Positions 1-64,000 of a stretch of 64,000 bases of DNA are shown here, in pieces. The DNA comes from an uncultured bacterium (GTDB taxonomy: Bacteria; Oederibacteriota; PGYV01; CAWJRG01), in contig CAWJRG010000009.1 of NCBI GenBank assembly GCA_963845185.1, positions 673,782-737,781 of the forward strand, in the 5' to 3' direction. How positions within the stretch are numbered: position 1 is the stretch's first letter; every line of letters starts with the position of its first letter. The notes below the pieces were generated by a model, which saw only the letters and a list, made by a program, of their open reading frames with translations, was not told where the DNA came from and ran no database searches. Position numbers and translations under genes: made by a program.

Positions 1-21
1 AGTGCTAAACCTAGGGACAAA

Positions 22-355
22 ACAGGTAATTTACGGCCAAGCCGTATTATCCACATTTTTGGGAGGGCGGTATGGGAGGCAATTTACCGGATTCCGGTAA
101 AATCAGGAATTGGCAGGGATTTAGGGGTCTACCAGGCAGGCAATTTATGGGAATCCCATATTATCCACAATCCTGAGATAAAATTTCCAGGTATGAAGGG
201 GTAGCGATATGTCGAAATTTCAACCATAATTCAAGAAAATACATGTAATTATTGGTTGAAATCGGCGTGGAAGGCAATTTACTAACAGTTAGTAAAAATG
301 CCGGATTGGCAGGACTTCGGGGAGGCAATTCTTGGCAATGCCAATTTATCCACAG
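22..355 (+). repeat. Three copies of a composite motif: GCAATTTA, then an 11-13 nt palindrome, then (A)TTATCCACA, which matches the DnaA-box consensus. Extra solo GCAATTTA copies are present.
   Basis: Copies at 22-52, 143-172 and 327-355. The spacers are palindromes that differ in sequence (acggccaagccgt, tgggaatccca, ttggcaatgccaa). The 9-mer TTATCCACA occurs three times, at 43, 162 and 347. Confidence 0.6.
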
Positions 356-556
356 GAGCCGTTCGAAAAATGTGTAAATTTATACGCTGCGTATAAAATT
401 TATGGCCTATGTGGCCTATAAAGGAGGCAGTTCAGTGCAATGCACGGAAATCAGGCACCGGGAGGGGCCTGTCAGGAGGAATGGGAAGGAAAAAACAAGT
501 CTCTGGTTTCTGGTTTCAAGTTTCTGGGTAATGAGGGTACGCCCAAAAAAAATTAT

Positions 557-629
557 TTGACAAGCAAACAAGATTATGTTAACATTGTAATTAGGATTAA
601 CGATTGTTAACTAAGAACGCAAAGTTAAC
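557..629 (+). promoter_or_regulatory. Sigma70-like promoter (TTGACA, 17 bp spacer, TAACAT) overlapping three GTTAAC operator-like hexamers, upstream of the HTH-Doc operon.
   Basis: TTGACA at 557-562, a 17-nt spacer, TAACAT at 580-585. GTTAAC occurs at 578, 606 and 624, and TTAAC-gattg-TTAAC forms an inverted repeat. Confidence 0.5.
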
Positions 630-642
630 AAAACTTATAAAT

Positions 643-856
643 TACCGCTTGCCAACGGCCTAACGGCCTTAGGCTTGAGCGGGTACATGGTCTCGTAATG
701 TTTTACCGGCACCTTCGGCTTGGCAAAACAAACGCATAATATCAAGCACCGCTTGCCGGGATAAAACCCCGGCTGGAGCGGGTACATGCTTTCGTAATAC
801 TTTTCCTGCGCCTGTTGACGGTTTGGAAAAGTAAACGAAAGCAAGGGAGGCAATTT
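643..856 (+). repeat. Two tandem copies (A1 643-748, A2 749-856) of the ~105-nt two-hairpin leader element. A2 ends in the SD and start codon of the HTH gene.
   Basis: Both copies carry the conserved blocks ACCGCTTG, (G)GCTTGAGCGGGTACATG, cgTAATgtttt...ggcaaaacAAACg. The stem arms are compensatory relative to other copies. Confidence 0.8.
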
Positions 857-1117
857 ATGAAAGACAAAAAAGATTTTTATTCTATCGCAGAGTTCGGAAA
901 AATACTGGGAATCAGCAGGATAGCTGTTTATAAAAAGATAAAAAAAGGCGATATCAAGGCAATCCAGATAGGCAAATCATACGCCATTCCTGCCGATATG
1001 CTTGAAAGTATTGAAGGAAACGAATTGAATGAGAGCGAAAAGGAACAGCTCGGGAAAGCCGTTAAAAAAGTTTTTGAAAATTACGGAGAAACAATCAAAA
1101 AGCTCGGGAAAGAATAA
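857..1117 (+). CDS. Helix-turn-helix excisionase-family DNA-binding protein. Putative antitoxin or regulator partnered with Doc.
   Basis: GGGAGG RBS 7 nt upstream of the ATG. The HTH reads SIAEFGKILGISRIAVYKKIKKGDI. Its stop abuts the doc start (TAA-ATG). Confidence 0.7.
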   Translation: MKDKKDFYSIAEFGKILGISRIAVYKKIKKGDIKAIQIGKSYAIPADMLESIEGNELNESEKEQLGKAVKKVFENYGETIKKLGKE

Positions 1118-1546
1118 ATGAAGGCAATAAAGAAAATTACAATAAGGGATATTGAATATATTTCACATAAAATGGCATCCGAAATGATGGACTATAACGA
1201 GCCTATACCTAATTTTTCCACGAGGTTCCCGAATATACTTGAAAGCTGTCTTGCCACGCCTTTCATGAGTTTTGGCACCAGGGACCTTTATAAAACCCTT
1301 GTTGATAAGGCAGCTGTTTTGTTTTACCTTATGATAAAAAACCATCCTTTCCAGAACGGCAACAAAAGGGTGGCAATAACAACCCTGATTGTTTTTCTCA
1401 CGAAGAATGAAAAATGGCTGGATGCCAAAAACGATGACCTGTATGAGTTTACCGTATGGATTGCGTCCAGCCCGGCAAGGTCCAAGGATGAGGCTATAAA
1501 AGCAATAGAGGAATTTATTTCATCGGGGATGGTTGATTATAAATAA
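1118..1546 (+). CDS. doc: Doc (death-on-curing) Fic-family toxin.
   Basis: Carries the Fic/Doc motif HPFQNGNKR. Length is 142 aa. It is translationally coupled to the upstream HTH gene. Confidence 0.8.
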   Translation: MKAIKKITIRDIEYISHKMASEMMDYNEPIPNFSTRFPNILESCLATPFMSFGTRDLYKTLVDKAAVLFYLMIKNHPFQNGNKRVAITTLIVFLTKNEKWLDAKNDDLYEFTVWIASSPARSKDEAIKAIEEFISSGMVDYK

Positions 1547-1579
1547 TTGCCGGGTTTCAATAAAAAATAATAATTAAAC

Positions 1580-1607
1580 GTAGAGACGTTTTGCAAAACG
1601 TCTCTAC
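1580..1607 (+). terminator. Perfect 13-bp hairpin (gtagagacgtttt / aaaacgtctctac) after doc.
   Basis: Inverted repeat with a 2-nt loop. There is no strong T-tract, so this may be a bidirectional stem-loop. Confidence 0.4.
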
Positions 1608-1621
1608 AGATAAAAACAATA

Positions 1622-1672
1622 TCATATCAATACCGCTTGTCCTCGGCAGATTCAGGACAATGCTCGGGGTAA
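1622..1672 (+). repeat. Partial copy of the leader element. Only hairpin 1 is present.
   Basis: Reads taccgcttgtcc...ggacaatgctcgggg. It lacks the hairpin-2 module. Confidence 0.4.
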
Positions 1673-1932
1673 AGCAGAATAGGGAGTGATATGGGGGAAG
1701 TGGCCCTTCGACAAGCTCAGGGGAAGAGGATTGGAGGGTTGGAAGGTCGGAAGCTCGGAAGGTCGGAGGAGCAGAGGCTCAGAAGTTCAGAAGTTCAATT
1801 TTCAATTTAAAACCTTTAATCCATATAAAAAATTACGGCTTAAAGTATTATTTGGTATTATTTAGTACTTGACTTACTTAATAAGCAATGATATACTTAA
1901 AAAAAGATGGGAATCGGGAATAGAGAATAGGC

Positions 1933-2160
1933 GGGTTTACAAAATAAACGTTATACAAACACCTCTTGTCCGCGGCAGTAGCCTCGGACTTGAGCGGGTG
2001 TAAGCAAGAGTAATATTTTGCTGCACCCTGCGGGTTTACAAAATAAACGTTATACAAACACCTCTTGTCCGCGGCAGTAGCCTCGGACTTGAGCGGGTGT
2101 AAGCAAGAGTAATATTTTGCTGCACCCTGCGGGTTTACAAAATAAACTCTTGCTTAGGAG
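1933..2160 (+). repeat. Two perfect tandem 99-bp repeats (1933-2031, 2032-2130) plus a partial third (2131-2160). Each is a leader-element variant ending at the SD of the RHH antitoxin gene.
   Basis: Unit is gggtttacaaaataaacgttatacaaacacctcttgtccgcggcagtagcctcggacttgagcgggtgtaagcaagagtaatattttgctgcaccctgc. The stem arms agcaagagtaatatttt / aaaataaactcttgct are compensatory relative to other copies. Confidence 0.85.
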
Positions 2161-2167
2161 GACTATC

Positions 2168-2422
2168 ATGGCAGGAAAAAATATTACTTTCACACTAAAA
2201 CTCGACAAGGATATAAGGAGCCTTTTGAAGGATTTTTGCGAATCAAGGGGGCTTCTTATGAACAGTTTTGTGGAGCGGGCCATAATCGATGAAATCGAAA
2301 AGGAAGAGTTAAAAGAAGACCTGGCCGCAATACAGCATTACGAGAAATTTGAGCGGGATTCCACGATACCGCTCGATAAGGTTGCTGAAGAGCTGAATTT
2401 TTATGCCAAAAAGAAGAAATAA
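2168..2422 (+). CDS. Ribbon-helix-helix antitoxin of the RelB/ParD type.
   Basis: 84 aa. N-terminus ITFTLKLDKDIRSLLKDFCE. The toxin gene follows 2 nt downstream. Confidence 0.65.
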   Translation: MAGKNITFTLKLDKDIRSLLKDFCESRGLLMNSFVERAIIDEIEKEELKEDLAAIQHYEKFERDSTIPLDKVAEELNFYAKKKK

Positions 2423-2424
2423 CC

Positions 2425-2697
2425 GTGTATAAGCTGGAACTATCAGCCACTGCTTACAGGATATTAAAGTCAAAAAAACTCATTCCGAAAGACAACGCTG
2501 CAATAAAAGACAGGATTTTAAGCCTGCAGAACGACCCGCGATCACCCGGCTGCGAGAAACTGAAGGGTTTTGACAAAAACTATTACAGGGTCAGGCAGGG
2601 CAATTACAGGATTGTTTATGAGATAAAAGACACAGAGAAAATAGTGGCAATAGTTTTCATAGGGCACAGGCGGGATGTGTACGGAAAAATCGGGTAA
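2425..2697 (+). CDS. RelE/ParE-family toxin.
   Basis: 90 aa with a GTG start. Reads YRIVYEIKDTEKIVAIVFIGHRRDVY. Confidence 0.7.
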   Translation: MYKLELSATAYRILKSKKLIPKDNAAIKDRILSLQNDPRSPGCEKLKGFDKNYYRVRQGNYRIVYEIKDTEKIVAIVFIGHRRDVYGKIG

Positions 2698-2797
2698 GTA
2701 AATAGTAAAGCTCAAAAGTTCAAGGTTCAAAGTTCAAGGCGGTAACAGTTGAACAGTAGAACAGGTGAGATAAGAAAGGTTCAATTCTCAATTGTCA

Positions 2798-2905
2798 ATA
2801 CCTCTTGTCTTTTGCAGGCTCAAGACTTGAGCGGGTACTTGATAGCGTAATGTTTTGCCTTTGCCTGTTGACGGCTCGGCAAAACAAACGCTATAAGTTT
2901 TCAAT
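2798..2905 (+). repeat. Leader-element copy D. It has both hairpins but no gene immediately downstream. A 3' fragment lies at 2976-3000.
   Basis: Reads atacctcttgtc...gacttgagcgggtacttgatagcgtaatgttttgcc...ggcaaaacaaacgctataag. The arms carry double compensatory changes relative to copy E. Confidence 0.75.
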
Positions 2906-3063
2906 GAATTTGATTCAGTAATTTGGGATTTTGGATTTGGGATTGAAAAATACATGAGACATGCGCAGGGGCCTGTCTCTGCGAAAGACAAACGATATAA
3001 GTTTTCAATTGACGTGAAACTTATTTTGATTGATAATCAATAATCAGGAACCGGAAATAAATT

Positions 3064-3173
3064 GATACCGCTTGTCGGGATAAAACCCTGACTTGAGCGG
3101 GTACATGATTTCGTAATACTTTGCCGGCGCCTATTGACGGCTTGGCAAAGTAAACTAAATCAAGGAGGCAGTC
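3064..3173 (+). repeat. Leader-element copy E, the canonical form. It ends AAGGAGGcagtcATG.
   Basis: Has all conserved blocks. The hairpin-2 loop reads GCCTATTGACGGCTTGG. Confidence 0.8.
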
Positions 3174-3929
3174 ATGAAAAAAGTCTTAATCCCAGCATTA
3201 ATTTTAATTGCAATTTTATTTGCAATCACATGTTCAAAAAAGAAATCCTCGCCCGCAGCGCCTGAGGCGACATCAACAACGGCGCCCGCAAACACTGCTG
3301 CTATGACAGCCACAACGCAGGCTACAGCTACGGCAACAACAGTTAAAACAGCGACAGCCACAGAAACCATAGTAGTGGCGCTGACAGCTACTGAAACTTC
3401 GGTAATATCACCGACAGCCAGCGTTACGATCACAATCACGCTGACAAGCACTGCCTCGCCTACAATAACCCTGACGCCGTGCCCGGGCCTGTCTTTTGGG
3501 AACATGGGGTCGTATGATCTTGATAACAACGCCCTGCAGCTTACATTTAACTCGGCATATACAATCTCAGCTCCGGTCAAGCTTATAGGGTTCAGCTACT
3601 ATGTGGGTGAAATACCGTCAAATGGCGTGGCGCTCATGTGCGACTCAAGCGGAAATGTAATTGCGGAGTCGCCGGTGACAGCAGCAACAAGCACCGGCTG
3701 GCTGAATGTAACCGTAATACCGGTCGAACTGGCTGCAGGCTCGTATTATCTCGGGGTAGACTCGGATACGCTTGGAGGCACAACCGGCTCAAACGGCGGG
3801 TCAACATGGGGGCCGACACCGCCGTCATCGCTCACCACCATACCAACGTCATTTATCTTTGATATCTATAACATGGGACAGGGCAGCGGCTGGACAATGA
3901 ATGTGGAAGCGATATGCACGTGCCCGTAA
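3174..3929 (+). CDS. Lipoprotein with a Thr/Ala-rich linker. Member of a shared-signal-peptide family.
   Basis: Signal peptide MKKVLIPALILIAILFAITCSKKKSS. 251 aa. Confidence 0.65.
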   Translation: MKKVLIPALILIAILFAITCSKKKSSPAAPEATSTTAPANTAAMTATTQATATATTVKTATATETIVVALTATETSVISPTASVTITITLTSTASPTITLTPCPGLSFGNMGSYDLDNNALQLTFNSAYTISAPVKLIGFSYYVGEIPSNGVALMCDSSGNVIAESPVTAATSTGWLNVTVIPVELAAGSYYLGVDSDTLGGTTGSNGGSTWGPTPPSSLTTIPTSFIFDIYNMGQGSGWTMNVEAICTCP

Positions 3930-3963
3930 TGCGGTAAATCACGAATCAGCGCAGATATAATAC

Positions 3964-3998
3964 AAACCCCGGGCCTATATCCCGGGGTTTGCTGTTTG
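3964..3998 (+). terminator. Rho-independent-like terminator.
   Basis: Hairpin aaaccccggg-cctatat-cccggggttt followed by gctgtttgtg. Confidence 0.55.
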
Positions 3999-4039
3999 TG
4001 CAGGAAACTGTACCTGAAGCCCGGCATAAATTTTCAATA

Positions 4040-4145
4040 CCTCTTGTCCGGGTAGTTTTTATATTAAATGAATTATGGATACTACCCGTCAAATAATCCA
4101 CAGGATTATTTGACTGAATGCTCAGGACTTGAGCGGGTACGTGTC
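4040..4145 (+). repeat. Leader-element copy F. Hairpin 1 carries a long nested palindromic insert and hairpin 2 is absent.
   Basis: Reads atacctcttgtcc-[gggtagttttt...actaccc]-[tcaaataatccacaggattatttga]-gacttgagcgggta. The insert is paralogous to the one at 17150-17240. Confidence 0.6.
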
Positions 4146-4216
4146 CGGCACTGCAACCTTTTCCATTTAACTGCATTATATTAAATACAACAGTAAATAA
4201 ATACAGGGAGGCAAAA

Positions 4217-5245
4217 ATGAAAAGATTTTTAAGCTTGGCAGCGGTTTTATTGTTCCTGTCTTCATCAGCTTTTGCGGCAGTCATAGAGGACTGGAGCTAT
4301 GTGATCCCGAACATGGATATTGGTACCTATGCGGATACCAAGGGCTCCAGGATTGACTTCACCATCGAAGCAGGACCCTGCGGGGCCAAGGCCGTCAAGC
4401 TGACGTCCAAAATAGTCCATGGCGGCTGGTGCGGGATATGGCGCAATCTTTACGCAGACCTTTCCGGGGACAAATCCCTCCAGTTCAAGGTCAAGTCCAA
4501 TACGGCCGGTGAAGTGGAGATTGGATTGACCGACGGTTATGACGTGCAATACACCACCCGCTTTACGGTTTTTGCCAAGGATTGGACGGAAGTCACAGTG
4601 CCCTTATCCTCCTTCAACAAAAATTCTTATTACACTGCGCCGGACGCGGTCATGGGGCATCCCATGGACCTCACCACGATCAAGGCCATGAGTTTCTCAT
4701 CCCAGATTGCGGGCGATTCAGCCGTGGAAATCGGGCCTGTCGAGGCAGTTGGGACAGCATCAGATAGCGCGGCTGCCGCAGTTCCTGCTACCGGCAGTAT
4801 TGTAAAGCAGAATAACGCGGATTTCAGCCAGGGAAAACAGGGGTGGTATCTCTGGACAAACCAGACCGGAAAAGGCGAATTTGAAGCGGTAGACGGCAGG
4901 GCACAGGTTAAAATTACTGATCCGGGAACATTGATATGGTCTTTAGGATTGGCGAATCCCTACATCAAGATCGAAAAGGACAGGATGTATAAAGTCGAAT
5001 TTGAAGCCAGGTCAAGCCCTCCTATAAACCTGAAAAGCCTGGTGCAGCTTAATAAGCAGCCGTACACCGAATATTCAGGGTTCCGGTACTTTAAACTGAC
5101 TGAAAACAACAAAAAATATTCTTATACTTTTATCATGAGGCATGATACGGACCCGGCAGCGGCTTTCGAGTTCGAATGCGGCGGGCAAATAAAAAGCATA
5201 ATAACTCTGGGCAATGTAAAGATATTTGATATGGGAAGCAAATAA
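4217..5245 (+). CDS. Secreted protein with a CBM-like N-terminal domain plus a second beta-rich domain. Glycoside-hydrolase-cluster paralog that lacks a catalytic domain.
   Basis: Signal MKRFLSLAAVLLFLSSSAFAAVIEDWS. Shares the N-terminal domain (GGWCGIWR) with the genes at 5262 and 6828. Confidence 0.55.
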   Translation: MKRFLSLAAVLLFLSSSAFAAVIEDWSYVIPNMDIGTYADTKGSRIDFTIEAGPCGAKAVKLTSKIVHGGWCGIWRNLYADLSGDKSLQFKVKSNTAGEVEIGLTDGYDVQYTTRFTVFAKDWTEVTVPLSSFNKNSYYTAPDAVMGHPMDLTTIKAMSFSSQIAGDSAVEIGPVEAVGTASDSAAAAVPATGSIVKQNNADFSQGKQGWYLWTNQTGKGEFEAVDGRAQVKITDPGTLIWSLGLANPYIKIEKDRMYKVEFEARSSPPINLKSLVQLNKQPYTEYSGFRYFKLTENNKKYSYTFIMRHDTDPAAAFEFECGGQIKSIITLGNVKIFDMGSK

Positions 5246-5261
5246 AAAAACGGAGGCAAAA

Positions 5262-6782
5262 ATGAAAAGATTTTTAAGTTTCGCGGTGGTTTTTTTATTC
5301 CTGTCCTCGGTTGCTTTTGCGGCAGTCATAGAGGACTGGAGCAATATCAAGCCTGGTGAAAATATCGGCACCTTCGCCGATCAAGGCGGAACGACTTTAA
5401 CTGCATCCATAAGCGCCAAAGCCGGGGAAAAACTGCTTAAAATGTCGGGAAATATTGTCCAGTGGGGTGGCGTGTGGGCGCTTACCAAAGCAGAAACAGA
5501 CCTTTCACAGTCAGCGGCAATAGAATTCCAGGCAAAATCAGATGCCCGCGCGCTTCTCCAGGTGGGTATCACAGACTCGCAGAGTATCCAGTATAATTCG
5601 CCTGTCTGGATAAATACATCCTGGAAAAAATATACAATACCGTTATCCTCGTTCAGCAAGACGCTGTACCCTGACCCAAAGGCACCAAAAGACACTCCTA
5701 TTAACCTGTCAAAGATAGTGGTCATGCAATTTCAGCCGCTAAACCCCGGTGCTTTTAAGATTTACATAGCTAAAATAACGCCGAAAGAGGGCGCTCCGTC
5801 AGCGCAGGCAAGCCCTGCGGAAAAAAATACCGGCGTCCAGGCCCTGCAACTCCTGAAAGTGCAGGGAAACAAAATTGTCGATTCCAGCGGAAACCCGGTA
5901 ATACTAAAAGGTGTCTGCATCGCCGACCCGGCAATGGTCAAACAATACGGCTATTGGTCAGAGGATTATTTCAGGCAGGCAGCGGCATGGGGCGCGAAAC
6001 TCATCCGCGTACCGGTACATCCAAATACCTACAGGTCCCTTGGAAAAGAAACGGTTTTAGCCCTGTTAAACGACGCTGTTGGATGGTCGGAAAAGTACGG
6101 CATGTATGTAATTATTGACTGGCACCCTATAGGAAACCCTGTTTCCGGCATTTTTCTTGACCCGGAAAACAATTACATGACTACAATGGCTGAAACAAAA
6201 GATTTCTGGGCCGCAGTTGCTGAAAAATTCAAGGACAGACCTGCCGCTGCTTTTTATGAAATCTTTAACGAACCTTCAGCCATTGACTGGAAAGGCGGGA
6301 AATTAAGCTGGCAGCAGTGGCAGGCCTGGGCAGATGAGGTAATCGACACCATTTATAAAGTCAACCCCAATGCCATCCCAGTCGTAGGCGGCCTGGATTT
6401 TGCCTATAACTTTCAGGGTATTGATTCCGCGGCGTTCAGGAACAAGGGCATAGTATTCGCTGCCCATCCTTATCCCGGCCATGCAGGGCAGCCCTGGGAG
6501 GAAAACTGGGAAAAAGACTTTGGCTTTATGGCAAAATCTTATCCTGTCATAATGACGGAATTCGGTTTTGACCCTGACGATAAAATATTGCCTTCTGTTT
6601 ATAAGGCAGACGTGGATTACGGCAAGCGGATAATTGCTTTCGCAAAGGCAAAAAGCATGTCATGGACAGCCTTTGTATGGGCCGATCTGGCCAGCTGGCC
6701 AATGCCGCTTTACAAAGGATTGGATTATACCCCGACAATAAGCGGAAAATTTTTTAAGGAAGAACTCAGCCGCAAGGAGTAA
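5262..6782 (+). CDS. Secreted glycoside hydrolase family 5 (cellulase-like) with an N-terminal CBM-like domain.
   Basis: Signal peptide present. GH5 acid/base motif FYEIFNEP and nucleophile region MTEFGFD. Confidence 0.7.
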   Translation: MKRFLSFAVVFLFLSSVAFAAVIEDWSNIKPGENIGTFADQGGTTLTASISAKAGEKLLKMSGNIVQWGGVWALTKAETDLSQSAAIEFQAKSDARALLQVGITDSQSIQYNSPVWINTSWKKYTIPLSSFSKTLYPDPKAPKDTPINLSKIVVMQFQPLNPGAFKIYIAKITPKEGAPSAQASPAEKNTGVQALQLLKVQGNKIVDSSGNPVILKGVCIADPAMVKQYGYWSEDYFRQAAAWGAKLIRVPVHPNTYRSLGKETVLALLNDAVGWSEKYGMYVIIDWHPIGNPVSGIFLDPENNYMTTMAETKDFWAAVAEKFKDRPAAAFYEIFNEPSAIDWKGGKLSWQQWQAWADEVIDTIYKVNPNAIPVVGGLDFAYNFQGIDSAAFRNKGIVFAAHPYPGHAGQPWEENWEKDFGFMAKSYPVIMTEFGFDPDDKILPSVYKADVDYGKRIIAFAKAKSMSWTAFVWADLASWPMPLYKGLDYTPTISGKFFKEELSRKE

Positions 6783-6827
6783 ATGCAGTACATAGTAAGT
6801 TAACAAAATCATAAACGGAGGCAAAAA

Positions 6828-9269
6828 ATGAAAAGATTTTTAAGTTTCGCGGTGGTTTTATTACTTTTATCTTCATCTGCTTTTGCGGCAGTCATCGAGG
6901 ACTGGAGCAGGGTGAACCCGGGCCAGGACATAGGGACATTCGCGGACACCCTGGGTTCTAAAATCAGTTTCGACATTGAAAACGGGCCGGGAGGAAACAA
7001 GGCCATCAGGCTGACATCAAAAATAGCCGCAAGCGGCTGGTGCGGTATCTGGCGCAGTATTGCGGCAGACCTTTCGAAGTCCGGTTCCTTGAAATTTAAG
7101 GCCAGGTCCAGCGCTGACGGGGAAGTGGAAATAGCGCTCAAGGACGCATACAACATGCAGTATGTTGCCATGTTCCAGGTTTCATCCAAGGACTGGACAG
7201 AAGTCACGGTTCCTTTTTCATCATTTAACAAGGACCCATATTACACGCCGCCGGACGCGGTACCCGGGCATACCATGGACCTCACAATGACCAAAAACAT
7301 GAATTTTCAGCCGGAAATTACCGGAGACTCAGTTGTGGAAATCGGGCCCATCGAGGCAGTTGGGAAAGCATCTGCAAACGCGGCACCCACGCCTGTAATA
7401 ATAGATTCTTCTTCAAACGGCAAAATAATCGAGGACTGGTTTACCAGCCCGTTCCAGATGATCGGGACTTTCGTGGACTCTATTGGCTCCAGGTGTGACG
7501 CTGTGCTTGAGACAGGGCCAGACGGCCAAAGAGCAGTCAAGTTGACCTCCAGCCTGGTACAGGGCGGGTGGTGCGGCATTGGACGCAATATTCCGGTTTC
7601 TGACCTTTCCAAAAATACCTGCTTCAAATTTAAAATCAAATCAAGCACAGCATGCAGCGTGCAGATGTCTTTGAAGGATTCATACAACGTGCAGTATGTC
7701 ACGGTGTTCCAGGTTTCTAGCGGGGACTGGACAGATGTCACGCTCCCATTTTCATCATTCCAAAAGGACCCATATTACACACCGCAGGGCGCGCGATTGG
7801 GGCACAGCATGGACCTGAAAATGGCCAAGGGCATTACTTTTATGCCAAGGGTGACAGGAGATTCTGTCCTGGAAATAGGGCAGGTTGAGGCGGCCGGGAC
7901 AGGAGGCGCTTTTTTTGACAAGGCAAAAGCCGGCGTCCAGATAAAGACGGTAAAGATAAGCCGGGACAACGGTGTCCCGATATCACCCTATGCTTTTGGC
8001 AGCTGTTACTTTGACTGGATAGACTGGAACAAAAACGGCCTTGTCGGGCTAAAAGGGACAGAAGAGCCGGTCAGGGCGCTGAAACTCAACGTGATTGTAG
8101 GCGCGGACAACCAAAACGACGCGAACAGCCCTGAGCTTTTCGACAACAGCCAGGAGGATAAGTTTATAGAATATTGCCGCGCAACAGGCGCAGAGCCTAT
8201 CATGATAGTGCCTGTTTACGGAAACAACAAGGACGGAGGCAGGACCTCGGCGCAGGGAGCGGCGGACATTGTCACCTATATCAACGGCACCAAAAAGTAC
8301 GGGGTCAAGTACTGGAGCATAGGCGACGAGGTGGATATATATGATGTATACTTTCAAAGGAAAACAGGCCTGCCTGTTACAACCGTGTCCGAATATGCAA
8401 ACATCTATAATTCCTACGCAAAGGCAATGCTGGACGCCAATGAAAAGGCGCACAGCGGGGTTGAGCTTAAATTCGTAGGGCCTGAGCTCGGCGCAAAGTA
8501 CAACGAAGGCGATGACTGGCTGAGCCCCATGCTCGATGAGTGCAGGGACTATATCGACATAGTGAGCATACATCAGTATGGTTTTTCCGCGCGGGAGCTC
8601 ACAGAAGCCGGAGTGCTAAATGATATAAACGGGTTTCCGGAATTTGTCCAGGGAGTGAAGGCGCGCATAGCCAAGCACGGAAAGCCGGGCACGCAGCTGG
8701 CAATCACAGAGGCAAACGCCTGCTATGACGCTAATACCAATTTATACACGCCGGAAACACGCAAGGTAGGGCCCGGGACATTCTACGCAGCTATCTGGGA
8801 CGCGGAGCGGATGGGCGCCGCGCTCGAGGCAGGGCTCTGGAACTTCTCGTTCTGGGAACTTGCCGAGCCTGTACAGAGCGCAAACTTCACTGTCTTCGGG
8901 TTTGTGCTGACTAACCCTTCGAAAAACCCGGTGACATATAAACTTACGCCGGAATATTATGTCCAGCAAATGGTGGACACGAACTTCAGCGGGACATCGG
9001 TAAAGCCGTCTGAGGCGCCTGAGGGCATGTCTGTGTATGCCTGCTATGACGAAAAAAAGGCAGCCACAGCCATCCTGGTCGTCAACAAGGATACAGTGAA
9101 GAGGGTACTGACGCTTGCAGTAGACAGCCTCAAGCCCAGGAAAATCACTTTTTCGCCCATGTCCATCAATATCGTCACAATACCGGACGATACTTCGGCA
9201 GGATACCATATGATTGAGTACACCATGCAGATGGCGGACGCAGGGATAGGGCCGAAGAATATTCAATAA
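6828..9269 (+). CDS. Secreted multidomain glycoside hydrolase. Two tandem CBM-like N-terminal domains precede a TIM-barrel catalytic domain of uncertain family.
   Basis: Signal peptide present. GGWCGI occurs twice. The C-terminal region reads WSIGDEVD and ITEANACYD. 813 aa. Confidence 0.55.
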   Translation: MKRFLSFAVVLLLLSSSAFAAVIEDWSRVNPGQDIGTFADTLGSKISFDIENGPGGNKAIRLTSKIAASGWCGIWRSIAADLSKSGSLKFKARSSADGEVEIALKDAYNMQYVAMFQVSSKDWTEVTVPFSSFNKDPYYTPPDAVPGHTMDLTMTKNMNFQPEITGDSVVEIGPIEAVGKASANAAPTPVIIDSSSNGKIIEDWFTSPFQMIGTFVDSIGSRCDAVLETGPDGQRAVKLTSSLVQGGWCGIGRNIPVSDLSKNTCFKFKIKSSTACSVQMSLKDSYNVQYVTVFQVSSGDWTDVTLPFSSFQKDPYYTPQGARLGHSMDLKMAKGITFMPRVTGDSVLEIGQVEAAGTGGAFFDKAKAGVQIKTVKISRDNGVPISPYAFGSCYFDWIDWNKNGLVGLKGTEEPVRALKLNVIVGADNQNDANSPELFDNSQEDKFIEYCRATGAEPIMIVPVYGNNKDGGRTSAQGAADIVTYINGTKKYGVKYWSIGDEVDIYDVYFQRKTGLPVTTVSEYANIYNSYAKAMLDANEKAHSGVELKFVGPELGAKYNEGDDWLSPMLDECRDYIDIVSIHQYGFSARELTEAGVLNDINGFPEFVQGVKARIAKHGKPGTQLAITEANACYDANTNLYTPETRKVGPGTFYAAIWDAERMGAALEAGLWNFSFWELAEPVQSANFTVFGFVLTNPSKNPVTYKLTPEYYVQQMVDTNFSGTSVKPSEAPEGMSVYACYDEKKAATAILVVNKDTVKRVLTLAVDSLKPRKITFSPMSINIVTIPDDTSAGYHMIEYTMQMADAGIGPKNIQ

Positions 9270-9342
9270 AGCTGCCCGCCAAATAGTTCATTGGACTATC
9301 TGACCATGGCCAAACCTTAAGCAAAAACTCCTGAAAAAAACC

Positions 9343-9371
9343 TTGACAAACCGTGTTTTTAACTGTATATT
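9343..9371 (+). promoter_or_regulatory. Sigma70-like promoter (TTGACA, 17 bp spacer, TATATT) for the abiE-like operon.
   Basis: Exact consensus -35 with 17-nt spacing, located 37 nt upstream of the 9408 start. Confidence 0.5.
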
Positions 9372-9407
9372 ACTGTTGTAAGTAAGTTAACAGAAAGGAT
9401 AACTTTT

Positions 9408-10070
9408 ATGGAACAGCAAATAATACAGAAAATCGCGGGAAAAAGGGGCATAAGCCCGGACGCGGTTGTCAGGGAGTACTACGAATACCTGCTCCTGCGT
9501 GAGCTTTATGAGAGCCCCGTCGGCGACGGCCTGGTTTTCAAGGGAGGCACCGCGCTGCGCGTTTTTTACGGCCTGCCCAGGTACTCCGACGACCTTGATT
9601 TTGAAATGACGAAAAAATTCGGGTTTGCAGCTTTTTCCGGCGCAATAAAGGCCGCGGCAGGCAAATTTGAAAACATGAAAATAACCGACCTGTGGGGAAA
9701 AAATTACACATACATATGCGAGATAAAGGCTACCGAGACATGGCTTAAAATGCCTTTCTCAATCAAAATAGAGGTCTCCAAGCGGCCTGCGGCAAAGGGA
9801 CGGGAATCCGAGCTCAAAATGGCTGCGTCCGGGGATTTCGGCATACAGGCGTTCGGCAGGGTTTTGACCCTCGACTCGCTTTATGAGGACAAAAAAGCAG
9901 CCATAGCGGGCAGGGATGAGCCAAAGGATTATTTTGACATGTGGTACATCTGTCAGGTGAAAAAGGTGCCTTTTACGCCGGGTAAAAAGCCGGATAAAAA
10001 AAGGTACAGGCAGGTGCTGGGAAAATACCTGCCCAGGCAGTACCTGAAAGTGCTGGATGAGATACTGTGA
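9408..10070 (+). CDS. AbiEii-family nucleotidyltransferase toxin (DUF1814-like).
   Basis: Motif FKGGTALRVFYGLPRYSDDLDFE. Confidence 0.7.
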   Translation: MEQQIIQKIAGKRGISPDAVVREYYEYLLLRELYESPVGDGLVFKGGTALRVFYGLPRYSDDLDFEMTKKFGFAAFSGAIKAAAGKFENMKITDLWGKNYTYICEIKATETWLKMPFSIKIEVSKRPAAKGRESELKMAASGDFGIQAFGRVLTLDSLYEDKKAAIAGRDEPKDYFDMWYICQVKKVPFTPGKKPDKKRYRQVLGKYLPRQYLKVLDEIL

Positions 10071-10660
10071 ATACAATAACACTTTTGAAAAAACTCGGGG
10101 ACATAGGCAAGGGGTATTACACGCCGGCCGATATAGGCAAGATAACAGGGCTGTCAGGCGGCGCGCTCAAGGTCAGGCTGAACAGGCTGATAAAATCCGG
10201 CATAATAGAGCGGCTTAGCCGCGGAATGTACGGCGTGCCGGGAATGAAGACAGACACAGAGCGCGCGGCAAACGATGCGGTGTACCCGTCATACATATCT
10301 TTTGGCTCGGCGCTGTCAAAGTACGGCGTGATAAGCGAAGTGCCGTACGTACTGGAGTTTGCCACCACAAAAGGGACGAGGAAGAAACAAATAGGGGGCA
10401 TGGACGTCCTGTACAGGAAACTGCAGAAGAAACTTTTTTTCGGTTATACCATGTCAAACGGCGTGATGATAGCTGAGCCGGAAAAGGCAGTGCTGGACAT
10501 GGTATACCTGAAAGCCGCGGGAAAATACGCCGGAAATGAGGCGGAAAAGCTTGACCTTAGAAAGCTGGACATGAAGAAACTTAAAAAGTACGCGATGAGA
10601 TTCCCAGCAAAGGCCAGGGCAGCCCTTGAGGCTGTGACTGGCTTGCGGATAAAAAGATAA
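10067..10660 (+). CDS. AbiEi-like antitoxin or transcriptional regulator with a winged HTH.
   Basis: N-terminal region reads ITGLSGGALKVRLNRLIKSGIIERLSRGMYGV. The GTG start overlaps the upstream stop as GTGA. Confidence 0.55.
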   Translation: MNTITLLKKLGDIGKGYYTPADIGKITGLSGGALKVRLNRLIKSGIIERLSRGMYGVPGMKTDTERAANDAVYPSYISFGSALSKYGVISEVPYVLEFATTKGTRKKQIGGMDVLYRKLQKKLFFGYTMSNGVMIAEPEKAVLDMVYLKAAGKYAGNEAEKLDLRKLDMKKLKKYAMRFPAKARAALEAVTGLRIKR

Positions 10661-10713
10661 ATAATATTAATGGGATCTGGGATTTTAAATGGGCCAAATA
10701 CCAAATGCCAAAC

Positions 10714-10886
10714 CGGAACTAACGCTTGTCCGGATAGAACTCGGACTTGAACGGGGTTAATAAATTCTCAATTAAAAATTGTCAATGTTAAATTAAGGTA
10801 TTTAATTGATAACTGCGAATTGATAATTGAAAATTAACGGAAGTTGACGGCTTGGTAAAACAAACGATCTTAAGGGAGACTTCATC
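10714..10886 (+). repeat. Leader-element copy G. Hairpin 1 spans 10714-10760. An unrelated AT-rich insert separates it from the hairpin-2 3' part, which runs 10840-10886 and ends in the SD-ATG.
   Basis: Reads ctaacgcttgtccggatagaactcggacttgaacgggg ... gttgacggcttggtaaaacaaacgatcttaagggagac. Confidence 0.6.
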
Positions 10887-11414
10887 ATGAAAAACGGATT
10901 CTGGTACACTTACAACGACGCTGACCCCGGGGGCTCTTCCTCGGTTCTGCCTTCGCCGGGCAGACCATTTACAATGACGAGGCCCGGCCACGGCCCCGGC
11001 AACGAATGCGCCTGCCTGAAAGGAAAAGTAACGACCCGGTACCCGCACGGTTTTATCGGCATGGGATACTATTTAAGCCCTGCGGATGTCAAAAAGCCTT
11101 TTGACCTCAGTGATAAATCCGGCATCAGGTTCTGGCACAGGGGCGATGGCAGGAAATACAGGGTAAAACTCACGTCCGTACACCCGGATTTTAGCGGCAG
11201 GGACGGGGACAACCACTTCGGCTATGACTTCCAGGCGGATAAAGATTGGGCACAGATTGAGATAAGCTTTTCGGACATTTCACAGCAGCCAGGGTGGGGG
11301 AGCAAAGTGGATGTAAAGAACGCGTTGTCGATGATAAAGGAAATACAGTTCTGCACCCTGGGGCAACCGCATGACTCTGTTGAATTGTGCATAGACAGCC
11401 TGGAGGTGTTTTAG
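10887..11414 (+). CDS. CIA30/CBM11-like carbohydrate-binding domain protein.
   Basis: 175 aa with no signal peptide. Similar to the N-terminal domains of the glycoside-hydrolase paralogs. Confidence 0.4.
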   Translation: MKNGFWYTYNDADPGGSSSVLPSPGRPFTMTRPGHGPGNECACLKGKVTTRYPHGFIGMGYYLSPADVKKPFDLSDKSGIRFWHRGDGRKYRVKLTSVHPDFSGRDGDNHFGYDFQADKDWAQIEISFSDISQQPGWGSKVDVKNALSMIKEIQFCTLGQPHDSVELCIDSLEVF

Positions 11415-11537
11415 TGATGGAAATACCGGCCTTAAAATTAAAGACTAAAGCAATAGCTTAACAAAATCAGCAATCATAATATTTATAAAACATAAGCTGG
11501 AATCGTTATATAATTACATTCAACAACCCGGAGGTAA

Positions 11538-12539
<1,002 letters not shown>

Positions 12540-12620
12540 ATTCCGTTCCGGTTCCGGGGATTTGTAAAAAATTACTTGATTTTAGTAATATTTTACGATA
12601 TAATTTAGTTAAGAAAATAA

Positions 12621-12833
12621 TGAACTACCGCTTGTCCGGGTAGAACCCGGACTTGAGCGGGTACATGATTCCGTAATACTTTACCAGCGCCTGTTGACGG
12701 CTTGGTAAAGTAAACGAAATTATAAGTACCTCTTGTCCCTCATAAACTCGGGACTTGAACGGGTACTTGATCTCGTAATGTTTTATCATCGCTTTCAGCT
12801 TGATAAAACAAACGATCTCAAGGAGGTGTTCAT
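12621..12833 (+). repeat. Two tandem leader-element copies (H1 12621-12724, H2 12725-12833) ending in the SD-ATG of an RHH antitoxin gene.
   Basis: H1 arms tactttacc/ggtaaagta and H2 arms gatctcgtaatgttttatca/tgataaaacaaacgatc are compensatory. The H2 terminal loop differs from the others (tcgctttcagct). Confidence 0.8.
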
Positions 12834-13070
12834 ATGAGCACGATAACTTTAACTTTAAAGATCGACAAGGCTAAGAAAAAGGCTGTTTATGATTTTTGCC
12901 ACGAGCAGGGGCTGATGGTGAACAAGTTTTTTGAAAAAGCCGCTGAAAACGAGATAGAAAGGCATCTTTTAAACGAAAGCACGAATGTATTCGCCAATTA
13001 TGAAAAACGCAAAAAAACTGCTGTTGATTTCGACCGGGTTGTGAAACTAATAAAAGCAAAGAAAAAATAG
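12834..13070 (+). CDS. RHH antitoxin, paralog of the gene at 2168.
   Basis: Reads MSTITLTLKIDKAKKKAVYDFCHEQGLMVNKFFEKAAENEIE. Confidence 0.6.
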   Translation: MSTITLTLKIDKAKKKAVYDFCHEQGLMVNKFFEKAAENEIERHLLNESTNVFANYEKRKKTAVDFDRVVKLIKAKKK

Positions 13071-13073
13071 CGT

Positions 13074-13373
13074 ATGCGCATAGTACTTATGATGCTTGAG
13101 TTTTTGAAAAAATTCCTGTTATTATCCGGCAGGGAACAAAAAATAATAACCCATATCAGGGCTGACATAGGCCGTAAGCGGGAATTTAACAGGAACGAGG
13201 GGTTTGTCAGGATGCAGCCCGGAAACCTGAAAAGCGCGCAGGGATTTGTATATGAGCCTTCGCTTGATATCAGGCTGAAGAAACTCAGGCTTACCGGCCC
13301 GTATTTCAGAATATGGTTTACAGCCGAAAAAAACGGGGATGTTTATTTTGTTGATTTTGAAAAACTTGATTAA
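13074..13373 (+). CDS. RelE/ParE-superfamily toxin. The true start may be the ATG at 13092.
   Basis: About 95 aa. The C-terminus reads YFRIWFTAEKNGDVYFVDFEK. It sits 3 nt after the antitoxin stop. Confidence 0.5.
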   Translation: MRIVLMMLEFLKKFLLLSGREQKIITHIRADIGRKREFNRNEGFVRMQPGNLKSAQGFVYEPSLDIRLKKLRLTGPYFRIWFTAEKNGDVYFVDFEKLD

Positions 13374-13383
13374 AATAATTAAC

Positions 13384-13497
13384 AATACCGCTTGTCAGGA
13401 TAAAACCCTGACTGGAACAGGTACATGATTTCGTAATACTTTGCCAGCGCCTGTCGACGGCTTGGCAAAGTAAACGAAATCAAGGGAGGTTTATACT
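13384..13497 (+). repeat. Leader-element copy I, a near-perfect hairpin 2. It ends AAGGGAGGtttatactATG.
   Basis: Arms gatttcgtaatactttgcc / ggcaaagtaaacgaaatc pair fully except for the internal loop. Confidence 0.8.
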
Positions 13498-14187
13498 ATG
13501 AAACGATTTGTAGTTGTGGCAGTGTTTGTTCTCGCTGTTTTTTGCCTTTCGTATCCTGCTTTTACGGACGACGCGGGGGAATATCTCGATAAAGGCATGG
13601 ATAAGTTCAAAAAAGGCAACTACCCGGTTGCGATCGACGATTACGGCAAGGCAATATTCCTTAAACCCGGGTATGCAAAGGCTTATTGCGAACGCGGAAA
13701 TGCCGAATATGAACTGGGGGACTTTGCGGCAGCGGTTAAGGATTTCAGCAGGGCAATAGAATTTGACCGGAAGTACGCGGAAGCCTATTACAGTCGCGGT
13801 GGAGCCAAAGATGAACTATGCAACCATAAAGGCGCGATCAAGGATTTCAACAGGGCAATAAGGCTGAACCCGAAATACGCGGCCGCTTACTGCGACCGGG
13901 GAAACGCCAAAGACGAGCTGGACGACTGCAGGGGCGCTTTGAAAGATTTAAACAGGGCAATAAAGCTTGCGCCCTGGTTTGCGGCTGCTTACTTCACTAG
14001 GGCAAGCGTTAAACAGGAATTAGGCTATTACAGGAGCGCATCCAATGATTACCACAGGGCTTTTCAGCTTGACCCGAGAATCAAGCGGGATATTGACAGG
14101 CACAGGCTCGCGAAATGGCTCAGGAATCCCGGGCGCAAAATGGCGGATAATAAGAAGCTGCCGCCCCCGGTAAAAATAACGAAATAG
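13498..14187 (+). CDS. Secreted TPR-repeat protein.
   Basis: Signal peptide followed by repeated AxAYxxRGNAKxELGD units. Confidence 0.7.
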   Translation: MKRFVVVAVFVLAVFCLSYPAFTDDAGEYLDKGMDKFKKGNYPVAIDDYGKAIFLKPGYAKAYCERGNAEYELGDFAAAVKDFSRAIEFDRKYAEAYYSRGGAKDELCNHKGAIKDFNRAIRLNPKYAAAYCDRGNAKDELDDCRGALKDLNRAIKLAPWFAAAYFTRASVKQELGYYRSASNDYHRAFQLDPRIKRDIDRHRLAKWLRNPGRKMADNKKLPPPVKITK

Positions 14188-14324
14188 ACCGGCGGAGTTT
14201 TCAACTGCCATTGTAAATTTTCAATGAAAAACAATTTGGGATTTCCGCCTTCGTTTTATCTATGGCGGGCGGGCTCAATTTTTAATAAAAAATTATAATT
14301 AAAAACGCGGTTAGGATAATAAGC

Positions 14325-15845
14325 ATGGCTGATATTCACCCTGAGAAAAAAATAATAGAGGCGGATTTCCTGCGTTCATGGCGGCCGTATCTCTGGATAG
14401 CGCTGGCGGGTTTTTTGCTCTATGCGCAAACCCTGGGTTTCGGCCTGACCTATTTTGACGACGATATTTTTGTGCTGAAAAACCAGGCTTTTAACAGCGA
14501 TATAGCCAATATATTTGAGGCATTCAAAACAAGCGCTTTTGTCAACCATCCAAACGAATATTACAGGCCGCTGCTTAATGTTTCCTTCATTTTAAACGGC
14601 GTGCTTGGGGCGTCCGGCCCAATAGGCTGCCACTTTTTTAACATACTCTTCCTTATACTTGCCGCATGCCTGTTTTTCCGGCTGCTGCTGGCCCTGGGAT
14701 ATTCCAGGGGCCTGTCGTTTTTCTGCGGCCTGGTTTTTGCCGTGCATCCGGCCGTGGCCCAGGCAGTGGCATGGATACCGGGAAGAAACGACTCATTGCT
14801 GGCAATATTCGTGTTCGGCTCAATGATAAAGTTCATACGCTTCCGGGCCTCGCAGAAATGGCAGGACGCGTTCTGGCATCTTTTGTTATTCGCAGCCGCT
14901 TTATTCACCAAGGAATCAGGCGCGGTTTTGATGCTTGTGTGCGCTGCATATGCGCTGCTCTCTAAAGGGAAAAAATCGTGGCGAAAGCCGGCTGCCATCG
15001 GGCTGGGCTGGTTTTTTATACTTGTGTTATGGCTCGCGCTCAGATCGCAGGCCATTGGAAAAGACTACAGGGTAACAATAAGCGGCATGGCATCGAGCAT
15101 TTACGCCAATATGGGAGCCCTGGTCCAGTATTTGGGGAAAATGCTGTTCCCGGTCAACCTCTCTGTTTTTCCAATAAGGGAAGATACGACATATATCTTT
15201 GGGGCGCTGGCTTTGCTCCTGACAGGAGGATTAATCCTGTTTTCCAAAAACAAAAGGTCGGGCCCCATGGTTTTCGGCGCGGTTTTTTCCGCTGCTTTCC
15301 TGGTGCCGGGGCTCATAGTCTCAAAGCTGTCCATGGCTTCGCCGCTCATGGAGCAGAGGCTGCTTCTGCCGCTGGCTGGAATTATGATTGTTTTTCTGGA
15401 AACGGACATTGCCGGGCGCTTTGACCTGAACAGGCAGTCAGGGCGTTTCTGGCCGGTAATATTGATAGCAATATTTTCAGTGCTTGCTTTTATTCATACA
15501 GGAAATTTTAAGGACAACATCAGCTTCTGGCAGGATGCGGTGCGCACATCGCCCCATTCTCCTCTTGCACACGGGATGATGGGCGAAATATACCGCAATA
15601 AGGGGCTGCTTCCTGAAGCTGAAGCGGAATACAGAAAGAGCCTGGAGCTAAACCCGGACAACAACATCATGCCTCTTGTTGACCTTGGGATCCTGTGCAT
15701 GCAGGAAAACCGGCTTGAGGAATCGGAAAAGTTTTTTGACAAAGCCCTGACAATGAATTTTAAAAACGGGCAGGTAAGGGAATTCGTCCAGAAAAACCTG
15801 GACGAGGTCAGAGCCAGGATAAGCAGTAACAGCGGGAAAAAGTGA
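14325..15845 (+). CDS. Polytopic membrane protein with C-terminal TPR repeats. Possibly a PMT/ArnT-like glycosyltransferase-C fold.
   Basis: About 11 predicted hydrophobic helices followed by a TPR tail. Confidence 0.4.
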   Translation: MADIHPEKKIIEADFLRSWRPYLWIALAGFLLYAQTLGFGLTYFDDDIFVLKNQAFNSDIANIFEAFKTSAFVNHPNEYYRPLLNVSFILNGVLGASGPIGCHFFNILFLILAACLFFRLLLALGYSRGLSFFCGLVFAVHPAVAQAVAWIPGRNDSLLAIFVFGSMIKFIRFRASQKWQDAFWHLLLFAAALFTKESGAVLMLVCAAYALLSKGKKSWRKPAAIGLGWFFILVLWLALRSQAIGKDYRVTISGMASSIYANMGALVQYLGKMLFPVNLSVFPIREDTTYIFGALALLLTGGLILFSKNKRSGPMVFGAVFSAAFLVPGLIVSKLSMASPLMEQRLLLPLAGIMIVFLETDIAGRFDLNRQSGRFWPVILIAIFSVLAFIHTGNFKDNISFWQDAVRTSPHSPLAHGMMGEIYRNKGLLPEAEAEYRKSLELNPDNNIMPLVDLGILCMQENRLEESEKFFDKALTMNFKNGQVREFVQKNLDEVRARISSNSGKK

Positions 15846-16209
15846 CCTGATTGCCGATAAATAAAAAGCTAGGCAAAACAATTGATAAGGGGAATAATAA
15901 CAAACTTAAAGAGCAATAAAAACAGTATGAAAGCAAACTATTCACTAACGTTTAAGTTTATGGCCATGCACCGGAATTCAACAAGCCGTTCATCCGCTTT
16001 TATTCACCGTGTTTGCCCACCCGATAAAAGTCAATTATAAGGGGATGCAAAGGATTCCCAAACCAACAAATAAAAATTATCATAAATCAATGATATATGG
16101 CAATAGACCGCAGTGCAGCAGGTAAACTAAAAAAATATGACGGCTTGATATTGAAAATGGCCGGCTTGTCCTTGTAAAAGATAAATAGACTGATTAAAAG
16201 GAGGCTGAA

Positions 16210-16446
16210 ATGCAAAAGAGCAGGGCAATTTTAGGAGCAGGAGTATTAGGAGCACTTGCAGGCGCGGTGATAGCCGAGTTTTTCCCCAGGATGTTCCAGT
16301 CGGGAATTGCAGGCGCTGTTGGGAACGCTTTAAACGACACGTTCTCGCAGTACAGGAATGATCTCGCGTTAAAATACGGATTAACAGGGCTGGTTATCGG
16401 GCTTGTAGTGGGCATAGTAATAGTTGCGGTGTCAGGCAAAAAGTAA
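16210..16446 (+). CDS. Small Gly-rich (glycine-zipper) membrane protein.
   Basis: 78 aa, with an RBS reading AAAGGAGG. Confidence 0.4.
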   Translation: MQKSRAILGAGVLGALAGAVIAEFFPRMFQSGIAGAVGNALNDTFSQYRNDLALKYGLTGLVIGLVVGIVIVAVSGKK

Positions 16447-16488
16447 AAAGCAGGAACAGGAAACATAAAAATACCAAAGGAGGAAGTT

Positions 16489-16794
16489 ATGAACAAGAAG
16501 ATTATGAAATTTTTTCAGGGTTTGCTTTTCGTTGTTTTGATTGCACAGCTTGCGGGCTGCGGGACATTACTGCATCCAAAACGCATAGGCCAGAAAGGCG
16601 GCGATCTTGATGCCACAGTAGTCATTTTAGACGGAGTGTGCCTGTTGTTTTTTGTAGTCCCGGGCATTGTTGCTTTTGCCGTTGATATTGTAAACGGCAC
16701 GATTTACCTGCCGGGCGGGCGCAGGTCTTCGCTGGACAATAACGGCTATAAGCAGGTAAAATTTGACCCGAGCAGCACCACCCCGGGGATATAG
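16489..16794 (+). CDS. Small lipoprotein.
   Basis: Signal peptide with an LAGC lipobox. Confidence 0.45.
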   Translation: MNKKIMKFFQGLLFVVLIAQLAGCGTLLHPKRIGQKGGDLDATVVILDGVCLLFFVVPGIVAFAVDIVNGTIYLPGGRRSSLDNNGYKQVKFDPSSTTPGI

Positions 16795-16960
16795 AAAGAA
16801 TAATCAAACAGGAAACAGGGTGCAGCATAAAACTAAACCAGCAGGGAATCAAGGTTTATTCGCTCAAATCCGCAAATGAAATGAAAATGTTCTTTGCGAT
16901 GCAGGATACAGGCGCGATTTTAAGCATGAAATAGAAGGAATACCACATTGGGAGGCAGAA

Positions 16961-17119
16961 ATGACAAATTTATTGTTGGTTGCAGGCCTGGTTCTTTTTT
17001 TGCTATGGCTGTTAGGCTTGATCACGGCCCATACTCTGGGCGGCGGCATACATGTTTTACTGGTTATTGCCGTTATTTCGGTTATTATCTGGTTACTTAT
17101 TGGCCGTAAAAATAAATAG
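16961..17119 (+). CDS. lmo0937-family small membrane protein, 52 aa. Absent from the ORF track because it is shorter than 60 aa.
   Basis: Reads MTNLLLVAGLVLFLLWLLGLITAHTLGGGIHVLLVIAVISVIIWLLIGRKNK. A GGAGG RBS sits 5 nt upstream. Confidence 0.55.
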   Translation: MTNLLLVAGLVLFLLWLLGLITAHTLGGGIHVLLVIAVISVIIWLLIGRKNK

Positions 17120-17149
17120 CCTTAAAGATTCGATATATTAATACAGCAC

Positions 17150-17240
17150 AGCTTCCGGGTAGTTTTCATAATATAATAACTTATGGAAACTACCCGTTAT
17201 TATTTGGCTCTTTGCTAAAGCTCCGGACTTAAGCAGGCAG
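17150..17240 (+). repeat. Degenerate leader-element or palindromic-insert copy J.
   Basis: Hairpin ccgggtagttttcataatataataacttatggaaactacccg followed by ccggacttaagcagg. Paralogous to the insert in copy F. Confidence 0.45.
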
Positions 17241-17385
17241 GTTTTATAAATTAGGAATTATCTGTTTTCAATTATTTATACATGCGGCAATTATTGACAA
17301 GGCTGGAAATAAAGGGTATAATTAAAATATAAAATTTAGGATTTGGCATCAGGATCCCGGATAGAAATGTCAAACGGAGGCGGAA

Positions 17386-18081
17386 ATGAAAAAATTTTTA
17401 ATCCTAATATCCTTTCTTGCATTAGCTTTTGTTTTTACATTTATGCAGGGCTGCTCGAAAACTTCGTCTTCCGGGCCCAGCTCAGGCTCGCATCCGTCTC
17501 CCACAACAACTCCTGGATTGCCGTTGACTGAAAATTTTGAAAGTTATTCCCTGGGCGCTTTTGCTTATGGCACCGGTGGTTGGGCAACTACGGGCGCGGG
17601 CGCGTCCATTGTAAATACAGTAGCGGCAAACGGCACATCGCAATCAATAAGCTTGTCAAATTCGACCGGCATAATAAAAGGTTTCAGCAATACGGGAAGT
17701 ATTACATATTTTGAATTTTATGTAAGGGCTACAGGCACAGGATATCCGGTATTGCAGGCGTATAACGGCACCACAGCTATAGACCCTATATTTAATTTTA
17801 GCGTTCTTGGAGACATAGGCGGGACGATTGAAATCGACGGCTATGACGGCACAAATACCGAGACATTGATTCACTATTCAACGGGAGTAACTTTTGCCGC
17901 CGATACATGGTATAAAATAAAAATAGAGGTAAATTCCGCAAGCGGCGCCCTGAATATCTGGGTCAATGACGCAAACCAAACAACCGGCTCGACATTGACA
18001 GCTGACAAACAGCCGGCCCAGGTCCAGTTTGCAGGTTTCGGCAGTACATGCTATTATGATGAAATAAACATACATAATTAA
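17386..18081 (+). CDS. Lipoprotein.
   Basis: Signal peptide MKKFLILISFLALAFVFTFMQGCSK. Confidence 0.55.
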   Translation: MKKFLILISFLALAFVFTFMQGCSKTSSSGPSSGSHPSPTTTPGLPLTENFESYSLGAFAYGTGGWATTGAGASIVNTVAANGTSQSISLSNSTGIIKGFSNTGSITYFEFYVRATGTGYPVLQAYNGTTAIDPIFNFSVLGDIGGTIEIDGYDGTNTETLIHYSTGVTFAADTWYKIKIEVNSASGALNIWVNDANQTTGSTLTADKQPAQVQFAGFGSTCYYDEINIHN

Positions 18082-18164
18082 ATTTAATATTCACGGAATT
18101 GGAGGCAATAATGAATAAGGCCCAAAGATTTATATTGCCGCAAAGGCAAAAAAGGAGGGAATAA

Positions 18165-19262
18165 ATGAAAAAAACATTGATTTTATTTTGCTTGCTTTTT
18201 CTTGCTGGTTGTTTCAGCAGTATTGGCTGCAGTTGCAGTAAAAAATCCTTGCCTACTTCTCCGGTGGCAACGCAAACCCCCAACCCAACGTCAAAATCCT
18301 GGGTTGCAACAAATATCGGGCTTACTTCCGGCAGCATTAATGACTTGCAGATTTTTGACCAGAATGACGGCTGGGCATGTGGAGGAGACGGCTCGGTGGG
18401 GGTTATTTACCGTTATAACGGCTCAAGCTGGGTAAAGCTCACCACTCCAACGATTACCGGCACCTGGTCGCTAAACGCCATTGCTCCTGTCGACGCTGAG
18501 CACTGTTATATAGCAGGGACCAGCTCAAATTCAGGCAGTTATTATCCTGTTATAATATACTGCAACGGCACAACATGTTCCATATCCACGAATCCTGCTG
18601 CGCCTGATTTGTCAGCATACGCAGGCTCTCTTTCTATCCTTAACTCAGCGTATTTCAACGGCTCGCTTTATATAGGCGGGACAGTCAGCACCAGCCTTAA
18701 AGCTACAGGGACCATTTTATATAAATACTCAAACAGCGCATGGTCGTCGGACATAGACCCATATACATGGGGTACTGCCGGCAACCCTGTCCACATGAAA
18801 GTCGCAGGCGACGGAAGTGCCGTATGGTATCTAGTTACCAATTGCGACCAGTTGCAATGCAGTGTCCCAGTATATATTACCGAAGGCTATAAAGATACAG
18901 GGTCGGGGTTTGCATCCGTCAATATAGAACCCGGCCTTGACCCGTACTACGGAGCGTGGTTTATGGATGCAAATAACGGATGGTGCATAGGACAGGACGG
19001 GAATTTTAACCAGGCAATTTTTCAAATATTAAATAATAATTCAACGGAAATAACTACAAGCGGTACAACTTTGCAGGCGATAATGCAGGACGTGGACGGC
19101 ATGGTATGGGTCGCCACCAGCGATGGAATATATTACCATCCGCAGGGGACCAGCTCATGGCAGCTACATACAAGCGTAGCAACTTTGGGGCAATCCGTGA
19201 TTAAATTCGGGAAATACGGCTGGGCAGCGACAAACGCAAGGGAACTTTTGCATTTACAATAA
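18165..19262 (+). CDS. Lipoprotein with BNR/Ycf48-like beta-propeller repeats.
   Basis: Signal plus lipobox. Shares a 40-nt upstream leader with the gene at 19373. Confidence 0.5.
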   Translation: MKKTLILFCLLFLAGCFSSIGCSCSKKSLPTSPVATQTPNPTSKSWVATNIGLTSGSINDLQIFDQNDGWACGGDGSVGVIYRYNGSSWVKLTTPTITGTWSLNAIAPVDAEHCYIAGTSSNSGSYYPVIIYCNGTTCSISTNPAAPDLSAYAGSLSILNSAYFNGSLYIGGTVSTSLKATGTILYKYSNSAWSSDIDPYTWGTAGNPVHMKVAGDGSAVWYLVTNCDQLQCSVPVYITEGYKDTGSGFASVNIEPGLDPYYGAWFMDANNGWCIGQDGNFNQAIFQILNNNSTEITTSGTTLQAIMQDVDGMVWVATSDGIYYHPQGTSSWQLHTSVATLGQSVIKFGKYGWAATNARELLHLQ

Positions 19263-19372
19263 GCCGGAAAGAACAGCAAGACTTTTAAAATTAAATAATA
19301 CCGGAACCGGAGGCAGTGATGGACAAGGACCGAAAATTCATATTGCCGCAAAGGCAAAAAAGGAGGGAATAA

Positions 19373-19846
19373 ATGAAAAAATTATTAATGCTGTTTTTGA
19401 TTTTATTGATTGTGTTTTTTGCAGGCATTGGCTGCCATAAATCCAACCAGCCTGCCGCCAAAAGCGAAAACGAGCAGATGGGAATAACATTCAAGGGACA
19501 GGAAAGCCAGCTGAACGGAACCTGGCTGGGGACTGCGGATAACGGGATTGCCATACAGTTTAATTTCCAGTCGGGCAAGGTAATTGAGGAATGGTATGAC
19601 TGGGTTACGGGCGGAATGTATGGTTCAGGAGGATGGATGAATGACATGAAAGGAAACGAAGGTTACATAGGGTATTACAGTTTTGACGGCACGAATTTTG
19701 CCCTGGCAGTCAATGACAGTGCGCCCGGCGCGCCTGTCACAACGGTCACAAGGACAATGACAGGCACCATCAGCGGTAGCACCATTTCCGGCACAACCGT
19801 ATGGAACCAGACAAATACGTACAATTTTTCTATTACAAAACAATAA
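19373..19846 (+). CDS. Small lipoprotein.
   Basis: Signal peptide FFAGIGCHK. Shares the leader ttcatattgccgcaaaggcaaaaaaggagggaataaATG. Confidence 0.5.
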   Translation: MKKLLMLFLILLIVFFAGIGCHKSNQPAAKSENEQMGITFKGQESQLNGTWLGTADNGIAIQFNFQSGKVIEEWYDWVTGGMYGSGGWMNDMKGNEGYIGYYSFDGTNFALAVNDSAPGAPVTTVTRTMTGTISGSTISGTTVWNQTNTYNFSITKQ

Positions 19847-19905
19847 TTTATCCTGATGGATTGGTAAGGCAAAAAATATAATTTCGAAGGAGACATACAG
19901 GGACA

Positions 19906-22846
19906 ATGAAAAAAAATGTTAACCGGAAAATTATATTAATAACGTTATTTTTTTTAACGTTATTAGCCGGATGGAACACTATAGCAGCTGCTTTAGCACC
20001 GCCTTGCTACTTGATGCAATGGGGAACCAGCGGAACCGGAAATGGCCAATTTAAAGGAATTCCAGCCATAGCTGTCGACAGCAGCGGGAATGTTTATGCG
20101 GCGGATACGGGCAACAACAGGATTCAGGAATTTACATCGGATGGGGCTTATATAACACAATGGGGCACTTCCGGAGGCGGCAACGGGCAGTTTAATGATC
20201 CCGGATGTATTGCAATGAGCGGAACCGGCAACATTTATGTCGATGATTCAATGAACTTCAGGATGCAGGAATTCTCTGCACCGGGGGTTTATGTAACTCA
20301 GTGGGGAAGTAATGGTTCAGCCAATGGGCAGTTTGTCAATCCACAAGCTGAATTTGTCGACAGCAGCGGAAACGCGTATGCAGCGGATTCGGGCAACAAC
20401 AGGATTCAGGAATTTACGTCAACAGGGGTTTATATAGCACAATGGGGCACTGCAGGAACAGGCAATGGCCAGTTTAATCTCCCTGTTGGCATAGTAATTG
20501 ACAGCAGTGGGAATATATATGTGTCAGAGCAGAATAACAACAGGATACAAAAATTTACATCAGCAGGGGTTTACATAACGCAATGGGGCGGTGCCGGAGC
20601 CGGTAACGGGCAGTTCAGTAATCCCGAACTGATAGCAATAGACAGCAATGGAAATATTTATGTAGCGGATTCTCTTAATAACAGGATACAGGAATTCGCG
20701 TCGGATGGGACCTATTTAACTCAATGGGGAAGTTATGGTGCAGGCGATGGCCAGTTTAATAATCCTTACGGAGTGGCAGTGGACAACAGCGGAAACGTGT
20801 ATGTGGCGGATACCAAAAACAGCAGGATAGAAAAATTTGGAGTGTGTCCAAGTCCCACAATGACGCCGAGCATTACGCCGACAAATACGGCTATAAACAC
20901 GCCCGGGCCGACTCCATGCTATATGACCCAATGGGGCGGTGCCGGAGCCGGTAACGGGCAGTTTAACCTGCCAGACGGCATTGCTGTGGACAACAGCGGA
21001 AATATTTATGTAACGGACAGCAGTAATGTCAGGATTCAGAAATTTACAAGTACAGGGGCATACATAACACAATGGGGCAGCGGTGGAACCGGCAACGGAC
21101 AGTTTGGCGGGCCTCGCGGATTAGCAGCTGACAGTAGCGGGAATGTTTATGTGGTAGATACGAATAACAACAGGATACAAAAATTTACAAACACGGGGAC
21201 ATATATAACGCAATGGGGAACCAGCGGGAGCGGCAACGGACAGTTTAACGGCCCCTGGGGTATAGCCGCAGACAGTAGTGGAAATATTTATGTTACGGAT
21301 AACGGGAACAGCAGGATTCAGAAATTTGACAGTTCAGGAACATATATAACACAATGGGGCAGCACCGGCAGCGGAAGCGGGCAGTTTAACCAGCCGGAAG
21401 GCATAACTGCCGACAACAGCGGTAATATTTATGTTGCTGATGCCGGCAATAACAGGATACAGGAATTTACAAATACAGGAACATATATAACACAATGGGG
21501 CAGCACCGGCAGCGGCATAGGGCAATTTAATTGGTCCAGGGGCATATCTGTTGATAACAATGGAAATGTATATGTGGCGGATGACAGCAATTCAAGGATT
21601 CAGGAATTTACATCTTACGGAAGCATCATAACCCTGTGGGGGAGTTTCGGGAACGCTATTGGTCAGTTTAACTCACCATAATGATGTTGCTGTGGATAAC
21701 GGTGGGAATATATTTGTAGCCGATACATTTAACAACAGGATACAAAAATTCGGTGATTGCTTGAGCCATACACCGACTGTCACACAGACAAATACTCCTT
21801 CCGCGACAGGAACAATAACACATACTATAACCCTGACGGCGACACCCAGTACGACCCCGACAAGTACGGACTCAATTACAGCTACATATTCCTCCACAAG
21901 CACGGTTACGCCGACTTCTACAATAACAAATACAAGCACGCCGTCACCGACGAGCACCCAGACACAGACATATACTGCTACAGCAACAATTACGCTGACT
22001 GTATCCCAGACAGATACGCCTACGATAACCCCGACATCCACAGATACAATGTCGTTTACAAGCACCCCGACAGCAACGCCAACTTTTACAGATACGGCGA
22101 CTTACACCATAACGCAGACATTTACAAATTCCCCTACAATCACGCAAACAAGCACGGTTACGCCCACGCCTCTGCCGTCGCCAGTGGAACTTGTAATCAC
22201 AAAAAAGGCATTGCAGGGGGAAGAGCCTGCAATAGGCGCGTCGATAACTTATGAAATCGACATACAAAATCCGGGATATGCCGGAGTGAACAACCTTGTT
22301 GTATGGGACACGCTTCCGGGCGAGGTGAGTTATCAGGAAAACGTTTCCGGAATTACCCCTGTTGTCTACGGCGGCAACGTGCTCGTATGGAACCTCGGAG
22401 GGCCGTTTAATCCGGGCAGCGTAATAACGCTGCAGTTTATTGTGCAGATAGTTTCACTCGATGAGGGCAATACGCCCATAAAGAATGTTGTTTCCGCTGA
22501 TTATAACGACCCTATGTATAATGGCATGTACGGCAGGCACCCTGTAATCACGTCAAATGTTTCTTTTTATCCGGCAGGCCTGCCTGTTGTCTATCCCAAT
22601 CCTTTTAACCCGAGGACAGCGCGTAACGGGAAGATGAAATTCGATAACCTTATACCAAGCGCGCAGGTTGAAATATACACGGTGGTCGGGGAGGAAGTAT
22701 GGAAATCAGGGCCCGCGCAGGGGATAAAGATATACTGGGACGGCAAGACCAACACGGGAAATGAGGTAAAAACAGGCGGGTATTATTACATAATCAAAAA
22801 CGGGCAGTGGGTGTATAAAGGCAAGCTGCTGCTGATAAGGGAATAA
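19906..22846 (+). pseudogene. NHL-repeat (six-bladed beta-propeller) adhesin of about 985 aa with a Thr/Pro-rich linker and a T9SS/FlgD-Ig-like C-terminal sorting domain. A frameshift near 21670-21680 splits it into 19906-21681 and 21659-22846.
   Basis: More than 16 NHL repeats (GQFN.P.GIAVDSSGNIYV.D..NNRIQ.F) continue unbroken across the frame change. The C-terminus reads PNPFNPRTARNGKMKFDNLIPSAQVEIYTVVGEEVW...GGYYYIIKNG. Confidence 0.6.
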
Positions 22847-22848
22847 AT

Positions 22849-24099
22849 ATGAAAAAAATAATACTGGCATTGATTTTATTCCTGCCGGCGTATTTATCCG
22901 CTACCGAGGCAGGGACAACAAATTTTTCAGAGCTGAAGATAGTGCCCGGGGCGAGGCAGGCTGCCATGTCCGAAGCCTTTACCGGGCTTGCCGACGACAT
23001 AAACGCCATATACTGGAACCCTGCGGGCATGGCTTTTTTAAGCGGGACACAACTGTGCTTTATGAGGGCAAACTGGCTCATGGACGGGAATTTCAGTTAT
23101 GGGGCGGGGAGCTTTTCCTCCGACTTCGGGACAATAGGCATATACGCGAGTTATTTTGATTTAGGGGCGTTTGACATGACGACTGAAGATGCGCTTGGGA
23201 ACTATAATATAACCGGCCAGAAAGTGACTGAGACGGACATGAATGTAATACTCGCGCACAGCGCCAAAATCAGCGAGGATTTTTCATTTGGGCTAAAATG
23301 GATAGTATTATTTGAGAATGTATATAACGATTCAGGCAGCGGTTCGGCGTTTGGGATAAGCCTTTTTAAGAAGCCCGTAGGGGAGAATTATTCATGGGGG
23401 CTGGCTGTGGAGAACCTTGGCCTTGTAACAAACAGGGACGCGCTGCCTGTAGTGGCAAGGCTCGGAGGCAGCTGCAGGTTCCCACTGCTGAATATCAACA
23501 GGATGTTTTCATACGATAATTACGTGGAGGCAACACCGACGGATTCCGTGATTTCAGCGGACGCGGTATGGTACCTTGCGGAACAGATTTTCAGGGCAAA
23601 CCTCGGCATAGAAACGACAGCAAGGCTTGGGAAATATAAACTGAGTTTGAGGGCAGGGGGAAAATTCAGCAATGAGAGTGATTATGGATACGGGTTCGGG
23701 TTTTCAACAGGGCTTGGCGTAGCATACGACGCGGGAGGCACCGAGTTCTGCCTGGATTACGCGTATGTGCCCATAGGGGAGATAGGAGACACGCACAGGA
23801 TGTCTGTGACAGGGAAATTCGGAGGGCAAAAGGAGCCATTAAAATATCCGGATAAGGCAAAAGAAGCGTGCAAAAGGGGCGAGGAGTTCATGGCAAAAAA
23901 TGATATCCCGGCGGCGCTGGACGCTTTTTATGAGGCAAGGAAGTATGACGACGCATATTGCCAGGCATACGCAGGCATGGGAAAATGCTTTGAGGTATTG
24001 GGCAAAAAAGAACTGGCGCTCATGGCGTATAAAAAAGCGCATGAATGCGACCGGAACAACAAGGAAGTAAATGATATTCTCGAAAAAACGGTGAAATAA
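22849..24099 (+). CDS. PorV/LptO-like outer-membrane beta-barrel (T9SS shuttle-like) with a C-terminal TPR extension.
   Basis: Signal peptide present. N-terminus reads GARQAAMSEAFTGLADDINAIYWNPAGMAFL. Adjacent to T9SS-type cargo. Confidence 0.45.
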   Translation: MKKIILALILFLPAYLSATEAGTTNFSELKIVPGARQAAMSEAFTGLADDINAIYWNPAGMAFLSGTQLCFMRANWLMDGNFSYGAGSFSSDFGTIGIYASYFDLGAFDMTTEDALGNYNITGQKVTETDMNVILAHSAKISEDFSFGLKWIVLFENVYNDSGSGSAFGISLFKKPVGENYSWGLAVENLGLVTNRDALPVVARLGGSCRFPLLNINRMFSYDNYVEATPTDSVISADAVWYLAEQIFRANLGIETTARLGKYKLSLRAGGKFSNESDYGYGFGFSTGLGVAYDAGGTEFCLDYAYVPIGEIGDTHRMSVTGKFGGQKEPLKYPDKAKEACKRGEEFMAKNDIPAALDAFYEARKYDDAYCQAYAGMGKCFEVLGKKELALMAYKKAHECDRNNKEVNDILEKTVK

Positions 24100-24241
24100 A
24101 GGAGACTGCAGATTTTTGAATTAATGATATTAAAGCATGCAAATAAAGCGCCGAATATGGACGCTGCACATAGAGGGAAACGGCCGGCAAATGGCAGAGT
24201 GTGTTATAAAATATGCTTTATTATTAAGGTGAGTTAATATT

Positions 24242-25222
24242 ATGGGAAAAAAATCAAACAGATTTGGCTTCAAGCTTTATATTATATTTTTCATTGTAAT
24301 ATTTTTTATATCGTCCTGTGCTTTAAATGAGTATGAAATAAAGAGAAATAAAACGGACGATGGAGAAGTTATTTCCCTGGTGAATAATAAGAATCATGGC
24401 ATCTTTTGCGAACAATCAAACATTGAAAAACAAGTTCACGCAAATAAAGCGTCATATTATCTAAAAATCCTATTATGCACGGATTTAGTCATTCGTAATT
24501 TACCGCAAATGCCTATAGTTCTGGAACTTGATGACGGAGAAAAGCTTAGCCTGGAATTTTATAAAGAGGATTTAAGCGAACCTGTAAATGTAAGCGGAAG
24601 CCGTCCATATCAATATTATGATATGTCTTCACATAGTATTGTACACGACTATACTAATGAAGTGAATTATTCATATACTCTCCAAAATCAAACAATTTAT
24701 TATAAAATATCAAAGGAAGAAATCAAGCGCATTAGCGAGGCCAAACAGATCAAGTTTTATATTCAATTGCCGGATTTTTTATACAGCAGGACGGATACTA
24801 TTGATGAAGGAGCAATAAAAAATTTCAAACTATTTTATGATAATTTTGTTGCAGACAGCAAAGAAACTGAAAATAATAATAATAAGTCGCTGGCGGCAGT
24901 TGATAGTGCGTTTATCCCTTACAAAAATAATACTAAAGGAAACAAACAACTTAACGGAGAAAAGAAAGTCTATTATCCGGCAGGAGAATTGAAAGGCAAA
25001 TTGAATTACAAAAATGGAGCACTTGAAGGGGAATGCATATTGTATTATTCCAATGGGAATAAACAAAACGAGGGTGTTTTCAGCAATAATTTACTTGAGG
25101 GCACGGCAAAATTATATTCTGAAAACGGCAAATTGTTAATATCGGAGGAATATAAAGAAAGGCTGTTGATAGTTGGAAAAATACATGATGAAAACGGAGA
25201 AGTAATTGCAACATATCCATAA
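24242..25222 (+). CDS. MORN-repeat-variant (YwqK-like) protein with an Asn-rich region.
   Basis: C-terminal repeats read YYPAGELKGKLNYKNGALEGECILYYSNGNKQNEG. Confidence 0.45.
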   Translation: MGKKSNRFGFKLYIIFFIVIFFISSCALNEYEIKRNKTDDGEVISLVNNKNHGIFCEQSNIEKQVHANKASYYLKILLCTDLVIRNLPQMPIVLELDDGEKLSLEFYKEDLSEPVNVSGSRPYQYYDMSSHSIVHDYTNEVNYSYTLQNQTIYYKISKEEIKRISEAKQIKFYIQLPDFLYSRTDTIDEGAIKNFKLFYDNFVADSKETENNNNKSLAAVDSAFIPYKNNTKGNKQLNGEKKVYYPAGELKGKLNYKNGALEGECILYYSNGNKQNEGVFSNNLLEGTAKLYSENGKLLISEEYKERLLIVGKIHDENGEVIATYP

Positions 25223-25291
25223 ACTATAAAATAAATAAAAGAGTAAAAATCTTACTGGCATTTTTGCATGGCAAAATAATGGAGGCGAAAA

Positions 25292-26146
25292 ATGAAAAAA
25301 ATTCCAGTTATAATTTTATTAATATTTTGCTTTGGCTTATTTACATATTCTGATAACGACGAAGCGCAAAAATATTATAATTCCGGTTTTGATAAGGTTA
25401 ATTCAGGTGACTATAAAGGGGCAATTGAAGATTATAATAAGGCAATAGAACTCGACCCGAATTCTGCCGGTGCTTATAGCAGTCGTGGTGTTATCAAAAG
25501 CATATTGAGCGACTATAAAGGAGTAATTGAGGATTGTACTAAAGCAATAGAACTTGATCCAAACTATAAGGATGCTTATTATAACCGCGGAACAGCCAAA
25601 GATTTATCAGGCGACTATAATGGAGCAATCGAAGACTATAATAAAACAATAGAACTCGAACCTAATTATAAGAAAGCTTATTGCAACCGCGGAAATAGTA
25701 AAGATAGCTTAGGCGACTATAAAGGGGCAATTGAGGACTATAACAAGGCAATAGAACTTGACCCGAACTATGCCGATGCTTATTATAACCGGGGAGGTAC
25801 TAAAGTTAAATCAGACGACCCTGCGGGTGCGATTAAAGATTATAACAGAGCAATAAGTTTTAACCCAAAATATGCTGTGAAAGCTTATAACGGAAAATAT
25901 GCGGCGAAAGCGTATAATAAAATGGGGATGGATAAAATGGTGGAAGAAGACCCTAAAGGAGCACTTAAAGATTTTAATAATGCGATAAAGCTTGACTCAA
26001 AGTTATCAGAGTCTTATTACTATCGCGGACTAATCAAATTTATAGCTTTAAAGGATAAAAAAGGCGCACTAAAAGATTTAAATACTGCCAAAGAACTGGG
26101 TTACGATAAAGCGTATAACGCAATTAAAAAAATTAAAGGCAAATAA
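25292..26146 (+). CDS. Secreted TPR-repeat protein.
   Basis: Signal peptide and repeated YKGAIEDYNKAIELDPN units. Confidence 0.7.
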   Translation: MKKIPVIILLIFCFGLFTYSDNDEAQKYYNSGFDKVNSGDYKGAIEDYNKAIELDPNSAGAYSSRGVIKSILSDYKGVIEDCTKAIELDPNYKDAYYNRGTAKDLSGDYNGAIEDYNKTIELEPNYKKAYCNRGNSKDSLGDYKGAIEDYNKAIELDPNYADAYYNRGGTKVKSDDPAGAIKDYNRAISFNPKYAVKAYNGKYAAKAYNKMGMDKMVEEDPKGALKDFNNAIKLDSKLSESYYYRGLIKFIALKDKKGALKDLNTAKELGYDKAYNAIKKIKGK

Positions 26147-26163
26147 AACGGAGGTGGTTATGA

Positions 26164-28052
26164 GTGCGCCGAGAAAAGCGTATCGGTTCGCGCTGGTGAA
26201 AGTCCAGCCTGGGCAAAGGTCAGCCGCCAGCCCAATACCAAATTCCACAAATAGTGAGGCAACGAGCTAAATGAAGCTGGAAGGCGGGAGACATCGGGAT
26301 ACAACGCAAGTGAAGGTATTGAGCCCCGAAATCGCCAACGTGTCGGAGGCCGACATTTTTCATAAAAGAGCAGGCAGCAGTCCCACAATCATAAAAAGGC
26401 GAGAGAGTGGGAATCCGACGGGGTCTAAGTCCGTGTCAAGATGTCAAGGAGCAGATATGAACTCGGGAGAGCCGGGACACCCTCAAAACGAGAGTATGCG
26501 GCGACAAATCCTAAAAGATAAGGAGCCGCAAAAGATGTTCCGGCAGTCTGACTATCCCATAGTATCGATGAAGTCTACGAAAAGTAGATGGAGAAAAGGG
26601 GATAGAGGGAATGCGTATGGACATAAGGGAGACAACCGCCACACACAGAGGTGGAGACGGAATGGCAACAAAACTTATGACCATAACAATGCGGGCAAAG
26701 GAAAATCCAAAATTGAGATTTACATCGCTGATACACCTGCTCAATGAGGAGTTTCTAATGGAGTGCTTTGGGGAGTTAAAACAGGACAAAGCCCCGGGCA
26801 TTGACGGAGTAAGGATAGAGGAATATGAAGTCAACAAAGAGGCAAATATCAAGGATTTAATCAATAGGATGAAGGCGTGGAGATACATACCGCAACCAAC
26901 AAGGCGCGTCTACATCCCCAAGACAAACGGAGACAAGAGGCCGCTGGGAATACCTGCCGTCGAGGATAAGATAATCCAGATGGGGGTAAAGAAAATTCTT
27001 GAGTCAATCTTTGAGGTAGACTTCAGCGAAGTATCTTACGGGTTCAGGCCTGACAGAAATTGTCATCAGGCATTGAAAATTCTGGATAAGGAAGTAATGA
27101 CAAAGCCAGTCAACGCAGTAGTGGATATGGACATTGAGAAGTTTTTCGATACCATAAACCACAAATGGCTAATGAAATGCCTTACGCAAAGGATTGCCGA
27201 TACAAACCTGATAAGGTTAATCGGCAGGATATTAAATGCAGGGATTATGGAAGAAGGTAAGTTTATCGAAACGGATAAAGGGACGCCGCAGGGCGGAATA
27301 CTAAGCCCATTACTGGCGAACATCTACCTACACTACATATTAGACCTGTGGTTCGAAAGGCATGTCAAGAGACAGCTCAAAGGATACGCCAGTCTGATAC
27401 GTTATGCCGATGACTTTGTTGTGCTGTTCCAATATGACAGCGAAGCAAAGGAGTTTGGCGAAATGTTAAGACAGAGGCTTGATAAGTTTGGCCTCAAAAT
27501 CGCCAAAGATAAATCGAGAATAATCGTATTCGGGCGCCACGCCTGGTATAAGTCCAAAGATACAGGCGGGAAAATTCCGACCTTTGATTTCCTCGGGTTT
27601 ACTCATTACTGCGACAAAACCAGAAAGGGCGGCTTCAAATTAGGCCGAAGGACGGCAAGTACAAAATTCAAACAGAAGATGAAGGCGACGAACTTCTGGC
27701 TAAAGAGCGTAAGAAATCTTGTGGAATTAAAACAGTGGTGGCAGGCATTAGGAAGAAAGTTAACGGGCCACTACAATTATTACGGGATAAGCGGTAATAT
27801 GCCCCAAATAACAAAATTCTACTGGAGAAATCGTGCGCTCGCCTATAAATGGATAAACAGGCGAAGCCAGAAAAGAAGTTACAACTGGGAACAGTTTTGC
27901 CGCTTTCTAAAGATACAACCCATTGCCGGAACCCAGGATATATCATTTAACCTATTCGCTGTCATCGTATTAGGAAGTATTCCCGTGGAGCCGAATGACC
28001 GAAACGGTCACGTTCGGTTCTGAGAGGGGCATTAAGTAACCAAAGGAGGTTA
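26164..28052 (+). mobile_element. Group II intron. The 5' end is GTGCGCCGAG, domain V lies at ~27990-28022, and domain VI follows.
   Basis: Starts GUGCG at 26164. The internal RT/maturase ORF runs into domain V (gagccgaatgaccgaaacggtcacgttcggttc). The 3' boundary is approximate, within about 15 nt. Confidence 0.75.
26611..28023 (+). CDS. ltrA: Group II intron-encoded reverse transcriptase/maturase with no endonuclease domain.
   Basis: RT motifs PGIDGV, RRVYIPKTNGDKRPLGIP, FDTINH and YADDFVV. A domain X follows. There is no HNH tail. Confidence 0.85.
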   Translation: MRMDIRETTATHRGGDGMATKLMTITMRAKENPKLRFTSLIHLLNEEFLMECFGELKQDKAPGIDGVRIEEYEVNKEANIKDLINRMKAWRYIPQPTRRVYIPKTNGDKRPLGIPAVEDKIIQMGVKKILESIFEVDFSEVSYGFRPDRNCHQALKILDKEVMTKPVNAVVDMDIEKFFDTINHKWLMKCLTQRIADTNLIRLIGRILNAGIMEEGKFIETDKGTPQGGILSPLLANIYLHYILDLWFERHVKRQLKGYASLIRYADDFVVLFQYDSEAKEFGEMLRQRLDKFGLKIAKDKSRIIVFGRHAWYKSKDTGGKIPTFDFLGFTHYCDKTRKGGFKLGRRTASTKFKQKMKATNFWLKSVRNLVELKQWWQALGRKLTGHYNYYGISGNMPQITKFYWRNRALAYKWINRRSQKRSYNWEQFCRFLKIQPIAGTQDISFNLFAVIVLGSIPVEPNDRNGHVRF

Positions 28053-28058
28053 TAAAAG

Positions 28059-29072
28059 ATGTCTACTCACAAAAAAATCTTAATCTCAGTACTAATTTTA
28101 ATTGCAATTTTATTTACAATCACATGTTCAAAAAATTCTTCATCTTCTTCGGCGTCACCATCCGGCCCCAACCCGACACCGGTTATAACCCCGGTCCCTA
28201 CGGCCGGATATCCGTATTCGGATCTTGTACCTGCTTCCGGTGGCGCATTTACCCAGTCAGATACGTCTGGAAACAGTTTCTCCTCCACAGTCTCTGCTTT
28301 TAAAATAGGAAAGTATCAGGTGACCTATGATTTGTGGTACAAGGTACGACTTTGGACAGTTGCCAATGGATATACTTTTGCTTATTCAGGCCACGAAGGC
28401 AATACCGGGGCAGAAGGAGCAGTAACAACTACTGCAAAATACCTGCCGGTCACATATATAAGCTGGAGGGATGCCGTAGTATGGTGCAATGCATACAGCC
28501 AGATGACTGGGCTTACGCCTGTATACTGCACAGATTCAGGGTATGCCACGCCAATCAAGACTTCCATAGATGCAAGTTATGGCAGCAGTGTAGATACTGC
28601 TAACGGCAGTATTGATAATCCATACGTGAACTGGAACGCAAACGGATACAGGCTGCCTACGGAGAGCGAATATCAGTACGCGGCAAGTTACATAGACGGC
28701 ACAAACTGGACACCGTATAACTATGCCAGCGGTGCAGAAGATATCTACTCGGACATAGCAGCGACCAGTCTTGTAGCGTGGTTTTATAGCGATTGCTCCG
28801 ACATGCAGGCTGTGGGCTTGTTAAATGCAAACAAGCTTGGAATATATGATATGTCGGGAAATGTGCAGGAGTGGTGCTGGGATTGGTTTGGAACATATCC
28901 AACCACGGCTCAAACAGATTACAGGGGCCCTGCGAGCGGTTCTGCCCGCGCATTACGCGGCGGAAGCTATACTGATTACGCAGCAGCCATGGAGGTCGGC
29001 ATCCGTATAAGCAACGGCCCGTATAACTCGGGAAACCTGCTTCTCGGCTTCCGTGTTGCAAGGACGTATTAA
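28059..29072 (+). CDS. Lipoprotein with an FGE-sulfatase (SUMF1/EgtB-type) domain.
   Basis: Signal ...ILFTITCSKNSSS. Motifs SGNVQEWCWD and RALRGGSY...GFRVAR. Confidence 0.6.
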   Translation: MSTHKKILISVLILIAILFTITCSKNSSSSSASPSGPNPTPVITPVPTAGYPYSDLVPASGGAFTQSDTSGNSFSSTVSAFKIGKYQVTYDLWYKVRLWTVANGYTFAYSGHEGNTGAEGAVTTTAKYLPVTYISWRDAVVWCNAYSQMTGLTPVYCTDSGYATPIKTSIDASYGSSVDTANGSIDNPYVNWNANGYRLPTESEYQYAASYIDGTNWTPYNYASGAEDIYSDIAATSLVAWFYSDCSDMQAVGLLNANKLGIYDMSGNVQEWCWDWFGTYPTTAQTDYRGPASGSARALRGGSYTDYAAAMEVGIRISNGPYNSGNLLLGFRVARTY

Positions 29073-29115
29073 AAAGAAACGCGATATTTATCAATCTAAT
29101 GCGAGGTAAAAAATG

Positions 29116-29916
29116 ATGAAAAAAATCTTAATCCCTGTTTTTATTTTAATTGCAATCTTGTTTACAATCACATGTTCAAAAAAGAAATCCAGCCCATCCG
29201 GGCCGGGCGGGGGCAGCAATAACGGGAACCGCTTAAGCAAAGTTATGTTTTATGATTCTTCGTCCACGCTACAGGACTACGAGACTTTTAGTTATGACAG
29301 TAACGGGAACCTTTTGCAAATGTCGGGTTACAGCCCGTCTGACGCGCTTGTAAGCTACGCGACTTTTAATTATAATACAAACAGCAGGCTTACGCAATGT
29401 TCAGTTTATGACGCTTCCAATGTATTGCAGAGTTATTACACAATCTCATACGGCGCAGGCGGCAATGTGGCGCAGTCTTCGGATTATAATGCATCGTCCG
29501 TACTGCAGAATTACACGACATTTGACACGTATAACACAAACAACAAAGTTACACAAGAATCGTATTACGACGGCTCCGCTGTCTTGCAGTTTTATACCAC
29601 GTACCAATATAATAGCAGCAACAACCTGACGCAGTGGACAGAATACAATCCGTCAGCAGTCATGCAGGGCTACGACACATTTCAGTATGACTCAAGCGGA
29701 AAATGGGTGCAATATTCAGCCTTTAATTCGTCGTCCGCGCTGGCGCAATACGATACCCTGCAATACGACAGCAGCGGAAGGCTGTCTAACAGGTCTACAT
29801 ATAACGCCTCTAACGCACTGCAAAATTACAAAACTTTCACCTACGAGCAGGGCGCATATAATACAAATAGTTATTTTGATTTTTCAACACCGGGAAATTT
29901 TTGCGTCACATTTTAA
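29116..29916 (+). CDS. Lipoprotein with ~22-aa tandem repeats (Y.ASNVLQSY).
   Basis: Signal MKKILIPVFILIAILFTITCSKKKSS. Confidence 0.5.
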   Translation: MKKILIPVFILIAILFTITCSKKKSSPSGPGGGSNNGNRLSKVMFYDSSSTLQDYETFSYDSNGNLLQMSGYSPSDALVSYATFNYNTNSRLTQCSVYDASNVLQSYYTISYGAGGNVAQSSDYNASSVLQNYTTFDTYNTNNKVTQESYYDGSAVLQFYTTYQYNSSNNLTQWTEYNPSAVMQGYDTFQYDSSGKWVQYSAFNSSSALAQYDTLQYDSSGRLSNRSTYNASNALQNYKTFTYEQGAYNTNSYFDFSTPGNFCVTF

Positions 29917-30075
29917 TTTTTTTTAAATGCAAAGATTTACCGGAAATAAAATCCGGAAAGTATCCGCGGCGTGAATGCCGGGACTGAACGGACATACATA
30001 CGGCAATTACTGACAAAATTATAACCCGGGGATATACTTGTAATCAGTTTTAATTTTTAATTTGGTATGGAGGTA

Positions 30076-30906
30076 ATTATGAAAAAAATCCTGATTACAT
30101 CATTAATCCCTGCATTAATTTTTGCTGCAATTACCTGCAGAAAGACTTCTCCGCCTGCTTTTCCTGCGGCAACAAATACTCCAAATGCCGGGCAGACAGT
30201 GGAGGCAGTATTGACTGCGGACGCAATCCCATACTCCACCCAGACGCAGATTGCAAAATTATATACGCCGACTGTTACCGTGACAATGACGGCGACGCCG
30301 AACATGACGCAGACAATAGGCGCGATACTTACGGCCGTAGGCGCAGGCAATGCTTCGGCAACTGCCGTTGCCGGTTTATACACGCCTACAATTACCGGCA
30401 CAGGCACGCAGACTCCAAATACAACATTGACGGTCCAGGCAATATTGACAGCCGTGGGGGCGGGCAATGAGACAGCCACGCAAGCGGCGCAAATGACCCA
30501 GACTGCGGCAGCTGTTTTATGGACTCCAACAAGCACGGCAACCATTACCGCAACAATAAGCGGATTACAACAAACAGCAACAGTCCTGGCGCAGGAAACA
30601 GCGACCATGACCGCAATGTTTGTTATCGGGCTTGGCAGTTCTGCGCCGTACCCCGGAACCTTTAACGGGCAGTTTCAAAATCCTTCGGGCGTGGCATTGG
30701 ACAGCAGCGGAAACGTATATGTTGCTGACACGCTGAATTACAGAATCGAGGAATTCAACAATGCAGGCACGTATATTACCCAATGGGGCAGTTCCGGAAA
30801 CGGCATAGGGCAGTTTTACCAGCCCCGGGGTATAGCAGCAGACAGCAGCGGCAACGTATATGTTGCAGACGAGGGCAACAGCAGGATCGAAGTATTCCAT
30901 CCGTAA
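30076..30906 (+). CDS. Lipoprotein with a Thr-rich linker and two NHL repeats.
   Basis: Signal ...IFAAITCRKTS. Contains SSGNVYVADTLNYRIEEF. Confidence 0.55.
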   Translation: MMKKILITSLIPALIFAAITCRKTSPPAFPAATNTPNAGQTVEAVLTADAIPYSTQTQIAKLYTPTVTVTMTATPNMTQTIGAILTAVGAGNASATAVAGLYTPTITGTGTQTPNTTLTVQAILTAVGAGNETATQAAQMTQTAAAVLWTPTSTATITATISGLQQTATVLAQETATMTAMFVIGLGSSAPYPGTFNGQFQNPSGVALDSSGNVYVADTLNYRIEEFNNAGTYITQWGSSGNGIGQFYQPRGIAADSSGNVYVADEGNSRIEVFHP

Positions 30907-31004
30907 AATAATTGGTATTTAGGAATTGTCAATGCTGAATTTAGGTAGTAAAATAACCCTGATTAAAGCAGTCAGTTGAAAATTTACAGAATATGGAGGG
31001 AATC

Positions 31005-33716
31005 ATGAGTAAAATTTCCGCTAAAATCGGGATTGGCAAGACTGCAAAAATAATCTTATCCGGGTTTATATTTCTGGTCTTATTAAATTACAGCCTGCAT
31101 GCAGCAGTTATCTGCACGCCACAATCTGCGGTTATTTGCGCGGCTGTCGACGATATTGCAGACATTTATGTCAACGGCATATACCTGGGGACTTTCGGGT
31201 ACGTGGACATGAGCATGACAGGCCAGGCGTCTCCCACATGCATGAGCCTGAATACGGCACAGCTTACGCCGCTAAACCTGGTGCCGACGGGAAATATTCT
31301 GGCAGTGCATGACCAGAACACTGGCTGCTGCGAAATGTGGGCAACCTGGTCAATGGATATCACATGCCAGGGCGGCGCGCACAGTTACGTGGAGAGCGAC
31401 AGCGGCGATGGAATTGATTATTTTGAGGATGCAAACGCATGCTGTAATCCAACGCCGGTTCCGGTGGGTACGGAAATATCCTGCGATTTAGGCCCGAACG
31501 ACGGGACTTACACGTGGACAGACCCAAATTATACAGAATCAGGCTGGTCGCCTGCTTCAGGCATAGTTTATACCGGTATCGGATACGGCCAAAAAACAGA
31601 CTCTTTTCAGTTCAACAACGTTATGCCGCCCCTGGGATTTGGCGGCATTGCGGCCGGGTGCCAGCAGATATTTTTCAGGCAGGCGTTTAACCTGAACGAA
31701 ATGCCAACGCCGGCGCCGCCGAATTTAACAATAACAGAAACATCGGACAAGACCTTTGTAACAGGGCCGAATGATATAGTGAGTTTTTCTCTCCATATAT
31801 GCAACACAGGCGGAGGAACGACAAACCCTGTCGCAACAGTTGACAGCTGGACTGATACAATGAGCGCCTGGCAGTACCAGGGGCCGTGGGGCATTTTAAG
31901 CGGCTCTTCCAACGGATTTTATTATGGAAATATTTCCGGGGGCGCTGCGAACGGGCCGCCTGCTGTTCCAATAATTTTTGACAACGGGTTCCCGGGCGTT
32001 ACCTGCACCGGATGCAACACGCCCTGTTATGATTATACATGGATGCTGGAATCATGGAACATTGCTTCATGCGTCGGCTGGTACAATAGCGTCACTTTGA
32101 CATGGCAGACAGGGTCTGCAAGCAGCGGCACAGAAATAGATAATTTCTGCCCGACATACATACCTACAGTGACGCAGACAATAACACTTACATGCACATA
32201 TACGCCAAACATGGACACGCCAACCCAGACTCCAACCATCACTCCGGTGCTTGACTGTGTTTTCTATCATATAGACCGGTCAGCTGTGCCTGCAATGGTA
32301 TTCATGCCAAAACTCACCTTATTGGCAAATATCGGCGATTGTGATTCGTGCACTGTGTATGTGGACGGCGTGCCGGTGTCATCAACATATACGGCATCCA
32401 CCAGGGTAGTAATGTTCACGGCGTACGGCACAGATATAATTATTTCAAGGAGCAATTACATAGGCAACGCGACATACGCCATAACAAAAGCAACTTTGTA
32501 TAACAACAAAAAATGGGCTTATTCTTTTACCTTCGACGACTGCAGGCCGACCACCAGAACTGTCGTACTCCCCATGTTCCAGACTTATGGGTACATCGGC
32601 GGGTCTGCGCTTAATACAGGGAATATGGCCCCGACTACCGATGGCTACGGTATGAGCTGGGCGAGCGCAGACATACTGCGCGCAGCCGGCTGGAGCTTTT
32701 TTGACCATACCGTCAACCACGATAATGTAACCTGCAGCAATATAAGTACACAGGTCCTGCCTGTCAAAAGCGCTATTGAGGCGAGATGGCCCGGATACCT
32801 GTGCACGGAATTTGTCTACCCATACTGCGACACGACATACTGGACATGCATAGCTAATTCAGGGCTTTTTCTTTCGGCCGAAAGCTGCCCAGGCAACAAT
32901 TATGCCGACATAGTGCCGCCGAATCCCTATATACTGAACAGGAACATATTATGTGCGGCAGGGAACCTAACCACTACTGCCCTGGCAAACGCGGCCGCGG
33001 ATAACGCAGCAAACGACACGCGGTCCAGGTGGCTGATAAACTTTACCCATTATGTCGAGCCGGGCAACGGCACTCCGCCGACTACATACGACACAAACGA
33101 AGCGACCCTGGGCGCGCACATTGCCTATGTTTACAATACCTACGGCGAGGGCGGTTTGAACAACATGTGGTTCGCGCCGACCGACGAGGTCATGCAGTAT
33201 ATACTAACAAGGACAAATGCCGTGGTAAGTTTTCTTAGTACAGGCCAGTGCGGTATAATAATGCCGGCATCGCCGACCAATACGCCGGTGAATACAATGA
33301 CAAGTACGCCTGTTTTGCCAACGGCGACTTTCACGAAAACGCCAATAATAAGCCCGACAATTACCGAAACAGCAACAGCAACGGCAGCCCAGACAGCTGC
33401 GGCGGGCAGGTTTGCAATCACAGATACTGTCATTTTTCCAAATCCGTATAACCCGGAGAAAAATTATTATTTCAATATCAAAATTGACCTTGCGAAGCCG
33501 GCCAGCCAGCTGAAAATAAGGATATATACGGCCGCGTTCAGGCGGGTAATGGAAGAATGCGAGGATGGCCTGTTTTCCGGCCTGTATACTTCAACACTGC
33601 CCTGGTGGAAATTTTCAAACCTGTCGCCGGGAATGTATTACCTGGTGATTTTGGGCGAGTCAACAAGCGGGGAAAAGGCAATATCAAATCCTGTCGAGCT
33701 GATAATTTTAAAATAG
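31005..33716 (+). CDS. Large secreted protein of about 900 aa with a T9SS/FlgD-Ig-like C-terminal domain.
   Basis: N-terminal hydrophobic signal. C-terminus reads FPNPYNPEKNYYFNIKIDLAKPASQLKIRIY. Confidence 0.55.
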   Translation: MSKISAKIGIGKTAKIILSGFIFLVLLNYSLHAAVICTPQSAVICAAVDDIADIYVNGIYLGTFGYVDMSMTGQASPTCMSLNTAQLTPLNLVPTGNILAVHDQNTGCCEMWATWSMDITCQGGAHSYVESDSGDGIDYFEDANACCNPTPVPVGTEISCDLGPNDGTYTWTDPNYTESGWSPASGIVYTGIGYGQKTDSFQFNNVMPPLGFGGIAAGCQQIFFRQAFNLNEMPTPAPPNLTITETSDKTFVTGPNDIVSFSLHICNTGGGTTNPVATVDSWTDTMSAWQYQGPWGILSGSSNGFYYGNISGGAANGPPAVPIIFDNGFPGVTCTGCNTPCYDYTWMLESWNIASCVGWYNSVTLTWQTGSASSGTEIDNFCPTYIPTVTQTITLTCTYTPNMDTPTQTPTITPVLDCVFYHIDRSAVPAMVFMPKLTLLANIGDCDSCTVYVDGVPVSSTYTASTRVVMFTAYGTDIIISRSNYIGNATYAITKATLYNNKKWAYSFTFDDCRPTTRTVVLPMFQTYGYIGGSALNTGNMAPTTDGYGMSWASADILRAAGWSFFDHTVNHDNVTCSNISTQVLPVKSAIEARWPGYLCTEFVYPYCDTTYWTCIANSGLFLSAESCPGNNYADIVPPNPYILNRNILCAAGNLTTTALANAAADNAANDTRSRWLINFTHYVEPGNGTPPTTYDTNEATLGAHIAYVYNTYGEGGLNNMWFAPTDEVMQYILTRTNAVVSFLSTGQCGIIMPASPTNTPVNTMTSTPVLPTATFTKTPIISPTITETATATAAQTAAAGRFAITDTVIFPNPYNPEKNYYFNIKIDLAKPASQLKIRIYTAAFRRVMEECEDGLFSGLYTSTLPWWKFSNLSPGMYYLVILGESTSGEKAISNPVELIILK

Positions 33717-33807
33717 TATTTGTATATTGATAATTGAGAATTAGTAAAGGTTTTCGGTTCGGCAAAACAAACGCTAGAAGTTGTCAATTTTCAATGAAGG
33801 AGATTTA

Positions 33808-34164
33808 ATGAAAAAGTTTGGTTTTGTTTTTTTATGGCTGTTGATTCTTGTTTCTTTTGCGGTTTGCGCGGATGCAGGCGGAAATACCATAAATGCGGAG
33901 GCTGCTAAACCGGAATTACTATATCCAAACCTTAATTATTTTCTCGGGATGAATATAGGTATTACGGGCGATGATAAAATATACAGCACCAATGACCCTG
34001 CTATAGAACCGCTATTAATGAGTACTTCAAAAGGAAAAGAATACCTTGAGCACTATTATTTTAAAAATACATTCGGAGTTATTATGTCGCTCAGTTCAAT
34101 CGCGGATATTATTGCTCAATTCAATTATATGGGAACTCATGTCAACAGCCCCCGGACAAAATGA
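33808..34164 (+). CDS. Small secreted protein.
   Basis: Signal MKKFGFVFLWLLILVSFAVCADA with an RBS reading GAAGGAG. Confidence 0.4.
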   Translation: MKKFGFVFLWLLILVSFAVCADAGGNTINAEAAKPELLYPNLNYFLGMNIGITGDDKIYSTNDPAIEPLLMSTSKGKEYLEHYYFKNTFGVIMSLSSIADIIAQFNYMGTHVNSPRTK

Positions 34165-34415
34165 CAGCAACAATAACTGTATCAGCTATGTTGTTGGGTA
34201 TTATCGGCTGTGTTACAGCTCCATGGATTATAGATTCGTCATATAATGACCTTTATAAGAGCATAAATGAATATAACCTGACAGTCTCCTGCGGGAAAGA
34301 GACAAAGGCTGTTATAAAGAAGGAAATAAAATTTTAATCATTCGCTCAGGAGATTAACAAAGGCAGGGATCAAGCAGATTTTTATATTGTCAATTTTCAG
34401 TTGAGGTGATCAATC

Positions 34416-35186
34416 ATGTTCAAAAAAATCATATGCATTGCAATATTATTGTTTAGTTTTGCCGGATTCGGCTGTGAACCGGCGGGACCGCCGAAAACCA
34501 TACTTTTCATCGGCAACAGCTTCACCTACGTTAATGATTTGCCAGGTTTATTTACCAAACTGGCGCGCTCAGGCGGGAAACTGGTGGCTGCAGGAATGGT
34601 TGCGCCCGGAGGATACAAGCTCATTCAGCACGTTAACGACGGGAATACCATTCAAAAACTAAACTCGCAGAAATGGGACATGGTGGTTTTGCAGGAGCAA
34701 AGCCAGACACCGGCTATTGAGGATGATAAATACGACATCATGTACCCGGCCATACGCAGTTTTAATGAAATGATACGCAAGGCAGGTGCAGTGCCGATTC
34801 TTTACCTGACCTGGGGCCGCAAAAATGGCGACACTGAGTTAGGCTACAGCGACTATGCTTCCATGCAGGACAGCCTAACAAAGGGCTACATGGACATCGC
34901 ACAGGAGCTTTCTATTGAGGTGTCACCGGTCGGGGCCGCCTGGAAAACAGCGCATGAGCGCCGGCCCGAGCTGGAGCTCTGGGCAGGTGACGGAGTACAC
35001 CCCAGCCTGGCAGGTTCCTATCTCGCGGCCTGTGTTTTTTACGCGGTCATCTATAAAAAAAGCCCTGAAGGTTTGGGTTTTAAGGCAGGCTTGGATGTGG
35101 ACACAGCTTCGTTTTTACAGACAGTCGCGTCGGAAACTGTCCTGACCGATACAAAAAAGTGGCTTATTCCCGAAGAAGGGAAATAA
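34416..35186 (+). CDS. Secreted SGNH/DUF4886-like hydrolase.
   Basis: Signal peptide present. Reads ILFIGNSFTYVNDLPGLF. Confidence 0.45.
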   Translation: MFKKIICIAILLFSFAGFGCEPAGPPKTILFIGNSFTYVNDLPGLFTKLARSGGKLVAAGMVAPGGYKLIQHVNDGNTIQKLNSQKWDMVVLQEQSQTPAIEDDKYDIMYPAIRSFNEMIRKAGAVPILYLTWGRKNGDTELGYSDYASMQDSLTKGYMDIAQELSIEVSPVGAAWKTAHERRPELELWAGDGVHPSLAGSYLAACVFYAVIYKKSPEGLGFKAGLDVDTASFLQTVASETVLTDTKKWLIPEEGK

Positions 35187-35199
35187 TAAATTTTCAATT

Positions 35200-35772
35200 T
35201 TGCTAATCAGGAAAAATTCCGCAACCTTTTTCATATTATTCCGTTATATTGATAGTGTCGGAAAACCCGGAGCGACTGAACCAATGGATTTAAAAAATAT
35301 TACTAAAAAAGGTAATGAAGGAGTATTTGACTCGAAGAACTTGGCCCTTTTTTCGTATTGTCGCCAAAACCCTATGATAATAATTGATCCAGATGGCAGA
35401 AGTGGTTTAAGTTTATGGGGTAATGTACCTATTGCACCGCTTGTCGATGTTACTTTGGGCCCGGTTTTTTCTGAAGAAGGAATTGCACTGAAAGTAGGAA
35501 TATCTCTTGGTCTTGAAACTCCATTTGGGAGTAGTCTTGATTTAGATAAATTTATGCCTGGATTTAATTCGGATTTTTCATTACTAGGAAAATTTGATGC
35601 TAAAGGAAAATTTACAGGAATTAATTTATTAGCTGCAGGTTGGGAATTGAGTTATACCACCCCTGCTATATCGTGGCAAGAAGTTAAAGAACTTCAACAT
35701 CCGTTAACAACAGGATCTCGACTTACGGGTCCAGATTTATCTCCTGACGTTGAAGATAAACAATTCTGGTAA
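35200..35772 (+). CDS. Orphan Rhs/YD-repeat C-terminal tip. Only the last ~30 residues of the core (YC.QNP...DPDG cleavage motif) are present, followed by a ~140-aa toxin-like domain of unknown type. The start is uncertain, possibly the ATG at 35284.
   Basis: Reads NLALFSYCRQNPMIIIDPDGRSG with no Rhs repeats upstream. The preceding gene ends at 35186. Confidence 0.5.
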   Translation: MLIRKNSATFFILFRYIDSVGKPGATEPMDLKNITKKGNEGVFDSKNLALFSYCRQNPMIIIDPDGRSGLSLWGNVPIAPLVDVTLGPVFSEEGIALKVGISLGLETPFGSSLDLDKFMPGFNSDFSLLGKFDAKGKFTGINLLAAGWELSYTTPAISWQEVKELQHPLTTGSRLTGPDLSPDVEDKQFW

Positions 35773-35800
35773 GGAGGTATTGCAATATGGAGAACTATTC

Positions 35801-36091
35801 ATGAATATTTTTAAATGGGTAACGATTATAGTCGTATTGAGCTGGTCTTTTTTATTATTTTTTTTAAATAAGATAATTGCTAGAGCATATATAAATTTCC
35901 AGGTAAACACTATTTTTAGAGGTTTGTTTGTTACGTATTTTATTAAAAAGTATGGTTTTGAAAAAGCAAAAATTATATTATCAAGCGATAATAATATTTT
36001 AATGAAGATTTATCGATTTGATAATATATTTGTTTCTATAGCATCTTTGTTGTGTTTAATATATGTTTGTGTTTTTTTAAATAAAATTTAA
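35801..36091 (+). CDS. Putative immunity protein for the Rhs tip. Small hydrophobic protein.
   Basis: 96 aa immediately downstream of the toxin tip. AT-rich, with an atypical composition. Confidence 0.35.
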   Translation: MNIFKWVTIIVVLSWSFLLFFLNKIIARAYINFQVNTIFRGLFVTYFIKKYGFEKAKIILSSDNNILMKIYRFDNIFVSIASLLCLIYVCVFLNKI

Positions 36092-36139
36092 AGTTTGTTG
36101 ATAATATTTGTTAAAATATTCGCAGATAGTTTTAAAAAC

Positions 36140-36241
36140 TGATACCGCTTGTCGGGACCTGCGGCCCGGACTTGAGCGGGTATAAGATTCCGTAGGCGTT
36201 TGATAAAACCAAACGCAACGGCATCTAACAAGGAGGCTGAC
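36140..36241 (+). repeat. Leader-element copy K, placed immediately upstream of the transposase start codon.
   Basis: Reads gataccgcttgtcgggacctgcggcccggacttgagcgggtataagattccgtaggcgtttgataaaaccaaacgcaacggcatctaacAAGGAGGctgacATG. Confidence 0.7.
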
Positions 36242-37834
36242 ATGATAAGAAAAGGCAGTAAACAAAGCTCTTTTCTTGACGCTGACTACATCTGCGAGCG
36301 GCTTGTGCCACAGGACAGTTTTTACCGTAAATTCAAGGAGCTTGTAATGCCGTTAATCAAAGACGAGAATTTTGATTCCATGTACTGCAGGGACAACGGC
36401 AGGCCCGCAATATCACCCGCATTGCTCGCGATAGCCTGTATTTTGCAGTTCTACTGCGGCTTATCCGACCGGGAAATGGAAGAAGCCTGCATGTACGACA
36501 TCCGTATAAAGCATGTTCTCGGAGTAGGCATAGACGAGAGGCCTTTTGACCACTCATCGCTCGGCGACTTCCGGCAGCGTTTGCTTGAAAACGGAAAAGA
36601 AAAAGACATATTCGACAGGATTGTCCAGCACCTTGTGGATAAAAAGCTGATAAAGAAAGACGAAATCCAGCGCATTGATACTACGCATGTAATAGCGGAT
36701 ATTGCCATCCCTTCCATGATAGCAATGGTCAAAAAAGGCGTATATGAAATATTCAAGATAATCAGGAAGCAAAACAAAGATGTGTACAACACGATAAAAA
36801 AGCGGATACATATATCCGAATACAAAAGAGAGACGATTAACCAGAATATGCCGGGCAGGTTCGACCTGGAGAAACGCAAGAAAAAGCTTGTGCGGACAAT
36901 AGCTGAGGCAAAAATAGTATTAAGGTACATTGAAAGACTGGAAATGAGCGCAGAACTAAAAAGCAAGGTGGATATATTAAAACAGATACTTTTGGAAAAT
37001 ACAAAGGAGGATAAAAGAGGCAGACTGGTGGAAATGGAGAATAAAGAAAAACCAACAAACAGGATGATATCGCCCATTGACCCGGAGGCAAGGTGCGGGG
37101 CAAAGTCAAAAACCATGAGGTTTTACGGTTACAAAGCGAATGTAACAGAAACAGTAAACAGCCGTTTTATCACGAACATAATGGCTATGGTCGGCAATGC
37201 CCCAGACGGTTCGAAAACTGTGGAAATGGTGATGGAGCAGGAGGAACATAAAATAAAGCCGGTTAAGTTGATAGGTGACGCGGCTTACAGCAACGGAGAG
37301 AAGCGGAAAGAACTGCTTAAATACGGGACACAGATTGTGGCACCAATGAGAAACAAGACAGGCAGAGCCCAGCATATATTCCCGAAGAACATGTTTAAGT
37401 ACGATGAAGAAAAACAGACTTTGACATGCCCGAACGGTGTTGTGACCAAAAGAACCACCCTTGACAGGCTGCACGACGCTATAACGTATCACTTTCCGGT
37501 TTATGAATGCGAGATATGCGACCTGCAGGCAAGGTGCACGAATAGCGGTGAAGAAAGAAGAACCGTAGGCATTACAAGCTGGCATGATGTGCTGTTAAAA
37601 ACCGAAAAATATAACAGGACAAAACAATACCAGAAAGACATGAAACTGCGCCAGCCCATAGAAGGCAGCATGTCTGAGATGAAAGAATATCACAAGATGA
37701 TAAGGGCGCGATACCGCGGATTACAGAAAGTCGGATTGCAGTTTTACTTCACGGCAGCCGCAGTAAATATAAAACGCTGGATTAAAGTAATACTTGAGAA
37801 AGTGAAGCCAAAGCGGGTTTTGTGTCCGGCCTGA
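36242..37834 (+). CDS. IS1182-family (IS5-superfamily DDE) transposase.
   Basis: 530 aa. The N-terminal DUF4096-like region reads ISPALLAIACILQFYCGLSDREMEEACMYDIRIKHVLG. No obvious terminal inverted repeats were found. Confidence 0.65.
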   Translation: MIRKGSKQSSFLDADYICERLVPQDSFYRKFKELVMPLIKDENFDSMYCRDNGRPAISPALLAIACILQFYCGLSDREMEEACMYDIRIKHVLGVGIDERPFDHSSLGDFRQRLLENGKEKDIFDRIVQHLVDKKLIKKDEIQRIDTTHVIADIAIPSMIAMVKKGVYEIFKIIRKQNKDVYNTIKKRIHISEYKRETINQNMPGRFDLEKRKKKLVRTIAEAKIVLRYIERLEMSAELKSKVDILKQILLENTKEDKRGRLVEMENKEKPTNRMISPIDPEARCGAKSKTMRFYGYKANVTETVNSRFITNIMAMVGNAPDGSKTVEMVMEQEEHKIKPVKLIGDAAYSNGEKRKELLKYGTQIVAPMRNKTGRAQHIFPKNMFKYDEEKQTLTCPNGVVTKRTTLDRLHDAITYHFPVYECEICDLQARCTNSGEERRTVGITSWHDVLLKTEKYNRTKQYQKDMKLRQPIEGSMSEMKEYHKMIRARYRGLQKVGLQFYFTAAAVNIKRWIKVILEKVKPKRVLCPA

Positions 37835-38006
37835 GCGAGAAAGCAGTAGGAAAATAAGGGAATAAAAAAAGCAAGCGAAGGCGAAATGGAGAAAACGGAA
37901 TGAACGAAGCAGTTGAAGTAAAGATTGAAGAAGAGGAAGCGGGCAAGAAAAGAATCCGGGAAACCCGGAATGAAAAAGCTATGCCTTTAAAACACACAGC
38001 TGAAAT

Positions 38007-38030
38007 AAACCCCTTTTTTAGAGGGGTTTT
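38007..38030 (+). terminator. Rho-independent terminator.
   Basis: Reads aaacccct-tttttag-aggggtttt followed by a T-run. Confidence 0.6.
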
Positions 38031-38073
38031 CCGACGGTATCATATTATATATAATCCATATTGGAGGCTTTTA

Positions 38074-39117
38074 ATGAAAACAACATTTAACATGGTTATT
38101 GTAATGTGCTTATTAAACGCTATTTTTTCCGGCTGCAGCCATGAAACAGTTCGCATTACAGCGAAAACCGACGGGATTACACCCCTGAAAGTGCAGGCTA
38201 ACCGCATCGTTGATTCAATCGGAAATATAGTAATACTTAAGGGACTGAATATCTGCTACCCGTCTATTTTGATCCGGGAAAACCACTGGAACGAGGAATA
38301 TTTCAAGGAAATGGCATCCTGGGGTGCAAAGCTTATACGCGTACCCATAGACCCGGGAAGCTACAGAAGATTTGGCAGCAAAAAGACTTTTCAAGTGCTT
38401 GACCAGGCTGTGCAATGGGCTAAAAGATACGGCATGTACGTCATGATAGACTGGCATTCCATAGGAAATATTGTATCCGGTATTTTTCAGGACCCATGGC
38501 AGGAGGAAATGAAGACAACTGCTAAGGAAACAAAAAAATTCTGGTCAGATACGGCACAACGCTACAAAAAAGAACCAACGGTTGCTTTTTATGAAATATT
38601 CAACGAGCCTGCCTCGATGCACTGGAAAGGAGGCAGCATGTCATGGCAAAAATGGAGGGATGTGGCTGACGAAATTATAGATGCTATATATGCGCAAAAC
38701 CCGGCAGCTATCCCGGTCGTAGGCGGGATGGAATGGGCCTATGATTTAAGGGACGCTGCAGAGGCGCCTCTGCGCAATAAGGGCATTGTTTTTGCCGTGC
38801 ACCCGTATCCCGGCCATGCAGGCCAGCCGTGGGAGGATAACTGGGAAGAGGATTTCGGATATTTGGCAAAGGATTACCCGATGATGCTCACAGAATTTGG
38901 TTTTGACCCGGATGATAAAATTATGCCTTCTGTTTACAAAGCAGATAATGATTACGGCCGCCGCATCCTGGCTTATGCGGATAAAAAAGGAATGTCATGG
39001 ACAGCATTTGTTTTCTGCAATTGCGAAAGCTGGCCGATGCCGCTTTTTAAGGACTGGGAAACTTATACGCCTACGGAATCAGGGGCATTTTTTAAAGAGC
39101 AGTTAAATAAACAATAA
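38074..39117 (+). CDS. GH5 glycoside hydrolase lipoprotein. Dispersed paralog of the catalytic domain at 5262-6782.
   Basis: Signal ...NAIFSGCS. Motifs FYEIFNEP, LTEFGFDPDDKIMPSVYKAD and MSWTAFV are conserved with 5262. Confidence 0.7.
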   Translation: MKTTFNMVIVMCLLNAIFSGCSHETVRITAKTDGITPLKVQANRIVDSIGNIVILKGLNICYPSILIRENHWNEEYFKEMASWGAKLIRVPIDPGSYRRFGSKKTFQVLDQAVQWAKRYGMYVMIDWHSIGNIVSGIFQDPWQEEMKTTAKETKKFWSDTAQRYKKEPTVAFYEIFNEPASMHWKGGSMSWQKWRDVADEIIDAIYAQNPAAIPVVGGMEWAYDLRDAAEAPLRNKGIVFAVHPYPGHAGQPWEDNWEEDFGYLAKDYPMMLTEFGFDPDDKIMPSVYKADNDYGRRILAYADKKGMSWTAFVFCNCESWPMPLFKDWETYTPTESGAFFKEQLNKQ

Positions 39118-39316
39118 TTTGTAGTTTGGCATTCAGCATCATGAATTAACGAATTAAATACATAATGCAAAATAAAAAATCAATGTAATTACATCGCAAT
39201 AAAAACCAAAATTAAATTTAAATTCATTTATTAATTCCAAAATTTACTGCATAAAAACACATAAAACCGATCAAATTGTTAAACATAAAATTCTTTCATT
39301 TTTTTGAAAATAATGC

Positions 39317-39357
39317 TTGACAAAATAGTAATTACTTTGTATACTCAAAGTAATTAC
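39317..39357 (+). promoter_or_regulatory. Sigma70-like promoter (TTGACA, 17 bp spacer, TATACT) whose -10 is flanked by a perfect 12-bp inverted repeat (gtaattactttg / caaagtaattac). Candidate autoregulatory operator.
   Basis: TTGACA at 39317-39322 and TATACT at 39340-39345. The inverted-repeat arms lie at 39328-39339 and 39346-39357. Confidence 0.55.
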
Positions 39358-39384
39358 AGAGCAAAAAAAGAAAGGAGGTAAAAC

Positions 39385-39798
39385 ATGAGGCTACAGGTTG
39401 TTGAGATTGGAAATTCGAAAGGCATCAGGATCCCGCAGGCAATCCTGAAGCAGGTGCATTTTGAAAATGAAGTCGACCTTGACGTGTCGGAAGGAAAGAT
39501 AGTCCTGCGCAGGCTTGTGGACCCGGATTACATTTTTGGTTTTGAGTCAATCGCAAAGATGGACGACCAGAGCATTCAGAGAATGCTCAGAAAGGTCACC
39601 AGGACAGACCTTCTGATTGCGCTTATCGACGCGGACAAAACCGTAAAAGAAGCAGTATTCCGGAACCTGTCGGAATCGGCCAGGAATTACATCAAGGCAA
39701 AAGTGACCAAGCTGGAGAAAGGCAACGCGCGCGACCTGATGATTGAGAGGAGCCGTAACATGATCAGCGAAGCTTTCGCAGAAATGATCAGGGAGTAA
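39385..39798 (+). CDS. AbrB/MazE-type swapped-hairpin DNA-binding domain fused to a helical C-terminal domain that resembles FliG-C or MgtE-N.
   Basis: N-terminus reads MRLQVVEIGNSKGIRIPQAIL. C-terminus reads LLIALIDADKTVKEAVFRNLSESARNYI...ISEAFAEMI. Confidence 0.5.
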   Translation: MRLQVVEIGNSKGIRIPQAILKQVHFENEVDLDVSEGKIVLRRLVDPDYIFGFESIAKMDDQSIQRMLRKVTRTDLLIALIDADKTVKEAVFRNLSESARNYIKAKVTKLEKGNARDLMIERSRNMISEAFAEMIRE

Positions 39799-39861
39799 TG
39801 CATAGTAATTCGAAGGAAACAAAATTTCAGCCGCGTTTAACGCGGCAAAAAGGAGGATGTC

Positions 39862-40314
39862 ATGGCAGTAGAAATTTCCGAAGCAGGAAATCTAGAAAGC
39901 TTGAGGTTTACGGGTGTAGTGCTGGAAAGCTTAAAAGCTGATAAAAAAGTTGAAGTTGTTGAAGTTGAAGCGGAAGAGAAAGTTGTTGTGCGCAGGAATA
40001 TCGACAGGAACTTTAAAACGGGTTTTGAATTACTCTCAAAAAAAGAAGACGCGGACATCAGGAAAATGCTGAACAAAGTGGACATTTTAGACGTTGTTAC
40101 TGCGCTTGCAAATGCCGACAAAACTGCAAAGCTTGCCGTTCTCAGGAATCTACCTCCAAACCTCAGGGAATATGTAGAGATCAATATACTGATTGTTGAA
40201 AAAAAGGGGATACACGGCAATGAAACCGAGACATGCAGGACAAAGATAAGCGAAGCGTTTGTGGAAATGCTGTATGACGTGCATGCTTCAAGCCCGTCAA
40301 ACGCGGTAATTTAA
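39862..40314 (+). CDS. Paralog of the C-terminal domain of the gene at 39385. It lacks the AbrB domain.
   Basis: Reads VVTALANADKTAKLAVLRNLPPNLREYV...ISEAFVEML. Confidence 0.45.
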   Translation: MAVEISEAGNLESLRFTGVVLESLKADKKVEVVEVEAEEKVVVRRNIDRNFKTGFELLSKKEDADIRKMLNKVDILDVVTALANADKTAKLAVLRNLPPNLREYVEINILIVEKKGIHGNETETCRTKISEAFVEMLYDVHASSPSNAVI

Positions 40315-40556
40315 AGACACAATAAATAATCCGCTTTTAACGGCTGGATATTTATTAATTTAAAGATATAAACAATAAATTCTGTTTAAGCAAAAAAGGT
40401 TATTATTATACAAACAGCTTTAAACAGGATTGCGTGATACTTATCTCTGCAAAGAAATTTTCAATTAAGAATTGCCAATTTTCAATTGCCGTAGTAAATT
40501 GATAATGAAATGAAAATTATTAATTATTTTCAATTATCAATTGAGGTGTTGGTTTT

Positions 40557-40853
40557 ATGAAAAGGCAGACCATCAGTGAGATTAACAGGGAAATAAAGCT
40601 AAACCCGGATAACCCGGTGCCTTACAACAACCGCGGGAATATTAAAGCCATGATAGGAGACTACAAGGGAGCTATTAATGATTATAACAGGGCAATAGAG
40701 CTTAACCCGAAGTATGCTGAGGCTTATTACAGGCGCGGAACCGCTAAACATAATTCAGGAGATAAACAGGGCGCGCTTGAGGATTTAAACAAAGCCGGAG
40801 AACTGGGATATAAACAGGCCTATGATGAAATTAAGGAAATTCAAGGTGAGTGA
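40557..40853 (+). CDS. Small TPR protein.
   Basis: 98 aa with about two TPR units. Confidence 0.5.
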   Translation: MKRQTISEINREIKLNPDNPVPYNNRGNIKAMIGDYKGAINDYNRAIELNPKYAEAYYRRGTAKHNSGDKQGALEDLNKAGELGYKQAYDEIKEIQGE

Positions 40854-40940
40854 AAGTTTTCAATATTCAACTGAGGAGAGCGCAGTGTGCAAACATAGAA
40901 GTGCAGAATATGCTGGCAAATACAGGCCGGTTTCCTATAT

Positions 40941-41522
40941 ATGACTCCCAAAAAACACCTAAATAAAATAATCGGCCCTATTTATGTCATTATTTTGTTT
41001 TTGATCCCTTATATATTAATCGGTGTTTTTGGATGGGAAAAAATATGCATCAGGCTGATTTCGGTTTTTTTGTTGTCAATGACTGCGATTATTTTTTTTG
41101 TTTATTGGAGTGTGATGCCTTATCCGGGCGCAATGGATGTCAATGATTTTCCGAAAGAACAGCAGCCAATTAAAACCAAAAAAAGGAAGGTATTTAGGCC
41201 TTATGTGCGTGTTTTGCTGCTGGGATTATCTGTTGCCATGGCATGGGGTTTTATGCCATTTTATAAAGATGTAGTTTCAATTGTTTTTGGGAAACAGGGC
41301 TATGAAACAATAAGGGGTAAAATAACCAACGTGAAAATTCTTTTTGACAGCGCGTTCATTTTCAAAAGCATTCAACTTAACGGCAATAAGGATGATACCT
41401 ATGAATATTTATATTCGTTTTCGGGCCGGATGCCTGTCGGCGCAGAATATGAGTTTATTTTCCTGAAAAATTCAAAATTTATTGTCGATGATGTAAGGCT
41501 TGGACTGCAAAATGGGAAATAA
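40941..41522 (+). CDS. Membrane protein with two or three transmembrane helices.
   Basis: 193 aa, hydrophobic N-terminus. Confidence 0.4.
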   Translation: MTPKKHLNKIIGPIYVIILFLIPYILIGVFGWEKICIRLISVFLLSMTAIIFFVYWSVMPYPGAMDVNDFPKEQQPIKTKKRKVFRPYVRVLLLGLSVAMAWGFMPFYKDVVSIVFGKQGYETIRGKITNVKILFDSAFIFKSIQLNGNKDDTYEYLYSFSGRMPVGAEYEFIFLKNSKFIVDDVRLGLQNGK

Positions 41523-42381
41523 ATCCGCTGCGGAAAAGTATTTTAATTCCGGTAAAACAAAACACAGAGCAGGCGATTATAAAGGCGCGATTGAGGATTA
41601 TAACACGGCAATTGCTCTTGACCCGGATATTGCTGAGGCTTATAACAACCGCGGAAATGCCAAGTATGATTCAGGCAATAAAATGGAAGCCATTAAAGAT
41701 TATGATAAGGCCATAGAGCTTGACTCGGATCATGCGGTAGCTTATTACAACCGCGGTAATGCCAAAAGTGCGCTGAGCAAGCCTGATGAAGCGATTAAGG
41801 ATTATGATAAGGCAATCACTCTTGACCCGAGTTTTGCAGATACTTATAATATGCGAGGCATTGCCAAGGAGGAGATGGAAGACCATAAAGCCGCAATTGA
41901 AGATTTTGACAAGGCAATAGGGATTGCACCAAATGACTCAAAGGCTTTAGCCAACCGCGGGGTTGCTAAATTTAATTCAGGAGACTTTAAAGGCGCAATT
42001 GGAGATTTCGATAAGGCAATAAGGCTTGACTCGGACAATGCAAGGATTTATACCAGCCGCGGCACAGCTAAAAATATGGCAGGCGATAAAAGAGGCGCTA
42101 TTGAAGACAGTACCAAAGCGATAGAGCTTGACCCGAAATTTGCGCCTGCTTATCGCAACAGGGGGAATGTTAAAGGCATGATAGGCGACTTTAACGGTGC
42201 GATCAAGGATTATGACGAAGCAATAGAACTTGAACCAAAGGATGCCGAGGCTTATTATTACCGCGGGCTCGCTAAAAGTAATTTGGGCGAAAAGCAGGGC
42301 GCGATTGAAGATTTTAAAAAGGCCGGGAAATTGGGGTTAAAAAAAGCAAATGACGAAATCAGAAAAATGCAGGGGAATTAA
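41512..42381 (+). CDS. TPR-repeat protein.
   Basis: About eight TPR units reading AYNNRGNAK. Confidence 0.65.
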   Translation: MGNKSAAEKYFNSGKTKHRAGDYKGAIEDYNTAIALDPDIAEAYNNRGNAKYDSGNKMEAIKDYDKAIELDSDHAVAYYNRGNAKSALSKPDEAIKDYDKAITLDPSFADTYNMRGIAKEEMEDHKAAIEDFDKAIGIAPNDSKALANRGVAKFNSGDFKGAIGDFDKAIRLDSDNARIYTSRGTAKNMAGDKRGAIEDSTKAIELDPKFAPAYRNRGNVKGMIGDFNGAIKDYDEAIELEPKDAEAYYYRGLAKSNLGEKQGAIEDFKKAGKLGLKKANDEIRKMQGN

Positions 42382-42470
42382 AAAAGCTAAGAAAACAGAA
42401 GTTATATTGTATGCGTTAAGAAAATTTACAAAAACAGTTTAATCCGGGTCCGAAATATACGGACTTTCCA

Positions 42471-42499
42471 TTGACAACAACAAGGTTTCTATTATATAC
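42471..42499 (+). promoter_or_regulatory. Sigma70-like promoter (TTGACA, 16-17 bp spacer, TATATA) for the MBL gene.
   Basis: Consensus -35, followed by an AT-rich -10. Confidence 0.4.
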
Positions 42500-42559
42500 T
42501 TTTTTCTACATTGAAGCGCTGAGGAAATATCACGACAGCAGCTCGACAGGAGGTTTGGC

Positions 42560-43231
42560 ATGCTTATTATTCCGGGCGTCCATGAAATCAAATTGAATTT
42601 TGTCAACGCTTTTCTTATCGAAGAGCAGGGGGCATTGACTTTAATAGACACAGGCATACCGGGCTGCGACAAGAAAATCGCGGCATATATCAAAAGCATT
42701 GGCAGGCAGGTGACGGATATTAAAATAATTCTCATTACCCATTCTGACCCGGACCATATCGGCTCGCTGGCTTCGCTTAAGAAATCAAGCGGCGCTACGA
42801 TATATTCTTCGGCCATTGAAGCTGAAGCTGCAAAAACCGGGCGTTCCTCCAGGCAGATGAAAACAAAGGGGTTCCGCAGTTTATTGCGCAAATTGCTCAT
42901 GTCGCTTATTATGAGAATCAAACCGGCCAATGTCGATAAAATTTTAAAAAATAGCGAGGAGCTTCCCATTTTGGGCGGGCTCGTGGCCGTTGAAACGCCG
43001 GGACACACACCGGGGCATATGTCATATTATCTTAAAATACCGAAAATTTTGTTTTGCGGTGATTCCATGAACCCTGTCGACGGTAAGATTGCTTCGTCAA
43101 GGCCAGGATATACCGCGAACGCAGAGCAGTCGGAGGCATCGTATAAAAAACAGGCCTCAATGAGTCCGGCTATTGTATGTTTCGGGCATGGCGAAGCCAT
43201 AAAAGAGGCTGAGAAAAAGTTTATCCAGTAA
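42560..43231 (+). CDS. MBL-fold metallo-hydrolase.
   Basis: Contains the HxHxDH-type motif ITHSDPDHIG. Confidence 0.8.
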   Translation: MLIIPGVHEIKLNFVNAFLIEEQGALTLIDTGIPGCDKKIAAYIKSIGRQVTDIKIILITHSDPDHIGSLASLKKSSGATIYSSAIEAEAAKTGRSSRQMKTKGFRSLLRKLLMSLIMRIKPANVDKILKNSEELPILGGLVAVETPGHTPGHMSYYLKIPKILFCGDSMNPVDGKIASSRPGYTANAEQSEASYKKQASMSPAIVCFGHGEAIKEAEKKFIQ

Positions 43232-43266
43232 GGTTGCTACGCAATAGGCATTGTTAAAAATTTCTC

Positions 43267-43295
43267 TTGACAAGTTTATGAAAAAGTTCTATATT
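43267..43295 (+). promoter_or_regulatory. Sigma70-like promoter (TTGACA, 17 bp spacer, TATATT) at the start of the long rho leader.
   Basis: Exact -35 with 17-nt spacing. A ~260-nt leader containing a stem-loop (ccgcaaa...tttgcgg + A/T run at 43348-43385) precedes rho. Confidence 0.45.
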
Positions 43296-43553
43296 AAATA
43301 AATAATCAGTAATCAATATTCAGGAAAATCTAATTTTCCCTTGACAAAAACCGCAAACTTGTTATTTTTGCGGTAAAAAAACTTTTATCGGAGTTAATAG
43401 TTGAATTTATGAGTAAGTGGGATAATTTTAGTCACAACAAGAATGTCCACGAGAATTTAACCCCTTAACAAAACAGTTTGATACTTATGTATCAATATAT
43501 CAGCCGGAAAAATACCGTAGTCTGAAAAAATCCATTTAGGAGGCAAAAGAAGT

Positions 43554-44807
43554 ATGAATCTTACGGAATTAAAGGTAAAGAAAACATCGGAACTACAGAC
43601 AATCGCGAAGGAACTGAAACTCGAAGGCATCAGCACTTTAAAAAAACAGGACTTAATCTTTAAAATCCTTGAAACCCAGACCAAACAAAATGGCCTTATT
43701 TATGGAGAGGGCGTGCTTGAGATACTGCCTGACGGCTTTGGTTTTTTGAGGTCGCCAAACTATAACTACCTGCCGGGGCCTGATGACATTTACATATCAC
43801 CGTCCCAAATAAGGAAATTTGACCTTAGGACAGGCGACATGATTGCAGGACAGATAAGGCCGCCAAAAGAGGGTGAAAAGTACTTTGCGCTTCTAAAAGT
43901 GGAAACTATCAACGGTGATGACCCTGAAAAGGCAAAAGACAAGGTGTTTTTTGACAATTTAACGCCGCTTTACCCGCATGAAAAAATCAATTTGGAAAAC
44001 AAGGAAAAGGACATGTCCATGAGGATTATGGACCTTTTAATACCTCTAGGCAAGGGCCAGAGGGGAATAATAGTCGCTCCGCCCAGGACGGGCAAGACCG
44101 TACTGCTCCAAAAAATAGCAAACAGCATATCTGAAAATCACCCTGAAATTTTCCTCATAGTGCTTCTCATAGACGAGCGTCCTGAGGAAGTTACCGACAT
44201 GGAAAGGACAGTAAAAGGCGAGGTCATAAGCTCCACTTTTGACGAACCGCCGACAAGGCATTTGCAGGTATCGGACATGGTGCTCGAAAAGGCAAAAAGG
44301 CTAGTTGAAAGCGGTAAAGACGTGGTAATACTCCTTGACAGCATAACAAGGCTTGCCAGGGCTTACAACACGGTGGCACCAAGCAGCGGCAAGGTGCTGA
44401 CAGGCGGAATAGATTCAAACGCTTTGCAGAAACCAAAAAGGTTTTTCGGTGCTGCCCGCGCAATAGAAGAGGGCGGTTCCCTGACAATAGTGGCAACAGC
44501 GCTTATTGAGACAGGAAGCAGGATGGACGATGTCATATTCGAGGAATTCAAGGGAACAGGCAATATGGAACTCGTGCTGTCAAGGGAACTGGCTGACAGG
44601 AGGCTTTTCCCGGCAATAGACTGCTCCAAGTCAGGCACAAGGAAAGAAGAGCTGCTTTTGGCCAAGTTGGAACTACAGAAGGTATGGATACTCAGAAAGG
44701 CGCTTTTAAGCAAAATGAAACCTGTGGAAATAATGGAATTCCTTATTGACAAAATGGGAAAGATGAAAAATAATAAGGCGTTTTTAGACGCTATGAATAC
44801 GGATTAA
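43554..44807 (+). CDS. rho: Transcription termination factor Rho.
   Basis: N-terminus reads [12 protein letters not shown]. RecA-like ATPase region is present. 417 aa. Confidence 0.9.
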
Positions 44808-44823
44808 AAGGAGAAAGAATATT

Positions 44824-45051
44824 ATGAAGGAAAAAATTCATCCCGAGTATAAAAAGGCCATAGTTACGTGCTCGTGCGGCAATGTATTTGAAACAAAAAG
44901 TACAGTAGGTGACATGAAGATTGACATATGTTATGCATGCCATCCGTTTTACACTGGCGTTCAGAAATTCGTGGATACTGATGGTAGAGTTGAAAAGTAT
45001 AACAAGAGAATGAGTAAAAAGACAGCCAAGGCCGAAGCGCCGAAAAATTAG
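44824..45051 (+). CDS. rpmE: 50S ribosomal protein L31.
   Basis: Reads [10 protein letters not shown]...CSCGNVFET...CHPFYTG. Confidence 0.9.
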
Positions 45052-45061
45052 CAGGATTTTC

Positions 45062-45125
45062 AGGGCGTGTTATACGCCGCGCGTGATTATATCACGGCAA
45101 GCGTATAATGCGCCCTTTTCATTTT
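45062..45125 (+). terminator. Rho-independent terminator after rpmE.
   Basis: Reads agggcgtgttatacgc...gcgtataatgcgccct followed by TTTTCATTTT. Confidence 0.6.
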
Positions 45126-45171
45126 AAAATAATTAATTCCGCTTTTAAACGGGGAAACAAGGAGATTTTAT

Positions 45172-46125
45172 TTGAAAACGCAAAAAGAAAAGATGAATAT
45201 AGGCGGCGAAGCCGTGATTGAAGGAGTTATGATGCGTTCCCAGCATTATTATGCAGTTTCCGTCCGTAGAAAGAACAAAAAAATAACAACTGTATCAGGA
45301 CCGATAAATTCGCTAAGTGAAAAATACAAATTTTTAAAATGGCCGTTGTTCCGCGGATTGCAGGCCATGTGGGAATCATTGACACTCGGCTTTTTTGCAC
45401 TTGATTTTTCGGCGAATATGTATGAAGAGGATTCCGGGGAAAAAGGCAAAAAGTCAGGAAAGAAAAAGGAAAGCAAAGAGCAGGGCAAAGGCATGGAAAT
45501 GGCACTTTCCATGGGCTTGGCGATTATAATAGGGGTGGCGGTTTTTATCGCGGTTCCTTACTACCTTAATAAATTTATTGCTCTGAAATTCAAGGCAGTC
45601 GCGAACAACCGGGTTTTGTATAACGCCGGCATGGTGTTTTTTAAACTGCTGATATTTTTCTTTTATGTCTGGGGCATTTCAATGCTGGAAGACATAAAAA
45701 GACTTTTCCAGTACCACGGGGCAGAGCATAAGACCATATTCGCGTATGAGAACAACCAGAAACTGACTTACGGAAATATTAAGCAATATTCCACAAGGCA
45801 TCCGCGCTGCGGTACTGCTTTTATAGTCATAACCCTTGTGGTCAGCCTGGTGATATTTATACTGTTCCTGCCGCCTAATCTCAAGGTATGGCAAAGGATA
45901 CTTGTGGAAATACCGCTTTTAATCCCGATTGTAGGACTGTCTTACGAGGCATTGAAATACTCGGCCAAATTCCAGGATAATCTTTTTATCAAGATTCTTA
46001 TTGCGCCGGGGCTTGCGTTCCAGCGCCTAACGACAAAAGAACCTGATAAATCACAGGTGGAAGTGGCCGTGAAATCTTTTAATACAGTTTTGAATCTTGA
46101 AAAAAAGCATAAAAACAAAGGGTGA
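45172..46125 (+). CDS. DUF1385-family membrane protein, commonly found between rpmE and prfA.
   Basis: Reads GGEAVIEGVMMRS. Possible TTG start at 45172, otherwise the ATG at 45193. Confidence 0.6.
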   Translation: MKTQKEKMNIGGEAVIEGVMMRSQHYYAVSVRRKNKKITTVSGPINSLSEKYKFLKWPLFRGLQAMWESLTLGFFALDFSANMYEEDSGEKGKKSGKKKESKEQGKGMEMALSMGLAIIIGVAVFIAVPYYLNKFIALKFKAVANNRVLYNAGMVFFKLLIFFFYVWGISMLEDIKRLFQYHGAEHKTIFAYENNQKLTYGNIKQYSTRHPRCGTAFIVITLVVSLVIFILFLPPNLKVWQRILVEIPLLIPIVGLSYEALKYSAKFQDNLFIKILIAPGLAFQRLTTKEPDKSQVEVAVKSFNTVLNLEKKHKNKG

Positions 46126-46135
46126 GTGCGGCGTT

Positions 46136-47212
46136 ATGTTAATAATGGATAAAGTAAAAAAGAAATTTCAGGATTATGAGACATTGACGAAGGAACTTTC
46201 AATGCCTGAAATTATAAATAACAGGGAATTGTATCAAAAAAAAATCAAACAGCACAATGAACTCATGGACTTAGCTGATGAATACAAAAAATATCTTGAA
46301 GCTGAAAAGGCGCTGCTTGATTCAAGGGAAATGATAAACACCGAAACAGACCCTGAGATGAAGGAACTGGCCATGCAGGAAGCTGCGCATACCGAAGAGA
46401 AATTAAAAAGTATCGGAGAAAAACTTAAATATCTCGTGATACCCAGGGATCCAAATGACGTGAAAAATGCCATTGTGGAGATAAGGGCAGGAACCGGCGG
46501 CGAGGAAGCGGCTTTATTCGCACTCGACCTTTATAAGATGTATATAAAATACGCTGAAAACCGCGGGTTTAAAATAGACGTCATGGACTCGCACCCGACC
46601 GAGTTGGGCGGTTTTAAGGGAATTATATTCATGGTGCTGGGAAACGGCGCGTATGCGAAGCTTAAGTTCGAAAGCGGTACGCACAGAGTCCAGAGGGTAC
46701 CTGCAACCGAGGCAAGCGGCAGGATACACACTTCAGCAGTAACTGTGGCTGTGCTGCCAGAACAGGAAGAAATTGACGTACAGATAAACCCTAGTGATTT
46801 GAGAATCGATATATTCTGCGCGTCAGGTCCGGGTGGACAGTGCGTAAATACCACTTATTCGGCGGTCAGGATAGTGCATATACCAACCGGTATAGAGGTA
46901 AGCTGTCAGGACGAGCGTTCGCAGATTAAAAACAAGGCAAAAGCCATGAAAATCCTTAGGGCGCGCATAAAAGAAAAAATGGAACTTGCGGAAAAGGAAA
47001 AACTCGATTCAAACCGCAAAGCCCAGATAGGCTCGGGAGACAGGAGCGAAAAAATCAGGACTTATAATTATCCACAAAACAGGATAACCGATCACAGGAT
47101 AGGGTTCACAGTATATAACCTACCGGCTGTAATGCAGGCAGGAAATCTTGATGAATTTTTTGAGAAGCTTGCTGCCGATTACAACGAGAAGCAGCTTGAA
47201 AAGGTAGGCTGA
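46136..47212 (+). CDS. prfA: Peptide chain release factor 1.
   Basis: Carries the GGQ motif SGPGGQCVNTT and the PxT-type region. Confidence 0.9.
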   Translation: MLIMDKVKKKFQDYETLTKELSMPEIINNRELYQKKIKQHNELMDLADEYKKYLEAEKALLDSREMINTETDPEMKELAMQEAAHTEEKLKSIGEKLKYLVIPRDPNDVKNAIVEIRAGTGGEEAALFALDLYKMYIKYAENRGFKIDVMDSHPTELGGFKGIIFMVLGNGAYAKLKFESGTHRVQRVPATEASGRIHTSAVTVAVLPEQEEIDVQINPSDLRIDIFCASGPGGQCVNTTYSAVRIVHIPTGIEVSCQDERSQIKNKAKAMKILRARIKEKMELAEKEKLDSNRKAQIGSGDRSEKIRTYNYPQNRITDHRIGFTVYNLPAVMQAGNLDEFFEKLAADYNEKQLEKVG

Positions 47213-47216
47213 AATC

Positions 47217-47747
47217 ATGAAGCAGCCCCTCCTTAATGAAAAATTAATAAACTGCGCGGAATGCGGCGACCTTGAGGGAATAAAAGAACTCATGCATGCA
47301 AATATTGATATCAATGTAAAGGATTTTTCATCGCTTTACAACTATACGCCCTTGATGCTTGCTGCAAGATGCGGCCATACTCAGGTCGTGAAGGAACTTA
47401 TTAAAGCAGGGGCAGACATTAACTACAGGAACAGTCTTGGTTATACCGCACTCATGGAAAGCGCGTGGTTCGGCAAAATTGAAACTGTAAAGGCACTGAT
47501 TGAGGCGAACGTAAATATTGACTTAAGAAACAACGAGGGCAATACCGCGCTCATGGAAGCTGCCGCGATGGGCCATGTCGAAATAGTAAAGGTACTGATA
47601 AACGCCGGGGCAGGATTTAATATTAAAAACAAAAATGGAAATTCTTGTTTTGACATGTCCAAAAAAAAGGAAATAAAGGAAATTTTTAGTGAGTATGAGA
47701 AAAAACCCGGGATAATAAAAAGAATTATTAAAAAGTTTAAAAAATGA
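47217..47747 (+). CDS. Ankyrin-repeat protein.
   Basis: About four ANK repeats (TPLMLAARCGHTQVVKELIKAGADIN). Confidence 0.75.
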   Translation: MKQPLLNEKLINCAECGDLEGIKELMHANIDINVKDFSSLYNYTPLMLAARCGHTQVVKELIKAGADINYRNSLGYTALMESAWFGKIETVKALIEANVNIDLRNNEGNTALMEAAAMGHVEIVKVLINAGAGFNIKNKNGNSCFDMSKKKEIKEIFSEYEKKPGIIKRIIKKFKK

Positions 47748-48616
47748 AGATTTGCGAAGCGCTTAATTTTGCGAAAAATAAGCTGCACAAATTCATAAAA
47801 AACCGTAACGAGGCTTACATGGAGGCCGAGAGCCTCTTGATCTATATCCTTAAAACATCAAGGGAAAAACTATATACAAGGCTGCGCGACAGCCTGGAAA
47901 ATTCCGATAAAAAGAAATATGTAAATCTCGTCTTGCTCCGCTGTAAAAGGATTCCTAAACAATACCTTGTAAAATTCGTTTTTTTTTATGACAGGAAATT
48001 TTATATTGAAAGCGGGGTTTTTATTCCAAGGCCTGAGACTGAATGCGTAATTGAAGCAGCAAAGAAGATACAATTGCAACTTGCCAAGAACTCAATCGCT
48101 GCTGACATTGGCACAGGCAGCGGCATAATAACACTAACGCTGTTAAAAGAAATTAAAAAATTCAAGAAGATATATGCTTATGACATAAGCACTAAAGCAA
48201 TTAAAGTTTCTTGTTTCAACGCTAAAAAATACGGCATTTCAGAAAAAATCAAGTTTATTCATGGAGATTTTTTCAGGCAAATAAACAGGACAAAAATCAA
48301 ATTTGATGTTGTACTGTCGAACCCGCCGTATATAAAAATGGCTGATATGAAAAATCTTCAAAAAGAAGTTTTACACGAGCCGATCCCGGCCCTAACCGAC
48401 AAAAAGGACGGATTATCTTTTTACAAAAAATTTATGAAATATGCTAAAATATACCTGAAAAATAGGGCCTATTTAATATTTGAGATAGGCGATAAAATGG
48501 GCCCAGAAGTAAGGAAAATATTCAAAGGCAAGGAATGGATTTTAATAAAAAGCATTTTTGATTTTAATAATAAAGAAAGGGTAATGGTATACAGGTATCT
48601 TGGTCAAACTAGATGA
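47744..48616 (+). CDS. prmC: Release-factor glutamine methyltransferase (HemK/PrmC).
   Basis: Contains the NPPY motif in VLSNPPYIKMAD. Confidence 0.85.
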   Translation: MKICEALNFAKNKLHKFIKNRNEAYMEAESLLIYILKTSREKLYTRLRDSLENSDKKKYVNLVLLRCKRIPKQYLVKFVFFYDRKFYIESGVFIPRPETECVIEAAKKIQLQLAKNSIAADIGTGSGIITLTLLKEIKKFKKIYAYDISTKAIKVSCFNAKKYGISEKIKFIHGDFFRQINRTKIKFDVVLSNPPYIKMADMKNLQKEVLHEPIPALTDKKDGLSFYKKFMKYAKIYLKNRAYLIFEIGDKMGPEVRKIFKGKEWILIKSIFDFNNKERVMVYRYLGQTR

Positions 48617-49722
48617 AAATTAAAATAATGATGATTATTTTTATAACAAGTTTTTATGCCACAGCTGTACTGCGGGCAGACTGGCTTATGTATAAGAAAG
48701 ACATTTCCAGAAATGCGGTTATTGAGGACAAGACCCTTGATTTTAAAGGTTTTAAGGAAATCTGGCGTTTTAAGACAGCAGGAGGTGTGTATGCGACGCC
48801 ATTGGTATATAAAAACAAACTGCTGTTTGGCTCGCAAAACAATATATTTTACTGTCTTGACAGAAAGGCAGGCACTCTGATATGGCAAAGAAAATTTGGA
48901 AGTTTTATTTATGGTTCATCAGCCGCTTTATACGAACCCAAAGACATGGTACTGGTCGGCTCTGTTGACAAAAATCTTTACGCGCTTAGCGCTGGCACAG
49001 GCAAAATTCTTTGGAAATTTGAAACGGGCGATTATGTTTTTGCATCAGTGCTGGTATGTGGGAAAGCTGTATATTTCGGTTCGGACGACAGGTTTGTTTA
49101 TAAGTTATACGCCGATGACGGCAAGCTAATCTGGAAAACGAAATTAAACGACAAAATACACGACAATTCATTTGCCATGCAGGATAATTTGCTTGTGACA
49201 GGTGATTTTTCAGGAATAATTTACGGGATAGATTCCGACAACGGTACTATACTATGGAGTTACAAAACAGGCGCGAAGATGAACACAACACCGCTTATTT
49301 ATAACGGCCAGATATTCGCAGGCTCAGAAGATAAAAATTTATACGCCATGGATAGAGGCGGTAAACTGAAATGGAAATACAAAACAGACAGTTTTGTCAT
49401 GTCCCCGCCTTCGGCAGCTGGCAATCTGATATATTTCGGCGCCGGCAACGGCGAGGTTTTTTGCGTGGATATGCAAGGCAATAAAAAATGGAGCTCCAAT
49501 ATAATGCATGATTATATTTTTTCATGCCCCCTTATAGTAAATGACAGGGTAATTTTTACTTCATACAGCGACAGCATTTATGTTTTCAACCGCATGACAG
49601 GAGAGCTTCTTTTTTCCTACAAGCTGGACGGTGATATATACGCGTCGCCCTATATTGACCGCGGATTTTTATTCATAGGCACCAGGTCGGACACGATGTT
49701 CTGCCTGGAACTTACGAGGTAA
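48613..49722 (+). CDS. PQQ-like beta-propeller repeat protein (BamB-like).
   Basis: Signal peptide and repeated G.LIWK..TGD units. Confidence 0.6.
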   Translation: MKIKIMMIIFITSFYATAVLRADWLMYKKDISRNAVIEDKTLDFKGFKEIWRFKTAGGVYATPLVYKNKLLFGSQNNIFYCLDRKAGTLIWQRKFGSFIYGSSAALYEPKDMVLVGSVDKNLYALSAGTGKILWKFETGDYVFASVLVCGKAVYFGSDDRFVYKLYADDGKLIWKTKLNDKIHDNSFAMQDNLLVTGDFSGIIYGIDSDNGTILWSYKTGAKMNTTPLIYNGQIFAGSEDKNLYAMDRGGKLKWKYKTDSFVMSPPSAAGNLIYFGAGNGEVFCVDMQGNKKWSSNIMHDYIFSCPLIVNDRVIFTSYSDSIYVFNRMTGELLFSYKLDGDIYASPYIDRGFLFIGTRSDTMFCLELTR

Positions 49723-49726
49723 AAGA

Positions 49727-52700
49727 ATGATTTCAAAATTTGTGCATTTGCACCTTCACACAAAATACAGCTTACTGGACGGCATGTGTAAATTTGATGG
49801 CATTATAGAAAATGCGAAAAAATATGACATGAACGCGGTGGCGATAACCGACCACGGGAACATGTACGGTGTCATTGATTTTTACGACGAGATGGTAAAG
49901 GCCGGCATAAAGCCTATGATTGGCTTGGAAACCTATGTGGTAAACGACATAAAAAAAGATATAAGCGAAAAAGTCAGGGAAAAAAATCACCTGGTGCTGC
50001 TTGTAAAAAATACCGAAGGTTACAAGAACTTGATTAAATTGTCCACTTATGCTTTCACACAGGGGTTTTATTACAAACCAACAATAGATAAAAATATCCT
50101 TCGAGAGCATTCATCAGGGCTTATCGCGATTTCCGCATGCATACACGGCGAAATCGCTGCTAAAATAATCAATAATGACGAGGCAGGGGCCTTTAACGCA
50201 GCTACCGAATACCTTTCTATATTCGGTGAGGGAAATTTCTTTTTGGAGTCGCAATATCACGGGCTCGAGGAAGAAATTGTGATGAACAGGGGATTAAAGG
50301 AGCTCAGCCAGAAGACATCCATACCCATAGTCGCCACCAATGACGTGCATTACCTAAAAAAAGAAGACGCTAAGGCTCATGATATCCTTTTATGCATTCA
50401 GACCGGACAGACCATGAAAGCAGAAGACAGGATGCGTTTTGCGACAAACGAGTTTTATTTTAAAAATTACGATGAAATGAAGCAGGCGCTGCCAGAGCAA
50501 GTGGATGCCATAGAAAGGACAGTTGAGGTTGCAAACAAATGCACTTTTGAACTGTCGCTTAACAAGAACAAATATTTTATGCCTTCTTATAAAATCAATG
50601 AAAATATTAAGGACCTTGACGAATATCTTGCGGAAACCGCGAGAACAGCGCTTAATAAAAAATACAAAAAAGTTGACGATAATTATGCACAACGTCTGGA
50701 ACATGAGCTTGGAATAATAAAAAAAATGGAATATTCTGGTTATTTCCTGATTGTTTACGACATAGTCAATTACGCCAAGGAAAACAATATCCCCGTCGGG
50801 CCGGGCAGGGGAAGTGCGGCAGGAAGCCTGGTTGCCTATGTCCTGGGAATAACCGACATTGACCCGCTGAAATACGACCTGCTCTTTGAGAGGTTTTTAA
50901 ATCCCGACAGGGTATCGCCGCCTGATATAGACATTGATTTTTCAGATGAGGAAAGAGACAAGATAATAAGCTACATAGTCAATAAGTTTGGCAAAGACAG
51001 GGTTGCCCAGATAATAACCTTTCAGACTTTGGGTGCGCGCCAGGCAATAAGGGATGTAGGCAGGGTGCTTGAGATACCGCTTAAGGCGGTGGACGAGCTG
51101 GCAAAAAAGGTACCTGAAGGCATAAACGTTTCCCTGGCCGACGCACTTAAGGACGAGGGTTTCGTGACATTTGTAAACCAGGATACTGCAAGGCAGGAAA
51201 TAGTAAACAACGCGCTGAAAATAGAGGGCCTGTTGCGACAGGATTCGACGCATGCCGCGGGTGTCGTGATAGCGCCTGAGGATCTTATCAATTATGTGCC
51301 GCTGGCTGTCCCGAAAGACAAGGATAAAGACGACAAAATCTCGGATTTAAATTATATGACCCAGTATGAAATGGCAACCCTGGAAAAAATCGGGCTTTTA
51401 AAATTCGACATACTTGGATTAAGAAACCTTTCTGTAATAAAAAAGACGCTTGAAATGATAAAGGAAAACACCGGCAAGGAAATCAAAATTCCGGACGATG
51501 ATTTTTCAAACCAGGAAGTTTACAAATTACTGTCCGAAGGCAACACTGCAGGCGTATTCCAGCTGGAAAGTTCTGGCATGCGCGATTTACTTGTGAAAAT
51601 AAAACCAACTGCTTTTGAGGAAATAATCGCAATAAATTCTCTTTTTAGGCCTGGGCCAATGAAAATGATTGACGATTACATAAGAAGGAAAAAAGGCATT
51701 GAAAAAATTAAATACGATATGCCACAGCTTGAAGAGATATTAAAAACTACATACGGAATCCCGATTTACCAGGAACAGGTAATGCAGATAGCAGTAAAAG
51801 TGGCCGGGTTTACCCTGTCGGAAGCTGATAATTTAAGAAGGGCAATGTCAAAGAAGAAAGCTGATGTAATGGAAACCATCGGCGAAGCATTTATTAAAGG
51901 CGCGGTTAAAAACAATATCGACAAGGACGCGGCTGAAAACCTGTTTTTAAAGCTTGACCAGTTCAGCCAGTATGGCTTTAACAAATCACATGCTGCGGCT
52001 TACGCCGTGCTTGCCTACCAGACAGCTTATTTAAAGACTTTATATCCTGTCGAATACATGGCCGCGCTTTTGACAAGTGTCATGGACAAGCAGGAAAAAA
52101 TGACGTTTTACATACAGGACTGCGCAAAAAACAACATAAAGGTCCTGCCACCGGATATAAATAAAAGCGGCGTTGATTTTAAGGTGGAAATGAATACAAT
52201 AAGGTTCGGTCTTGCCGCAGTAAAAAACGTTGGCCTTCTCGCGGCCAGGGATATAGTCGCAAAGCGCTGGGAAAAAGGTGATTATACGGCAATATTTGAT
52301 TTCTGCCAGAAAGTTAATTTAAGGATTGTGAATTCAAAAACGATTGAAAGTCTGGTAAAGGCCGGCGCTTTTGACTGTACGCTTTCAAAAAGGGCGCAGG
52401 TATTTGAAGGCATTGAAAAAGCCATGAAAACTGCTGAATCCCTGCAAAAGAATGCCGCGTCAGGCCAGGAGAACCTGTTTGAAGTAAAGGAGGACGAAAG
52501 CCTGTCTGATATACCGGAGTGGGCTGAAAGCCGTTTATTAACGTTTGAAAAAGAAGTACTGGGAATTTACATTTCTTCGCATCCGCTTGCCAAATATGAA
52601 AAACTGCTGAAATATGTTGCAATGAATATAAAGAATTTGAAGGAAAACAGGCCGAAAAATTCCGATGTTGTCTTTATTGGTGGGGTTGTGCATGATTTGG

Positions 52701-53170
52701 CGAAAAAGATAAACCAAAAAGGCGAAGAAAAGATGCATTTTTTCATAGAAGATTTGACGGATAAAATAAAAGTAATAGCCAGCGAGAAATTGACTAGGGA
52801 AAAGAAAGATATTTTCGGGGACTCTATAATGTTTATGATAAGGGGCAAAATGAGTTTTTATGACGAAGATGACCCTGTTGTATACGCGGATGGCATAATA
52901 AAACTGAATGAAGCTTACGGGATGCTGGGTAAATTTGTTCATATTAACCTGCTCGAAACCGGGAATGAAGAAATAATTATTAATGAAATAAAGGCCATAA
53001 TTAGCCGGAATAAAGGCGAGGCAAAAATTATATTGCATTTGTTGACCGCCGACAACAAGGATTACACAGTAAAGCTGGCTGATAACAGCGGAGTGAAAGT
53101 GAACGAAGAATTGTTGCAACAGCTTGGTAACATTGTGGGCGAAGAGAATATTAGGCTGTCATGGAAATGA
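49727..53170 (+). CDS. dnaE: DNA polymerase III alpha subunit.
   Basis: PHP domain reads HLHTKYSLLDG. 1147 aa. The polymerase core reads GLLKFDILGLRNL. Confidence 0.9.
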   Translation: MISKFVHLHLHTKYSLLDGMCKFDGIIENAKKYDMNAVAITDHGNMYGVIDFYDEMVKAGIKPMIGLETYVVNDIKKDISEKVREKNHLVLLVKNTEGYKNLIKLSTYAFTQGFYYKPTIDKNILREHSSGLIAISACIHGEIAAKIINNDEAGAFNAATEYLSIFGEGNFFLESQYHGLEEEIVMNRGLKELSQKTSIPIVATNDVHYLKKEDAKAHDILLCIQTGQTMKAEDRMRFATNEFYFKNYDEMKQALPEQVDAIERTVEVANKCTFELSLNKNKYFMPSYKINENIKDLDEYLAETARTALNKKYKKVDDNYAQRLEHELGIIKKMEYSGYFLIVYDIVNYAKENNIPVGPGRGSAAGSLVAYVLGITDIDPLKYDLLFERFLNPDRVSPPDIDIDFSDEERDKIISYIVNKFGKDRVAQIITFQTLGARQAIRDVGRVLEIPLKAVDELAKKVPEGINVSLADALKDEGFVTFVNQDTARQEIVNNALKIEGLLRQDSTHAAGVVIAPEDLINYVPLAVPKDKDKDDKISDLNYMTQYEMATLEKIGLLKFDILGLRNLSVIKKTLEMIKENTGKEIKIPDDDFSNQEVYKLLSEGNTAGVFQLESSGMRDLLVKIKPTAFEEIIAINSLFRPGPMKMIDDYIRRKKGIEKIKYDMPQLEEILKTTYGIPIYQEQVMQIAVKVAGFTLSEADNLRRAMSKKKADVMETIGEAFIKGAVKNNIDKDAAENLFLKLDQFSQYGFNKSHAAAYAVLAYQTAYLKTLYPVEYMAALLTSVMDKQEKMTFYIQDCAKNNIKVLPPDINKSGVDFKVEMNTIRFGLAAVKNVGLLAARDIVAKRWEKGDYTAIFDFCQKVNLRIVNSKTIESLVKAGAFDCTLSKRAQVFEGIEKAMKTAESLQKNAASGQENLFEVKEDESLSDIPEWAESRLLTFEKEVLGIYISSHPLAKYEKLLKYVAMNIKNLKENRPKNSDVVFIGGVVHDLAKKINQKGEEKMHFFIEDLTDKIKVIASEKLTREKKDIFGDSIMFMIRGKMSFYDEDDPVVYADGIIKLNEAYGMLGKFVHINLLETGNEEIIINEIKAIISRNKGEAKIILHLLTADNKDYTVKLADNSGVKVNEELLQQLGNIVGEENIRLSWK

Positions 53171-53185
53171 TGAAAGGTGGTTGTT

Positions 53186-53404
53186 ATGAATCCTGAAGCA
53201 ATTGGCAAATTATTAATAATTACTGGGCTTGTGCTTGTTGTTATAGGTGCACTTTTTATTTTTACAAAATTTATTCCCATGGGCAGGTTGCCTGGGGATA
53301 TTTATATCAAAAAAGACAATTTTTCTTTTTATTTTCCTTTGGCTACGTCAATAATCATAAGTATAATATTGACCTTAATTTCCTTTTTTCTCGGAAAGAA
53401 ATGA
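53186..53404 (+). CDS. DUF2905-family small membrane protein.
   Basis: Contains GRLPGDIYIKKDNFSFYFP. Confidence 0.55.
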   Translation: MNPEAIGKLLIITGLVLVVIGALFIFTKFIPMGRLPGDIYIKKDNFSFYFPLATSIIISIILTLISFFLGKK

Positions 53405-53408
53405 CAGG

Positions 53409-54587
53409 ATGAAAACCAAGCTGCTTTCTTTCATCCTGGCTGTTTTTCTTTTTCCTTCCTGCGTATCATTGAAGGAACACGCAAAAGTTTCCAGCAAAGA
53501 AATACAAATACAAAAAGAGGAATTAAACCAGGAAGTTGTTGAAAAAAAGATAATACTGAAAGTTTTGATAGCGAAAAAGTCAAACGATGCCGTGTTTGAA
53601 TCAGACAGCGGAATCAAAATAAAAGATAACGCCATGGAACTTTCTAAAAAGTACACAGTATCACTTGAAAAAGGGAATATTTATGTTAACGGCAACAAAG
53701 CAGAGGGTGATAGGCTGTTTTTTCAAGCAAAAGACAATTTGATAAAATTCGGTAAAAACAGGTATAGGGGCAGCTTCATGATAAAAAATATGGGCGATGA
53801 AATGCTTGTAATTAATCTCGTCGAGCTTGAAAAATATTTGTACGGCGTCCTGCCGTCAGAAATATCGTCAAAATGGGACATTGAAGCATTAAAAGCCCAG
53901 GCGGTTGCGGCAAGAAGTTTCGCCATATATCAGAAAATTAACTCCAAATATCCGGATTATGACCTGGATTCAACCGTATTATCCCAGGTTTACAAAGGTT
54001 ATGACGTGGAAAAAGAAACCGCAAATAAGGCCATTGAAAGCACTTATGGGGAAGTCCTAACTTATGAAAACAAGGTAATACAGGCATTTTTTCACTCAAA
54101 CAGCGGTGGCAGGACCGAGTCATCCGAAGAAGCATGGGGCGGAAATTTGGATTATCTTAAAAGCGTTGACGACCCTTTCTGCATTAGCCAGCCACACTAC
54201 AAATGGACTCTTGTGCTTGATAAAACAAAAGTCTATGATGTGCTGCGCAAAAACAGCATAAACCCCGGTGAAATTTATGATATATCGCCCAATGAAAGGA
54301 CTGAAAGCAACAGGATAAAGTCTTTACGGATTTCCGGGAGCAATGGGTCATTTACGGTAAAAGCAAAGGATTTCAGGGCTTATTTTGGCGTGGATGCAAT
54401 TAAAAGCACAAATTTTGACCTAGAGCAGAGAAACGATAAGTTTTATTTTAGGGGATTTGGCTGGGGGCACGGGGTAGGGCTGTCGCAGGAAGGCGCGGAC
54501 GGCATGGCTGATAAGGGGTTTTCATACTCAGATATACTGAAACATTTTTATACAGGCGTGAAAATAATGAAGATAGAAATCAAATGA
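53409..54587 (+). CDS. SpoIID/LytB-domain protein.
   Basis: Reads AQAVAARSFAIY and HSNSGGRTES. Confidence 0.75.
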   Translation: MKTKLLSFILAVFLFPSCVSLKEHAKVSSKEIQIQKEELNQEVVEKKIILKVLIAKKSNDAVFESDSGIKIKDNAMELSKKYTVSLEKGNIYVNGNKAEGDRLFFQAKDNLIKFGKNRYRGSFMIKNMGDEMLVINLVELEKYLYGVLPSEISSKWDIEALKAQAVAARSFAIYQKINSKYPDYDLDSTVLSQVYKGYDVEKETANKAIESTYGEVLTYENKVIQAFFHSNSGGRTESSEEAWGGNLDYLKSVDDPFCISQPHYKWTLVLDKTKVYDVLRKNSINPGEIYDISPNERTESNRIKSLRISGSNGSFTVKAKDFRAYFGVDAIKSTNFDLEQRNDKFYFRGFGWGHGVGLSQEGADGMADKGFSYSDILKHFYTGVKIMKIEIK

Positions 54588-54637
54588 AAAGATTTTTAAC
54601 AAGTTTGGATAAGATTAGGCTATAAGCTGAGGTTATT

Positions 54638-55681
54638 ATGAATTCTTTAAGAAACATCCTTTTAGTAGTTATAACGGTAATTTTATGGCTTGTGTTTGGT
54701 TTCATAATTGCAAATAAAATGAATGAAAACAATTCATTCGAAAACAAGCTTGAAGCTATGATGCCAAAAGATAAAGACAATTTTGACTTTTCCCAGACAA
54801 TTTTCAACATAACAAAAATGATTGATAGCGATGCAGATGCGGAATGGTGCAAAAGAGAACTGGCGTCGCTTACTCATGAATTAAGACTTTCACTAGGTGA
54901 TGAAGGCAATCCCGAAGAAAAAGTTAAAATTATAAATAATTTTATGTTTAAGGAAAAAGGCTTCGGTTACAGTGAACGAGCAAAAGAATATTTTGCAGGA
55001 AAAATCCCGGATAATCAATTATCCAATGAAGAATACAGGGATTTTTTTACGATATCAGCTCTCCTTAAAACAAGAAAAGGCGTATGCCTGAACCTGTCCA
55101 TACTTTATCTGATGCTCGCCGAGCAGCTCAAACTTCCTATTTACGGTTCTATTTTACCAGGACACATATTTGTTAGGTATATTGAAGACGGCAGAAGCAG
55201 GATAAATATAGACCCAGCCGGAAGCGGCCTTGAGTATTATCATTATGACGATTCTTTTAAAATAGACCTAGATGATAAAAATGACAGCATTTACGGACAA
55301 AAAGTGGGCAATTATAATGTCGTAGGGGCATATTTGTATAACCTTGCCATAATATGCGAAAGAATGTGTAAAAGGGGCAAGGCTGAAATATTGTTTAAAA
55401 AAGCAGCTGAAATAAACCCAAACGATGCCAATACCCATTATGCCTTAGCCGAATACCTTTTTAATGACAAAAAGTACTCTGATGCTGAAAGGCAGTATAG
55501 GGAATCCATCAGGCTTTATCCGAATAATTCTAATGCTCACAGTGCCCTTGCAGTGGCCTGTTTTTTGCAGGCTGAGTATTATGACGCTGAAAAAGAAATC
55601 AATGAAGCCTTAAGATTAAATCCCAATAATGAGTATGCCAAGCAATGGCTGGAAAAAATACAAAAGTTAAGGAAACAATAA
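54638..55681 (+). CDS. Transglutaminase-like cysteine-peptidase domain protein with C-terminal TPR repeats.
   Basis: Reads GVCLNLSILYLMLAEQLKLPIYGSILPGHIFVRY. TPR repeats at the C-terminus. Confidence 0.55.
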   Translation: MNSLRNILLVVITVILWLVFGFIIANKMNENNSFENKLEAMMPKDKDNFDFSQTIFNITKMIDSDADAEWCKRELASLTHELRLSLGDEGNPEEKVKIINNFMFKEKGFGYSERAKEYFAGKIPDNQLSNEEYRDFFTISALLKTRKGVCLNLSILYLMLAEQLKLPIYGSILPGHIFVRYIEDGRSRINIDPAGSGLEYYHYDDSFKIDLDDKNDSIYGQKVGNYNVVGAYLYNLAIICERMCKRGKAEILFKKAAEINPNDANTHYALAEYLFNDKKYSDAERQYRESIRLYPNNSNAHSALAVACFLQAEYYDAEKEINEALRLNPNNEYAKQWLEKIQKLRKQ

Positions 55682-55772
55682 ACAAAGTGCATTATTTCAT
55701 TCTTGACAACACGGTTTTACTGGGATAAAATAATCAGGATTTTAGGCAGGAAAATAAAAGTAGGAGGATTTT

Positions 55773-56495
55773 ATGAGAATTAGATTGTTTCATTTTATCT
55801 TTTTAATAGGATTTTTTCTTATGAATAATCATATTTTTTGCCAGCAAAACGTAGATAACGGCAACGAATCCGGTAATCAGGCATCTTTTTCGGATAACAA
55901 TAAAATACCGGATCAGGACGATGCATATTTTTTTACACCGACGGTTGTTGTTACACCCATATATTCTTTGACCCCGCAGGAAAAGAAAGTTTGGGCATTA
56001 TTATCCAGCACAAAAAGTTACATTGACAGAATAAATCTTGATACTAAAAGGTATGAGAAATTTCTTAGAGAAAACCTTGATAAAAATTTGATGGATTTAG
56101 GTAAAGTAATAAGTACAATACACACTGCAGCTTCGATATACGAAAGGGATAAAGTAGAATACGTGTGGTCTGAAACCATAAAGGATCCCGTACGTAATTT
56201 GCAAATAGTAAAAGAATATGTAAACGAATTCAATGAAGATTTTAAAACAATGGGGAAAAATCAAAAAAAAGTTAAACGCATTATAAAAAAAGAATCCAAA
56301 GGCATCCAGAAAATAGATGAAGTCAAGAAGGCTTATAATGATAATAATGAAGACATAAAGGAAATTCATAAAAAAATAATCTATTTTGAAAATCTTTACA
56401 ACAATTATGAAATACTTTATGCGAAGAAAGTAAAGGAAAAAGAAGCGAAAATTAACAAGTTAATAACCGACAATAAGGAACTGCATAAACCCTAA
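55773..56495 (+). CDS. Secreted coiled-coil protein.
   Basis: Signal peptide followed by a K/E-rich helical region. Confidence 0.35.
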   Translation: MRIRLFHFIFLIGFFLMNNHIFCQQNVDNGNESGNQASFSDNNKIPDQDDAYFFTPTVVVTPIYSLTPQEKKVWALLSSTKSYIDRINLDTKRYEKFLRENLDKNLMDLGKVISTIHTAASIYERDKVEYVWSETIKDPVRNLQIVKEYVNEFNEDFKTMGKNQKKVKRIIKKESKGIQKIDEVKKAYNDNNEDIKEIHKKIIYFENLYNNYEILYAKKVKEKEAKINKLITDNKELHKP

Positions 56496-56515
56496 GTTTT
56501 GAAAAACCCAATAAT

Positions 56516-57658
56516 ATGAACAATAAATTAAAGGGCGCGACCCGGTTTACAAAATTATTTCTTCGTATGCAATATAAAAATAGAAAAACAATTGGCTTTG
56601 GTGGATTATTTAAGAATACAATATGTTTTCTATTCAATAAAAAAGCTCTGATATCAAATTCTTTTGGAGACCTAGAAAATAATATAAATTACAACCATTT
56701 TGAATATACTATAAAAAATTTTATAAAAAGGAATAATTTTCATCCTGAAGTTATTGTATGTGACAAACACCCTGATTTTTTATCCGGAATTTACGCAGAA
56801 AAATTTGGCATAGCAAATAAAATCCCAATTTATAAAATCCAACACCATTATGCACATTTATTGTCTGTTTTGGCCGAAAATAATTTTTATAAAAAAACTA
56901 TTGGTGTTTTATTTGATGGGACGGGGTACGGCGACGACGGCAATATATGGGGTGGTGAATTCATAGTTGGAAATCATTCTAATTATATAAGGGCAGCACA
57001 TCTCAAATATAGGAAATTACCTGGTGGTGATGCGGCAAGCAGGGAAGGGTACCGTATGGCAATCAGCTTACTTAATGAATTTCTGTCTAAAAAAAATATT
57101 CTTAGAATGTATAAACGAATAAACGCGGAATTAATCATGCAAATGCTGGATAAAAACATTAATACTCCGTTGACATCTAGTGCGGGCAGGATTTTTGATG
57201 CAGTCGCTTCCATCATAGGCATATGCGATATTTCAACCTACGAAGCAGAAGCAGCAATAAAGCTTCAGGCGTCAGCTCAATCATTAAAAGGTAGGGAAAT
57301 TAAGGCATATTCTTTTAAAATCAAAAAAACTGTTAACGGCATCTATGAAGCTGATATAATACCTGCAATAAAGGAAATATTGGAGGATAAAAACAAAAAA
57401 TCAAAAGCGTATATAGCGATGGCATTTCATAAAACACTGGCTTGTCTGATATGTGATACCGTTAAAATATTAGCAAAAAAACATAAAGTATTAAATATCG
57501 CCTTAAGTGGAGGCGTGTTTCAAAACAGCATACTTTTAAATGAAACTATTAATTTATTGAAAAAAAATAGATTTAATGTTTTAATGCATAACAAATTATC
57601 ACCTGGTGATGCTTCAATATCATTGGGCCAGGCGGTATATGGTGCAATAAAAGGCTAA
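56516..57658 (+). CDS. hypF: HypF C-terminal (Kae1/carbamoyltransferase-like) domain only. The acylphosphatase, zinc-finger and YrdC domains are missing.
   Basis: Reads QHHYAHLLSVLAE and GVLFDGTGYGDDGNIWGGEF. 380 aa, against about 750 aa for canonical HypF. Confidence 0.6.
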   Translation: MNNKLKGATRFTKLFLRMQYKNRKTIGFGGLFKNTICFLFNKKALISNSFGDLENNINYNHFEYTIKNFIKRNNFHPEVIVCDKHPDFLSGIYAEKFGIANKIPIYKIQHHYAHLLSVLAENNFYKKTIGVLFDGTGYGDDGNIWGGEFIVGNHSNYIRAAHLKYRKLPGGDAASREGYRMAISLLNEFLSKKNILRMYKRINAELIMQMLDKNINTPLTSSAGRIFDAVASIIGICDISTYEAEAAIKLQASAQSLKGREIKAYSFKIKKTVNGIYEADIIPAIKEILEDKNKKSKAYIAMAFHKTLACLICDTVKILAKKHKVLNIALSGGVFQNSILLNETINLLKKNRFNVLMHNKLSPGDASISLGQAVYGAIKG

Positions 57659-57671
57659 GAAGGAGAATTTT

Positions 57672-57896
57672 ATGTGTCTTGCAGTTCCCGGGAAAATATT
57701 AAAAGTAGATAACGAATTTGCAAAAGTAAGTTTTCAGGGCATAATAAAAAAAATAAATATCCAGCTTGTACCTGATATAAAAAGAGGGGAATATTGCCTT
57801 GTACACGCGGGTTTTGCCATCGAGAAAATAGACAAGGAATACGCAAAAGAAGCGCAGGGTTATCTCGAGGAATTATATGGCAAAAACAAAGAGTAA
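57672..57896 (+). CDS. hypC: Hydrogenase maturation chaperone HypC/HupF.
   Basis: N-terminus reads MCLAVPGKILKV. Confidence 0.85.
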   Translation: MCLAVPGKILKVDNEFAKVSFQGIIKKINIQLVPDIKRGEYCLVHAGFAIEKIDKEYAKEAQGYLEELYGKNKE

Positions 57897-58962
57897 AATA
57901 ACAATAAAAAATTTTCTTGCAGCCGTCCATTCAGAAGCTGCTGGTTTAAAAAGAAAAATAAATATCATGGAAGTATGCGGCACTCATACCATGGCAATAT
58001 CAAGATATGGTATTAGGCAACTTTTACCTTATAAAATAAACCTGATATCGGGACCAGGCTGCCCTGTTTGTGTCACTCCTATTGAAGAAGTTGACAAAGC
58101 AATAGAACTGGCTGGAATAAAAAATGTAATAACGGCTACTTTTGGCGATATGATGCGGGTTCCGGGCACGAAAACAACGCTTGCAAGGGAAAAATCCAAA
58201 GGTAGAGATATACGTATTGTATATTCAGCCTTCGATGCCCTTGCTTTGGCAGAAAAAAATAAAGAAAAAAATGTTGTTTTTCTTGGAATTGGATTCGAAA
58301 CAACATCGCCTACCGTGGCTCTGACAGTAAAAGAAGCAGCTAGAAGGAAGTTAAAAAATTTTTTTATATTACCGGAATTTAAAACTGTAATACCCCCGAT
58401 GGAAGCATTACTTTTGGATAAGAATATTAAACTGGATGGATTTATAGCACCAGGCCATGTAAGCGCAATAATAGGCGCGAAACCTTATGAATATTTGACC
58501 AATAAATATAAAATTCCCTGTGTAATAACCGGTTTTGAAGCCGAGGATATAATGCAGTCTATATTAATGCTTATCATGCAGGTAAAAAACAAGGAGGGAA
58601 AAGTAGAAATACAATATAAACGCATAGTCCGTTATGAAGGGAATAAAGAGGCTTTGAATATTATGGATGAAATATACCTAATAAACGATTCAAACTGGCG
58701 AGGGATAGGTATCATTCCTTTAAGCGGAATGATATTGAACAATAGCTACAATGGTTTTAATGCTGTTCACAAATTTCATCTTGTAAAAGCTGCTTATTCC
58801 AAGGAACCAGCTGGTTGCAGGTGTGGAGATGTATTAAAGGGTATAGTAATACCAAAAGGATGCCAGTTATTTTCAAGAAAATGTACGCCTGAAAATCCTG
58901 TTGGAGCCTGTATGGTTTCATCGGAAGGCACTTGTGCGGCTTATTATAAATACGAAACATAG
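57877..58962 (+). CDS. hypD: Hydrogenase maturation protein HypD.
   Basis: Motifs CGTHT and GPGCPVCVTP, with C-terminal Cys motifs. Confidence 0.85.
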   Translation: MAKTKSKITIKNFLAAVHSEAAGLKRKINIMEVCGTHTMAISRYGIRQLLPYKINLISGPGCPVCVTPIEEVDKAIELAGIKNVITATFGDMMRVPGTKTTLAREKSKGRDIRIVYSAFDALALAEKNKEKNVVFLGIGFETTSPTVALTVKEAARRKLKNFFILPEFKTVIPPMEALLLDKNIKLDGFIAPGHVSAIIGAKPYEYLTNKYKIPCVITGFEAEDIMQSILMLIMQVKNKEGKVEIQYKRIVRYEGNKEALNIMDEIYLINDSNWRGIGIIPLSGMILNNSYNGFNAVHKFHLVKAAYSKEPAGCRCGDVLKGIVIPKGCQLFSRKCTPENPVGACMVSSEGTCAAYYKYET

Positions 58963-58978
58963 GGAGAATAATATAAAA

Positions 58979-59995
58979 ATGAATAAAGATATTATAACAT
59001 TGACCCATGGCAGTGGCGGTAAGGCCGCTTTAAGATTAATTAATGACTATATAAAAAAATATTTTTCAAATGAAGTTTTAAATAGAATGGAAGACGCTGC
59101 CTTATTGAAAATAAATAACAAGGCAATATGTATAACTACGGATTCATTTGTAATATCACCTTTATTTTTTTCAGGCGGTGATATAGGCAGGCTTTCAATA
59201 AGCGGAACTGTAAATGATTTAAGTGCTATGGGAACCAAACCTTTATACATTACAATAGGCTTAATTATTGAGGAAGGTTTTTCAATTGCAGATTTTGAAA
59301 AAATAATTATTTCCATGAAAAAAACTGCGGTTGAATCGGGAGTAAAAATAATTGCAGGCGATACGAAAGTCGTAGAACATGGCAAAGCCGATAAAATATT
59401 TATTAACACTACAGGAGTGGGTGAATTGATTGATTCCAAAAGCAAAATATCCGTATCAAACGCAATGCCAGGGGATGCTGTAATAATCAGCGGTTCGATA
59501 GGGGACCACGAAATAGCTATATTAAAAGAAAGAGAAGGTCTTGATTTTAAGAGTAAAATTAAGAGCGACTGTGCTCCATTGAATAAAATTATTGAAAAAC
59601 TTATAATAAATAAAATTAAAATAAATACAATGCGCGATCCGACCAGGGGTGGATTGGCAACTGTTCTTAACGAAGTTGCAACATATTCAGGCACAGACAT
59701 TTCGATTGAGGAAAGTAAAGTACCAATAAAAAAAGCCGTAAAAGCTGCTTGTGATATTCTTGGTTTTGATCCGTTTTATTTAGCTAATGAAGGTAAAATG
59801 GTAATAATATGCTCTAAAAATCACACTAAACGTGCATTGAAATTATTAAAATCTACTATTTATGGCAAAAACGCGGCATTGATTGGTTATATTGGCAACA
59901 AAAAACAAAAACCGCGTGTTACTTTAAAAACCCGAATAGGTGGAGAAAGAATTTTATTTATGACAGAAGGGGAGCAATTACCGAGAATATGTTAG
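58979..59995 (+). CDS. hypE: Hydrogenase maturation protein HypE.
   Basis: Reads ITLTHGSGG. AIR-synthase-like fold. Confidence 0.8.
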   Translation: MNKDIITLTHGSGGKAALRLINDYIKKYFSNEVLNRMEDAALLKINNKAICITTDSFVISPLFFSGGDIGRLSISGTVNDLSAMGTKPLYITIGLIIEEGFSIADFEKIIISMKKTAVESGVKIIAGDTKVVEHGKADKIFINTTGVGELIDSKSKISVSNAMPGDAVIISGSIGDHEIAILKEREGLDFKSKIKSDCAPLNKIIEKLIINKIKINTMRDPTRGGLATVLNEVATYSGTDISIEESKVPIKKAVKAACDILGFDPFYLANEGKMVIICSKNHTKRALKLLKSTIYGKNAALIGYIGNKKQKPRVTLKTRIGGERILFMTEGEQLPRIC

Positions 59996-60975
59996 AAAAT
60001 GTCAAAAAAATATTAATAGTTAAACTCAGAGATATCGGAGATATAGTGCTTTCAACACCGGTTTTAAGGATTTTAGCGCAGAATTTTCCAGAAGCTGAAA
60101 TCACTTATGTTTTGAAAAAAGAATATAAAGATTTTAAATATCTTCTACCTAATGTAAAACAAGTAATTGCTTATGACAAAAACAATATTTTCAGTTTTTT
60201 TAGTGTAGTTAATAAATTACATAGGGAAAGCTTTGATTTTGCCGTTAATCTGCATGCGACATACAGGAGTGCTCTAATTACTTTGTTTTCAGGTACAAAA
60301 ATCAGGCTTGTACATAACCATAGCGGTAAAAATTATTTCACTTCTTACCCAATTGATATAATTGAAAAACCAAAGAATATTATTGAGCGCGATATAGATA
60401 CCTTAACCCCTTTGAAGCTTAATATTCCTGATAATTTGAAAAAAACAGAGCTTTTAAAGGTAAAAGAAGACTTTTCTGAAATAGCATGGAATACTATTGG
60501 TCTTGGTATAGGCGCAAAAAGGAAAGTCAAGATATGGAATAAAGACAGGTTTATTGAGCTTGGCCGGAGTTTATCACGAATAGGGTATAATTTGGCTGTT
60601 TTTTGCTCAAATTTAGAGAAAAAGGATGGAGAATATATAACCAAGGGAATAGGCCTACAGACAAAGTTATACTGCGGGCTTGCTTTTAGGGCTTTAGGTG
60701 CAAATATAAGTAAGCTAAAATTATTTATAGGCAATGATTCTGGACTTAGGCATATTGCCGCTGCCTATAACGTGAAAACAATTACTTTATTTGGGCCAGA
60801 AAGCATTAATGAGTGGCATCCATATAAATTGGAAGATGGACATATTGCCATATTTCATAAACTGGATTGCATAAATTGCGGTCTTAAAGAGTGTACTAAA
60901 TCTGTAAATTGCATGGATAAGATAAGCGTTAATGAAGTTTTTAATGCCGTTATGGATCTAAATCTTAATAAATAA
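59989..60975 (+). CDS. Glycosyltransferase family 9 (LPS heptosyltransferase-like).
   Basis: Reads ILIVKLRDIGDIVLSTPVLRIL. Confidence 0.7.
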   Translation: MLENVKKILIVKLRDIGDIVLSTPVLRILAQNFPEAEITYVLKKEYKDFKYLLPNVKQVIAYDKNNIFSFFSVVNKLHRESFDFAVNLHATYRSALITLFSGTKIRLVHNHSGKNYFTSYPIDIIEKPKNIIERDIDTLTPLKLNIPDNLKKTELLKVKEDFSEIAWNTIGLGIGAKRKVKIWNKDRFIELGRSLSRIGYNLAVFCSNLEKKDGEYITKGIGLQTKLYCGLAFRALGANISKLKLFIGNDSGLRHIAAAYNVKTITLFGPESINEWHPYKLEDGHIAIFHKLDCINCGLKECTKSVNCMDKISVNEVFNAVMDLNLNK

Positions 60976-61192
60976 TGAATAAAATACCTCAAGCTTACCT
61001 TTAGCAAATCTATTAATTCTTTTACTTAAATTTTAAATTATTACTTTTAATGCAAAACTTTAATCTTGATTTTACTCATTAATTAAAAAAACATATAAGT
61101 CGTACTTATCATAAGATAGATTATACGAACTATAGTCATCAACTTAATTTTTTATAGAATGTAAAAATTAGTATCAAATTGAGAATATTGAA

Positions 61193-63808
61193 TTATATTG
61201 AGCTTTTACCACAACATTTCTTATATTTTTTACCAGACCCACAAGGACAAGGATCATTTCTGCCAATTTTTGGTTGTTCCCGCCTATATGTTTCTACCTT
61301 AGCCGGTTCATCTGGAGCGTTTGTATACATTTCTCTTTCTTCAAGCGCGTCTGGTTTTTGAGATGCATTCATGACAAACATCGGTCTTGATTCCTGCAAG
61401 TTTTTCGAGTGATGTTTTCTTTCTAAATTTGAATTATCAACTACTTGAACCTTAAATAGGAATTCCACAACCTCGTCATGTATTATTCCTGTCATATTTT
61501 CAAATAGTTCAAACCCCTCTCTTTTATATTCTATTAACGGGTCTTTGCCTGCATAAGCCCTTAAACCAATACCTTCTTTTAATTGGTCCATTTCATATAA
61601 ATGTTCCCTCCATTTGTTGTCAACAACTTGCAAAACTATGTTTCGTTCTATTTCCCTCATCAACTCGGAACCTATTTGACTTTCTTTTTTGTCATATTCT
61701 GTCTTAATTTTATCATATATATCGTCAAAAAGAATCTGAACTGTTAATTTTGTTGTGTCCACTTTTGATTCATCAATAATATATCTAATATTGAATGTTT
61801 GCTCAAGCATTCTTGTAAGTTCCTCATAATCCCATTCTTCTGGATATGTTTTTTCGGGAGCTACAAAATATATAATATTCCAAACTACCTCTTGTAACAT
61901 TTCAAGTATACCGTCTTTTAAATTCTGCCCTTCAAGTACTTTTTTTCTTTCGGCATATATTACTTCCCTTTGTTTGTTCATAACATCATCAAATTCAATC
62001 AAATGTTTTCTTATTGAAAAATTATGTCCTTCTACTGCCTTTTGAGCTCTTTCAATTGATTTTGTGATCCATGGATGTTCTATTCTTTCATCTTCTGTCA
62101 TGCCTATCTTGTCCATAAGGTTTTTAATTCTGTCTGAGCCAAAAATTCTCATCAAATCATCTTCCAATGATACATAGAACCTTGACGAACCTTCATCCCC
62201 TTGCCTTCCTGAACGCCCACGCAACTGATTATCAATACGTCGACTTTCATGCCTTTCAGTGCCTATTACATGAAGACCACCAAGATCCTTTACTCCGTTA
62301 CCAAGCACAATATCTGTCCCGCGGCCAGCCATATTGGTTGCTACTGTTACTGCACTTTTCTGCCCTGCAAGTGCGATTATTTCTGCTTCCCTCTCATGGT
62401 TTTTCGCGTTTAATAGCTCATGAGGTATGCCTCTTTTTTCAAGTATTGTACTAAGACGTTCGTTTTTCTCAATTGATGTTGTGCCTACAAGTGCTGGTTG
62501 ACCTCTCTTATAGCAATCAATTATATCTTCGGCAATTGCCTTGAATTTGCCTTTTTCAGTCTTATAAACAACATCAGGATTATCCATGCGTATCATAGGT
62601 TTATTTGTGGGTATTACTAAGACATCAAGTTTATATATATGCCAGAATTCTTCAGCTTCAGTTTCTGCCGTTCCGGTCATGCCAGATAATTTCTTATACA
62701 TCCTGAAATAATTTTGTAAAGTAATTGTGGCCAGCGTTTGGTTTTCACGTTCGATTTTAACTCGTTCTTTTGCCTCAACTGCTTGATGAAGTCCATCAGA
62801 CCACCTGCGCCCAGGCATCAACCGACCAGTAAACTCGTCAACTATAATTACTTTTCCTTCTTTGACAATATAGTCCTTATCGCGTTTAAACAATGTATGA
62901 GCTTTAAGCGCTTGATCAACATGATGTATTATTTCAATGTTCTGGGGTTCATAAAGATTTTGTTTGCCTAATAATTTTTCCGCTTTAGCGACGCCTGCCT
63001 CAGTAAGAGTGGATGTATGGGCTTTTTCGTCAATCTGGTAATCGGTATTAGGCATAAATTTTGGTATTATTCTGTCTATGCTATAATACAATTCTGTTGA
63101 TTCCTCTGCGGGGCCTGAAATAATAAGAGGTGTCCGTGCTTCATCGATTAATATGCTGTCAACTTCATCAACTATAGCATAATTCAATTCACGTTGAACT
63201 CTTTCTTGTGGATAAACAGCCATGTTATCCCTTAAATAATCAAATCCAAATTCATTATTTGTCCCGTAAGTTATATCACATGCGTAAGCCTTCTGACGTT
63301 CTTCGGTTGAAAATTCATTTTTTATGCATCCTACCGTAAGTCCGAGAAAATTATAAATGTTACCCATGCCCTTAAAATTACCCTTACCCATGCTGTCTCG
63401 TTCGGCAAGATAATCATTAACAGTTACAACGTGTACGCCTTTACCGGCAAGGGCATTTAAATATACAGGAAGTGTCGCAACAAGCGTTTTCCCTTCGCCA
63501 GTTTTCATCTCTGCTATTTTCCCGTGATGAAGTACCATGCCTCCCATTAATTGCACATCAAAATGCCTTAAGCCAAGAGTTCTTTTACTTGCTTCGCGGA
63601 CAACAGCAAAAGCTTCCGGAAGAAGATCTTCCAAAGTTTCGCCGTTTTTATAACGGTTTTTTAAAATTTCGGTTTGATTTTTCAAATCACCATCAGATAA
63701 TTTTTTAAGTTCTTCTTCAAGCAAGTTTATTTGCTCAACTACAGGCAGCATTTTTTTCATTTCCCTTTCATTTCTTGTTCCCAAAACTTTTTTAATAAAA
63801 TCAAGCAT
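61193..63808 (-). CDS. secA: Preprotein translocase ATPase SecA.
   Basis: 871 aa. DEAD-like motor domain. C-terminal zinc-binding region reads [14 protein letters not shown]. Confidence 0.9.
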
Positions 63809-64000
63809 TAGTATTTACTCCTTTAAGAATTGAAAAATTTCTCTAATGATAACATAATTAGAGCGTTTTTCAATAATGATGTTTGTAAGTTCGTATTGTT
63901 TGTTTTTTAGTATAATATATTCTTATAATAAATAACCATCAATGCAAGATCTGCCATGAAATGACTTATTATTGGTGCGTATATATTGCTATTTATATGC

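Follow-up and report, generated by a model that had tools for sequence, protein, structure and literature searches.

The nearest described analogue of the element reported here is the Neisseria repeat REP2, which lacks terminal inverted repeats, contains two internal stem–loops, includes a ribosome-binding site, and lies directly upstream of ORFs (PMC3184786). GEMM/c-di-GMP riboswitches, which also stand before many genes and sometimes in tandem, offer a second comparison if the element is read as a cis-regulatory RNA. We analyzed a 64-kb stretch (hereafter the window) of the genome of an uncultured Candidatus Goldbacteria that carries a repeat of ∼105 bases (range about 100–115 nt). This repeat, M, resembles REP2 in having two stem–loops, no terminal inverted repeats, and a position 5′ of ORFs.

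Results

A covariance model built from 10 copies of M identified 12 copies in the window, all on the + strand and spanning positions 641–36238. Copies F (matched as 4036–4217) and G (10718–10849) were weak matches, and the other 10 were strong. These and the partial or degenerate forms are as follows:

641–744, + strand: copy A, upstream member of a head-to-tail pair; 75 bits, z = −1.2; outer stem decayed, 3′ end ...ATATCAAG joined directly to copy B
745–855, + strand: copy B; 100 bits, z = −5.1; ends ...GCAAG and then GGAGG, 6 nt before ATG 857; the gene starting there is HTH_17 antitoxin-like and has Fic/Doc after it
1630–1672, + strand: degenerate hairpin-1-like remnant, TACCGCTTGTCC...GGACAATGCTCGGGGTA
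1958–2056, + strand: copy C1; 80 bits; without the closing outer stem and without a Shine–Dalgarno sequence (SD); part of a recent 99-nt tandem duplication starting near 1931
2057–2166, + strand: copy C2; 99 bits, z = −5.0; stems GCAAGAG/CTCTTGC and ATTTTG/CAAAAT; then AGGAGG and ATG 2168 of a DUF6290 antitoxin, plus ParE toxin
2797–2903, + strand: copy D, an orphan ending ...CGCTATAAG and then TTTTCAAT; no SD or ORF downstream; a copy in L119 is of the same type
3064–3174, + strand: copy E, the top model match; 109.5 bits, z = −4.9; then AAGGAGG and ATG 3174 of a lipoprotein gene
4036–4145, + strand: copy F, hairpin 1 only, split at 4050–4116 by the nested repeat N; hairpin 2 absent; start of a CBM protein gene at 4217
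10718–10886, + strand: copy G, disrupted; hairpin 1 intact, ∼85 nt of A/T-rich sequence in place of the 5′ arm of hairpin 2, whose 3′ half (TTGACGGCTTGGTAAAACAAACGATCTTAAGGGAG) is retained ahead of ATG 10887
12624–12723, + strand: copy H1; z = −7.0; orthologous to the lone copy in L127
12725–12832, + strand: copy H2, of a different subfamily from H1; gene ATG at 12834
13384–13494, + strand: copy I; 108 bits, z = −5.3; then AAGGGAGG and ATG 13498 of a TPR lipoprotein
17145–17240, + strand: degenerate hairpin 1 containing a degenerate repeat N at 17157–17215
33726–33780, + strand: extra partial copy, 3′ half of hairpin 2 (GGTTCGGCAAAACAAACGCTAGAAG), then a TTGTCAATTTTCAAT leader ahead of a gene at 33808
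36141–36238, + strand: copy J; z = −3.1; hairpin 1 canonical, hairpin 2 of the usual shape in unrelated sequence (GATTCCGT-AG-GCGTTTG...CAAACGC-A-ACGGCATC); then AAGGAGG and ATG 36243 of an IS1182-type transposase

The places at which the initial annotation had put the repeat were borne out by this search and by an excess of its motifs over chance: CTTGAGCGGGTA with ≤2 mismatches gave 13 matches (3.2 expected), ACCGCTTGTC with ≤1 mismatch gave 17 (2.3 expected), and TTGACGGCTTGGCAAA with ≤3 mismatches gave 7 (0.9 expected; 0 of 100 shuffles as high), the element-associated matches lying on the + strand in every case. Two forms that it had listed, one as a copy at 4040–4145 and one as degenerate at 17150–17240, do retain hairpin 1 but lack hairpin 2 and are split by N. 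The latter is a second, nested repeat, a GGGTAG...CTACCC hairpin inserted after YTG in loops of M, and its presence there indicates that hairpin-type mobile DNA is active in the lineage.

A further ∼25 copies of M came from peat metagenomes. Within the window the copies are confined to the accessory DNA (12 copies in 36 kb vs. 0 in 28 kb of core genes), the covariance model giving no match in the core-gene half at 37–64 kb. M was not found in 177 kb surrounding rho in three related species and is rare at other Goldbacteria loci (∼300 kb examined). Identity reaches 92% between copies that precede unrelated genes, as would be expected of a repeat that has been spreading recently, and Rfam contains no family matching M even at E ≤ 10. 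M is a real, portable, and structured repeat that had not been described, specific to Candidatus Goldbacteria and close relatives.

Both hairpins were predicted in eight of the nine copies folded (z = −3.1 to −7.0). In a structure-blind MAFFT alignment of 27 copies, 22 of 36 pairs of hairpin 2 change on both sides, compared with 10.8 ± 1.7 in shuffles, none of 500 of which reached as high a number. Paired cells make up 91.5% of this alignment and 82.1% of the shuffles, and pairing falls to 30–46% when the partner is shifted by 1–3 columns in either direction; a covariance-model alignment of 39 copies agrees. The covarying stems of the initial annotation are upheld for hairpin 2 and for the apical portion of hairpin 1, to which the covariation is confined, but not for the base of hairpin 1 (TACCKCTTGTC...GGACTTGARCGGGTA), which is nearly invariant, also in distant genomes with 38–58% GC. 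As RNA this base reads UACCKCUUGUC / GACUUGARCGGGUA, with a fixed U·G pair and a 2-nt bulge, and the apical part above it is free in sequence. Hairpin 2 consists of an outer stem of 8–10 bp, a small A-rich internal loop (GUAAU / AAAC), an inner stem of 8–10 bp, and a dispensable tip, and the final CAAG of its 3′ arm abuts GGAGG. The internal loop had been thought constant as TAAT opposite A-AAC; GTAAT/AAAC occurs in ∼34 of 39 copies, and in copy J and the distant copies, GTAGG, GTAAA, or GTAAG is opposed by CAAC or TAAC. Similarly, the terminal loop regarded as usual, GCCTGTTGACGGCTTGG, is present in ∼60% of copies and can contain an insertion of ∼70 nt; other copies have short loops in its place.

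The predicted folding energies of the sense and antisense strands are nearly equal (−41.2 vs. −41.6 kcal/mol, P = 0.39), and the excess of G·U over A·C pairs (80:30) comes mainly from two columns, so the conserved structure could act in single-stranded DNA rather than in RNA. The predicted probability of the SD being unpaired is 0.51 with native M and falls to 0.33 when the sequence upstream is shuffled (n = 25, P = 0.0016).

We located the best σ70-like promoter matches 20–60 nt 5′ of M, different at each locus:

557–585, + strand: host promoter of the HTH-Doc operon, TTGACA-17-TAACAT, 10 of 12 match; upstream of A and B
1869–1897, + strand: host promoter, TTGACT-17-TATACT; upstream of C1 and C2
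3009–3037, + strand: host promoter, TTGACG-17-GATAAT; upstream of E
12576–12604, + strand: host promoter of the RHH-antitoxin cassette, TTGATT-17-TATAAT; upstream of H1 and H2
13351–13379, + strand: promoter-like site, TTGATT-17-AATAAT, 9 of 12 match; upstream of I

As separate promoters precede the copies, the promoter is not part of M; the σ70 signal TTGAGC-N15-TAAT proposed to be embedded in the element is not supported, for this reason and because orthologues lacking M have the same promoters. M lies between promoter and SD, immediately 5′ of GGAGG. The claim that each copy is fused to an SD and ATG applies to 23 of the 33 complete distinct copies, which have GGAGG within a few nucleotides 3′ and then a co-oriented ORF of at least 60 amino acids, but not to copies A, C1, and H1, which are upstream tandem members, or to the orphan D. 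Among the 33, there are 5 upstream tandem members and 6 orphans. The proteins encoded downstream are unrelated (antitoxins, lipoproteins, RibH, Rrf2, a serpin, YbjQ, an oxidoreductase, and a transposase), in support of the earlier view of a portable element adjoining the SD of unrelated genes. Head-to-tail stacking of copies also occurs. The termini of M yielded no definable terminal inverted repeats, target duplication, or clear target motif, the 5′ end being placed only to within ∼10 nt; the left flank shows just R-R ahead of TACC.

Alleles without M, which the initial annotation had proposed seeking, were found at two toxin–antitoxin loci. The RHH-antitoxin cassette has a shared promoter (TTGATT-N17-TATAAT or TATACT) in five genomes, with no M in three (L155, L156, and L160), one in L127, and two in the window; in the three genomes without M, the 5′UTR is 16–20 nt, A-rich, and followed by AAGGAGG-ATG. 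HTH-Doc orthologues without M (L168 and L169, 90% amino acid identity; L170, 93%) retain the promoter TTGACA-N17-TAACAT and GTTAAC repeats, and in the window, A and B are inserted between this shared leader and GGAGG. Relatives of two operons with the same promoter and 5′UTR but without M establish M as an insertion. H2, missing in L127, represents a second insertion event, this one between H1 and GGAGG. Hairpin 2 of H1 differs from that of its L127 orthologue by paired changes, ACTTTACC/GGTAAAGT vs. ACTTTGCC/GGCAAAGT and GCC..GGC vs. ATC..GGT. A transposase fragment in L131 is homologous to the copy J locus from precisely AAGGAGG onward, and an L117 homologue of the lipoprotein gene after copy E has M with an unrelated promoter region. 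By these comparisons of sequence, M behaves as a mobile insertion that separates the ribosome-binding site of a gene from the gene's own promoter.

Three distant copies, at nonsyntenic sites, have the identical hairpin-1 base, a completely different hairpin-2 sequence, and a location outside any 5′UTR. The tandem copy in L042 and the copy in L098 are followed 3′ by a terminator-like hairpin, and that in L155 is antisense between fabG and acpP. Their placement is equally compatible with a stand-alone RNA gene and with a stray insertion.

Discussion

With moderate confidence, we interpret M as a nonautonomous mobile 5′-leader module in Candidatus Goldbacteria and as an analogue of Neisseria REP2/CREN; the initial annotation is in this respect partly supported. 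M would insert in a single orientation into preexisting 5′UTRs, past the promoter and operators and directly 5′ of GGAGG, or at the 3′ end of another M, giving head-to-tail pairs. Its position and folding suggest that an inserted copy is cotranscribed as an mRNA leader and folds into two self-contained hairpins that leave the SD free. With the inserted RNA folded away from the ribosome-binding site, the insertion may be tolerated or useful, and the predicted effect on translation or stability is an insulated, possibly stabilized leader with an extended AAGGAGG. A conserved partner, either a mobilizing enzyme or a regulator, may recognize the invariant base of hairpin 1; a regulator would bring unrelated genes under shared control, as has been suggested for REP2/CREN. 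No transposase or recombinase mobilizing M was found, and recombination or gene conversion between leaders may account for its spread.

It is possible, though we think it unlikely, that M is a purely selfish hairpin transposon acting at the DNA level, a PATE derived from IS200/IS605 or a REPIN, mobilized by a Y1/HUH transposase, with no role for the RNA. The hairpins and the invariant hairpin-1 base would then be recognized in single-stranded DNA, and the adjacency to the SD would reflect a short target motif (...AAG followed by G) and purging of harmful insertions. The lack of terminal repeats and target duplication, the richness in hairpins, the strict orientation, and the tandem stacking at the element's own ...CAAG end are all consistent with this, as are the equal stability of the two strands, the activity of N, and the decayed stems of copies A and C1. 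However, TnpB and Y1 Pfam domains are absent among the genes of the window, and a search of ∼0.6 Mb, in itself a weak test, found no Y1 transposase-like ORF. The R-R before TACC is not a defined 4–5-nt target, the paired substitutions between H1 and its L127 orthologue arose after insertion, and the greater accessibility of the SD than in shuffled leaders suggests selection at the RNA level.

The proposal of a new cis-regulatory RNA family, a riboswitch-like or protein-binding leader copied before many genes and sometimes in tandem, is weakened by our results, and we consider it doubtful. Such a leader would detect a global signal or factor through its invariant hairpin-1 base and its A-rich internal loop. 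The invariant unpaired or bulged nucleotides flanked by covarying stems, the location between promoter and SD, the frequent tandems, and the toleration of 70-nt insertions in peripheral loops agree with such a function. The same core can be followed by a terminator-like hairpin (L098 and L042) or a possible SD-sequestering hairpin (L128, L130, and L132), a variety that looks like alternative expression platforms. Yet a riboswitch is unlikely because the downstream genes are unrelated, toxin–antitoxin pairs and a transposase among them, and orthologues of two operons do without M. The very high identity between copies extends to noncore parts, no conserved alternative pairing that would hide the SD was seen within the main family, Rfam gave no match, and the L042 and L155 copies have no same-strand gene downstream.

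We regard it as improbable that M serves mainly as a stand-alone small RNA gene with its own A/T-rich −10-like box 5′ of TACC, the leader copies of this lineage being secondary and perhaps precursors processed to the small RNA. The three nonleader copies, with the terminator-like hairpins after two of them, and a TATATT or TAATAT box a few nucleotides 5′ of TACC in all three suggest this reading, and TATAAT-like hexamers 2–8 nt 5′ of TACC are common in many copies and at tandem junctions. Against it, the three copies are nonsyntenic, the terminator in L042 is common to a convergent gene, the −35 box is inconsistent, and the host promoters of the main family are clearly separate in flanks that are A/T-rich anyway.

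The initial suggestion that M is a recombination site of an integron-like gene-cassette array, in favor of which are the array of co-oriented small accessory genes with their toxin–antitoxin pairs, the structured repeat before each gene, and a superficially attC-like hairpin 2 (7-bp outer stem, unpaired spacer, inner stem, and variable tip), can be rejected with little hesitation: no integrase or tyrosine recombinase was found within the 64 kb, the outer arms show free covariation and contain neither the RYYYAAC nor the GTTRRRY core of attC, promoters and terminators belong to the individual genes, and alleles without M retain the same gene, promoter, and 5′UTR, so M lies inside the transcription unit and not at cassette boundaries, which for the mobile toxin–antitoxin cassette fall upstream of the −35 box and just past the stop codon.

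The Element and Its Distribution

The coordinates that the initial annotation had assigned to an approximately 105-nt plus-strand repeat, here called the element, were borne out by direct reading of the sequence and by repeat detection. Its core motifs occur at 5 to 8 times the chance level, and none of 100 shuffles reached the same count. A search of the window with a covariance model trained on ten of its copies returned 12 copies, all on the plus strand and all within 641-36238:

641-744, plus strand, copy A, followed directly by B
745-855, plus strand, copy B
1958-2056, plus strand, copy C1, followed directly by C2
2057-2166, plus strand, copy C2
2797-2903, plus strand, copy D
3064-3174, plus strand, copy E
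4036-4145, plus strand, copy F
10718-10886, plus strand, copy G
12624-12723, plus strand, copy H1, paired with H2
12725-12832, plus strand, copy H2
13384-13494, plus strand, copy I
36141-36238, plus strand, copy J

The left 39 kb of the window is accessory DNA with toxin-antitoxin (TA) pairs, CBM/GH5 and NHL/TPR surface proteins, an IS1182 transposase, and a group II intron. The same search found no copy in the 28 kb of core genes on the right side (rho, rpmE, prfA, prmC, dnaE, hyp genes, and secA).

NCBI assigns the name Candidatus Goldbacteria/Goldiibacteriota to proteins with which the Rho protein of the window shares 82 to 87% identity. Within the window's lineage, the element is dense. 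A specific pattern scan of JGI metagenomes gave 24 loci, 23 of them with a true copy, and covariance model matches to the element totaled 42. A loose pattern run over a species-genome collection gave 113 loci, nearly all due to chance, from which the model retained two: a tandem pair placed between two opposite-strand genes in the MAG "bacterium ELA348" (locus L042), and a copy in a MAG labeled candidate division FCPU426 (L098) with a terminator-like hairpin on its 3' side, such hairpins following some of the distant copies. About 300 kb of other Goldbacteria loci held a single copy (L155), antisense between fabG and acpP. At these three distant loci, which are non-syntenic, the element is not a leader. 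It was not found in 177 kb around rho of three related species, and viral contigs gave five chance hits and no copy.

The initial annotation had recognized no described family, and Rfam 15 likewise gave no match to any copy at the gathering threshold or at E ≤ 10: the former returned only the group II intron over the window, and at the latter no match over 600-4300 overlapped a copy. Twister, pistol, hatchet, and hammerhead ribozymes, GEMM, and a group II domain were ruled out by the lack of an Rfam match. The element is real and undescribed in Rfam, and it falls within a broad group already known, that of structured repeats interspersed in bacterial genomes and acting as gene leaders.

Conserved Core and Compensatory Change

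The two hairpins drawn in the initial annotation form in eight of nine copies (z-scores, −3.1 to −7.0); the exception is copy A, which has decayed. Across 39 copies, the base of the 5' hairpin (hairpin 1) is invariant, consisting of TACC(G/T)CTTGTC and GGACTTGA(G/A)CGGGTA with a fixed U·G pair and a 2-nt bulge. Also invariant are the GTAAT and AAAC of the 3' hairpin (hairpin 2), which form a small A-rich internal loop, and the 3' terminal bases ...CAAG; the top of hairpin 1 and both stems and the tip of hairpin 2 are free to vary. In copy J and the three distant loci, hairpin 2 keeps its shape with a sequence unrelated to the rest, and the hairpin-1 base is identical despite a local GC content ranging from 38% to 58%. 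The internal loop gave no match by inspection to a K-turn, a loop E, or a tetraloop-receptor.

Covariation was assessed on a structure-blind MAFFT alignment of 27 copies. Paired cells made up 91.5%, compared with 82.1% in shuffles, and changes on both sides were seen at 22 of 36 pairs, compared with 10.8 ± 1.7 in shuffles, none of 500 being as high; in slid controls pairing went down to 30 to 46%. The covariance model alignment agrees with this result. The claim that the stems are preserved by compensation thus stands for hairpin 2, whose outer arms (GATTTCG/CGAAATC, GATAGCG/CGCTATC, GCAAGAG/CTCTTGC, and others) covary freely, and falls for the hairpin-1 base, which is invariant. The result is a well-supported structured family with 22 covarying pairs that is absent from Rfam.

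A three-codon mini-ORF (ATG ATT TCG TAA) within the element was rejected, as its start reads CTG, AAG, or ATA in several copies and no Shine-Dalgarno sequence (SD) precedes it. An Xer/dif-like site was dismissed for ATTTCGTAATA, which resembles a pdif XerC half-site, as its bases covary freely. In copy G, ∼85 nt of A/T-rich sequence (10760-10843) stand where hairpin 2 would have its 5' arm, and they hold promoter-like hexamers, TTGATA-17-GAAAAT, at 10806-10834; a similar ATTGATAATTGA(A/G)AATTA piece lies upstream of a partial copy at 33726.

Position Relative to Promoters and Genes

GGAGG and a same-orientation ORF of at least 60 aa follow within a few bases of the 3' end in 23 of the 33 complete distinct copies; five copies are upstream members of head-to-tail pairs, and six are orphans. 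As the scan pattern contained neither the 3' arm nor the SD, the association is not an ascertainment artifact. The proteins encoded downstream are unrelated (RHH, DUF6290, and Phd antitoxins, HTH proteins, lipoproteins, lumazine synthase, an Rrf2 regulator, a serpin, YbjQ, an oxidoreductase, and a transposase), and the SD-to-ATG spacer varies from copy to copy.

The initial annotation had placed a promoter, TTGAGC-N15-TAAT, inside the element. Its 15-nt spacer is too short, and better candidates lie upstream: the best sigma70-like matches (10/12), at 557-585, 1869-1897, 3009-3037, and 12576-12604, are all 20 to 60 nt upstream of a copy or pair, and that at 13351-13379 is slightly weaker. The metagenome copies are preceded by differing promoter-like sequences. 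An internal promoter built on the loop sequence TTGACG was dropped because the loop is variable.

Filled and Empty Alleles

Empty-site alleles of the kind proposed in the initial annotation exist for two independent operons, and this is the decisive result: the element is an insertion. Five genomes share one promoter for the RHH-antitoxin cassette. In three of them (L155, L156, and L160, with antitoxins 87, 73, and 68% identical to that of the window), the site is empty, the promoter being followed by a 16- to 20-nt A-rich leader and then by AAGGAGG-ATG. In the fourth genome, L127, one copy lies between the A-rich leader and GGAGG; the window has this copy (H1) and also H2, of another subfamily, inserted between H1 and GGAGG. 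The HTH-Doc promoter, TTGACA-N17-TAACAT, and its GTTAAC repeats are retained in L168, L169, and L170 (Doc 90% identical to that of the window in L169 and 93% in L170), and there the leader continues directly into the SD, at the point where the window has copies A and B (215 nt). In a further comparison, the transposase gene of the window and a fragment in L131 are homologous precisely from AAGGAGG onward, and only the window has copy J in front of it. The junctions (^) read ...CAAG^YACC within tandems and ...CAAG^G(G)AGG after terminal copies. Together, the alleles, the start of homology in L131, and the junctions indicate that the element lands just 5' of an SD or at the end of another copy. 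This precise placement at the ribosome-binding site (RBS), seen in filled and empty alleles, is the most interesting part of the analysis and goes beyond what the initial annotation could see.

The ends of the element, ..RR^TACCKCTTG and ..ATCAAG^GGAGG, are not inverted repeats, the comparisons of filled with empty sites revealed no target-site duplication, and the left flank contains no clear motif beyond two purines. The ∼10 nt preceding TACC group by subfamily, which makes the true 5' end uncertain. The L127 gene following the TA cassette was considered as an empty site for copy I and rejected, as it is not orthologous to the TPR gene of the window. No convincing IS terminal repeats that would let copy J ride in an IS were found around the IS1182 gene.

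The RHH-toxin cassette and its promoter are themselves a movable unit (12562-13374 in the window, 8945-9661 in L127). The homology between the two runs from ∼12 nt 5' of the −35 box to a point immediately past the stop codon of the toxin gene; on either side, the neighbors are different. An AbiEii/AbiEi pair (9336-10650) is also present in L127, in another position relative to the cassette.

RNA or Single-Stranded DNA

Several observations count for a structure formed in RNA. The element always has the orientation of the gene and lies between promoter and SD, the hairpin-1 base has a fixed U·G pair, and orthologous copies (H1 and that of L127) differ by paired substitutions, A–T vs. G–C and G–C vs. 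A–T, and by a sense-strand wobble. Folding predicts an unpaired SD with a probability of 0.51 in the native leader, compared with 0.33 when the upstream sequence is shuffled (P = 0.0016). Other observations stand in the way of a firm call: the folding energies of the sense and antisense strands do not differ, and the excess of G·U over A·C comes from two columns and is weakly informative. The structure may instead serve mobility as single-stranded DNA, and RNA and DNA roles could both hold.

What the Element May Be

The element is probably a non-autonomous mobile 5'-leader module, co-transcribed and self-folding, a reading that we hold with moderate confidence. It would be transcribed together with the downstream gene and the transcript would fold on itself; the CAAG end would join the host GGAGG into an extended AAGGAGG, and the RBS would stay accessible at the base of a stable helix. 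The invariant hairpin-1 base implies a putative conserved, sequence-specific partner, either a mobilizing enzyme such as a transposase or a regulator such as an RNA-binding protein. If the reading is right, the element is a clear example from nature of mobile DNA landing in a 5'UTR exactly at the RBS with expression not destroyed, filled and empty alleles bearing this out. It would offer unrelated genes a possible route to a common leader, and hence to common control, and provide a marker of genome plasticity in the uncultured cellulolytic phylum Goldbacteria. As a tractable module of ∼105 nt, it may serve as a natural RBS insulator or stabilizer. Phage T7 RNase III processing hairpins and synthetic insulators such as RiboJ offer a functional parallel: there, too, a stable hairpin whose internal loop is small and asymmetric sits immediately 5' of an SD, and it shields the RBS from upstream sequence; the comparison concerns how they work only, the element matching no ribozyme family.

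The closest kind on record is that of Neisseria REP2 and the similar Borrelia plasmid IR sequences (PMC3184786); we file the element as their analogue and not as a member. REP2 ("CREN," contact-regulatory element) is 100 to 150 bp long, or more narrowly 120 to 150 bp, has no terminal inverted repeats (TIRs) and two internal stem-loops predicted at the RNA level, and lies directly upstream of unrelated ORFs, where it includes or abuts the RBS and appears to be a copied 5'UTR (PMC3184786); it is described with its own promoter and ATG, and co-regulation has been shown for it. The element shares the size range, the lack of TIRs, the two stem-loops, and the junction with the RBS upstream of ORFs. 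It differs in that its promoter is outside, locus specific, and kept in alleles lacking the element, its spacer and ATG are gene specific, and it comes from another phylum and probably has no sequence relationship; the element also displays insertion polymorphism, stacks in tandem, and has undergone extensive compensatory change. The bcr1 repeat of the Bacillus cereus group is also non-autonomous, with a two-stem-loop RNA fold kept by compensation, transcription with neighboring genes, and a distribution that differs between close strains, but it ends in 5-bp direct repeats and holds no set position relative to the RBS (PMC3184786). The element is likewise a mobile repeat with a compensatory RNA structure, but it has no target duplication and sits at the SD in one orientation. 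Pneumococcal BOX, RUP, and SPRITE are small non-autonomous interspersed repeats of the same type as bcr1.

An unlikely but serious alternative is that the element is a purely selfish hairpin transposon. Its subterminal hairpins, single orientation, and lack of TIRs and target-site duplications are features of IS200/IS605 PATEs and REP/REPIN-RAYT systems, which are hairpin based and strand specific and insert next to or into each other. However, no IS200-like TnpA (Y1/HUH transposase) was found in the loci examined, which are a fraction of the genome and were searched with an approximate query, and the purine-purine left flank is not a defined 4- to 5-nt target. REPs are, moreover, 20 to 40 nt long and mostly 3' of genes, whereas the element is ∼105 nt long and 5' of genes at the SD.

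Rather speculatively, and with somewhat less credence, one may picture an RBS-homing mobile element that spreads an invariant protein- or RNA-binding hairpin and so builds a post-transcriptional regulon of unrelated genes. Its insertion target would be the SD region or its own CAAG end, possibly recognized by base pairing, the 5' ACCUCUUG being complementary to CAAGGAGGU. If true, the element would be a transposable riboregulator with no described counterpart.

That the element is a riboswitch-like or protein-binding regulatory leader seems improbable. Conserved structure, covariation, and invariant core nucleotides are all present, as such a leader would have them, but the downstream genes are functionally unrelated, and orthologs of two operons do without it. 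As for an expression platform with mutually exclusive structures, minimum free energy and partition-function folds both predict a free SD. A primary small-RNA gene is very unlikely. The integron-like gene capture considered in the initial annotation has almost nothing left in its favor: like attC sites (Vibrio VCRs), the element is a structured repeat of ∼100 nt with paired arms around a variable center, between small co-oriented accessory genes that include TA pairs, but every defining attC feature tested (integrase, cores, promoterless cassettes) is lacking. In the 64-kb window, Pfam scans covering every sizeable ORF turned up neither an integrase nor a recombinase besides the IS1182 DDE transposase and the intron reverse transcriptase (RT), the hairpin foot has no RYYYAAC (R'') or GTTRRRY (R') cores and the outer arms no AAC/GTT, and the genes, whose 5'UTRs hold the element, have their own promoters and terminators, alleles without the element keeping promoter, 5'UTR, and gene. 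A classical MITE was rejected on the lack of TIRs and target duplication.

Associated Repeats and the Intron

A second, nested repeat and a group II intron were recorded in the window:

4050-4116, nested repeat, ∼67 to 75 nt, in a loop of the element
17157-17215, nested repeat
9270-9306, remnant of the nested repeat
26165-28071, group II intron (Rfam RF02005 and RF00029), with RT ORF at 26611-28023

The nested repeat, found in loops of the element, also occurs in L131 (838-905), L121, L136, and L118 (twice). It consists of a GGGTAGYTTTTATAT...ACTACCC hairpin, a GTCAAATAGTCCnnnGGACTATTTGAC hairpin, and TG, is always inserted after YTG, and has ACTG or ACTA at its 3' end; it resembles a REPIN or an IS200/IS605-type miniature element of the PATE/REPIN class.

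The intron starts directly after GGAGGTGGTTATGA and ends just before AAAAAAATCTTAATC..., the signal-peptide coding sequence of an FGE-sulfatase lipoprotein. As it lies in the first codons of this gene, expression would need splicing.

A short leader motif, TTGTCAATTTTCAnT(G)AAGGAG or AAGTTTTCAAT, precedes two genes (33772-33808, 34388-34415) and also follows orphan copies of the element (compare 2896-2910 and 2994-3008), a recurrence that suggests further shuffling of leader pieces. In three metagenome loci (L128, 512-560; L130, 434-490; L132, minus strand, downstream of 620), the element is followed by a common GGGAGCAT...GCTCCAC segment, which could mask an SD-like GGGAG by pairing with it, with no ORF directly after; these copies may represent a variant form, with either a hairpin that sequesters or an extended leader. 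Short tandem runs of simple motifs such as GGAAGGTCGGAAGCTCGGAAGG, AGTTCAAGGTTCAAAGTTCAAGG, and GGGATTTTGGATTTGGGATT occupy intergenic sequence at 1700-1800, 2700-2745, 2915-2945, and 10670-10700, upstream of several promoters or copies of the element, and similar runs precede copies in L119 and L120.
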